Part shown: piece by piece, positions 1-27,164 of the stretch
How positions within the stretch are numbered: position 1 is the stretch's first letter
Layout: each line of letters begins with the position of its first letter
Source: a virus
DNA: 27,164 nucleotides
IMG/VR virus record: IMGVR_UViG_3300045988_012994
Coordinates: 1-27,164 of that record
Strand: one strand, 5' to 3'
Program-made: the position numbers and the translations under genes
Notes under the pieces: generated by a model
The model's input: the letters and a program-made list of their open reading frames with translations, nothing else
What the model was told of the DNA's origin: nothing
Databases searched by the model: none

Positions 1-1
1 T

Positions 2-454
2 TATGCTCAGACCCTCGAAAAAGGGTCATATAGCGTGATTATTGATTCTGTTAAGCATTTACGTACGAATAATCAGAATCGGCTTATGTGGTCATTAATC
101 AAGGAAATAAGTGAAAACGAAAACGCTAGTCATAACGATACATGGGATATGTATTGCGAATTCTTGAGAATGGCAAAAGCTTTATATACATATGTTTCAG
201 TTTTGAAAGATGGTGTTGATTCGTTGGCTCAAGCACATGGAGTTAGAGCGGTTCAAATATTGGGTACTGAGATAAGAGACAATGGAAATGAATTTGTAAA
301 TTGTAGATTGTTTCTAGGCTCATCACAAATGGACACAAAGCAAATGGGAGTCTTAATTGATTGCATACTAGATTATGCAGAACAATTAGGAATCAACACT
401 CAATACTATTTAGATAAAGGAATCAAGGTGGAAGAAAATAAAATTTGTAATTAA
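2..454 (+). CDS. NinB/Orf-family recombination mediator (5' end outside window)
   Basis: The frame is open from the first base of the window, so the GTG at 35 in the ORF track is probably internal. RTNNQNRLMWSLIKEIS and GSSQMDTKQMGVLIDCILDYAEQLGI resemble lambda NinB (RSLDQNRKLW...; STSRMRVGEFAELLELIQAFG). It lies next to RusA, as in lambdoid nin regions. Confidence 0.55.
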   Translation, partial: YAQTLEKGSYSVIIDSVKHLRTNNQNRLMWSLIKEISENENASHNDTWDMYCEFLRMAKALYTYVSVLKDGVDSLAQAHGVRAVQILGTEIRDNGNEFVNCRLFLGSSQMDTKQMGVLIDCILDYAEQLGINTQYYLDKGIKVEENKICN

Positions 455-815
455 AGGAAAACTAGATGGATTGAATGAATATATTAATGTTTGCAGAACA
501 AATCGTTACAAAGGAGCAGAAATGAAGAAAAAGAATGAGCGATTAGTTATGGCTTATATCTTACAGGCAGTAAACTTTGGCGAGGTTTATGAAGTTAAAA
601 AATACCCAATTAAATTAAATATTAATTGGTATGAACCGAATTCAAGGCGTGATATTGATAACGTAACATTTGCAACTAAATTCATTCAAGATTCATTAGT
701 TAGAACAGGAATACTTGAGGATGATTCAAGGAAATACATTAATCAAGTGAATCATTCAGTATTTACAGATAAACAAAATCCAAGAATAGAGGTAGAAATT
801 CTAGGGGGTGATTAG
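438..815 (+). CDS. rusA: RusA-family Holliday junction resolvase (proposed ATA start)
   Basis: RRDIDNVTFATKFIQDSLVRTGILEDDSRKYI is the RusA catalytic region. The N-terminus typical of Gram-positive RusA (KFVIKGKLDGLNEYINVCRTNRYKGAEMKK) lies upstream of the track's TTG at 471. The only start-like codon is ATA at 438, 5 nt after SD AAGGTGGA (425-432). Confidence 0.8.
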   Translation: MKFVIKGKLDGLNEYINVCRTNRYKGAEMKKKNERLVMAYILQAVNFGEVYEVKKYPIKLNINWYEPNSRRDIDNVTFATKFIQDSLVRTGILEDDSRKYINQVNHSVFTDKQNPRIEVEILGGD

Positions 816-816
816 A

Positions 817-1548
817 ATAGCAGAACTAAAGAAAAGCCTACAAAGTGGGTATACACACGTTAACAATGAAATATTTCACGATAGAGAACTATCCTATAAA
901 GCAAAAGGCTTGTTTTGCCAAATGTTAAGCCTTCCGGATAATTGGGACTTTAAGGAAAACAGTATTAAAGCATTAGCTACAGATGGAATATCAAGTGTTC
1001 GTTCCGGTTTAAAAGAATTAATGAATAAAGGATATTTAATTCGTGAACCTATTAGAGAAGGTAATTTAATTGTTGATTGGCAATATACATTAATAGACAA
1101 TCCTCGGAATTTAGAAAATCTAAAAATAGAAAATCTAAAAATAGAAAATCTAAAATTAGAAAATCTAAACCCTATTAAATTAAATAATAATTCAACTAAA
1201 AATGAATTAAATAAAAATAATATTAATGTATGTACGCACAAACATAAATACGGAGAATTTCAACACGTGTTACTTACAGATAAAGAACACACACACCTAT
1301 TAGATTTATATGGTGATTCATTAGATGAGCATATAAAGATATTAGATGAGTATATTGAAACATCCGGAAAGAAATACAAGAACCATTCATTAGTACTACA
1401 AAAGTGGGTACATGATGAATGGATGAAAAGAAATAAGAACAATCCTGTAAAACTTGATTCTAAATTCTATGTACAAGAAAGCAATCAATCGTATGCAGAT
1501 GTACAGAAAGAAATGGAACGAGTAAGGAAAGAAATATTAAGAGCGTAG
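817..1548 (+). CDS. Phage replisome organizer / DnaD-like HTH protein (ATA 817, or GTG 808)
   Basis: The N-terminal GYTHVNNEIFHDRELSYKAKGLFCQMLSLPDNWDF...GLKELMNKGYL is the HTH_36/replisome-organizer pattern. The C-terminal YGEFQHVLLTDKEH...LDEYIETSGKKYKNHSLVLQKWV is the conserved phage C-terminus. It contains 15-bp iterons. GTG 808 lies inside the SD GGGGGTGA (804-811), whereas ATA 817 is 5 nt downstream of it. Confidence 0.7.
   Translation: MAELKKSLQSGYTHVNNEIFHDRELSYKAKGLFCQMLSLPDNWDFKENSIKALATDGISSVRSGLKELMNKGYLIREPIREGNLIVDWQYTLIDNPRNLENLKIENLKIENLKLENLNPIKLNNNSTKNELNKNNINVCTHKHKYGEFQHVLLTDKEHTHLLDLYGDSLDEHIKILDEYIETSGKKYKNHSLVLQKWVHDEWMKRNKNNPVKLDSKFYVQESNQSYADVQKEMERVRKEILRA
1112..1170. 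repeat. Four tandem 15-bp direct repeats (TAGAAAATCTAAAAA-type iterons), putative origin of replication
   Basis: Units start at 1112, 1127, 1142 and 1157, with only 1-2 changes in the last two. They are translated as NLENLKIENLKIENLKLENL inside the organizer gene. Confidence 0.7.
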
Positions 1549-1555
1549 AAAGGGA

Positions 1556-1891
1556 ATGAATATGGATAACAAAATAAAAGCTTTAATCATAATCAACAAT
1601 AAAGTAAATGAACGTATTAAATCTATTTTGTATAAAGAACCTCAAGAAGAAAAAATGATGTTTGAAGGAATAAGAGATGTATTACAAATGACATCAGAAC
1701 TTACTGAGCGAATTGAAAGAATATCAGATGATTTCATAAATAAAGAGACTTTACTAAACTGTCTATCAAGCGAATTACAATCATATATTTATGATTTAAG
1801 TGAAACTGATTTAGATAGAATGATATACATTACGCTATACGCAGAAAAATTGAAACTTTCAATCGATAAATTAGAGCTAGAAGGGGATTAA
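1556..1891 (+). CDS. Hypothetical protein
   Basis: ORF with SD AAGGGA upstream (ATG 1556 or 1562), tightly packed, same strand. Confidence 0.6.
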   Translation: MNMDNKIKALIIINNKVNERIKSILYKEPQEEKMMFEGIRDVLQMTSELTERIERISDDFINKETLLNCLSSELQSYIYDLSETDLDRMIYITLYAEKLKLSIDKLELEGD

Positions 1892-2149
1892 ATGATTAAT
1901 TGGATTTGTGGAGCTATATGTGGAAGTGGTGCAACACTTCTTCTATATAGCCTAATGGTAGGAAAAAGGATTCAAGAAGAACAAGACAAAGCTTGTAAAT
2001 GTATATTCAAGTATGAAGAATACAGAAGAAGAATCAGAACACTTGAATATCAAAACAAAGAGCTAGAAAAAAGAATCGTAGAATTACAAACAAAATATGG
2101 TGAAGTCGTAAGCGCCGAATATTATTCGGATTTTGATGAGGTGAAATAA
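1892..2149 (+). CDS. Hypothetical small protein with N-terminal transmembrane segment and coiled coil
   Basis: ATG 4 nt after GAAGGGGA. The hydrophobic stretch WICGAICGSGATLLLYSLMV is followed by a charged helix. Confidence 0.6.
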   Translation: MINWICGAICGSGATLLLYSLMVGKRIQEEQDKACKCIFKYEEYRRRIRTLEYQNKELEKRIVELQTKYGEVVSAEYYSDFDEVK

Positions 2150-2479
2150 ATGGATTACTTAAAGCCAAAAAAAGAAGAAAAATGTAATAAATGCAAATAT
2201 GAATATTTATCAGAATGTGAACATCCTTGTATCGTGTGCAGATGGAGAGTTAAAGAGAGAGGTTTAGCTTTTTTTGGAAAGTTGAGTTATTTCGAACCTA
2301 AAGAAGAAAAAAATGATGATGAAATCAACATGGTCAATCATCCTCAACATTACAACAGAGATGGAGCAATGGAGTGTATTGATGAAATGATAGCAGTACT
2401 TGAAGAATTAGAAGATATTGTAAAAGAAAAATTAGATAAATTGTATTTAGAAAGAGAGATTAAAAGACATGACAAGTAA
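2150..2479 (+). CDS. DUF3310-like phage protein
   Basis: NHPQHYNRDGAMECIDEMI matches the HP.HY..G.ECID motif of DUF3310. There is an N-terminal Cys cluster (CNKCKY...CEHPCIVC). SD GAGGTGA lies upstream. Confidence 0.55.
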   Translation: MDYLKPKKEEKCNKCKYEYLSECEHPCIVCRWRVKERGLAFFGKLSYFEPKEEKNDDEINMVNHPQHYNRDGAMECIDEMIAVLEELEDIVKEKLDKLYLEREIKRHDK

Positions 2480-3050
2480 AGATTACAAAGAAAGATTAAA
2501 AGAAATGAGTATTAAAGAGCGAAAAGAAATGTACCGCATAAGTAAGCATGATGTTGAATTGATAAAAATAATGCTACAAATGCAAGAAAAGTTAGATGAG
2601 CAAATTTTAAAAGAACATAACATCTCAGAAATTAATGAAGATTTCTTGAATATAGCAATACTCGATGAAATTGGTGAATTAACACATGAATTAAAAGGTG
2701 AGTGGTGTTGGTGGAAGAATACACAAGCACCGGTTGATAAAGAAAAAGTTCTAGAAGAATTAGTTGATATTTGGCATTTTGTATTAAGCCATAGCAACCA
2801 TTTTGTGAAAAAAGACTACATTTATGAAAAACAAATGTCTAGAATTAACGACCAAATAAAAGTTTGTTGTAGTGAAGTAATGCGAACAGGATTTGCCGAT
2901 AAATTAGTTAGCTTGATAAAGTGCAAAAATTTTAGAATTATAAAACTTATCTTCATTAGTTTATTTTTAGGATTCAGTATTGAAGATGTATATAAAGCAT
3001 ATTGCGATAAAAACAAAGTGAATTATCAAAGACTAGAAAGTGGGTATTAA
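2469..3050 (+). CDS. Dimeric dUTPase-like / all-alpha NTP pyrophosphohydrolase
   Basis: AILDEIGELTHELKGEWCWWK...EELVDIWHFVLS resembles the dUTPase_2/MazG-like metal-binding helices (E..E ... WKWW ... E..D..HF). Confidence 0.5.
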   Translation: MTSKDYKERLKEMSIKERKEMYRISKHDVELIKIMLQMQEKLDEQILKEHNISEINEDFLNIAILDEIGELTHELKGEWCWWKNTQAPVDKEKVLEELVDIWHFVLSHSNHFVKKDYIYEKQMSRINDQIKVCCSEVMRTGFADKLVSLIKCKNFRIIKLIFISLFLGFSIEDVYKAYCDKNKVNYQRLESGY

Positions 3051-3051
3051 T

Positions 3052-3291
3052 ATGTGGATTAGAAGCCAAGATGGAAAAATTTTAATGGATTGCGACTTTT
3101 TCGCAGTTGAAGAACACGGCGTTAAATATGCAGTGATTACATTAAGTGGCAAAAGTGGTATAAGCGTTAGTTTAGGTACATATACTACTAAATATAAAGC
3201 TTTAAGAGTTTTAGATGGAATTCAAAATCAAATAGAATATAAGAACATTGAAGTACATCAAATGCCACAAGATGAGGATGTGGAAGTATGA
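3052..3291 (+). CDS. Hypothetical protein
   Basis: In-frame ATG at 3052 just after the previous stop (3048-3050). The track start GTG 3040 is less likely. Confidence 0.55.
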   Translation: MWIRSQDGKILMDCDFFAVEEHGVKYAVITLSGKSGISVSLGTYTTKYKALRVLDGIQNQIEYKNIEVHQMPQDEDVEV

Positions 3292-3458
3292 CATTTGAAG
3301 AATATCATAAAATAAATAGGAAATATGGATGTAAAATTATACCATTTGATATTGATTTGAATAAATTTACAAAAGAAGAATACGAAGACATGATTAGAGA
3401 TTTTCTTCAAAGTGGTTTAGTAGTTAGATGCTTACCGCCAAAGGAGGATTATTCTTAA
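3288..3458 (+). CDS. Hypothetical small protein (56 aa, below ORF-track cutoff)
   Basis: ATGA overlap with the previous stop (3288-3291) and TAATG overlap with the next start (3456-3460). It fills an otherwise empty 130-nt gap. Translation: MTFEEYHKINRKYGCKIIPFDIDLNKFTKEEYEDMIRDFLQSGLVVRCLPPKEDYS. Confidence 0.55.
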   Translation: MTFEEYHKINRKYGCKIIPFDIDLNKFTKEEYEDMIRDFLQSGLVVRCLPPKEDYS

Positions 3459-3751
3459 TGACAGAAAAAGATTTAGAAGAAATAAAACAAAAGTACGGAT
3501 TCACATTGCGTCCAAGTGCATTTAATGGTAAGCCGATTAAGTATGTTTCAAGAAAAGAGTATGAAGAAAAAATAAATAAGGTTTGGAATCAAATATTTGA
3601 GGATGATTCAAAAAAAGAACAAGAAAAAATTGAAAAAGAGCTAAGAAAAAAGCAAAACGCAAGTTTGAGAAAGATTAAAAGAATGGTGCAAATCAAAAAA
3701 GAAACCGATGAATTTGTTAAAAAGCTAAAGGAACAGGAGAGTGATTTTTAA
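3458..3751 (+). CDS. Hypothetical Lys/Glu-rich protein
   Basis: ATG 3458 lies 9 nt after AAAGGAGGA (3440-3448). The track start 3428 lacks an SD. Confidence 0.6.
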   Translation: MTEKDLEEIKQKYGFTLRPSAFNGKPIKYVSRKEYEEKINKVWNQIFEDDSKKEQEKIEKELRKKQNASLRKIKRMVQIKKETDEFVKKLKEQESDF

Positions 3752-4122
3752 TGGAAGCGTTTGTTCAAATGCCACTAGAAACATATGATGTGTTAAAGTC
3801 TAATAACGAGTATTTAAAAAGAAAGCTAAAAGAGGAACAAGAATCACACAATGAAGATGTTGCACAAGCAAAAAAAGAAATAAATGATTTAGCCGAAAAA
3901 ATAGACCAGTATAAGCAACACATTCTAGAATATTGTTGTAGATTGTTATATGTTGAGAACTATTCATTAGAGCACTATTTGGATATAGATTCATTTAATT
4001 ACGGAATGAATTATAAAGATGAACTATTAAATCTAGGGTTCACAAAACAAGAAATGGATGGATTTATAGCCGATAAATATGAAGAACGGTTAAAAGAGAA
4101 AGAAGAAAATACAGATGATTGA
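3751..4122 (+). CDS. Hypothetical protein
   Basis: TAATG-coupled ORF, coiled-coil rich. Confidence 0.6.
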   Translation: MEAFVQMPLETYDVLKSNNEYLKRKLKEEQESHNEDVAQAKKEINDLAEKIDQYKQHILEYCCRLLYVENYSLEHYLDIDSFNYGMNYKDELLNLGFTKQEMDGFIADKYEERLKEKEENTDD

Positions 4123-4297
4123 AGAAAGAATAGAAGCATATAAAAGAGACATAAGTAAATGCGAGACAGAAGTATTGTTACAGACATTCGGGCTATTAAT
4201 GCATAACAACATCCTAGTAGAAGGATTCGATGAATATTTATTAAAAATGGACATTATAGAAGCAGAAATTCTAAAAAGAACAGGAGAACGAAAATGA
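4115..4297 (+). CDS. Hypothetical small protein
   Basis: ATGA-type overlaps at both ends. Confidence 0.5.
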   Translation: MIEERIEAYKRDISKCETEVLLQTFGLLMHNNILVEGFDEYLLKMDIIEAEILKRTGERK

Positions 4298-4677
4298 ATA
4301 AATATCAAGAAGCTTTAAACAAGATTAGAAATATAGTGTTAGATGAAAGTGGTGATGGATATCACACTCAGAGATATTTACAAGACTTTTATTCGAACGC
4401 ATGTGGAACATTACAGGAGTTAGTCTATAAAGCAGATTTACTTGAGTGGATTCCATTTCCACCAAAAGACGAGGTTACAGTTTGTCTCGATTGTCTAGTT
4501 CCTGAAGTTGATGAGGAAATACTTGTTAGTGATGGTGAGGACGTATGGCAAGATAGATGGCTCGTTATCAGTAAAGGCTATGATTATGATTATGAGCTTG
4601 ATAGTGAAATAGATTTTGAAGGTTTAGCTTGGATGCCATTACCAAAGCCTTATAAGGAGATAAAAGCGTATGACTAA
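4294..4677 (+). CDS. Hypothetical protein, MNKYQEALN-family N-terminus
   Basis: SD GGAGAA, ATGA overlap. The N-terminus is shared with the ORFs at 4845 and 5008. Confidence 0.6.
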   Translation: MNKYQEALNKIRNIVLDESGDGYHTQRYLQDFYSNACGTLQELVYKADLLEWIPFPPKDEVTVCLDCLVPEVDEEILVSDGEDVWQDRWLVISKGYDYDYELDSEIDFEGLAWMPLPKPYKEIKAYD

Positions 4678-4852
4678 AAAGCACATGGAAAGATGGGAAG
4701 AATTGAGAGAGAAAAATCCAAAGCGTGCTATGGAATATATAAGAATATGTGGAACTATGACTATAGCACAAAAGCATTTCAACAGTTTTAAAAGAGAGTG
4801 TGAAACTTGGCTAGATAATATTTATAAAATGGAGATGGAACAACATGAATAA
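4670..4852 (+). CDS. Hypothetical small protein
   Basis: Overlaps its neighbours by 8 nt at each end, same strand. Confidence 0.5.
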   Translation: MTKKHMERWEELREKNPKRAMEYIRICGTMTIAQKHFNSFKRECETWLDNIYKMEMEQHE

Positions 4853-5003
4853 ATATCAAGAAGCATTAAATACAATTTCTGATACGCTTACTTATTACAT
4901 GGTGCGTAAAGATTTAGAATTATTACCTAGTGATAATGAAATATATGAAGCAATGGCTACACTTAGAGAGTTAGTTAATAAAGAAAAATCGAAGGAGAAA
5001 TAA
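4845..5003 (+). CDS. Hypothetical small protein (52 aa), MNKYQEALN-family
   Basis: Below the ORF-track cutoff. ATG 4845 overlaps the preceding stop. The first ~25 nt are nearly identical to the start of the 4294 ORF. Confidence 0.5.
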   Translation: MNKYQEALNTISDTLTYYMVRKDLELLPSDNEIYEAMATLRELVNKEKSKEK

Positions 5004-5007
5004 ATAA

Positions 5008-5325
5008 ATGAATGAATATGAAGAAGCGCTTGAAACAATAAACAATGAAATTTTATTGTGTTATGGAGAAGAAACAGTTGGAGAGTATGAATCAGATACA
5101 GACAATTTATATAATGCTTTCGATTCACTAAAAAAATTAGCGAGCAAAGAAACGCCTAAGAAACCTATCGATATTGAGTTTGGCCCATGTTTCGATTCGA
5201 TGTTATGTTGTCCAACTTGCAAGCATGGAGTTGTACCTATTCCAACATATAATGGAAACAAATATTACCCTCGTTGTCCATTCTGTGGGCAGAAGTTAAT
5301 GGAGGAAGATAAAGATGACTGCTAG
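5008..5325 (+). CDS. Hypothetical zinc-ribbon protein, related N-terminus (MNEYEEALETIN)
   Basis: CCPTCKHG...RCPFCGQ forms two CxxC pairs. SD GAAGGAGA lies upstream. Confidence 0.6.
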   Translation: MNEYEEALETINNEILLCYGEETVGEYESDTDNLYNAFDSLKKLASKETPKKPIDIEFGPCFDSMLCCPTCKHGVVPIPTYNGNKYYPRCPFCGQKLMEEDKDDC

Positions 5326-5419
5326 AGAAATGTTTAAAAAGCTAGGGTATAAAAAACGTGCTTTTGACAATACATTAAAAGCAGTTAACAAACAGGTTGA
5401 AGAATTGGGGTGGATTTAA
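5315..5419 (+). CDS. Hypothetical small protein (34 aa)
   Basis: ATG 5315 lies after GGAGGAAGA and there is a TAATG overlap with the next gene at 5417-5421. Short, so weakly supported. Confidence 0.35.
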   Translation: MTAREMFKKLGYKKRAFDNTLKAVNKQVEELGWI

Positions 5420-5952
5420 TGACAACAAAAGAAGAATATGAAAAAGCATTAAAAGAAATGAATGACGCTTTTTACGGTATTACTTTTTTAAACAGTCAAA
5501 CGAGAAGATTTGACGACAACTTAAATCTTTTACGTGAATTAGTAAATGAGCATTTTGAAGAAAAAGATAAACATTTTGAAGAAAAATCAAAAACAAATCT
5601 AGAATTTTATTACGATGATTTGTTAGAAGAAGGATTCAGTGATTTTGCCGTTGTTAACGGAAAAATTAAGCCGTGTTTATATGTACCATGCGATAAATGT
5701 CAATTTAAAAAGAAAGATTGTAGTAAAGATAGGATTACGTGGTTGTTAAGTCAACGAAAAAAGCCGAAATATAAATTTACACAATTTGAATACGACTTAA
5801 TAAATACATACAGGCATGTCGATGATAGATGTAAATTTAATGGTTGTTATCAATTAAAAAGTTTGAAAGAAAAAGGATATTTCAAAAATGTGGATAAAAA
5901 TGAATTAATTAAAGATATTCTAGAGAATTGTGAGGTAATAAAAAATGATTAA
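5419..5952 (+). CDS. Hypothetical protein
   Basis: ATG 5419 is preferred over track GTG 5410. Contains CDKCQFKKKDC. Confidence 0.55.
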   Translation: MTTKEEYEKALKEMNDAFYGITFLNSQTRRFDDNLNLLRELVNEHFEEKDKHFEEKSKTNLEFYYDDLLEEGFSDFAVVNGKIKPCLYVPCDKCQFKKKDCSKDRITWLLSQRKKPKYKFTQFEYDLINTYRHVDDRCKFNGCYQLKSLKEKGYFKNVDKNELIKDILENCEVIKND

Positions 5953-6427
5953 TGTAGCAGTAATAGCAGGACATCTAACAAAAGATGTCGAATTATCAAA
6001 AACACAAAATGGAAATAGCGTAGCAAAGTTTACGGTAGCAGTAAATGGATACAATGACACTACAGATTTTATTAATTGTGTGGCATGGAATAAATTGGCA
6101 GATATCGTAAATATGTATTGCAAGAAAGGTGATTTAGTTACAGTTGAAGGAAGAATCAGTGTTAGAAATTATGAGAACCAACAAGGACAAAGAATTTATA
6201 TCACTGAAGTTGTAGCTAGTAACGTACAATTACCGCCTAAAAACACTTCTAATGGGCAGAATTATAGTTCTAATGTAAATGCATATCAATATCCAAATCA
6301 AGCAAATAGCAACGCTTACGGCGTTCAAAACACATATACGCAACCAAGCTTAACACAACAAATTGCACAACAAGAATATAATGACGCAAGCAATTTCCAA
6401 ATTGCTTCAGATGATTTACCATTCTAG
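5945..6427 (+). CDS. ssb: Single-stranded DNA-binding protein
   Basis: OB-fold N-terminus (MINVAVIAGHLTKDVEL...FINCVAWNKLADIV...GDLVTVEGRI..RNYENQQGQRIYITEVV), a Gln/Asn/Tyr-rich linker and the acidic tail DDLPF. Confidence 0.92.
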   Translation: MINVAVIAGHLTKDVELSKTQNGNSVAKFTVAVNGYNDTTDFINCVAWNKLADIVNMYCKKGDLVTVEGRISVRNYENQQGQRIYITEVVASNVQLPPKNTSNGQNYSSNVNAYQYPNQANSNAYGVQNTYTQPSLTQQIAQQEYNDASNFQIASDDLPF

Positions 6428-6439
6428 GAGGTGGCACTA

Positions 6440-6634
6440 ATAGAAATGAATTACGAAGAAAGGATTAAAGAGTTAATTTCTAAAAACAATAGACTAGGAA
6501 GGAAGAATATTGAATTGGAGCAGACTTTAAAAGAAAGAAATGTAACAATTCATACTCAAGCTAAAGAAATCAAGAAATTAAGAAGTGAAGTTGGCGAATT
6601 AAAGGATAGATTGTATAAGGTATACAGTTCATGA
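6440..6634 (+). CDS. Hypothetical coiled-coil protein (start ATA 6440 or ATG 6446)
   Basis: SD GGAGG at 6427-6431 is 8 nt from ATA 6440 and 14 nt from ATG 6446. GTG 6431 overlaps the SD itself. Confidence 0.55.
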   Translation: MEMNYEERIKELISKNNRLGRKNIELEQTLKERNVTIHTQAKEIKKLRSEVGELKDRLYKVYSS

Positions 6635-6957
6635 GTACATATGAAGATATTAAGAGACACTTCTTGTGTGAATGCCAATCGTACACATATTATGAGCAAA
6701 AGATAGCAGAGCTACAAAGGGATGAAGCAATTTATCCTTTAAAAGCCGAGCTATTCTTGGCTCATGCAGATTATGCAAGAAGAATGAACTATGTAAAAGA
6801 AAAATTAAGCCAACTTGATGATACAACTCGAACAATGATTGAGTATAGATATATAAAAGGATTCAGTGCAGAAAAGACATCTAATATTGTAGGTTATGCA
6901 AGAGAAGAAATCCCAAGAAAAATAAATAAGAACTTAAAGAAAGTGCTCACAATGTGA
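6631..6957 (+). CDS. Phage late-gene transcriptional regulator (ArpU/RinA-like, sigma region-4-like HTH)
   Basis: The C-terminal TRTMIEYRYIKGFSAEKTSNIVGYAREEIPRKINKNLKKV resembles a sigma-70 region 4 HTH. It is the last gene of the early block, directly upstream of the packaging/structural genes. Confidence 0.6.
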   Translation: MSTYEDIKRHFLCECQSYTYYEQKIAELQRDEAIYPLKAELFLAHADYARRMNYVKEKLSQLDDTTRTMIEYRYIKGFSAEKTSNIVGYAREEIPRKINKNLKKVLTM

Positions 6958-6966
6958 GCATTTTTT
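6944..6966 (+). terminator. Rho-independent terminator after the regulator gene
   Basis: Stem TGCTCAC/GTGAGCA (6944-6950 / 6954-6960), loop AAT, then TTTTTT (6961-6966). The stop codon 6955-6957 lies inside the stem. Confidence 0.7.
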
Positions 6967-6968
6967 CA

Positions 6969-6977
6969 TGTAATAAT
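6969..6977 (+). promoter_or_regulatory. Possible extended -10 promoter (TGTAATAAT) for the tRNA
   Basis: Matches TGnTATAAT at 8/9 positions. Its last base is 6 nt upstream of the predicted tRNA 5' end (6984). No convincing -35 element. Confidence 0.3.
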
Positions 6978-6983
6978 TGTTTT

Positions 6984-7059
6984 AGCAGGATAGAGCAGTA
7001 GTAGCTCACTAGTCTTATTAGCTAGAGGTCGAATGGTGCAAATCCTTCTCCTGCAACCA
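6984..7059 (+). tRNA. Initiator-like tRNA with anticodon UAU (reads AUA), CCA encoded
   Basis: Manual cloverleaf: AGCAGGA TA GAGC AGTAGTA GCTC A CTAGT C-T-TAT-T-A GCTAG AGGTC GAA(T)GG TGCAAAT CCTTC TCCTGCA A CCA. This gives 6 acceptor pairs plus unpaired A1 x A72, a 4-bp D stem, a 5-bp anticodon stem and a 5-bp T stem with one bulged T. The D arm, variable loop and 3' end closely resemble bacterial tRNA-fMet. Confidence 0.7.
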
Positions 7060-7139
7060 TGATTACAAAGCCTATCAGTAAGTCCTTCCAAAATTAGATA
7101 TTAAATACCAACAATGGCATACAATTAGGCTTTTATATT

Positions 7140-7164
7140 ACCGAGCGTTTGTCTCGGTTCTTTT
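7140..7164 (+). terminator. Rho-independent terminator closing the tRNA unit
   Basis: Stem ACCGAG/CTCGGT (7140-7145 / 7153-7158), 7-nt loop, then TCTTTT. Confidence 0.65.
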
Positions 7165-7182
7165 AATAATAAGGAGGAGAAT

Positions 7183-7764
7183 ATGAATATTGTTGAAAAA
7201 AGATTAAATGAGCTAAAGCCTTATGAGAATAACCCTAGAATCAATGATGGAGCAGTGAAATTTGTTAAAAATTCTATTGAAGAATTCGGTTTCAAAGTGC
7301 CTATTGTTATTGATAAAAATGGAGTGATTGTTGCAGGTCATACACGATATAAAGCTAGTCAAGAATTAGGCTTAGAAACTGTTCCTTGCGTGGTTGCAGA
7401 TGATTTAACAGATGAGCAAGTAAAAGCATTTAGAATTGCAGATAATAAAACGGCAGAAAAAGCGTCGTGGGATTTAGACGCATTAAAGACAGAAATGGAA
7501 GAGCTAGAAGAAATTGACGGAATCGATATGAGAGATTTCGGATTCGGTGATTTTGAAATTAGTGCATTAACTGAGGATATGGAAGCAGAAGGATATGACA
7601 ACGAGCTTATGGACGCATTTAGCGAACATTCAGAAGATATGTTAAAAAAGCAACGTGTAATCATTACATATGAAACAGAGGAAGAACAACTATTCTTAGA
7701 GAAACTCTTGCAGGTAACTGAATTGAAAGTATGTTACGACATCAAGGAATTAATGAATGAATAA
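7183..7764 (+). CDS. ParB-like N-terminal (ParB/Srx nuclease/NTPase) domain protein
   Basis: LKPYENNPRINDGAVKFVKNSIEEFGFKVPIVIDKNGVIVAGHTRYKASQELGLETVPCVV is the ParBc motif set (YENNPR ... GHTR). The tail is acidic. Strong SD AAGGAGGAG. Confidence 0.8.
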   Translation: MNIVEKRLNELKPYENNPRINDGAVKFVKNSIEEFGFKVPIVIDKNGVIVAGHTRYKASQELGLETVPCVVADDLTDEQVKAFRIADNKTAEKASWDLDALKTEMEELEEIDGIDMRDFGFGDFEISALTEDMEAEGYDNELMDAFSEHSEDMLKKQRVIITYETEEEQLFLEKLLQVTELKVCYDIKELMNE

Positions 7765-8524
7765 CATCTATTATGCAATAGCTAGTTACCATAGACCAAA
7801 ATGTAAAACGTATCACGCATTAAAAGAATGTGGAATTGAAGATGAAAGAATCGTTGTGTGTTTAAATGATTCAAATGATTATAAAGCTTACAGACAGAAT
7901 TTAGGAAGCCGAGCGAGAATCATTTTAAGAGAAGGGATGTATGTATCATTCAATAGGAATACATGCCTAAATCAATTTGAAGATGGTTCAAAAATACTAT
8001 TGTTAGATGATGATATAAGGAGCTTCCAAAAATGGTATGAATGTTCTGAAACTAAATGTGGACGTTTAATAAATTTGACAAATAACTTTGAGCGTGAAGT
8101 TAAAAAGATATTTGATTTTATGCAAAAAAACGGAATCAATTATGCCGGTGTAATATCAACCGACAATAAAATGAACATTTCAAAGCTAAATAGGCTAGGT
8201 GAACAATATTCATATAACACGCTTTTACAAGGCGGATTTAATTTCATTATAAAAAATAACAAGATTGTATATGATGAAAAAATGAAAATCTTAGATGATT
8301 ATGAGTTATGCCTTAGATTAATAAGACAAGGACAAATTTTAGCAAGAAATAACACTATTATTGCAAATAAAGCAAGAATGGGAAAAGAAAAAGGTGGATA
8401 TTATGAAATATATAAAACTACAAACCTACAAAAGCAATATCTAAATTTATTGAAAAGAAAATATGATGACATGGTAACAATTAGAGGAAATAACTTAATT
8501 ATTAAAAGAAAATGGAGGATATAA
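7757..8524 (+). CDS. Hypothetical protein, possible GT-A-fold (DxD) glycosyltransferase-like enzyme
   Basis: N-terminal beta-strand/Rossmann-like IYYAIASYHRP followed by SKILLLDDDI (a DxD-type motif). No family was recognised with certainty. Confidence 0.35.
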   Translation: MNNIYYAIASYHRPKCKTYHALKECGIEDERIVVCLNDSNDYKAYRQNLGSRARIILREGMYVSFNRNTCLNQFEDGSKILLLDDDIRSFQKWYECSETKCGRLINLTNNFEREVKKIFDFMQKNGINYAGVISTDNKMNISKLNRLGEQYSYNTLLQGGFNFIIKNNKIVYDEKMKILDDYELCLRLIRQGQILARNNTIIANKARMGKEKGGYYEIYKTTNLQKQYLNLLKRKYDDMVTIRGNNLIIKRKWRI

Positions 8525-8525
8525 G

Positions 8526-9833
8526 GTGAATAAAATCAGTGAGACATATCAATCACCAAGATGGACAGGAGAAATCGCAGATTGCTCATTACCGGTAACA
8601 TTTGACACATATTCCAACTGTTCATTTGGATGTGTTTATTGTTTTAGCCAATATCAAAGAGGTATTGGTGCAAGTAAAGAAGCATATCTTAATAAAGATG
8701 TGAAATGTATCAATGTTGAGAAATGCAAAAAGATTTTCAGTGGAGAAGATACAAAATCACAATTCTATAAATACATTAAAGACAGAAGACCTATTCAATA
8801 TGGTGGATTATCAGACCAATTCGACGGATACGAAAAGAAATATGGTAAAACCTATGAAATGCTCAAGTATATGAAATCTATTAACTATCCTATCTGTTTT
8901 AGTACGAAATCGGCATGGGTATTTAACGACCCTAAATATCAAGAATTATTCAAAGGTGCAGACAATTGGAATGTTAAGTTTAGTATCATCACACTAGATG
9001 AAGAGGACGCAAGAAAAATCGAAGTAGGTGTTCCAAGTCCAAGAAAAAGACTTGAAGCAATGAAAAAATATACTGAACTATCAAAAGGTGGTGCAACTTT
9101 AAGATTGCGTCCGTTTATTGTAGGAGTATCAGATAAAACCTATCTAGATTTAATTAGAGAAGCCAAAAAGGCAGGAGCAACGGCAGTTACTACGGAGTTC
9201 TTTTGCTTAGAAATGAGGTCTATTAAACAAGCTAAGGAGCATTATGATGTGATTAGTGAATGTGCAGGGTTTGATATTGTAGATTTCTATAGAAAACATT
9301 CAAATGGAAGTGGATATTTAAGACTTAACAGAAAAGTAAAGACTAAATACATTCAAAAGATGAAAGAGCTATGTGATGAATTAGGTATGCGATTCTATGT
9401 ATCAGACGCACACTTTAAAGAATGCTCGAATAACTGTTGTTGTTGCGCATTAGACAAGAACTGGGATTACTCAAGAGGAAACTTTAGTGGAGCTTTACAA
9501 ATTGCAAAGAAACATGGAAGAGTACATTGGAAAGATATTGAAAAGGATATGTACTTCTTAGACTTTGAGCGTAACAAAGCGGTTGTTTTTAATACAAATA
9601 CATCAGAAACTAGAGCAAAATATGCAGGAATGACAATGAAAGATTATCTGCATTATTTATGGAATTCACCAAAAGCAGGACAATCACCTTATAAGATTTT
9701 TGAAAAGGTTCTAAAGCCTGTGGGATTTGATGAAAATAATGACATCATTTACGAATATGATAATTCAGTAACATTCTTAAAAAGAACAGAGGAGATTACA
9801 GAACTTGAAACAGAAGAAGCAAGACATGTCTAG
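8526..9833 (+). CDS. Radical SAM enzyme, SPL / COG1533 'DNA repair photolyase'-like
   Basis: CSFGCVYCF is a CxxxCxxC 4Fe-4S/SAM motif about 30 residues from the N-terminus, preceded by W.GE...C.LP..FDTY. TIM-barrel-like spacing follows (GGLSDQFD, ICFSTKS, RLRPFIVGVSD). GTG start lies 6 nt after TGGAGGA. Confidence 0.75.
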   Translation: MNKISETYQSPRWTGEIADCSLPVTFDTYSNCSFGCVYCFSQYQRGIGASKEAYLNKDVKCINVEKCKKIFSGEDTKSQFYKYIKDRRPIQYGGLSDQFDGYEKKYGKTYEMLKYMKSINYPICFSTKSAWVFNDPKYQELFKGADNWNVKFSIITLDEEDARKIEVGVPSPRKRLEAMKKYTELSKGGATLRLRPFIVGVSDKTYLDLIREAKKAGATAVTTEFFCLEMRSIKQAKEHYDVISECAGFDIVDFYRKHSNGSGYLRLNRKVKTKYIQKMKELCDELGMRFYVSDAHFKECSNNCCCCALDKNWDYSRGNFSGALQIAKKHGRVHWKDIEKDMYFLDFERNKAVVFNTNTSETRAKYAGMTMKDYLHYLWNSPKAGQSPYKIFEKVLKPVGFDENNDIIYEYDNSVTFLKRTEEITELETEEARHV

Positions 9834-9975
9834 AGAAGAACATTTACGCCAAATGAAAAGCGTTGAAGAAGAATTAGAAAACACTACATCAGAATATAGA
9901 AAAAGAGATTTAAGAAAAAGATTACAAAGGCTTAAAAAGCAATTGAATCAATATGATTGTTATAGGGGGTATTAA
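9826..9975 (+). CDS. Hypothetical small coiled-coil protein (49 aa)
   Basis: ATG 9826 overlaps the radical-SAM stop and the ORF fills the gap before TerS. Below the ORF-track cutoff. Confidence 0.4.
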   Translation: MSREEHLRQMKSVEEELENTTSEYRKRDLRKRLQRLKKQLNQYDCYRGY

Positions 9976-9976
9976 A

Positions 9977-10318
9977 ATAGCAGAGAAACACGCAGGAGGA
10001 CGTCCAAGAGTAAAGATTGATTATGAAGCGGTTGAAAAGCTTGCTTCTATTGGATGTACGCAAGAAGAAATTGCAGATTTTCTAGGATGTTCGGTAAGAA
10101 CATTATTAAGAAATGGAAAGTTTTGTCAGACATATAAAAAAGGTATAAGCCACTCAAAAAGAAGCTTAAGACGTATGCAATTCGATAAGGCTTCAAAAGG
10201 AAATACGACCATGCTTATTTGGTTAGGTAAACAAATGCTTGGACAGTCCGAAAAGGTTGAACAAACAATGACACATGAGATTGAGGACTTAACACCTTTG
10301 GCAGATTTATTAAAATGA
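9977..10318 (+). CDS. terS: Terminase small subunit (proposed ATA start; alternative ATG 9953)
   Basis: AEKHAGGRPRVKIDYEAVEKLASIGCTQEEIADFLGCSVRTLLRN is a typical TerS N-terminal HTH. ATA 9977 lies 7 nt after AGGGGG (9964-9969) and 1 nt after the upstream stop. ATG 9953 has no SD and lies inside the upstream ORF. Confidence 0.75.
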   Translation: MAEKHAGGRPRVKIDYEAVEKLASIGCTQEEIADFLGCSVRTLLRNGKFCQTYKKGISHSKRSLRRMQFDKASKGNTTMLIWLGKQMLGQSEKVEQTMTHEIEDLTPLADLLK

Positions 10319-11652
10319 TGACTAGAACGATTCCTTGGGGGAAATTTTCAGATAAACACAAGAACTATATTAAGACCGCCCTAAATTACAAACGAAGTGT
10401 AGCAGAAGGAGCGGTACGAAGTGGTAAAACGATTGACCACTGCATAATCTTTTCAATGTATTTAGAAACATGTGAAGATAAAATACATTTAGCGAGTGGG
10501 TCAAGCTTACCGAATGCAAAATTAAATATAGGTGACTGCAATGGTTTCGGCTTAGAGCATATCTTTCGTGGGCGTTGTCGTTGGGGCAAATACAAATCAA
10601 ACGAAGCATTATTTGTCCAAACAAAGACAGGCGAAAAGATAGTGATATTTACAGGTGGTGGAAAGTCCGATTCATATAAGAGCATATTAGGTAACTCATA
10701 TGGTGGATGGATAGCGACCGAAATAAATGAGCATTACGATTGTGATGATTCTAGAACAAGCTTTATCAAGGTAGCAATGGCAAGACAGATTGCAAGCGTA
10801 CATCCATTTACATTATGGGATTTAAACCCATCAAACCCCAACGCAGACATTTATAAGAATTACATAGATAAATTCATGGGGTTAGATTGGTACAGATATG
10901 AGCATTTCAATATCTTTGACAACGCTACAATGAGCCAAGAAAGAATAGAAGAAATCAAAAACAAATATGATATGAATTCAGTATGGTACAAGCGAGATAT
11001 TCTAGGGGAAAGAATGGTTGCCGAAGGACTTGTATTCCCTTATTTTGCTAATGACTGCAAACCTTATTTATTTAAATATCAGAGTCTAAAAGAAAAGATG
11101 AAGGAAGAAGGGAAAAGGTTCAGTCATTTAATCATAGGCGTTGACTTTGGAGACAACGGCTCAAAGTATTCATGGCACTTAACAGGGTTTACAAATGAGT
11201 GGGATTATATGTGGGCACTTGACGAAGGAGACATGGCAAAATCTAATTCCATAGACGCAACAAAGTTTTGCAAAGCATTTGTAAGGTTCTATAAGCGTTG
11301 TGTTGAATGTTACGGATATGTAGAATGGATATTTCCGGACAGTGCTTCTAATACGTTGATAAACACACTTAGAGCTTATTTTTACGCCGAAGGATTAGAC
11401 GGAAGTATAATTGCACCGGTCAAAAAAAATGAGCTTGCAGACCGTCCTATAACGGTTGATAGCTTACTTGTTACAGGTAGGTTAAAGATAGAAGAACATT
11501 GTAAGAACTTAATAAACGCATTGAGCGAATTGGTATGGGATGAAAAAAAAGACATTCCAAAAGATGAGAACGTAAACAATATCAATGATGATTGGGATTC
11601 GTTCTGCTACACATTTATCACACATAGTGGATATATAGATTTAAGGAGGTAA
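10315..11652 (+). CDS. terL: Terminase large subunit
   Basis: Walker A-like AEGAVRSGKT, ATPase then nuclease layout (IIGVDFGDNGS...), 445 aa, ATGA-coupled to TerS. Confidence 0.88.
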   Translation: MMTRTIPWGKFSDKHKNYIKTALNYKRSVAEGAVRSGKTIDHCIIFSMYLETCEDKIHLASGSSLPNAKLNIGDCNGFGLEHIFRGRCRWGKYKSNEALFVQTKTGEKIVIFTGGGKSDSYKSILGNSYGGWIATEINEHYDCDDSRTSFIKVAMARQIASVHPFTLWDLNPSNPNADIYKNYIDKFMGLDWYRYEHFNIFDNATMSQERIEEIKNKYDMNSVWYKRDILGERMVAEGLVFPYFANDCKPYLFKYQSLKEKMKEEGKRFSHLIIGVDFGDNGSKYSWHLTGFTNEWDYMWALDEGDMAKSNSIDATKFCKAFVRFYKRCVECYGYVEWIFPDSASNTLINTLRAYFYAEGLDGSIIAPVKKNELADRPITVDSLLVTGRLKIEEHCKNLINALSELVWDEKKDIPKDENVNNINDDWDSFCYTFITHSGYIDLRR

Positions 11653-11655
11653 GAA

Positions 11656-13059
11656 ATAGAAACATCTAACACACGTAATCCGTGGTTTCAGAATTACCTA
11701 AACGACAGGGGGTATTATGTAGATACAAATGCAATTCAAATTATTGAATTGTGCAACAAGTGGTATACAAATACCGAAACAGAATTTCATACGGCATACA
11801 CCTTGAACAATGAGGAATACACGCTAGACAAGACAGACTTTGCAAAGCGTTTATGCGAGGACGATGCAAACCTTATTGAAATCCTAGATATAAACGCAAC
11901 AGAGGACAGTGCTACAAATGACATTATTTCAGATATTCTAACAAAGAATAGATTTGATGTAATGTATAGGAAACAGGTTGAGCAAATGTCTGCAAATGGT
12001 ACAGTAGGGGCTTATGTTACGGTATCAAATGCCGAGATTTATGAAGATGGTACATTCAGTGGAGGGGAAATTAGAATCAACTATTGTGATTCAATGAATA
12101 TCCTTCCATTAACTGTTATTAATGATGAAATTGTGGAAGTTGCTTTCGTTGGCGTAAATTATGAGAAACTAAAAAAAGTATATGTGATGGTCATGTTCTT
12201 AAAAGGACAAGACGAAAGATATATTGCAGAAACACATTACTTCAAAGATACAGGTGAAGAAATAAAAGACCGTGCTCAGATTGTTCAATTAGATGTGGTT
12301 AAGCCTTTTGCAATTATGAGAAACGCAAAGGTAAACAACCTACAAATGCAAGGTTACGGCTTGCCGAAGATTTGGAGTGCAATTGCTCCACTAAAAACAA
12401 TTGATTTGACAATGACAATGTGGAATCGTGATTTGTTGAAGTCAGATAAAATCGTTCTTGTAAATGAAGCATTAATGCAGAAAGACGAGAATGGAAAGAT
12501 TAAGATGAATCCACAAATGAAAAAGATATTCGTTCAGTTAGGTAGAGATAAACTACCGGAAGAAAAAGCTTTATGGCAAGAATACAATCCAACAGTTAGA
12601 ACACAAGAAGTTGTGCAATCTTTAGAAACTGCTTTAAGTATCTTATCAATGATGTTTGGATTCGGTACAAAGAAATACACATTTGAGAGTGGAAGAATCG
12701 TAACGGCTACAGAATATATCGGCGAAAATCAAGACGCAATGAAGGAAGTAAATTCACAACGTAAAGAATCTACTGCATATATTCAAGATATCATTCAAGC
12801 AATAGCATACTTTTATGAATTAACGCAAGGCAGAAAGCTTAATATCAATTCATTAGACATTGCTATTGATTATGATGATACGTACATTGAGGATAAGCAA
12901 AGCACGGCACAAGCGTTAAGAAATGACGCATTAACATTTGATATTCCAAGATTAAAAATCATGTACTTCATGAAGCAATACGGCTTTACAGAAGAAGAAG
13001 CAACGGAATTATTAAATGAAGAAATTCAAGATGATGGAGAGGGGGATGACGAAGAATAG
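11656..13059 (+). CDS. Portal protein (proposed ATA start)
   Basis: 467 aa ORF immediately after TerL, with an acidic C-terminus. The frame is open from the TerL stop. ATA 11656 lies 6 nt after GGAGG (11645-11649). The first canonical start (TTG 11749) would leave 96 nt of open frame unused. Confidence 0.75.
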   Translation: METSNTRNPWFQNYLNDRGYYVDTNAIQIIELCNKWYTNTETEFHTAYTLNNEEYTLDKTDFAKRLCEDDANLIEILDINATEDSATNDIISDILTKNRFDVMYRKQVEQMSANGTVGAYVTVSNAEIYEDGTFSGGEIRINYCDSMNILPLTVINDEIVEVAFVGVNYEKLKKVYVMVMFLKGQDERYIAETHYFKDTGEEIKDRAQIVQLDVVKPFAIMRNAKVNNLQMQGYGLPKIWSAIAPLKTIDLTMTMWNRDLLKSDKIVLVNEALMQKDENGKIKMNPQMKKIFVQLGRDKLPEEKALWQEYNPTVRTQEVVQSLETALSILSMMFGFGTKKYTFESGRIVTATEYIGENQDAMKEVNSQRKESTAYIQDIIQAIAYFYELTQGRKLNINSLDIAIDYDDTYIEDKQSTAQALRNDALTFDIPRLKIMYFMKQYGFTEEEATELLNEEIQDDGEGDDEE

Positions 13060-13865
13060 CAACTACATATTTTCCATTCGTCTCAAGAAATGGCGATAGA
13101 TTAGTACTATATGACGCTTTCAGAAGATTATTCTCAAGCTACTTTACAAATGGCGTATTCATAGATGATTCTAGTTCAGACCATTTAAGAGTTGAGAAAG
13201 CTCAAGGCTTAACCTTAACAGTTAAAGCAGGACGAGCAAATATTAACGGAGCATTCTATTGGCAAAGGGATGACGAAACCATCACATTAGAAAAGAATAG
13301 CGCTACTAAAAGCTACAATATTATTCTTAGATTGAATGATAATGACGCATACAGAAACATTACCTTAGTAGCAAGTGATATCAATGATGGAATCACAAGA
13401 AGTGATTCTATTTACGATTTAGTATTAGCTACGGTAACAGTAACAGGCAATTCGAACGAAGTTAAAGGCTCAGATATTACTGATACAAGATTAGATTCAA
13501 CACGTTGTGGAGCAGTTACAAGCGCTATTAAGAGTGTACAATCGTTGGATTTATTCACTCAAGTAACGGAGCTATTCAAAGAAATTAAGGCTCAGAATGA
13601 ATCTGAAATGAATGCAAATAGAACAGAGTTCAATGATTGGTTTGAAACTGTAAAAGATACGTTAGACGCAAATACGGCAGGAAAGCTATCGAACAGAATT
13701 TCCAATATTGAAAAGATGATTATGGAGAATCATTTCACTACGATTCTATTAACAGAAGATGGAACATTAGTAGATGAGAATGGTCATGAGATTCTAGCAG
13801 ATTGGGCGTATGAAGTTGATGAAGGTGAAGTAGGTAAAGATTGGACTTACAAGGTGAAATCATGA
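13056..13865 (+). CDS. Tail-fibre / receptor-binding-protein-like structural protein (proposed ATA start)
   Basis: The frame is open for 276 nt upstream of the track start (TTG 13332), with no ATG/GTG/TTG. ATA 13056 overlaps the portal TAG (ATAG) and lies 9 nt after GGAGAGGGGGA. N-terminal TTYFPFVSRNGDRLVLYDAFRRLFSSYFTNGV...AGRANINGAFY...ITDTRLDSTRCG resembles fibre/RBP shoulder domains of Gram-positive phages. Confidence 0.6.
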   Translation: MATTYFPFVSRNGDRLVLYDAFRRLFSSYFTNGVFIDDSSSDHLRVEKAQGLTLTVKAGRANINGAFYWQRDDETITLEKNSATKSYNIILRLNDNDAYRNITLVASDINDGITRSDSIYDLVLATVTVTGNSNEVKGSDITDTRLDSTRCGAVTSAIKSVQSLDLFTQVTELFKEIKAQNESEMNANRTEFNDWFETVKDTLDANTAGKLSNRISNIEKMIMENHFTTILLTEDGTLVDENGHEILADWAYEVDEGEVGKDWTYKVKS

Positions 13866-14161
13866 GACAAGGAACTACGCCAACAATTCAAATAACAATA
13901 AATGATATTGATTTAAATGAAATGCAGAATATCTATGTGGTATTTGAACAAAACGGATATATCTTAAAAAAAGAATCAAGTGATTTAGACATTGAAGGGA
14001 ATGTTATTTCAGTGTTGTTAAGTCAAGAAGAAACGCTCAATTTCAAAGAGGGAACTTGCAACATTCAATTAAGAATGATTACAAAAGGAGGAGTCGCTAT
14101 TGCTTCTCCTATCAAGACAACAAAGGTATATAGAGTATTGAATAAGGAAGTGATTACATGA
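13862..14161 (+). CDS. Hypothetical structural-cassette protein
   Basis: ATGA overlap (13862-13865). The ATG follows AAGGTGA. Confidence 0.55.
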   Translation: MRQGTTPTIQITINDIDLNEMQNIYVVFEQNGYILKKESSDLDIEGNVISVLLSQEETLNFKEGTCNIQLRMITKGGVAIASPIKTTKVYRVLNKEVIT

Positions 14162-14487
14162 TTCTAATGCAAGATATTCAAATGAATATAGAAGATGAAT
14201 CAGACAAACTTCAAATTGAAATCAATGAAGATAAAGAAACATTAACTTTAGGCTTAGATGAGAAGTTCGTTGAAGGTACAAGTGATTATAACAAGCTAAA
14301 GAACAAGCCTAAATTAAATGGTAATGAAATCATTGGAGAGGTTGAAGAAGTAGACCCTACCGTTCCTTTATGGGCGAAAGCAGAAACAAGACCTGTTTAT
14401 ACGCCAGAAGATGTTGGCGCTATGGCAGAAGGTTCTGTAGCATCTGTATCAACAACCGAACTAGATGAATTATGGAATAGTCTATAG
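14158..14487 (+). CDS. Hypothetical fibre-associated protein (DYNKLKNKPKLNG motif)
   Basis: ATGA overlap. SDYNKLKNKPKLNGNEIIG is a motif common in Gram-positive phage fibre proteins. Confidence 0.5.
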   Translation: MILMQDIQMNIEDESDKLQIEINEDKETLTLGLDEKFVEGTSDYNKLKNKPKLNGNEIIGEVEEVDPTVPLWAKAETRPVYTPEDVGAMAEGSVASVSTTELDELWNSL

Positions 14488-14499
14488 GAGGAAAAAAGA

Positions 14500-15108
14500 A
14501 TGGCTATTGAATATTTAGATAAGAGTGGACTAACGCTTTTAATTAGTAAAATTAAAGCTGCATTAGGTGGGAAAGTTGATGTTGTAAGTGGAAAAGGTTT
14601 ATCGACAAACGACTATACAAATGCAGAAAAACAAAAATTAAGTGGTATCGCAAGTGGTGCTCAAGTTAACGTGATTGAGTCTGTAAAGGTTAACGGTACA
14701 AAAGTTGAACCAAGCTCAAAAGCCGTAGATATTTCAGTGCCTACAAAAGTATCACAATTAACAAATGACAGTGGATTTCAAACATCTACGCAAGTAAATT
14801 CAATCGTTACAGGTAAAGGATATCAAACGCAATCACAAGTACAATCGTTGATTAATTCGGCAGTCGGTAATATTACATCTATTAGATATGAAAAGGTAAC
14901 GAGCTTACCTGCTACAGGTTCAAATGGTGTGATTTATTTGGTTGCACATTCACACGGAACGCAAGATATTTATGATGAGTATATTTGGCTTTCAGAGACA
15001 AAGACATATGAAAAGATTGGCAATACAGATATTGATTTATCGGCATATGTTAAGAAGTCAGAATTAACTGCGATTACTACAAATGATTTAAACACAATGT
15101 GGGGTTAG
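14500..15108 (+). CDS. Fibre-like protein (GLSTNDYT..EK.KL motif)
   Basis: Strong SD AGGAGGA. The N-terminal MAIEYLDKSGLTLLISKIKAAL and KGLSTNDYTNAEKQKLSGI are typical of phage tail/head fibre proteins. Confidence 0.6.
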   Translation: MAIEYLDKSGLTLLISKIKAALGGKVDVVSGKGLSTNDYTNAEKQKLSGIASGAQVNVIESVKVNGTKVEPSSKAVDISVPTKVSQLTNDSGFQTSTQVNSIVTGKGYQTQSQVQSLINSAVGNITSIRYEKVTSLPATGSNGVIYLVAHSHGTQDIYDEYIWLSETKTYEKIGNTDIDLSAYVKKSELTAITTNDLNTMWG

Positions 15109-15111
15109 TAT

Positions 15112-15357
15112 ATGGCTTTCGTATTCAAAGACAAAGCTTCTATTCAGTGGCTTGTCTCGAAAATAAAGTCTGTAACCACATCACATAACGCATTGAATCA
15201 AATGGTTATGAATAACCACTTTACCACAAATCTAAACGCAACAAGTGCTCAAGATTTAGTGGATGAAAAAGGAAATACAATCTTAGCCGATTGGTCTTAT
15301 GAAGTAGCAAGTGGAGAAGTTGGTAAGGATTGGAAATATAAAATCAAGGAGGAATAA
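15112..15357 (+). CDS. Small protein duplicating the C-terminal module of the 13056 ORF
   Basis: NNHFTTNL...LVDEKGNTILADWSYEVASGEVGKDWKYKIKEE compares with ENHFTTIL...LVDENGHEILADWAYEVDEGEVGKDWTYKVKS. Confidence 0.6.
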   Translation: MAFVFKDKASIQWLVSKIKSVTTSHNALNQMVMNNHFTTNLNATSAQDLVDEKGNTILADWSYEVASGEVGKDWKYKIKEE

Positions 15358-15358
15358 C

Positions 15359-16252
15359 ATGCCAGGAAAACAAGTAACAGAATTAGACGCATTGCCTAGC
15401 TTTACCGATACAAGCTTATTGCCTGTGCATAATGGTGCAGGATTGAAAAAAGGCTTATTATCGCAACTAGCTAATTATTTAGGAAAAAAATTCAGTAATC
15501 CGAATTTATTGATTAATGCGGATTTTAAAATCAATCAAAGAGGTGCTACAAGCTACGAACAACAAGGTTATTCAGTAGATAGATGGAAGATTTGGAATGT
15601 TACGGTTACACCAAGCACAAGTGGAGGAATTACTGTAAAGAGCGATAAATACTCAGATACCGGAAATATTTTGCAATACTTAGAAAATGCGACGGAGGGC
15701 GATTCTACATTATCGTGTTATGTAACGTCTGTAAGTGGAACAGTGACAATGGTAGCAGATGATGATTCACAAGTAATATTGAAACAAGGATTAAATGTCT
15801 TACATATAAGTAAGAGTACAAAATCGTTTAAAATCTTTTTAAATCGAGGAACTAGCATAACGCTTAAATGGGTCAAATTGGAGCAAGGTAAAGTAGCTAC
15901 GGAATTTATTGCTCCAAATTATGCAGAAGAAATTTTGAAGTGTCAAAGATTCTATGTAGTCCTAGAAAGTTCATTAGCCGGCTATGGAGCTAATAACGCT
16001 ATATATATTCCTTTTTCAAGGGGCGTTTATATGCGAAGTAGCCGAAATGTAATCTTTAAAGGGAATAACAAGCAAACTTTTCTTAGAGTTAACGGAACAG
16101 GTAAACAAATTTCGTTTAGCACAACCAATGGTTATGCAAATAATCAATATGTACGTGTATATACAAACCCTGTAGATACATCATTAAACAATACTGCAAT
16201 TGGTATAGATTTAAACGATGTGACAATAAGTGTAGACGCAGAGATTTATTAG
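15359..16252 (+). CDS. Tail-fibre / receptor-binding-like protein
   Basis: ATG 15359 lies 6 nt after AAGGAGGA. It has an N-terminal QVTELDALPSFTDTSLLPVHNG anchor-like motif and a C-terminal domain containing ...EEILKCQRFY..., as seen in Gram-positive phage fibre tips. Confidence 0.55.
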   Translation: MPGKQVTELDALPSFTDTSLLPVHNGAGLKKGLLSQLANYLGKKFSNPNLLINADFKINQRGATSYEQQGYSVDRWKIWNVTVTPSTSGGITVKSDKYSDTGNILQYLENATEGDSTLSCYVTSVSGTVTMVADDDSQVILKQGLNVLHISKSTKSFKIFLNRGTSITLKWVKLEQGKVATEFIAPNYAEEILKCQRFYVVLESSLAGYGANNAIYIPFSRGVYMRSSRNVIFKGNNKQTFLRVNGTGKQISFSTTNGYANNQYVRVYTNPVDTSLNNTAIGIDLNDVTISVDAEIY

Positions 16253-16260
16253 GAGAAGCT

Positions 16261-16608
16261 ATGGAAAACGAATATAAAGTATACGTATCCTTACAAGATG
16301 GATACATCACATCTATTAATTCAGATATTTTCTTATCACAAGATGAAATTCAAGCAATGACAGAGATTGACCAAGGTCAAGGAGATAAATACGCTCATGC
16401 TCAAAGCCAATATCTAGAAAAAGGATTGGTTGACGAACACGGAAGATATAACTACAAATATGTAGAAGGTAAAGTGATTGAGGTTGCAGAAGGAGACAAA
16501 CCTACAATCGAAGAACCAAAAGCAGTACCGACTGAGCAAGAAAAGATTAACGCACAATTAATGTTACAGATTGCTCAATTAAAAGCTCAAATGAATGGGG
16601 TGAAGTAG
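16261..16608 (+). CDS. XkdW-position hypothetical protein
   Basis: SD AGGAGAAG. It precedes an XkdX-like gene, as in PBSX-type fibre modules. Confidence 0.5.
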   Translation: MENEYKVYVSLQDGYITSINSDIFLSQDEIQAMTEIDQGQGDKYAHAQSQYLEKGLVDEHGRYNYKYVEGKVIEVAEGDKPTIEEPKAVPTEQEKINAQLMLQIAQLKAQMNGVK

Positions 16609-16609
16609 T

Positions 16610-16729
16610 ATGAGTTATGAATTAATTAAATCGTATTATGAATTAGGCTTATTTACAAAAAGTGATTTAGAAATGTTTGCTTCTATCGGTTGGATTACAG
16701 AAACTCAGAGAAAAGAATTAATTAAATAA
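16610..16729 (+). CDS. XkdX-family small protein (39 aa)
   Basis: MSYELIKSYYELGLFTKSDLEMFASIGWITETQRKELIK fits the ~40-aa XkdX pattern (..YY..GL.T...L..FV..G.IT...Y.EI). Below the ORF-track cutoff. Confidence 0.6.
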   Translation: MSYELIKSYYELGLFTKSDLEMFASIGWITETQRKELIK

Positions 16730-16745
16730 GCTTTAAAAGCGTTTT

Positions 16746-16767
16746 AAAGGGCTTAAATGCCCTTTTT
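16746..16767 (+). terminator. Rho-independent terminator at the end of the fibre cassette
   Basis: AAAGGGC (16746-16752) / GCCCTTT (16759-16765) with a 6-nt loop, running into TTTTT (16763-16767). Confidence 0.7.
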
Positions 16768-16785
16768 CTGTAGGAGGGCATATAA

Positions 16786-17955
16786 ATGTTAAGTGAAGAA
16801 GAACAAAGGGAACAAGAACGTAAAAAAAGGCAAGAAGAAAGGAAACAAGAACGCCTACAAAAGCAGATTGAAAAAAGAAGAAAGCTTGAGGAAAGAGAAA
16901 GAAAAAGCGTTAAGCGTGCTAGTGTATTTGAATTAGGAATGATGATATTCATTTCAAATAAAATTCGTGAGGTTTTAGAGAAAAACACCGAAGAAAACGC
17001 AAAATTTAATGAGATATTGGCAAAATCACTAGTAGATTTGCGTAAATTTACAAAAAAAGAATCAAAAAGCCTAAAAAAGGATGTAATCAATGAATCAAAA
17101 AAGGATTTTGAAGAAAATAAGCAAGGAACGCTTGATTTAATCAAAGAAGCAAGTGGAAAACCTATCAAAAAGAAGCTCAAAATGGATTTACAAAATGACA
17201 CTTCAAAGCGTTGGAAGAAATATATCAAATCAAACGCAAACACGTATGCAATCGGTAAAGATAAACTACCGGTATTCTTTACAAAGGTAGTTCAAGAAGA
17301 AGTTAAAAATGTAGTAGGTGGTAAATGCACAATTGATGATTCTTGTAGAAAAGCTATTTCTAAACTAGCAGACAGTGGCGTAAAGATTGTTGAATATGAT
17401 ACAGGCGTTAAAAGAAATGTGGATGTATGGGTAAGACAACAAATGCAGTACGCAGAAAAAGAATCATCACAAGAAATTAACAATAAATGCGCTAAAGATA
17501 TGGGCGTTACTGTATTTGAGTTTGACGCTCACGCAAACGCAAGACCAAGTCATAAGAAATGGCAAGGAAAGCGATACGACACGCAAGGGAAACTATATCC
17601 TAGTTTGTATGAGTTAACGCATGGAGAAGAAAAAGATTACGGTTGTAGGCACTTTGCACAACCTGTTTGGGATGTCGATATGCCTTATGCCTACACAAAA
17701 GAGCAATTAAAGAATATTGATACAAAGCCTTTCACATTCCAAGGAAAAGAATATGAAGGATATGAAGCTAGGCAGTATCAAAGAGAACTAGAAAGAAATA
17801 TCAGAGCATTAAAAAGGGAAGTAATCTTATTAGATAATCAAGGATTAGGCAGTACAGAAGCCAAAGTCAAGTTAAAACACGCAAATGCAGTATATAAAGC
17901 TTTCAGTTCTGAAATGGGAGATAGAGTTCACAACGATAGGCTTAGAATCGGCTAA
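16786..17955 (+). CDS. Minor head (head morphogenesis) protein, SPP1 gp7 / minor capsid protein 2-like
   Basis: Size and position match. The C-terminal region FDAHANARPSHKKWQGKRYD...DYGCRHFAQPV is typical. The ~45 N-terminal residues are an unusual Lys/Glu/Arg-rich stretch. ATG follows AGGAGGG. Confidence 0.65.
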   Translation: MLSEEEQREQERKKRQEERKQERLQKQIEKRRKLEERERKSVKRASVFELGMMIFISNKIREVLEKNTEENAKFNEILAKSLVDLRKFTKKESKSLKKDVINESKKDFEENKQGTLDLIKEASGKPIKKKLKMDLQNDTSKRWKKYIKSNANTYAIGKDKLPVFFTKVVQEEVKNVVGGKCTIDDSCRKAISKLADSGVKIVEYDTGVKRNVDVWVRQQMQYAEKESSQEINNKCAKDMGVTVFEFDAHANARPSHKKWQGKRYDTQGKLYPSLYELTHGEEKDYGCRHFAQPVWDVDMPYAYTKEQLKNIDTKPFTFQGKEYEGYEARQYQRELERNIRALKREVILLDNQGLGSTEAKVKLKHANAVYKAFSSEMGDRVHNDRLRIG

Positions 17956-17958
17956 AAC

Positions 17959-17973
17959 GCTCACATTGTGAGC
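17959..17973. repeat. 15-nt palindrome GCTCACATTGTGAGC, reverse complement of the one at 6945-6959
   Basis: Exact reverse-complement match to GCTCACAATGTGAGC in the 6944-6966 terminator. It lies 4 nt after the minor head protein stop and has no T-tract on the + strand. Confidence 0.6.
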
Positions 17974-18051
17974 TATTATTCAAGCTAAAATATAGTTAGC
18001 CAAAGCCATACCGGAGAAGATTCGGTTTATAAATAACTTTAGGAGGGCAAA

Positions 18052-18636
18052 ATGAAAAATATTATTGAAATTTTAAAAGAATCAAACATTGAATTAACCA
18101 AAGAACAAGAGGAATCAATTACAAAGCTAGTAAATGATAACTACAAGACAATTGCAGAGTTCGATAAGCAGAAAGATAAGCTATCTTTAGCAGAAAACAA
18201 TGCAAAGGAAATTCAAACAAAGTTTGATAATTTCAAGAAAAGCTATGATGGGGTTGATGTAGAAGAATTGAAAAATAAAATCAATACATTGACGAATGAT
18301 ATTGATACTCAAAAGACTACATACGAAACTCAAATTAGCAAAATGAATCTTGATTCTGTATTAAGCGCAAAAGCTAAAGAATACGGATGTAAAGATTTCG
18401 AATTAGCAAAATCACAATTCAACTATGATGATTTACTAAATTCAAAAGACCAAACAAATGACATTGACAAAGCTTTCAAAACTTTGAAAGAGAATAAGCC
18501 AATCTTGTTTGAAGAAAAACAAAATGAGCCTAGTGTTAAAGGTAATATTGTTGGAAGCAGTGGGCAAGGAGATAACCCAAACGCCGAAGATTTATTGTTA
18601 CGACAGGCAATGGGCTTAACTACAGAAAAGAAATAA
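18052..18636 (+). CDS. Scaffolding protein (phage GP20-like)
   Basis: Highly helical Lys/Glu/Asp-rich 194-aa protein directly upstream of the capsid gene. Strong SD AGGAGGG. Confidence 0.7.
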   Translation: MKNIIEILKESNIELTKEQEESITKLVNDNYKTIAEFDKQKDKLSLAENNAKEIQTKFDNFKKSYDGVDVEELKNKINTLTNDIDTQKTTYETQISKMNLDSVLSAKAKEYGCKDFELAKSQFNYDDLLNSKDQTNDIDKAFKTLKENKPILFEEKQNEPSVKGNIVGSSGQGDNPNAEDLLLRQAMGLTTEKK

Positions 18637-18650
18637 GGAGGATTTAATTA

Positions 18651-19520
18651 ATACCAAATGAAATTGCATTAGCTAAAACGTATGTCTCAAATTTGGATGA
18701 GGTATATAAGTTAGCTTCAGTCACAGGTGATTTAAACGCAAGCGCTACAATGGTACGAGCAGGAGCAAACGCAAAAGAAATCATCTACCCACAAATTTCT
18801 GTTAAAGGTTTAGGAAACTACGATAGAAACAGTGGTTATACAGGTAACTCAGTTAAGTTAGAATGGAAAACTGCTACATTCGACTATGATAGAGGAACTA
18901 AAATCTCAGTTGATACACAAGATAACGCAGAATCAATGAATATTGCATTCGGCATGGCAGGAGCGGAATTAATGCGTACAAAGGTTGCACCGGAAGCAGA
19001 CGCTTACACATTCGCTAAGATTGCCGGCACAACAGGAATCACAAAGGTTTCAGAAGATTATACAGGTGCAGAAGAGTTCTTGAGTGCATTATTAACGGCT
19101 ATCACTAAAATGGATGAGGATGAAGTTCCTAGCGAACAACGTATCTTATATTCAACACCAACATTATTAAATAGCGTTAAAGCATTAGATACATACAAAT
19201 CACGTGAAGCTTTACAAGGATTTGCAAAAATTGTTCCTGTACCTTCAACACGATTCTATACAAAAATTAAATTGTTGAGTGGAAAAGATACAGAGTTAGA
19301 GGGCGGATACGAAAAGGCAGAGGATGGACACGCAATCAACTTCTTAATTGTTCACAAACCTGCCGTAATGAAATGGGATAAACACACTGTTTCAAATGTG
19401 ATTCCTGCAAGCAATAACATCGAATCAGATTCAGATGTATTGAAATATCGTAAATATGGAATCGTTGATGTATACCAAAATAAGGTAGCAGGTATTTACT
19501 TATCTGCTAGTGCTAAGTAA
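18651..19520 (+). CDS. Major capsid protein (proposed ATA start)
   Basis: Position after the scaffold, ~290 aa. ATA 18651 lies 9 nt after GGAGG (18637-18641) and is the second codon after the in-frame stop at 18645-18647. The extension PNEIALAKTYVSN completes the conserved ...Y...LDEVYK.AS.T.DL N-terminus. The track start is TTG 18693. Confidence 0.8.
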   Translation: MPNEIALAKTYVSNLDEVYKLASVTGDLNASATMVRAGANAKEIIYPQISVKGLGNYDRNSGYTGNSVKLEWKTATFDYDRGTKISVDTQDNAESMNIAFGMAGAELMRTKVAPEADAYTFAKIAGTTGITKVSEDYTGAEEFLSALLTAITKMDEDEVPSEQRILYSTPTLLNSVKALDTYKSREALQGFAKIVPVPSTRFYTKIKLLSGKDTELEGGYEKAEDGHAINFLIVHKPAVMKWDKHTVSNVIPASNNIESDSDVLKYRKYGIVDVYQNKVAGIYLSASAK

Positions 19521-19624
19521 TGGCGAAAGAAATCGGATGGGGTTATCCTTCTAAAGTTGAAAAGCCTAAAAAAGGTAAACCTAAAACAAAAAAAGAGGAA
19601 GCTAAACCTCAAAAAGAAAAATAG
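19520..19624 (+). CDS. Hypothetical Lys-rich small protein (34 aa)
   Basis: TAATG overlap with the capsid stop. Translation: MAKEIGWGYPSKVEKPKKGKPKTKKEEAKPQKEK. Confidence 0.4.
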   Translation: MAKEIGWGYPSKVEKPKKGKPKTKKEEAKPQKEK

Positions 19625-19644
19625 CATAAAAAGGGGGTTGTAAA

Positions 19645-19992
19645 ATGAACAACATTTTAGATTGGGAATATTACAATTCCCATTTTCCTAAATTTGATGA
19701 AAATCAATTCAATCAGTATTCTTACAAAGCAGAAGCAATGGTATTAAAGTATGTGAATGTTGATTCTATTAACGAACAGAACGAAAGCACTTTAAAAGAT
19801 TGTATTTGCGATGTATTAAACAATGTAATCTTTCAAGATTCAATTGATGGTGTATCAAGTATCTCAAATGGTGGATATTCCAAAAGCTTTATAAACACTT
19901 CGCACACGGATAAAAGGAACACGCTTGAGGATATTATCGCCTTTTGGTTAGGCGATACAGATTTAATGAAAGAAAGATGGATTGCATTATGA
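19645..19992 (+). CDS. Head-tail connector / head completion protein (putative)
   Basis: Position after the capsid, ~115 aa. SD AAGGGGG. Confidence 0.5.
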   Translation: MNNILDWEYYNSHFPKFDENQFNQYSYKAEAMVLKYVNVDSINEQNESTLKDCICDVLNNVIFQDSIDGVSSISNGGYSKSFINTSHTDKRNTLEDIIAFWLGDTDLMKERWIAL

Positions 19993-20408
19993 CAGGTTTC
20001 TTTGAAGATTCAATCACGCTTGTAAATCACTACTATGATACATTGACAAGAGAAGATAGGTTTCAAGCTTATATACTTGATAAATGTATGTGGAGACAAT
20101 CAACAGTTAGGACTGCAAATGGTAATATTCTGAGCATAGCCACATCCACAAATATTACCATTCTATATCGTGAGGGATATGTTGAACCTTACGCATATGC
20201 AAAACTTTCAAATGATGAGAAACAAAAGCACTTCACATTAAATACAGATAAGACAGATTTTGTATTCTTTGGAGAGGTAAAAGAAGATTTATCTAGTATT
20301 AAATCAATCAACGAAGCAAAAAAGAAATACAAATGGACAACCGTTCAAAGCGTAACAGATTGTACGAATGTCGATATGTTGAAGCATTGGGAGGTTGTCG
20401 GTCAATAG
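19989..20408 (+). CDS. Head-tail joining protein (putative)
   Basis: ATGA overlap at 19989-19992. Call based on synteny. Confidence 0.5.
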   Translation: MTGFFEDSITLVNHYYDTLTREDRFQAYILDKCMWRQSTVRTANGNILSIATSTNITILYREGYVEPYAYAKLSNDEKQKHFTLNTDKTDFVFFGEVKEDLSSIKSINEAKKKYKWTTVQSVTDCTNVDMLKHWEVVGQ

Positions 20409-20767
20409 GAATGAAAGTCAAACTTGATGTTGAATCAATTCCCCAAATTAAACAATCAAGAGGACTTGAAGAACGTGGACGAGTGCAACAAATGATTGAT
20501 TCTGAAGTTATTAGGCTTATGACCCCTTATACGCCTAGAGACACAGGAGCATTAATTAACTCGGCTACACGATTAACACAAATTGGTAGTGGATTAGTAA
20601 AACAAGGTGGACCAAGTGCACCTTATGCTAGACGGTGGTATTACAACAAAGAGAATGCTCATTTCGTTGGCGGTAAATCAGACCATTGGTTTAAAAAATC
20701 TATGCGAAATGGTGGAGCAGAGACAATCTTAAAGAAAGCGCAAAAAATGATAGGAGGTAGTGAATGA
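20405..20767 (+). CDS. HK97 gp10-like head-tail joining protein (start ATA 20405 or ATG 20411)
   Basis: MTPYTPRDTGALINSAT matches the gp10-family P.DTG.L..S motif. GGAGG at 20390-20394 is 10 nt from ATA 20405 (ATAG overlap with the upstream TAG) and 16 nt from ATG 20411. Confidence 0.6.
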   Translation: MGMKVKLDVESIPQIKQSRGLEERGRVQQMIDSEVIRLMTPYTPRDTGALINSATRLTQIGSGLVKQGGPSAPYARRWYYNKENAHFVGGKSDHWFKKSMRNGGAETILKKAQKMIGGSE

Positions 20768-21183
20768 CAGTATCAAAAGCGTTGATTCAATGGCTTTATG
20801 GCTACGGAAATATACAGATAGATGAACGTATTGAAACGGATGTTTTAGCGCAACAAGCTATCTCTTATGCGTTGTATAAAGAACCTAACGCAATTGTAAA
20901 TACATACATTGATGGTTCTCAAATGCGTACTGAATACTACACGTTTCTAGCACGTAGGAATACACAAATTGAATCAGAAAGACAAGATAACAATGTTTTT
21001 CTAGAAGAATTAGAAAAATGGATTGACGAAAAGAATTTAAGCGGAGAATCACCACAACTAGACGGAAACAGACATTGTGATGATGTTTCCGTTTCAAGTG
21101 GTTTATATCTATACACAAATGAGGATAATCAAGCAGTATATGCGTTGACTATTCAAATTAAATACAGAAAGGAGCTTAATTAA
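20764..21183 (+). CDS. Tail completion / head-tail joining protein (putative)
   Basis: ATGA overlap. SD GGAGGT. Call based on synteny. Confidence 0.5.
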   Translation: MTVSKALIQWLYGYGNIQIDERIETDVLAQQAISYALYKEPNAIVNTYIDGSQMRTEYYTFLARRNTQIESERQDNNVFLEELEKWIDEKNLSGESPQLDGNRHCDDVSVSSGLYLYTNEDNQAVYALTIQIKYRKELN

Positions 21184-21689
21184 TAGCAACTCAAGGAACT
21201 GAAGTAACTACAGGACAGACAGTCAAGAAGTATATGATTGGATTGTTCTTACAAATGGGAGAAGGTTACAAGCGAATTAAAAAGTCTACAACTTTAGATA
21301 TTTCATTCAATAGTGAAACTGAAACGTATGACTTTATCGCAGATAAGAATCCAACAGAATCATTAAAGAGTTATTCACCTCAGATTTCGCAAGATTTAAC
21401 AATGATTAAAGGCGAAGATGACTTTGAATACATTTACGAACAAATGATGAAATCCGTGCCAAACAATGAAGAAGTAAATACAAAAGCTTTACTTGTATTT
21501 ATGTTTGACGGAGACAAAACTAAAGGCTATAAAGCGTGGGAAGTTGACGCTAAATTAATTTTCGACACATTAAGTGGTGTTGATTCAAAAATCAACTTCA
21601 ACATTAACTTTGCAAGCGACATTCGTGTCGGTACTGCAAGGGTAGCAGATGGAGCAGTAACATTTACAGAAGGCACATCAGAAGTATAA
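21183..21689 (+). CDS. Major tail protein (proposed ATA start)
   Basis: Position immediately before the chaperone and TMP. ATA 21183 lies 8 nt after AAAGGAG (21168-21174) and overlaps the upstream TAA (TAATA). The first canonical start, ATG 21234, has no SD and would drop ATQGTEVTTGQTVKKY. Confidence 0.7.
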   Translation: MATQGTEVTTGQTVKKYMIGLFLQMGEGYKRIKKSTTLDISFNSETETYDFIADKNPTESLKSYSPQISQDLTMIKGEDDFEYIYEQMMKSVPNNEEVNTKALLVFMFDGDKTKGYKAWEVDAKLIFDTLSGVDSKINFNINFASDIRVGTARVADGAVTFTEGTSEV

Positions 21690-21707
21690 AGAAAGAAGAG
21701 GTAAATC

Positions 21708-22070
21708 ATGAATAAAATCACGTATGAAGGGAAACAGTATGAAATCCCACCTAAAACAATTGAGGTATTAAAAGCAGAGGACGCTTGTAACGCATTTCAC
21801 ACAACGCATGAAGAAGCATATCGAGCTAAATTCGACTATCTGAAAACAGTATTAACAGATGAACAAATTGAAAGCATGTTAGGAAGTGCAGACTTTGAAC
21901 AAGTTGATTTGATGGAAGTATTGTATATTGTCAATTTGATTGATGATGAATATTCAAAGAAAACGGTTGAACAGTTAGAAAAGAAATTAAAAACAACATT
22001 CGGAACAAATGGAATGAAGCAATTTCTTGACGCAAGCAAAACTGTTTCTAGCATTTCGGCGAAGAAATGA
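21708..22070 (+). CDS. Tail assembly chaperone (putative)
   Basis: ~120-aa acidic protein between the major tail gene and the TMP. Confidence 0.55.
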   Translation: MNKITYEGKQYEIPPKTIEVLKAEDACNAFHTTHEEAYRAKFDYLKTVLTDEQIESMLGSADFEQVDLMEVLYIVNLIDDEYSKKTVEQLEKKLKTTFGTNGMKQFLDASKTVSSISAKK

Positions 22071-22630
22071 TTGATTTACGCATAAAAGGCTTGCCAAATA
22101 GCATACAATCGCTAGATGGCGAGCCTATTTTATTAAATACAGACTTTCGATTATGGATAAGATTCTATGAAGAATTAGAGCGATTCAACAATCATGTTGT
22201 TGATGAAGTAGATTGTTCTTATTTATTTGTAGATGAACCACCTATCATAGATAAGCATATTTTAAAAGAGTTAGAGCAATTCCTATACAACCCTTCTAGT
22301 ACGCCTAGAAGTGATTCTACAGGCGTTAAGACATTAGATTATGTACAAGATGGTGAATATATTTATTCGGCTTTTATGCAACTTTACGGCATTGATTTAA
22401 CTGAATGCGATATGCACTGGCATAAGTTTCTAGCATTATCAAACAATATTGTAGGTGATTCAACTTTATGGGGATATGCAAAGAGTGTTAGAGGGTATGA
22501 AAAGCCTTCAAAGAATGATACACAGGATAAAGCATATCAAAGAGCAAAAGAAGCATGGTCTTTCCCAATCGAGTTAACAATAGAGGAACAAGAAATGAAA
22601 GATGAATTCGATTCATATTTTGATGTTTAG
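22067..22630 (+). CDS. Phage Gp15-family protein (A118-type tail module)
   Basis: LLNTDFRLWIRFYEELE and overall size match the Gp15 family found just upstream of the TMP in Listeria A118-like phages. ATGA overlap. Confidence 0.6.
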   Translation: MIDLRIKGLPNSIQSLDGEPILLNTDFRLWIRFYEELERFNNHVVDEVDCSYLFVDEPPIIDKHILKELEQFLYNPSSTPRSDSTGVKTLDYVQDGEYIYSAFMQLYGIDLTECDMHWHKFLALSNNIVGDSTLWGYAKSVRGYEKPSKNDTQDKAYQRAKEAWSFPIELTIEEQEMKDEFDSYFDV

Positions 22631-22650
22631 AAAAGGAGGTGGCAAATTGA

Positions 22651-25230
22651 ATATCAGACGGAACATTAAAGTTTGATACAAAGATTGATACAAGTGGTCT
22701 AGAGAATGGAATGAAATCCGTTCATGAAGTCACAAGTGGAGCTACAAATGCTATCAAAGAAACTTCAAAAGCAATCGACAAGTTAGGTTCTGATGGTTCA
22801 AAAGCACCACCAAAGATTAAAGATAAACTTAAAGATTTAAACGAAGAGCAAAAGAATACACAAACAGAAACGCAAGAAACAGGTTCTAAATTTGATGTAT
22901 TTAAAAAAGTAGGAAACAGTGCCTTAGAATCAATTCAAGGTGGATTTGATGGACTATTAGGAAAGATTCAGAATATCAGTCCGGAAGCTACTGCAATCAC
23001 TGAAACCCTAACAGGATTAGGCGTAGGAGGTGTTGTTGGTGTTACTGCCATAGCAGGAGCTATCGGTGGAATGGCATTAGCAATTAAGACAGGTGTTAAC
23101 CAAGCTACAGAATTAGATGACGCTATGGCTAAATTTCAAGCTCAAACAGGTGCTTCAAGCAATGAAATGAGCAAATTTAAAAACATTGCTCGTGATGTTT
23201 GGTCAAACAATTTCGGTGAAGATGTTTCAGATGTTGCCGATATGATGGGCAGAGTCAAGCAACAAATGCAAGGCATAAGTGATGTTGACCTAAAGAACGT
23301 GACCGAGGATTTATTAACTTTAAGAGATACATTCGATATGGATGAGAATGAAACTCTTAGAGGTGCTCAACAATTAATGAAGCAATTCGGAATCACTTCT
23401 CAAGAAGCTTTCGACCTTATGGCTACAGGTGCTCAGAATGGTTTAAACAAATCAGATGAGTTAGGCGACAACATTTCAGAATACTCCGGTAAATTCGCAC
23501 AAGCAGGATATTCGGCAGATGAATATTTCCAATTAATGCAGAATGGATTAGATGGTGGAGCTTATAACCTTGATAAAGTTAATGACGCAATCAACGAAGT
23601 TACCACACGGTTAGTTGATGGAACTATTGAAGGAGCTTTAGATAGTTTTGATACCAAAACACAAGATGTATTTAAGGCATGGCAAGAAGGAAGAGCAACT
23701 CAAAAAGATGTTGTGAATGCGATTGTAGAAGATATTTCAAAGACTACAAATGAACAAGAAAAGTTGAATAAATCTGCAACGGCTTTCGGCACAATGGGAG
23801 AAGATTTCAACGCCGGATTCATTCAGTCCTTAACGACAGTAGGGAATAAATATAAAGACGTAGAAGGGGCAATGGATAAAGTTAAAGATATCGCAAATGG
23901 TGGCTTAAAGAACGCTTTAAGTGGCTTAGGGCGTACATTTCTTGATTCATTTACTCCAATAGGCGAACTTATTACTCCTATTCTTGCAGGTATCATTGGA
24001 TTGATTACAGTAGCTATACAAAGTATTCAACAAGGATTTGCTAAAGTTGGTGATGTAATTTCAAATGTATTAAGCAAGATTGATACAAGTGGAATTACAG
24101 AATTGACAAGTCAAGTTTCAGAGGTGTTAGCTCCTGCTTTTGATGAAGTTAGAAAAGCGATTGACGAAATGAAAGTTGCTCTTGAACCTATTGCAAAAGA
24201 AATCTTAAGTAAAATAGGTAACGCAATTCAAAATGTTGTTAACCAAGCTCAAAAGATTCTTAGCGTTGTAGGACCACCGATTCTAGCAATCATTAAGAAG
24301 ATTATTCAAACAGTTATCGGTATGACTCCTGTAATAACATCTATCCTTCAAGTAGTTGGAAGTGTGGTAAGTGGAATCATTTCATTTATAACTATGGTTG
24401 TAACATATGTAGGAACGTCTATTGCAACAATACTAGGATTTATCATGCCTATTGTTCAAATTGTAGCTACAATTGTAGCGAATATTTGGTCTGTAATATT
24501 AACGGTTGCTCAGAATATTTGGAGTAAGGTTAGTGAAGTAGTTACTGCGATTATTGGATTCGTAAGCAATTTATTTAAGACGGTTTCGGATATCATAAAC
24601 AATATTTGGAGCAAGATTCAAGATACAATGAACAGAGTCGGAGATAAAGTTAAAGGCGTTATTGACAATATCAATAAATATTTCAATAATATCAAATCTA
24701 CGGTTTCTGATGTATTCAATGGTATTTGGTCTAAAGTTCAAGGTGTAATGGATAATGTAGGGAATAAAATTTCAAATGTTCTACAAGGAATACAGAATTC
24801 ATGGAGCGGTTTAAAAGGATTTGTAAGTGGTGTATTTGGTGGAATTGAAGGAGCAGTACAATCGTTAGTCGGAAGTGTAAAAGGCTTCGTAAATGGCGTT
24901 ATAGGTGGCATTAATGGCGCTATCGGTATCATCAATAAGATTCCCGGTGTACACATTGGAAGAATCCCTAGGCTAGAGCGTGGTGGTGTATTAAAACGTG
25001 GTCAAATTGGCTTGCTAGAAGGTAATGGTGCAGAAGCAGTCGTACCATTAGAAAAAAATAAAGCGTGGATTCGTGCCGTCGCTAAAGATATGGCTCAAAT
25101 CATGCCTAGCGTAACAACAAATAACAACGGACAGACTATCAACTTCTACAATAAAGTTCAAAGTCCGGATGAAATTGCTAGAATGTTACGTATGCAAGCA
25201 AGATATGGATATGGAGGTGTAGTTCAATAG
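22651..25230 (+). CDS. Tape measure protein (proposed ATA start)
   Basis: 859 aa with a Gly/Ala-rich TM-like core, NIWSK-type repeats and a C-terminal GGVL.RGQIGLLEGNGAEAVVPL. ATA 22651 is the first codon after the in-frame TGA (22648-22650) and lies 11 nt after GGAGG (22635-22639). The extension SDGTLKFDTKIDTSGLENG is a typical TMP N-terminus. Confidence 0.88.
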   Translation: MSDGTLKFDTKIDTSGLENGMKSVHEVTSGATNAIKETSKAIDKLGSDGSKAPPKIKDKLKDLNEEQKNTQTETQETGSKFDVFKKVGNSALESIQGGFDGLLGKIQNISPEATAITETLTGLGVGGVVGVTAIAGAIGGMALAIKTGVNQATELDDAMAKFQAQTGASSNEMSKFKNIARDVWSNNFGEDVSDVADMMGRVKQQMQGISDVDLKNVTEDLLTLRDTFDMDENETLRGAQQLMKQFGITSQEAFDLMATGAQNGLNKSDELGDNISEYSGKFAQAGYSADEYFQLMQNGLDGGAYNLDKVNDAINEVTTRLVDGTIEGALDSFDTKTQDVFKAWQEGRATQKDVVNAIVEDISKTTNEQEKLNKSATAFGTMGEDFNAGFIQSLTTVGNKYKDVEGAMDKVKDIANGGLKNALSGLGRTFLDSFTPIGELITPILAGIIGLITVAIQSIQQGFAKVGDVISNVLSKIDTSGITELTSQVSEVLAPAFDEVRKAIDEMKVALEPIAKEILSKIGNAIQNVVNQAQKILSVVGPPILAIIKKIIQTVIGMTPVITSILQVVGSVVSGIISFITMVVTYVGTSIATILGFIMPIVQIVATIVANIWSVILTVAQNIWSKVSEVVTAIIGFVSNLFKTVSDIINNIWSKIQDTMNRVGDKVKGVIDNINKYFNNIKSTVSDVFNGIWSKVQGVMDNVGNKISNVLQGIQNSWSGLKGFVSGVFGGIEGAVQSLVGSVKGFVNGVIGGINGAIGIINKIPGVHIGRIPRLERGGVLKRGQIGLLEGNGAEAVVPLEKNKAWIRAVAKDMAQIMPSVTTNNNGQTINFYNKVQSPDEIARMLRMQARYGYGGVVQ

Positions 25231-26096
25231 ATATCAATAAAGTAAGAGTTATTGTCCGTAGGGATGATGGCAAAGAATTTGAAATTGATAATAAAAGATG
25301 GAGAATACCATCTAGTGATGGTTTAGATGGATTCGATTATGTAGCACCTTCATACACAACTCAAGACAATGCATTTGGGAATGGTGCTAGATTAATCGGT
25401 TCACGTATTCCCACAAAAGAAAGAAGCGTGAAAGCTACCTTTAAAGGCTCACTAGAAGAAAAAAGAGAAGAAAGGGAGAAGCTACGGCGCTTCTTCCAAT
25501 ATTCTCATGTATTTGATGTGATAGTTGAGTACATGGGAGAAAAGAAATATTGTAGAGGTCGTTTATATGCGTATAGCTTGCCTACAGTTAACATCTACAA
25601 AGATTTAGAGCTTAACTTTACGATTTTATGCACACAACCTTTATTGCTTTCATTTGATGATTTCGCAAGGAATATTGCAGAAATTGGTGAAGGTTTGGCA
25701 TTCAATTTTGAGATACCGGAAACAGGTGTGAACTTTGGAACATTTACATTCGCTAGAGAAATCTATATTGATAATCAAGGCGATACAGAAACATATTGTA
25801 GAGCCGTTATTGAAGCATTTGGAGAGGTAACAAATCCGAAACTATTCAATAAAGATAAATATATTCGTGTATTAGATACGCTACACAATGGTGATGTGTT
25901 AGAAATTGATTTAGTTTCTGAGCCTATATCAATCAAAAAGAATGGTGTGAATTGTATCGGAAAAGTTGATAGAACATCATCATTCAATGATATGACGATT
26001 CAGTTGGGTGAGAATATCATAGGATATACGGCAGACAATGGAGATACGAACCTAGCTTGTACGGTTTACTACAATGAAAGGTATTTAGGTTTATAG
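25227..26096 (+). CDS. Distal tail protein (Dit, siphovirus tail component; proposed ATA start)
   Basis: The frame is open for 201 nt upstream of track start GTG 25428, with no canonical start. ATA 25227 lies 9 nt after GGAGG (25213-25217) and overlaps the TMP TAG (ATAG). The N-terminal DINKVRVIVRRDDGKEFEIDNKRWRIPSSDGLDGF fits Dit N-termini. Confidence 0.75.
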   Translation: MDINKVRVIVRRDDGKEFEIDNKRWRIPSSDGLDGFDYVAPSYTTQDNAFGNGARLIGSRIPTKERSVKATFKGSLEEKREEREKLRRFFQYSHVFDVIVEYMGEKKYCRGRLYAYSLPTVNIYKDLELNFTILCTQPLLLSFDDFARNIAEIGEGLAFNFEIPETGVNFGTFTFAREIYIDNQGDTETYCRAVIEAFGEVTNPKLFNKDKYIRVLDTLHNGDVLEIDLVSEPISIKKNGVNCIGKVDRTSSFNDMTIQLGENIIGYTADNGDTNLACTVYYNERYLGL

Positions 26097-26097
26097 T

Positions 26098-27054
26098 ATG
26101 TCTTATTTTGGATTAGATAAAGATTTCAATATCGTTACACATCTAGCACCTTATAATGTGCAGTGGAATCGGCGATATTATGAAACAGGAGATTTCGAGA
26201 TTTATATTGATATAGGGCAGTATTCGAGCAATATCAAATATATTTATTCAACTGAGGATAAAGAGTTAGGAATTGTAGAAATACCGCATTATTCCGTTTC
26301 AAACAACACGAAACAAATGCTATTAAAAGGTTCTTTCTTTGAAAAGATTCTAGCAGATGATTGTATTTATCCTACATTCTCAAGTAGCGGAAAAATTGTT
26401 GATGTGGTCAAAAAGCTATTAGACAAGTATTGCTCATGGAAAATGGGATATAGATATGATGAATCCATTACCGATAGAGTAGATTTTCAAGAAACAGGAG
26501 CAAACCTTGACGAGAAGCTTTATGAGTTGTTATATCCGTTAGAATTGTCGTTCCGTATAGAATATGACTATGTATCGAGTACGTTCACATTCGTGTTATA
26601 TCGTGGTCGTGACTTAACTCAGAACAACGCAGATGGAAACAACTTTGTCACATTCTCTACAGAGTTTGGAAACATTGAAGAACCGGACGTTATGATTGAC
26701 TCAAGTAAATACAAGAACTATGCAATCATTTGTGGCGAAGGACAATCAGAAGAGCGTATATACGTTGAATATGACGCTAGAATAGATAAGAATGAAAGAA
26801 TCAAAAAGTTATTCGTAGACGCACGTTCTGAGCGTATGGGGGATGATGTGACACTTGATAAATATAAGAAGGTACTTATTCAGAAAGGAATTGAAAAACT
26901 AGCAGATTGTCAAATTCAAGAAAATGTGAATTTCGGATTGAATACGGATTCATACGAATACAAGGTTGATTTTGATTTAGGTGATAAAGTTGATGTTATA
27001 GTAGCAGATATTGGACTAGTAATGACTGCGAGAATTAGAAATATATTGGCTTAA
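26098..27054 (+). CDS. Tail-associated protein (Tal-position, Sipho_Gp37-like)
   Basis: Position after Dit. Motifs: N-terminal ...VQWNRRYYETGDFEIYI..., ELGIVE, LDEKLYELL. Confidence 0.6.
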   Translation: MSYFGLDKDFNIVTHLAPYNVQWNRRYYETGDFEIYIDIGQYSSNIKYIYSTEDKELGIVEIPHYSVSNNTKQMLLKGSFFEKILADDCIYPTFSSSGKIVDVVKKLLDKYCSWKMGYRYDESITDRVDFQETGANLDEKLYELLYPLELSFRIEYDYVSSTFTFVLYRGRDLTQNNADGNNFVTFSTEFGNIEEPDVMIDSSKYKNYAIICGEGQSEERIYVEYDARIDKNERIKKLFVDARSERMGDDVTLDKYKKVLIQKGIEKLADCQIQENVNFGLNTDSYEYKVDFDLGDKVDVIVADIGLVMTARIRNILA

Positions 27055-27164
27055 CAGATACATTGGTGACATGTTAATATATTCGACATTAATGATGTCT
27101 ATTTAAGAATTATTGTATAGGTGTAAACGAAAGAGAGACTACACTTATGACAAGAACCTCAAAA

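Follow-up and report, generated by a model that had tools for sequence, protein, structure and literature searches.

Conserved ATA start codons and an initiator-derived tRNA with a UAU anticodon in a family of human gut siphophages

Genes and features of the locus

The stretch of viral DNA analysed here (hereafter the window) comprises 27,164 nucleotides of the IMG/VR record IMGVR_UViG_3300045988_012994, and belongs to a family of temperate siphophages from the human gut. Its relevant features, each with its Shine-Dalgarno sequence (SD), its start codon and the haplotypes that carry ATA at that start, are as follows:

425..815, plus strand: RusA-like resolvase; SD AAGGTGGA at 425-432, ATA at 438, stop at 813-815; ATA in 21/21 haplotypes, with A at -1
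804..1548, plus strand: replication initiator/organizer; SD GGGGGTGAT at 804-812, ATA at 817; 11/11, SD variable
6426..6634, plus strand: small coiled-coil ORF; SD AGGAGGTG at 6426-6433, ATA at 6440; 49/49, spacer variable
6938..6966, plus strand: terminator-like hairpin with U-run, directly 5' of the tRNA
6984..7059, plus strand: initiator-derived tRNA, anticodon UAU (Rfam RF00005, variants, folding)
7140..7165, plus strand: terminator-like hairpin with T-run, 3' of the tRNA; weak folding energy
9965..10318, plus strand: small terminase (TerS); SD GGGGGT at 9965-9970, ATA at 9977; 20/20
11643..13059, plus strand: portal; SD AAGGAGGT at 11643-11650, ATA at 11656; 41/41
13036..13865, plus strand: head protein (phrog_1220); SD GGAGAGGGGGA at 13036-13046, ATA at 13056; 41/41
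14500..15108, plus strand: structural-module gene (phrog_24103); ATG in the window, ATA in most relatives
15359..16252, plus strand: fibre-like gene; ATG in the window and most relatives
18635..19520, plus strand: major capsid; SD AAGGAGG at 18635-18641, ATA at 18651; 27/27
20390..20767, plus strand: minor head / head-tail gene; SD GGAGGT at 20390-20395, ATA at 20405; 29/29
21168..21689, plus strand: putative major tail (tube) gene; SD AAAGGAG at 21168-21174, ATA at 21183; 26 ATA, 1 ATG
22633..25230, plus strand: tape measure; SD AAAGGAGGTG at 22633-22642, ATA at 22651; 25/25
25213..26096, plus strand: distal tail protein (Dit); SD GGAGGTG at 25213-25219, ATA at 25227; 31/31

A preliminary description of the window, made from its letters alone, had proposed that eleven genes start with ATA behind a well-placed SD, and every one of these triplets and motifs is present where it had placed them. 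For the seven genes that it judged unambiguous, its claim that there is no other usable start holds: ATA lies 0-3 codons past the in-frame upstream stop (8 codons in RusA, 16 in Dit) and is the sole candidate backed by an SD, the first ATG, GTG or TTG falling 33-276 nt further 3' without one. When 'orphan SDs' were counted for each of the 61 sense triplets, ATG scored 14 and ATA 6, the other scoring triplets being merely codons next to ATA sites. When the genes are started at ATA they pack tightly, with -17 to +20 nt between neighbours, and there are three ATAG stop/start overlaps, at 13056 with the portal TAG, at 20405 with the upstream TAG and at 25227 with the tape measure TAG, and one TAATA at 21183 with the upstream TAA; the tape measure ATA directly follows an in-frame TGA. 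All 11 ATA starts are preceded by A, compared with 17/34 canonical ones (p=0.002), and SD pairing is significantly stronger at ATA starts (median -12.6 versus -9.75 kcal/mol; p=0.00025). AUA is the only AUH codon used as a start, which matches U34 of the tRNA, and is fairly common inside genes at 16 per 1000 codons.

Some details of the earlier account need amendment: ATAG occurs at 8/11 sites rather than seven, and ATAGCA at four rather than five; the gene at 13056, there called fibre-like, matches a head-protein family instead; and at 21183 the ATA start stands, whilst the label 'major tail' is based on gene order only. The GTG at 808 in the organizer gene falls within its SD, and the start of the coiled-coil ORF is ambiguous, with an ATG two codons 3' (6446) competing with the ATA. 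The anticipated truncation by standard gene callers is visible in public annotation, which shows shortened forms of the capsid (275 aa), tape measure (839 aa) and Dit (187 aa).

Conservation of the ATA starts and coding evidence

Across dozens of independently assembled gut contigs, ATA is kept at all eleven sites (11-49 haplotypes per site) whilst SD, spacer and second codon vary; it is found in 100% of haplotypes everywhere except 21183, with its single ATG, and A precedes it in 100%. Swaps between ATA and ATG among relatives occur at three starts, namely 21183, 14500 (15 haplotypes ATA, 3 ATG, with A at -1 and G at +4 in all) and 15359 (two haplotypes ATA, both with A at -1). No swap of a start ATA to ATT or ATC was seen among the relatives' haplotypes; internal ATA codons drift, with 37/136 sites going to ATT and 17 to ATC.

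The N-terminal extensions opened by these starts evolve as coding sequence. Pooled variable sites number 59/35/174 by codon position (p=1.5e-27), with a synonymous to nonsynonymous ratio of 217:117; the pattern recurs in the 273-nt extension of the head protein (27/15/72) and the 198-nt extension of Dit (14/8/50), and the portal extension is likewise coding. The suggestion that the extensions resemble conserved family N-termini gains support from PHROG profiles and one annotated homologue, which align from residues 1-3 and thus take in the extensions rather than beginning at the truncated starts: matches begin at residue 2 for RusA (PHROG 1682) and the gene at 20405 (PHROG 556) and at residue 1 for the gene at 14500 (phrog_24103), capsid residues 3-288 align with positions 3-294 of the 297 in PHROG 422, and the capsid gene of PMBT5 is annotated from the residue that aligns with residue 1 of the ATA-started capsid. 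In a relative's CHAP endolysin the catalytic Cys sits within the extension, and in a divergent lineage the TerS ATA directly follows a TGA, with the first canonical start 34-93 codons further 3'. The ATA codons are conserved, selected start positions.

An initiator-derived tRNA

The initiator-like UAU tRNA that the preliminary description placed at 6984-7059 is confirmed by its match to Rfam RF00005 (48.8 bits, E=9e-8, 6984-7056, with an encoded CCA to 7059). An ARAGORN run on the window did not call it, probably owing to its bulged T stem. The acceptor end has an A1xA72 mismatch, G2:C71, C3:G70, A4:U69 in place of G4:C69, and A73 before the encoded CCA; A11:U24 is present, and the anticodon stem CUAGU/GCUAG includes G30:C40 and is without the full three G:C pairs (au/GC/ug or gc/GC/ug among variants). 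The anticodon loop CUUAUUA supplies anticodon UAU and U37. Beyond the bulged stem, the T arm has a loop UGCAAAU, and the tRNA of the window lineage has G55 and is without G18G19.

Ten variants were found in about 100 loci, their cloverleaf 99.5% paired, with compensatory changes at six pairs in the acceptor and anticodon stems (0/500 shuffles). The 1x72 mismatch is maintained as AxA or CxA, and G2:C71, C3:G70, A11:U24 and G30:C40 are invariant; these conserved features match published determinants for Fmt and the ribosomal P site (PMC9976931; PMC5389676). With E. coli tRNAfMet (metZ), variants v3 and v10 share 77% identity, compared with <=70% for 17 other tRNAs. The tRNA derives from an initiator, and its structure is under selection. 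The hairpin directly 5' of it is strong (-14.8 kcal/mol, z = -5.1). Adjoining the tRNA is a putative DNA-hypermodification cluster (ParB-like, TET-associated glycosyltransferase, radical-SAM-like).

Co-occurrence across phages

The tRNA is found together with ATA starts in two divergent lineages. In lineage B (L057/L088), at about 70% nucleotide identity, the identical loop CUUAUUA occurs with six A-ATA starts, L088 sharing the portal arrangement. Streptococcus prophage Javan59, whose initiator-like tRNA at this locus has CAU and A37, is without ATA starts. Outgroups without a detected tRNA have ATG or TTG at homologous starts, with ATG at the portal and at the same position of the capsid gene. 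In a complete relative about 15-17 of roughly 70 genes are ATA-started. All genes with an ATA start belong to the lytic cycle (replication, packaging, head, tail, lysis), and lysogeny genes use canonical starts; RusA and the organizer, early genes 5' of the tRNA, are also ATA-started, which counts against a simple switch for late genes.

Interpretation and rival explanations

The best explanation, to which we give a probability of about 80%, is that a phage-encoded initiator tRNA reads AUA starts; the real AUA initiation with a dedicated decoder proposed earlier is supported by start conservation, coding extensions, tRNA features and co-occurrence. The tRNA descends from a bacterial initiator, with changes of the anticodon from CAU to UAU and of position 37 from A to U. 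The initiator features that it kept (the 1x72 mismatch, G2:C71, C3:G70, A73, A11:U24 and the middle pair G30:C40, which is essential) would steer it to formyltransferase and into the ribosomal P site rather than to EF-Tu, and it would bind 30S subunits placed by unusually strong SDs and pair with the AUA start. Position 37 of tRNAfMet has been shown by experiment to pair with mRNA position -1 (PMC10018350); here the partner of U37 may be the invariant A(-1), and the fourth base pair of the resulting A-AUA:UAUU helix would offset the weak, all-A:U codon-anticodon duplex. It is worth noting that the incomplete set of G:C pairs in the anticodon stem and A4:U69 at the position of G4:C69 speak against this explanation, that the tRNA of the window lineage could be impaired (bulged T stem, G55, no G18G19), and that, with C34 (the MetRS determinant) and A37/t6A (an IleRS determinant) both absent, efficient aminoacylation is not assured. 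Formyl-Ile and formyl-Met are the candidates for the inserted amino acid, and candidate benefits are: 1) a phage-private channel leaving lytic genes untranslated without the tRNA; 2) timing control; or 3) independence from the host initiator.

Were the host initiator tRNA(CAU) instead to read ATA as a near-cognate codon, helped by translational coupling and by very strong SDs, the phage tRNA would be an AUA-Ile elongator supplement or have some other role. In S. aureus (infC, ccpN, citZ) and also in B. subtilis, AUA behind an extended SD does initiate at about 10-30% of the efficiency of AUG, so that the stronger SDs at the ATA starts, many of which overlap or adjoin an upstream stop, might suffice for the host initiator; an elongator would be useful given internal AUA use, and the anticodon stem falls short of three G:C pairs. 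Native tRNAfMet in E. coli, however, reads AUA at only 0.1-1% (PMC11744186), and near-cognate reading should also allow AUU and AUC, to which no start has drifted. S. aureus has about four such genes per genome, of low expression, as against about a quarter of the genes here, including those for the most abundant virion proteins. The conserved 1x72 mismatch and A11:U24 are initiator hallmarks that disfavour EF-Tu use, the invariant A(-1) fits the phage U37 and not the A37 of a normal initiator, and ATA starts occur only alongside the UAU tRNA, being absent with the CAU version and in outgroups without a detected tRNA. We consider this explanation unlikely, and infer that the phage tRNA decodes the AUA starts.

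That translation begins at the downstream TTG, GTG or ATG codons picked by standard gene callers, the upstream frames being conserved for other reasons, is highly improbable: those codons are without SDs, they would leave gaps of up to 272 nt in a packed operon, the ATG at 20411 is not conserved (ATC, ATA or ATT in relatives), and the extensions show coding-type substitution, align with family N-termini and in the CHAP endolysin hold the catalytic Cys. Equally little weight attaches to mRNA editing, whereby the third A of AUA would be deaminated to inosine and a normal initiator would read AUG. TadA is known to edit bacterial mRNAs from A to I, and the conserved A-AUA-G context could be a recognition motif, but the window encodes no deaminase, this context does not resemble the loop that TadA is known to target, and the co-occurring initiator-type tRNA with UAU and U37 is left unexplained. 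Finally, a sequencing, assembly or modification artefact, in which a true ATG is misread (for example through a hypermodified C opposite, CATT being read as TATT and a CAT anticodon as TAT), would fit the adjoining putative hypermodification cluster, the AATA (complement TATT) at starts and the TATT in the anticodon loop, but is effectively refuted: independent contigs from different projects and assemblers read ATA, not ATG, amid variable neighbouring bases, ATA and ATG haplotypes coexist at three sites, intact AATG (306) and CATT (179) are plentiful and above expectation, 17 canonical starts read AATG, and position 37 also differs from the CAU initiator in a way that is not C-to-T.

On the preferred reading, initiation by the phage tRNA, about a quarter of the genes in this family, including capsid, portal, tail tube, tape measure and endolysin, use what looks like a natural, virus-private route of starting protein synthesis. 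No natural precedent for a phage-encoded AUA-reading initiator tRNA was found.

Comparison with known systems

Bacterial tRNAfMet shares with the phage tRNA the 1x72 mismatch, G2:C71, C3:G70, A73, A11:U24 and G30:C40; the phage molecule differs in having UAU rather than CAU, U37 rather than A37, one or two of the three G:C pairs, A4:U69 for G4:C69 and, in the window lineage, an aberrant T arm and D loop. The unannotated initiator-like tRNA of Javan59 is, like that of the window, located upstream of TerS. Elongator tRNA-Ile(UAU), known from lactic acid bacteria, Mycoplasma mobile and phage T4, also reads AUA through UAU, but is paired at 1:72 and has Y11:R24 and A37 (t6A), all three of which are missing from the phage tRNA. 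The known quadruplet between position 37 and mRNA -1 is A37:U(-1), a modest preference (PMC10018350), of which the phage U37:A(-1) would be the mirror image, invariant at all ATA starts.

Cellular AUA and AUU starts (infC, ccpN, citZ, cvfC1) likewise combine AUA with an extended or strong SD, but are rare, use the normal initiator and lower expression for regulation, whereas the phage AUA heads abundant virion proteins, is not accompanied by AUU or AUC, and has a matching tRNA. Stop-recoded gut phages (code 15 / code 4) carry suppressor tRNAs, concentrate the recoded codon in lytic and structural genes and are mis-annotated by gene callers (bioRxiv 10.1101/2021.08.26.457843; PMC9523058). There too a phage tRNA alters codon reading, but recoding affects stop codons in termination and elongation, whereas the phage system would act at initiation on a sense codon, AUA retaining its normal Ile meaning inside genes. 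Engineered initiators (amber tRNA(CUA), other non-AUG versions and phage biocontainment designs) follow the same principle: initiation shifts to whichever codon the altered anticodon matches, and genes that start with it come to depend on the special tRNA (PMC11744186; bioRxiv 10.1101/2024.07.29.605542). Those are laboratory constructs, whereas the phage system is natural, covers about a quarter of genes, uses a sense codon and appears to have compensated through position 37 of the tRNA and mRNA -1.

ATA start codons in the window

The preliminary description placed ATA starts behind Shine-Dalgarno (SD) motifs at eleven sites, and all 11 codons, with those motifs, were recovered. Together with the tRNA gene considered further on, these features are:

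Replication side
438, plus strand: RusA
817, plus strand: replication organizer
6440, plus strand: small ORF

Packaging and head
9977, plus strand: small terminase (TerS)
11656, plus strand: portal
13056, plus strand: head protein
18651, plus strand: capsid
20405, plus strand: head-tail protein (gp10-like)

Tail
21183, plus strand: tail tube (named by gene order only)
22651, plus strand: tape measure
25227, plus strand: distal tail protein (Dit)

tRNA
6984-7059, plus strand: initiator-type tRNA(UAU)

Of the window's 45 genes, about 11 are headed by ATA, capsid and tail tube among them. Seven had been said to lack an alternative start, and in these the nearest downstream ATG/GTG/TTG is indeed 33-276 nt away and lacks an SD; the distance of ATA from the in-frame upstream stop is 0-3 codons in five of the seven, 8 in RusA and 16 in Dit. 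In a count of orphan starts over all sense triplets, a site qualified if a strong SD lay 4-11 nt away, an in-frame stop preceded it by no more than 10 codons, the frame stayed open for 80 codons or more beyond it, and canonical starts were lacking in the vicinity. There were 14 such sites for ATG and 6 for ATA, and the remaining scoring triplets were neighbours of those ATAs. Gene junctions are compact if the ATA starts are used (-17 to +20 nt), and stop and start overlap as ATAG at 13056, 20405 and 25227 (upstream TAG) and as TAATA at 21183 (upstream TAA), an ATA counterpart of the ATGA overlap that suggests translational coupling. Some details required correction: ATAG occurs at eight of the 11 sites rather than seven, ATAGCA at four rather than five, and the gene at 13056, labelled fibre-like, belongs instead to a head-protein family.

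The phage and its relatives

The window (GC 30-36%, all genes on the plus strand) comes from a phage of siphovirus type and spans its modules for replication, packaging, head and tail. A portal-based scan recovered 38 viral contigs with portal identities of 97-99% from residue 1, and a further 31 loci and 28 metagenome contigs came from additional scans; all related contigs derive from human-gut metagenomes. A complete relative of 39,026 bp, assembled by stitching three loci, is temperate; it encodes an integrase and a CI-like repressor and has a lysis module. Among GenBank phages, megablast gave no match to the window's structural region; a separate portal-based scan, of 185,579 species genomes, found no prophage copy, and PDB sequence searches returned no match to tail tube or capsid.

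ATA starts are limited to lytic-cycle genes, and in relatives they extend to a structural-module gene, an unknown 195-aa protein and the endolysin. Canonical starts are found on the integrase, the repressor and two more lysogeny-module genes. The window encodes no translation-related protein: formyltransferase, deformylase, synthetase and tRNA nuclease were all sought there and none was found.

Several side observations concern individual genes. In the lysogeny module of the complete relative, a Ser/Thr protein-kinase-like gene adjoins the integrase (IMGVR_UViG_3300045988_094509, 98-1039, minus strand) and is possibly a moron or defence gene. Two structural-module proteins (13056-13865 and 15112-15357) end in a nearly identical repeated module, ILADW(A/S)YEV..GEVGKDW(T/K)YK, and directly downstream of both genes lie the SD and start of the next; the C-terminus of the first, the head protein, weakly matches a tail-collar fibre family. 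The true start of a small early gene at 1556 appears uncertain, its start region being highly variable in relatives, where the aligned position reads ATG, ATA, ATT or GTA.

Conservation of the start codon and of the N-terminal extensions

Across 11 to 49 distinct haplotypes per site, ATA is present in every haplotype at all sites except the tail tube (21183), where one of 29 has ATG, and the SD, spacer and second codon vary around this invariant triplet. Polymorphism between ATA and ATG occurs at three homologous start sites: 21183; 14500, where the window has ATG yet 15 of 18 haplotypes have ATA; and 15359, where ATA appears in two of 30. ATT and ATC were never seen in place of a start ATA. 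In the gp10-like gene, the nearby ATG at 20411 becomes ATC, ATA or ATT in relatives; the start ATA itself is invariant. Judged by this variation, ATA acts as a start codon in evolution. The 136 internal ATA codons follow an isoleucine-like pattern, with ATT variants at 37 and ATC variants at 17, so internal ATA still means isoleucine; recoding of ATA to methionine is ruled out, as internal ATA exchanges mainly with ATT, ATC and GTA.

The extensions, from each ATA to the first downstream ATG/GTG/TTG, vary in the manner of coding sequence: variable sites at codon positions 1, 2 and 3 number 59, 35 and 174 (chi-square p=1.5e-27), and 217 changes are synonymous against 117 non-synonymous. On these substitution patterns, the N-terminal extensions are translated. 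Matches to PHROG families begin upstream of the canonical codons in all six proteins concerned: at residue 2 in RusA, residue 3 in the head protein and in the capsid (profile position 3 of 297), residue 10 in the tail tube, residue 20 in Dit and residue 22 in the portal. In Eggerthella phage PMBT5 the capsid gene has an annotated start that aligns with residue 1 of the window capsid, and in the endolysin of the complete relative the CHAP domain, with its catalytic cysteine at residue 25, begins before the first ATG (residue 33). The nearest outgroups (capsid 52% and portal 43% identical) have ATG or TTG with an SD at the homologous starts.

A phage-encoded tRNA of initiator type

The Rfam tRNA model scores 48.8 bits at 6984-7056, followed by CCA, though ARAGORN reports no tRNA in the window. 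The gene is flanked by two terminator-like hairpins, and a search for a sigma-70 promoter gave no match. Ten distinct variants occur in about 100 loci; cloverleaf pairing is 99.5%, six pairs have changed on both sides, and none of 500 shuffles equalled the observed values.

In common with bacterial tRNAfMet, the phage tRNA has: 1) no Watson-Crick pair at 1:72 (AxA in nine variants, CxA in v10), a mismatch that survives the change of base 1 and is found in both lineages; and 2) an invariant A11:U24 within an invariant GAGC/GCUC D stem, which among 18 verified E. coli tRNAs is shared by the initiator only. G2:C71, C3:G70 and A73 are invariant in the phage tRNA, but its 4:69 is A:U rather than G:C. 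Formyltransferase recognises G2:C71, C3:G70, G4:C69 and A73, independently of the attached amino acid (PMC9976931). The run of consecutive G:C pairs at 29-31:39-41 is incomplete: G30:C40, the pair reported essential for initiator function (PMC5389676), is alone invariant, 29:41 being A:U or G:C and 31:39 U.G or C:G. Bacterial tRNAfMet, by contrast, has all three G:C pairs, anticodon CAU and A37 and is charged with methionine, whereas the anticodon loop here is CUUAUUA in all variants, with anticodon UAU and a highly unusual U37; the MetRS determinant C34 and the IleRS determinant t6A37 are thus both absent. An elongator tRNA-Ile(UAU) differs in its paired 1:72, Y11:R24 and A37 (t6A). The closest match of variants v3 and v10 among the verified E. 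coli tRNAs is tRNAfMet at 77% identity, against 65-70% for the next-best tRNA of the panel; E. coli tRNA-Ile and elongator tRNA-Met fall below that (ileV/ileX about 0.54-0.66, against 0.77 for the initiator). The window-lineage tRNA has a bulged T stem and G55 and lacks G18G19; in the divergent lineage the T arm is normal. On its sequence, the phage tRNA descends from an initiator and retains most of the features that define one.

Coupling of the tRNA to ATA starts

The divergent lineage (L057/L088), only about 70% identical to the window lineage in the large terminase gene, has the same tRNA loop and ATA starts at TerS, portal, capsid and three more genes, several of them the first codon after the upstream stop. 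The outgroup contigs yielded no tRNA and have canonical starts. Prophages of the cultured host Streptococcus anginosus, namely Javan59 (L152, MK448817.1, 12001-12073) and Javan74, carry an unannotated initiator-like tRNA (C1xA72, A11:U24) at the same position, directly before the small terminase gene; it has CAU and A37, and no orphan ATA starts were found in Javan59. At 78% identity to the divergent UAU tRNA, it is plausibly of the type from which the UAU tRNA arose. We infer 30S P-site binding and translation start by the phage tRNA only from its co-occurrence with ATA starts.

When the tRNA pattern was relaxed, a second genome scan yielded just seven scattered TAT initiator-like tRNAs, in unrelated, mostly GC-rich bacteria and with no ATA starts nearby. 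Those of Arthrobacter, a Terracidiphilus MAG, an Arsenophonus endosymbiont, a Collinsella MAG and Roseobacter insulae (L077, L080-L083) look otherwise ordinary, with full or nearly full G:C pairs, A37 and no neighbouring ATA starts; they may reflect mutation of a gene copy, a sequencing error or a genuine trait. Two viral contigs of 64% GC carry a UAU initiator-like tRNA with a normal A37 beside a 355-codon ORF (L074, 4204-4280; L076, 3022-3098). No SD-backed ATA starts were seen in either, and they were therefore set aside; their tRNA may mark an integration site or represent an independent case.

Start context and a proposed fourth base pair

Base -1 is A at all 11 ATA starts, compared with 17 of the 34 canonical ones (p=0.002); every haplotype and all six ATA sites of the divergent lineage also have A there, and at 15359 ATA is confined to the subgroup with A at -1. 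This A, opposite U37 of the phage tRNA, would form a fourth base pair; in tRNAfMet, A37 mutants show experimentally that position 37 pairs with mRNA -1 (PMC10018350). SD pairing is stronger at ATA than at canonical starts (median -12.6 against -9.75 kcal/mol, p=0.00025), which fits a weak, all-A:U codon-anticodon helix in need of support. G at +4 is also enriched (8/11 against 6/34, p=0.0014), the second codons being mostly GCA, GAA, GGA and GAT; the three ATAG overlaps account for only part of this.

Interpretation and alternatives

The boldest reading, to which we give a probability of roughly 55%, is a natural orthogonal initiation system, in which a phage-private initiator tRNA (UAU, U37) reads the four bases A-AUA and a defined set of lytic-cycle genes is efficiently translated only with the phage's own tRNA. 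In lysogens such a system would act as a gate on the lytic programme, or it would free that programme from the host initiator pool and from defences attacking that pool; the first residue of the proteins may be formyl-isoleucine in place of formyl-methionine.

The one rival to be taken seriously is that strong SDs let the host initiator read AUA, as in Staphylococcus aureus infC, ccpN and citZ, whose AUA starts work at 10-30% of AUG efficiency. Against this stand the lack of AUU or AUC starts, the frequency of ATA starts and their place on the most abundant proteins, the initiator rather than elongator type of the phage tRNA, the phylogenetic limitation of ATA starts to phages with the UAU tRNA, and the complementarity of the -1 A to U37.

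Motif-specific C-to-T misreading (CATT to TATT) was considered because it could mimic both the ATA starts and the anticodon, and was tested because genes downstream of the tRNA hint at DNA hypermodification:

7183-7764, plus strand: ParB-like gene, the first downstream of the tRNA
7757-8524, plus strand: TET-associated glycosyltransferase (PF20691)
8526-9833, plus strand: weakly radical-SAM-like gene

By sequence these look like a hypermodification cluster. The misreading fails, since AATG (306) and CATT (179) are intact and commoner than expected, and 17 canonical starts are AATG. Artefact in general, ATA codons that are not starts at all, and mRNA editing are each contradicted by several independent results.

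If confirmed, orthogonal initiation would be the first natural case, in the literature searched and to our knowledge, of an initiator with a switched anticodon making a sense codon a routine start; what that literature describes is engineered, namely initiators with mutant anticodons and a design for phage biocontainment, with no natural system of such kind. It would provide natural evidence that the initiator anticodon sets start-codon identity, support the debated fourth pair between tRNA 37 and mRNA -1, and add initiation to stop-codon recoding among the translation steps that phages rewire with their own tRNAs. A naturally evolved orthogonal pair of start codon and initiator would bear directly on synthetic biology and on the design of phage biocontainment. 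In practical terms, standard callers truncate or miss the genes for capsid, portal, tail, tape measure, Dit and endolysin in these common gut phages.

Comparison with known systems

Near-cognate starts of the infC type share strong SDs with the phage starts, but are rare, sit on low-expression regulatory genes, use AUU, AUA and AUC interchangeably and rely on the host initiator, whereas of these codons the phage uses ATA alone, and on about a quarter of its genes. The closest natural analogue is the recoding of stop codons by suppressor tRNAs in gut phages: there, as here, the anticodon of a phage tRNA matches an abnormally used codon and lytic genes are enriched, with the difference that the present system would act at initiation and leaves internal ATA as isoleucine.

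Follow-up and report, generated by a model that had tools for sequence, protein, structure and literature searches.

A phage-encoded tRNA with an initiator-type body and a UAU anticodon, found together with ATA start codons

To our knowledge, all natural initiator tRNAs known from bacteria and phages read AUG-type codons, namely AUG, GUG and UUG, through a CAU anticodon, and the anticodon of an initiator has so far been changed in the laboratory only. Elongators that read ANN codons are marked by a paired 1:72 position, a Y11:R24 pair and a purine (t6A) at position 37, and a mismatch at 1:72 excludes EF-Tu. Host decoding of internal AUA codons depends on lysidine, and Mycoplasma mobile has an elongator tRNA-Ile(UAU). 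Engineered initiators include amber (CUA), GAU, GUG and AAC variants, and an amber initiator has entered a phage biocontainment design (10.1101/2024.07.29.605542; 10.1101/2021.05.25.445580; PMC3643588). In E. coli, initiators with a mutated anticodon work well at the codon they complement, the CUA mutant reaching about 72% of AUG at UAG, and the native E. coli initiator works at AUA at about 3% (PMC3643588). In S. aureus, the host initiator uses AUA with an extended SD at 10-30% of AUG efficiency (bioRxiv 10.1101/2025.06.19.660503). A UAU anticodon left unmodified shows strong binding to AUA and weak binding to AUG in B. subtilis, where a tRNA-Ile(UAU) that suppresses a tilS deletion reads AUA (PMC3919564). 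Finally, mitochondrial tRNA-Met (f5CAU) is described as a single tRNA with a modified C34 that serves both initiation and elongation, AUA being an initiation codon and meaning Met throughout (cited within PMC3643588).

The tRNA considered here is encoded in the window, by which we mean the whole 27,164-nucleotide stretch of viral DNA that was analysed (IMG/VR record IMGVR_UViG_3300045988_012994, positions 1 to 27,164). Like the engineered initiators, it combines an initiator body with a new anticodon, a complementary non-AUG start and genes that would depend on it. Unlike those man-made E. coli systems, it is natural, phage-encoded and conserved across diverged lineages, and its start codon AUA also serves as an internal sense codon. 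As in the stop-codon recoding of gut phages (10.1101/2021.08.26.457843, PMC9523058), the phage's own tRNA would give meaning to a codon that is inefficient in the host, and it is mainly structural and late genes that contain the altered codon. There, however, a stop codon becomes an amino acid during elongation, whereas here a sense codon would become a start during initiation. The window holds what marks a code altered by a self-encoded tRNA, namely a tRNA(UAU) gene and 10 ATA starts, of which packaging or structural genes account for 7. The system works like suppressor-tRNA recoding without being a member of that class, as its unconventional codon is a start and not a stop. The UAU anticodon that reads AUA is shared with the B. 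subtilis suppressor, but tRNA-Ile(UAU) acts in the A-site and combines an Ile body with 1:72 pairing and a purine 37, in contrast to the initiator body, 1:72 mismatch and U37 seen here. Mitochondrial tRNA-Met resembles it in reading an AUA initiation codon through a special anticodon; the phage tRNA differs in being a separate molecule with a genomically encoded U34, and internal AUA presumably stays Ile. The literature searched yielded no precedent for ATA-start systems or for natural non-AUG initiators of phages, nor anything relevant on Holdemanella prophage tRNA, and the locus looks like a previously undescribed, natural reassignment of a start codon.

Table 1. Positions in the window of the tRNA gene, its flanking elements and the start codons discussed in the text.
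Feature	Position	Strand	Basis or remark
RusA-like resolvase gene (438-815), ATA start	438..440	+	SD AGGTG, spacing 7
Replication-initiation/DnaD-like gene (817-1548), ATA start	817..819	+	SD GGGGGTGA, spacing 5
64-aa gene, probable ATA start	6440..6442	+	SD AGGAGGTG; ambiguous
108-aa putative transcriptional regulator	6631..6957	+	weak phrog_36 match
Terminator-like hairpin TGCTCAC-AAT-GTGAGCA (6944-6960) and T6	6944..6966		end of upstream gene
Extended -10-like element TGTAATAAT	6969..6977	+	read from sequence; ends 6 nt before the tRNA 5' end
tRNA, UAU anticodon, initiator-type body, CCA encoded	6984..7059	+	RF00005 score, covariation, direct reading
Terminator-like hairpin (7140-7158) and T-rich tail	7140..7164	+	downstream of the tRNA
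Portal gene (11656-13059), ATA start	11656..11658	+	SD AAGGAGGT, spacing 5
269-aa gene (13056-13865), ATA start	13056..13058	+	SD GAGGGGGA; overlaps portal stop as ATAG
Gene start with ATG in the window and ATA in the majority of close relatives	14500..14502	+	orthologous start comparison
Major head protein gene (18651-19520), ATA start	18651..18653	+	homologue alignment
Minor head/connector-type gene (20405-20767), ATA start	20405..20407	+	SD GGGAGGT, spacing 9; overlaps previous stop as ATAA
Putative major tail gene (21183-21689), ATA start	21183..21185	+	SD AAAGGAG, spacing 8
Tape-measure gene (22651-25230), ATA start	22651..22653	+	SD AAAGGAGGTGG
Distal tail protein gene (25227-26096), ATA start	25227..25229	+	SD GGAGGTG, spacing 7; overlaps tape-measure stop as ATAA

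The tRNA gene and its surroundings

The Rfam model RF00005 aligns to 6984-7056 with 48.8 bits (E = 9e-8), above its gathering score of 29, and the alignment marks 1:72 as non-canonical. This Infernal search was among the checks proposed in the first-pass annotation, whose tRNA stands in its coordinates and in every feature listed, both on direct reading and in the Rfam alignment. In the acceptor stem, A1xA72 is followed by G2:C71 and C3:G70, with A73 before the encoded CCA. The D stem GAGC/GCTC gives A11:U24, and the D loop, AGTAGTA, has no GG. The anticodon stem (CTAGT/GCTAG), in which G30:C40 is the sole G:C pair, carries the loop CTTATTA, hence the UAU anticodon and U37. The variable loop is AGGTC, and the T arm reads GAA-T-GG TGCAAAT CCTTC, with a bulged T and G55. 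ARAGORN, also proposed as a check, calls no tRNA at 6984-7059 because of this variant's bulged T stem and G55, and not because the gene is absent; it does call the relatives with a canonical T arm, which it labels tRNA-Ile(tat). The canonical relatives score 48-63 bits with RF00005. Minimum free energy folding of the window tRNA gives z = -0.96, a measure that is uninformative for a tRNA.

The gene is kept in more than 80 related loci. Covariation was followed in 12-16 distinct variants, the main figures coming from 12 variants in five phage lineages. All four stems are supported: compensatory changes altering both sides affect 8 of the 21 stem pairs across the five lineages, and 95.6% of cells pair across the 12 variants, versus at most 56% with partners slid out of register. 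Against this background of changing stems, A72, A73, G2:C71, C3:G70, A4:U69, A11:U24 and G30:C40 are invariant in the 12 variants, and the anticodon loop CUUAUUA is the same in every copy. Position 1 may be A, C, G or U, which leaves 1:72 unpaired (AxA, CxA or GxA) in 10 of the 12 variants, with the canonical C1xA72 in one lineage; in the other two, from two lineages, U1 pairs with the invariant A72. The missing 1:72 pair, first noted in the window, is therefore widespread in the family and not universal. Likewise, the departures reported in the D loop and T arm are real in the window copy and peculiar to its variant, sister variants having a canonical GG D loop and TTCAAAT.

These departures (bulged T stem, G55, no D-loop GG), together with the ARAGORN rejection and the unexceptional fold, might suggest a decaying, non-functional copy of tRNA-fMet or tRNA-Ile. 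Such decay is most improbable, since compensatory changes keep the four stems across lineages that have diverged to 55% portal identity, the anticodon loop is invariant, and 6988-7025 has zero variable sites among 28 close relatives while its flanks vary. Even the base of the T-stem bulge varies freely (T, C, A or G) while the stem itself is kept. Judged by conservation and covariation far beyond chance, 6984-7059 is a real tRNA.

The extended -10 and the two terminators claimed around the gene are present as sequences. In two lineages besides that of the window, an equivalent TGnAATAAT or TGnGATAAT stands as far from the tRNA as TGTAATAAT does, and TGAAATAAT (L074) and TGGGATAAT (L076) are placed likewise. 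The promoter scan does not report the element, because it has no -35, and its promoter function is putative. The upstream hairpin is listed on the minus strand by the terminator scan, and the TTTTTT that follows the palindrome is on the plus strand. Downstream, conservation extends from the tRNA through the 120-nt spacer 7060-7177, and the genes beyond 7178 differ among relatives. In the main clade the tRNA is always directly preceded by the 108-aa regulator, and all 36 IMG/VR loci that encode the regulator carry an adjoining tRNA; the regulator has close relatives only, no distant homologues having been found. The tRNA gene is not adjacent to an integrase.

Initiator and elongator features

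The tRNA resembles bacterial tRNA-fMet in its absent or weak 1:72 pair, in G2:C71, C3:G70, A73, A11:U24 and G30:C40, in the AGGTC variable loop and in the GCAACCA 3' end. A11:U24, present in 12/12 variants, occurs in essentially 100% of bacterial tRNA-fMet genes (PMC1635315). G2:C71, C3:G70 and A73, invariant in all variants, are the acceptor-stem determinants of the formyltransferase (PMC5389676, PMC1635315). As for the two variants with U1:A72, this pair and A1-U72 together make up 1.5% of bona fide bacterial initiators (PMC1635315). The initiator set of three G:C (R:Y) pairs at 29:41, 30:40 and 31:39 is incomplete: the window has A:U, G:C and U.G, and in the family half of the variants have G:C at 29:41, with U.G (once C:G) in place of G:Y at 31:39. 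The single G:C pair had been listed as a departure from a canonical initiator; it is one, but a weaker worry than it seemed, as G30:C40 alone sufficed for initiator function in E. coli, and natural initiators with au/GC/gu pairs exist (PMC5389676). The differences from tRNA-fMet lie in UAU instead of CAU (in every copy), U37 instead of A, U.G instead of G:C at 31:39, a match to AUA and not AUG starts, and the loss of MetRS identity. By its anticodon the tRNA is not a tRNA-fMet and, as far as its sequence can tell, is a derivative with a new codon specificity. The initiator-type body and the UAU anticodon with U37, both described from the window copy, extend to the family, the former conserved in five lineages and the latter invariant in all copies. 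U37 is unusual for any tRNA; an Erwinia phage has it too, in a tRNA annotated as fMet.

Among 50,697 phage genomes, the named full-length BLAST matches of the tRNA are all tRNA-Met or tRNA-fMet and none is tRNA-Ile. One of them, tRNA-Met of Phaeobacter phage MD18, is 77% identical and has the same acceptor stem (TGCAGGA...TCCTGCAACCA). No match was found by blastn in E. coli genomes, and megablast with 25 kb of the window found no close DNA match to known phages. IMG/VR holds neither a canonical fMet anticodon arm changed by C34U only nor the same tRNA body with another anticodon, and pattern scans with the D arm and anticodon arm in 185,579 species-representative genomes found no prophage and no cellular homologue of the anticodon arm.

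The UAU anticodon is equally that of an elongator tRNA-Ile(UAU). The tRNA could then supplement or replace host decoding of internal AUA, and the ATA starts would be a separate matter, read inefficiently by host tRNA-fMet through strong SD sites. The tRNA-Ile(tat) label given by ARAGORN to canonical relatives fits such an elongator, as do the two lineages with a paired U1:A72 and the internal use of AUA, which makes up 22% of the Ile codons of the window (140 codons). Its other features do not. A1xA72, A11:U24 and U37 replace the paired 1:72, Y11:R24 and purine 37 of an elongator. The mismatch recurs in 10 of the 12 variants with three different bases opposite the invariant A72, A11:U24 is an initiator hallmark, U37 rules out t6A37, and the closest named phage matches include no tRNA-Ile. 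Nor is there a codon-supplement signature: AUA accounts for 22-36% of Ile codons in tRNA carriers, no higher than the 24-40% of control phages without the tRNA.

ATA start codons in the window

Ten of the 46 genes of the window (~20%) start with ATA behind strong SD sites (Table 1). The mean SD duplex energy is -13.6 kcal/mol for ATA starts versus -8.5 kcal/mol for NTG starts (p = 2e-4), and the strongest duplex in the window, -17.3 kcal/mol, is that of the 269-aa gene. In several genes, profile matches begin before any conventional start codon is available. This is the case for the RusA-like protein (phrog_1682 from residue 2, first NTG codon at residue 12), the portal (phrog_533 from residue 22, first NTG at 32), the major tail protein (phrog_3099 from residue 10, first ATG at 18), the tape-measure protein (phrog matches from residue 7, first ATG at 21) and the distal tail protein (phrog_33 from residue 20, first NTG at 68). 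Residues 3-288 of the major head protein match positions 3-294 of the 297 in phrog_422, and its ATA aligns exactly with Met1/ATG of five homologues (two annotated as major head proteins, three unannotated), all in phages where no tRNA was found. A 43%-identical portal, on a contig with no tRNA found, has ATG at the same place.

The ATA codons are also conserved. Among the relatives covered, ATA is found in all cases for the RusA-like gene (12/12, and in the lineage D orthologue), the replication-initiation gene (7/7, with an equivalent ATA at 4424 in L074), the 269-aa gene (63/63), the major head gene (38/38), the connector-type gene (33/33, and in the lineage D orthologue, which has no ATG nearby) and the tape-measure gene (26/26, the lineage D orthologue beginning IADGTL... 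versus ISDGTL... in the window). The portal ATA, placed 3 nt past the TerL stop, is kept in 38/38 close relatives and in lineages D, E, L074 and L096. ATA and ATG interchange among close relatives at two start codons: that of the major tail gene is ATA in 29 and ATG in 1, and the one orthologous to 14500, with the same SD, is ATA in 24 and ATG in 6. For the 64-aa gene, the SD AGGAGGTG is spaced 6 from ATA and 12 from an ATG two codons downstream (6446), and neither codon changes in 85 loci, although the spacer does. Three other candidate starts were rejected: GTG at 808, which sits inside its own SD, TTG at 13332, the first in-frame NTG of the 269-aa gene, which is not conserved, and ATA at 4234, where a good ATG follows at 4294.

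Profile matches upstream of the first NTG codon and homology to ATG-starting orthologues show that the ATA starts are real, and the ATA start codons listed in the first-pass annotation are upheld on the latter ground. Gene callers mis-annotate such phages, cutting the portal short by 31 residues and the distal tail protein by 67.

Probable decoding of AUA starts by the phage tRNA

The tRNA and the ATA starts occur together in related phages, where a search for the pair had been suggested. The portal starts with ATA in 38/38 close relatives, of which 31 have the tRNA 2.1-5.2 kb upstream; in the other 7, the DNA upstream of the portal extends for less than 3.9 kb. At 55-58% portal identity, 8/8 loci combine a single tRNA(tat) with a portal gene that starts with ATA. 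In all, wherever an ATA portal start has enough upstream DNA, the tRNA is present (39 loci, with portal identity down to 55%). Strong SD sites followed by ATA and without NTG number 6 in the window, 3 in L074, 5 in L096 and 6 in L140. The control phages (~118 kb), which lack the tRNA, have at most one strong-SD ATA site, with an adjacent ATG (Fisher p = 1e-5). This site, in the Javan523 integrase gene, was rejected, as the annotated ATG lies two codons upstream. Among the related phages examined, no counter-example with ATA starts and no tRNA was found.

The elongator reading draws further strength from the SD sites, the strongest of the window preceding ATA-start genes, and from S. aureus, where AUA with an extended SD gives 10-30% of AUG output (10.1101/2025.06.19.660503). 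It leaves unexplained, however, why 20% of the genes, including those for the most abundant virion proteins, should use a codon of 3-30% efficiency, and why ATA starts occur only where the tRNA is present. Together with the tRNA features described above, this makes an elongator unlikely. A role outside translation or in defence, as a decoy for (or a substitute resistant to) a host nuclease that cleaves tRNA-fMet or tRNA-Ile in the anticodon loop, or as a recombination or priming site, with only a coincidental link to ATA, is more improbable still. Altered anticodon loops in phage tRNAs have been suggested as a way past anticodon nucleases (PMC10264068), and U37 recurs in the Erwinia phage tRNA; but a decoy or substitute for tRNA-fMet would be expected to keep CAU, whereas UAU is invariant and exactly matches the unusual start codon of the same genomes, no integrase adjoins the tRNA, and the two co-occur in five lineages.

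It is quite probable, from the comparisons above, that the phage encodes an initiator tRNA that reads AUA start codons in the P-site. The conserved hallmarks, the real ATA starts and the co-occurrence all support a dedicated initiator for ATA starts, as first proposed from the window. The tRNA would have descended from an ancestor of the tRNA-fMet type, its anticodon changing from CAU to UAU. It would be transcribed from its own extended -10 promoter, between the regulatory/replication and the packaging/structural genes. It would then be charged by a host synthetase, more likely with Ile by IleRS, possibly with Met, and probably formylated by the host formyltransferase through the retained acceptor-stem determinants. 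IF2 may bring it to the 30S P-site, where UAU would pair perfectly with the AUA heading the genes for the RusA-like resolvase, replication initiator, portal, major head, connector, major tail, tape-measure and distal tail proteins. With 1:72 unpaired or only weakly paired, the tRNA should be kept off EF-Tu, so that it would not interfere with the 140 internal AUA (Ile) codons, read by host tRNA-Ile2. Its purpose may be to make phage protein synthesis dependent on the phage's own tRNA, to time or contain expression, or to gain independence from the host initiator. Protection from attack on host tRNA-fMet, raised in the first-pass annotation, is a speculative purpose.

Several observations sit less easily with an initiator. 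UAU no longer matches MetRS identity, and the IleRS identity elements described in E. coli are missing from the tRNA body. The full three-G:C set is missing, U37 is present and two lineages have U1:A72. The window variant has its bulged T stem and G55, no G18G19 and the ARAGORN rejection, and the SD sites of ATA-start genes are unusually strong. Not all ATA-start genes follow the tRNA: three of them (RusA-like, the replication initiator and the ambiguous 64-aa gene) precede it, in the company of replication and recombination genes, so a simple late-gene switch does not fit.

It is likely that we are looking at natural orthogonal initiation, in which a family of gut phages, probably with Holdemanella or other Erysipelotrichaceae as hosts, has reassigned part of its starts to AUA. 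If so, the bacterial world would have its first natural case of a reassigned start codon, and synthetic biology and phage containment would gain an orthogonal initiation pair that is ready to use. The major virion proteins would start with a residue from a non-CAU initiator, possibly formyl-isoleucine and not formyl-methionine, and their synthesis would depend on a phage-made tRNA. For these phages, it would add a new layer of control over host translation, parallel to stop-codon recoding.

The tRNA gene and its relatives

Read directly from the plus strand, window positions 6984-7059 give AGCAGGA TA GAGC AGTAGTA GCTC A CTAGT CTTATTA GCTAG AGGTC GAA-T-GG TGCAAAT CCTTC TCCTGCA ACCA, in which each of the tRNA features listed in the first-pass annotation is found. 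The Rfam tRNA model supports that reading, matching 6984-7056 with 48.8 bits (E = 9e-8) against a gathering score of 29, and the sole non-canonical pair flagged in the alignment is 1:72. ARAGORN calls no tRNA on the window, but it does call the canonical distant copies, as tRNA-Ile(tat) (Rfam 48-63 bits). The thermodynamic fold of the window tRNA is unremarkable (z = -0.96).

The genome is that of a siphovirus-type phage with 33% GC. On the 5' side of the tRNA are an SSB gene and a 108-aa putative regulator, and on the 3' side are genes for a ParB_N protein, a TET-associated glycosyltransferase (PF20691), and a 435-aa radical-SAM-like protein, followed by the small and large terminases and the portal. 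The first three of these (7183-9833) look like a DNA hypermodification module, and in close relatives they are replaced by others, including DUF6275 and QueT. Past 7178 the downstream genes are not the same among the 28 close relatives compared. The ~120-nt spacer that follows the tRNA (7060-7177) is conserved along with it through the terminator, beyond which the sequence is mosaic; it has no Rfam match, and could represent a small RNA of its own or else a 3' trailer.

The same tRNA turned up in 27-36 viral contigs when IMG/VR was scanned for its pattern. It adjoins the regulator in 36/36 contigs encoding that protein, which is present in 298 blocks of a public assembly index. In 28 close relatives there are zero variable sites at 6988-7025, versus variable flanks. 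Beyond this main clade, more distant copies fall into four further lineages: L074-L076, from contigs with regulators 81-87% identical; L096 (metagenome scan) with L082 (IMG/VR); and lineages D (L139-141, L145) and E (L142-144, L147), both reached by a portal-based scan down to 55-58% portal identity. Across 12 distinct sequences, 95.6% of cloverleaf cells pair, compared to at most 56% in slid controls, and 8 of 21 stem pairs are changed on both sides. This covariation excludes a decaying tRNA-fMet copy, the alternative that had been raised at the outset. Judged from these comparisons, this is a genuine gene maintained by selection.

The bulged T arm with G55 and the D loop without GG are limited to one variant, the window's and the most frequent of all; in its sisters the D loop is AGTGGTG and the T arm GGAGG TTCAAAT CCTTC. 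The bulge base varies (T, C, A, G) and the stem itself is retained. G55 and the bulged T stem (window T loop 7037-7043) are seen only alongside the D loop AGTAGTA (6998-7004, A at position 18), which is also compatible with a canonical T arm, as in the relative L068. This pairing could come from a linked elbow change in the tRNA, or just from variants having recombined.

Two observations concern the contigs themselves. The ParB protein cluster includes WP_337618870.1, named "Holdemanella sp.", encoded by a 37.6-kb phage-like contig of assembly GCA_037267135.1 in which the tRNA is present too; this protein's name is the only hint of the host, and a weak one. In L074, a type II hammerhead ribozyme match (RF02276, 38.1 bits, threshold 37) lies at 1386-1453, upstream of the recombination genes.

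Initiator features

The loop CUUAUUA (anticodon UAU, U37) is the same in all variants, and G30:C40, A11:U24, G2:C71, C3:G70, A4:U69, A72, A73, and CCA show no variation; 31:39 is U31.G39 except for C:G in one variant. Position 1 is A in the main clade, C in L096/L082, G in lineages D and E, and U in L074-76, and the C1xA72 of L096/L082 is the canonical bacterial initiator mismatch. In 234 bacterial genomes, A11 and U24 occur in essentially 100% of tRNA-fMet genes and the acceptor stem is near-invariant (C1, G2, C3 / G70, C71, A72), while 1.5% of initiators have U1-A72 or A1-U72 in place of the mismatch and 15% have incomplete G:C triplets (PMC1635315). In E. coli, initiator function needs no more than the middle pair G30:C40, and au/GC/gu initiator variants exist in nature (PMC5389676). 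In the present family, 1:72 is unpaired in 10 of the 12 distinct variants and forms only a weak U:A in the other two.

When 50,697 phage genomes were searched by BLAST, all named full-length matches were tRNA-Met or tRNA-fMet genes. The best (77%) is tRNA-Met of Phaeobacter phage MD18, with the acceptor stem TGCAGGA/TCCTGCA and GAGC/GCTC in common, and the tRNA annotated as fMet in Erwinia phage Omen shares U37. Both have a CAU anticodon in loops that are off canonical (TTCATAT in MD18, TTCATTA in Omen), and unusual anticodon loops may be more widespread among phage initiator-like tRNAs. Together with the conserved hallmarks, these matches indicate that the tRNA body is initiator-derived and the anticodon is not. 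At most structural points it agrees with a bacterial initiator; since the CAU anticodon and the full three G:C pairs are lacking, we class it as a derivative of an initiator tRNA whose codon specificity is new, and not as tRNA-fMet.

ATA start codons and their co-occurrence with the tRNA

Among 46 curated window genes, 10 start with ATA, 33 with ATG, 2 with GTG, and 1 with TTG. Each ATA lies 5-11 nt past a strong Shine-Dalgarno (SD) sequence, at the extreme 5' end of its open frame, and most abut the preceding stop or share bases with it. The ATAG/ATAA overlaps at 13056-13059, 20405-20408, and 25227-25230 correspond to the well-known ATGA start/stop overlap, with ATA in place of ATG, and suggest translational coupling. 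In six ATA genes, profile matches reach upstream of the first canonical (NTG) start.

Elements flanking the tRNA, and profile matches of proteins read from ATA
Feature	Window position	Placement or profile match	First canonical start
Terminator-like hairpin + T6	6944-6960	5' side of tRNA	
TGTAATAAT	6969-6977	3' end 6 nt ahead of tRNA 5' end	
Terminator-like hairpin + T-rich tail	7140-7158	3' side of tRNA	
Portal	11656 (ATA)	from residue 22	NTG, residue 32
Major head protein	18651 (ATA)	profile positions 3-294 of 297 matched by residues 3-288	
Tail protein	21183 (ATA)	from residue 10	ATG, residue 18
Tape measure	22651 (ATA)	from residue 7	ATG, residue 21
Distal tail protein		from residue 20	NTG, residue 68
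RusA-like protein		from residue 2	NTG, residue 12

In alignments of the capsid, the ATA falls exactly on Met1/ATG of two annotated major head proteins, from Eggerthella phage PMBT5 and Ruminococcus phage RG-TP1, and likewise on that of three unannotated faecal phage contigs (IPNEIALAK... with MANSITKFK... and MANNIALRK...). As many as 85 relatives have the ATA codons unchanged, behind SD-to-ATA spacers that vary. Exchanges with ATG are seen at 14500 (ATG in the window and 6 relatives, ATA in 24 close relatives) and at the tail gene (ATA in 29 relatives, ATG in 1). From this body of sequence evidence, the ATA start codons are real. Public gene calls (window 11652-11749, 25230-25428, 13059-13332; L066-L073, L150-L153) take the next NTG downstream as the start of the ATA genes, making the portal 436 aa instead of 467, and the apparent "intergenic gaps" they leave are in fact coding sequence.

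In related phages, the tRNA and the ATA starts occur together. The portal starts with ATA in 38/38 close relatives; the tRNA is 2.1-5.2 kb upstream in 31 of them, and the contigs of the other 7 extend <3.9 kb beyond the portal on that side, 4 of these contigs carrying the tRNA elsewhere. The eight loci whose portals are 55-58% identical each have a single tRNA(tat), and in every one the portal starts with ATA. A strict scan (an SD of 6 nt or more with no NTG 3-11 nt from it, a codon that begins an ORF of 60 codons or longer, and a stop in the same frame no further than 75 nt upstream) counted 6 ATA sites for the window, 3 for L074, 5 for L096 (vs. 3 NTG), and 6 for L140 (vs. 5 NTG), and across lineages ATA starts hit orthologous genes (RusA-like, portal, capsid, tail, tape measure). 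In ~118 kb of control phages (Javan523, three faecal contigs with homologous capsids, and a contig whose 43%-identical portal starts with ATG), it found no ATA site except one with an adjacent annotated ATG (Fisher p = 1e-5). In the integrase of Streptococcus phage Javan523 (1218-1224, minus strand), AGGAGGTG is followed at once by the annotated ATG, with an ATA two codons on at ideal SD spacing, and the true start is ambiguous.

The serious rival is that the tRNA is an elongator tRNA-Ile and that the ATA starts are read by the host initiator. In S. aureus, the host initiator uses AUA starts behind an extended SD at 10-30% of AUG, and the window's ATA genes do carry its strongest SD sites (mean duplex -13.6 vs. 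-8.5 kcal/mol for NTG-start genes, p = 2e-4); in E. coli, the corresponding figure is ~3% (PMC3643588). An elongator leaves unexplained why initiator hallmarks are conserved, why three different bases mismatch with A72, and why the ATA habit is restricted to tRNA-carrying genomes, and there is no internal AUA excess (22-36% of Ile codons vs. 24-40% in control phages without the tRNA). For a decoy or nuclease-evasion tRNA, one would not predict that the anticodon fits the unusual start codon of the very genome that encodes it.

Proposed mechanism and role

An initiator-derived tRNA(UAU) would be transcribed from its own promoter, charged, probably formylated via its retained acceptor determinants, and employed in the P-site at AUA. 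The 1:72 mismatch should bar it from elongation, so that the 140 internal AUA codons would stay Ile, read by host tRNA. MetRS depends on C34. Anticodon-switched E. coli initiators are charged as the new anticodon dictates (PMC3643588), and in a viable B. subtilis strain AUA is decoded by a UAU suppressor derived from tRNA-Ile1 (PMC3919564), which together make Ile our best guess for the amino acid.

The mode of action would resemble that of engineered anticodon-switched initiators, and also phage suppressor-tRNA recoding, moved to the start codon; no natural precedent for such an initiator or ATA-start system came up in literature searches. Three genes with ATA starts sit upstream of the tRNA, in the midst of replication and recombination genes, which makes a pure late-gene switch unlikely. 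One candidate purpose is to make key phage proteins dependent on a phage-made tRNA, silencing leaky prophage transcripts or providing containment against recombination into other phages; another is independence from the host initiator.
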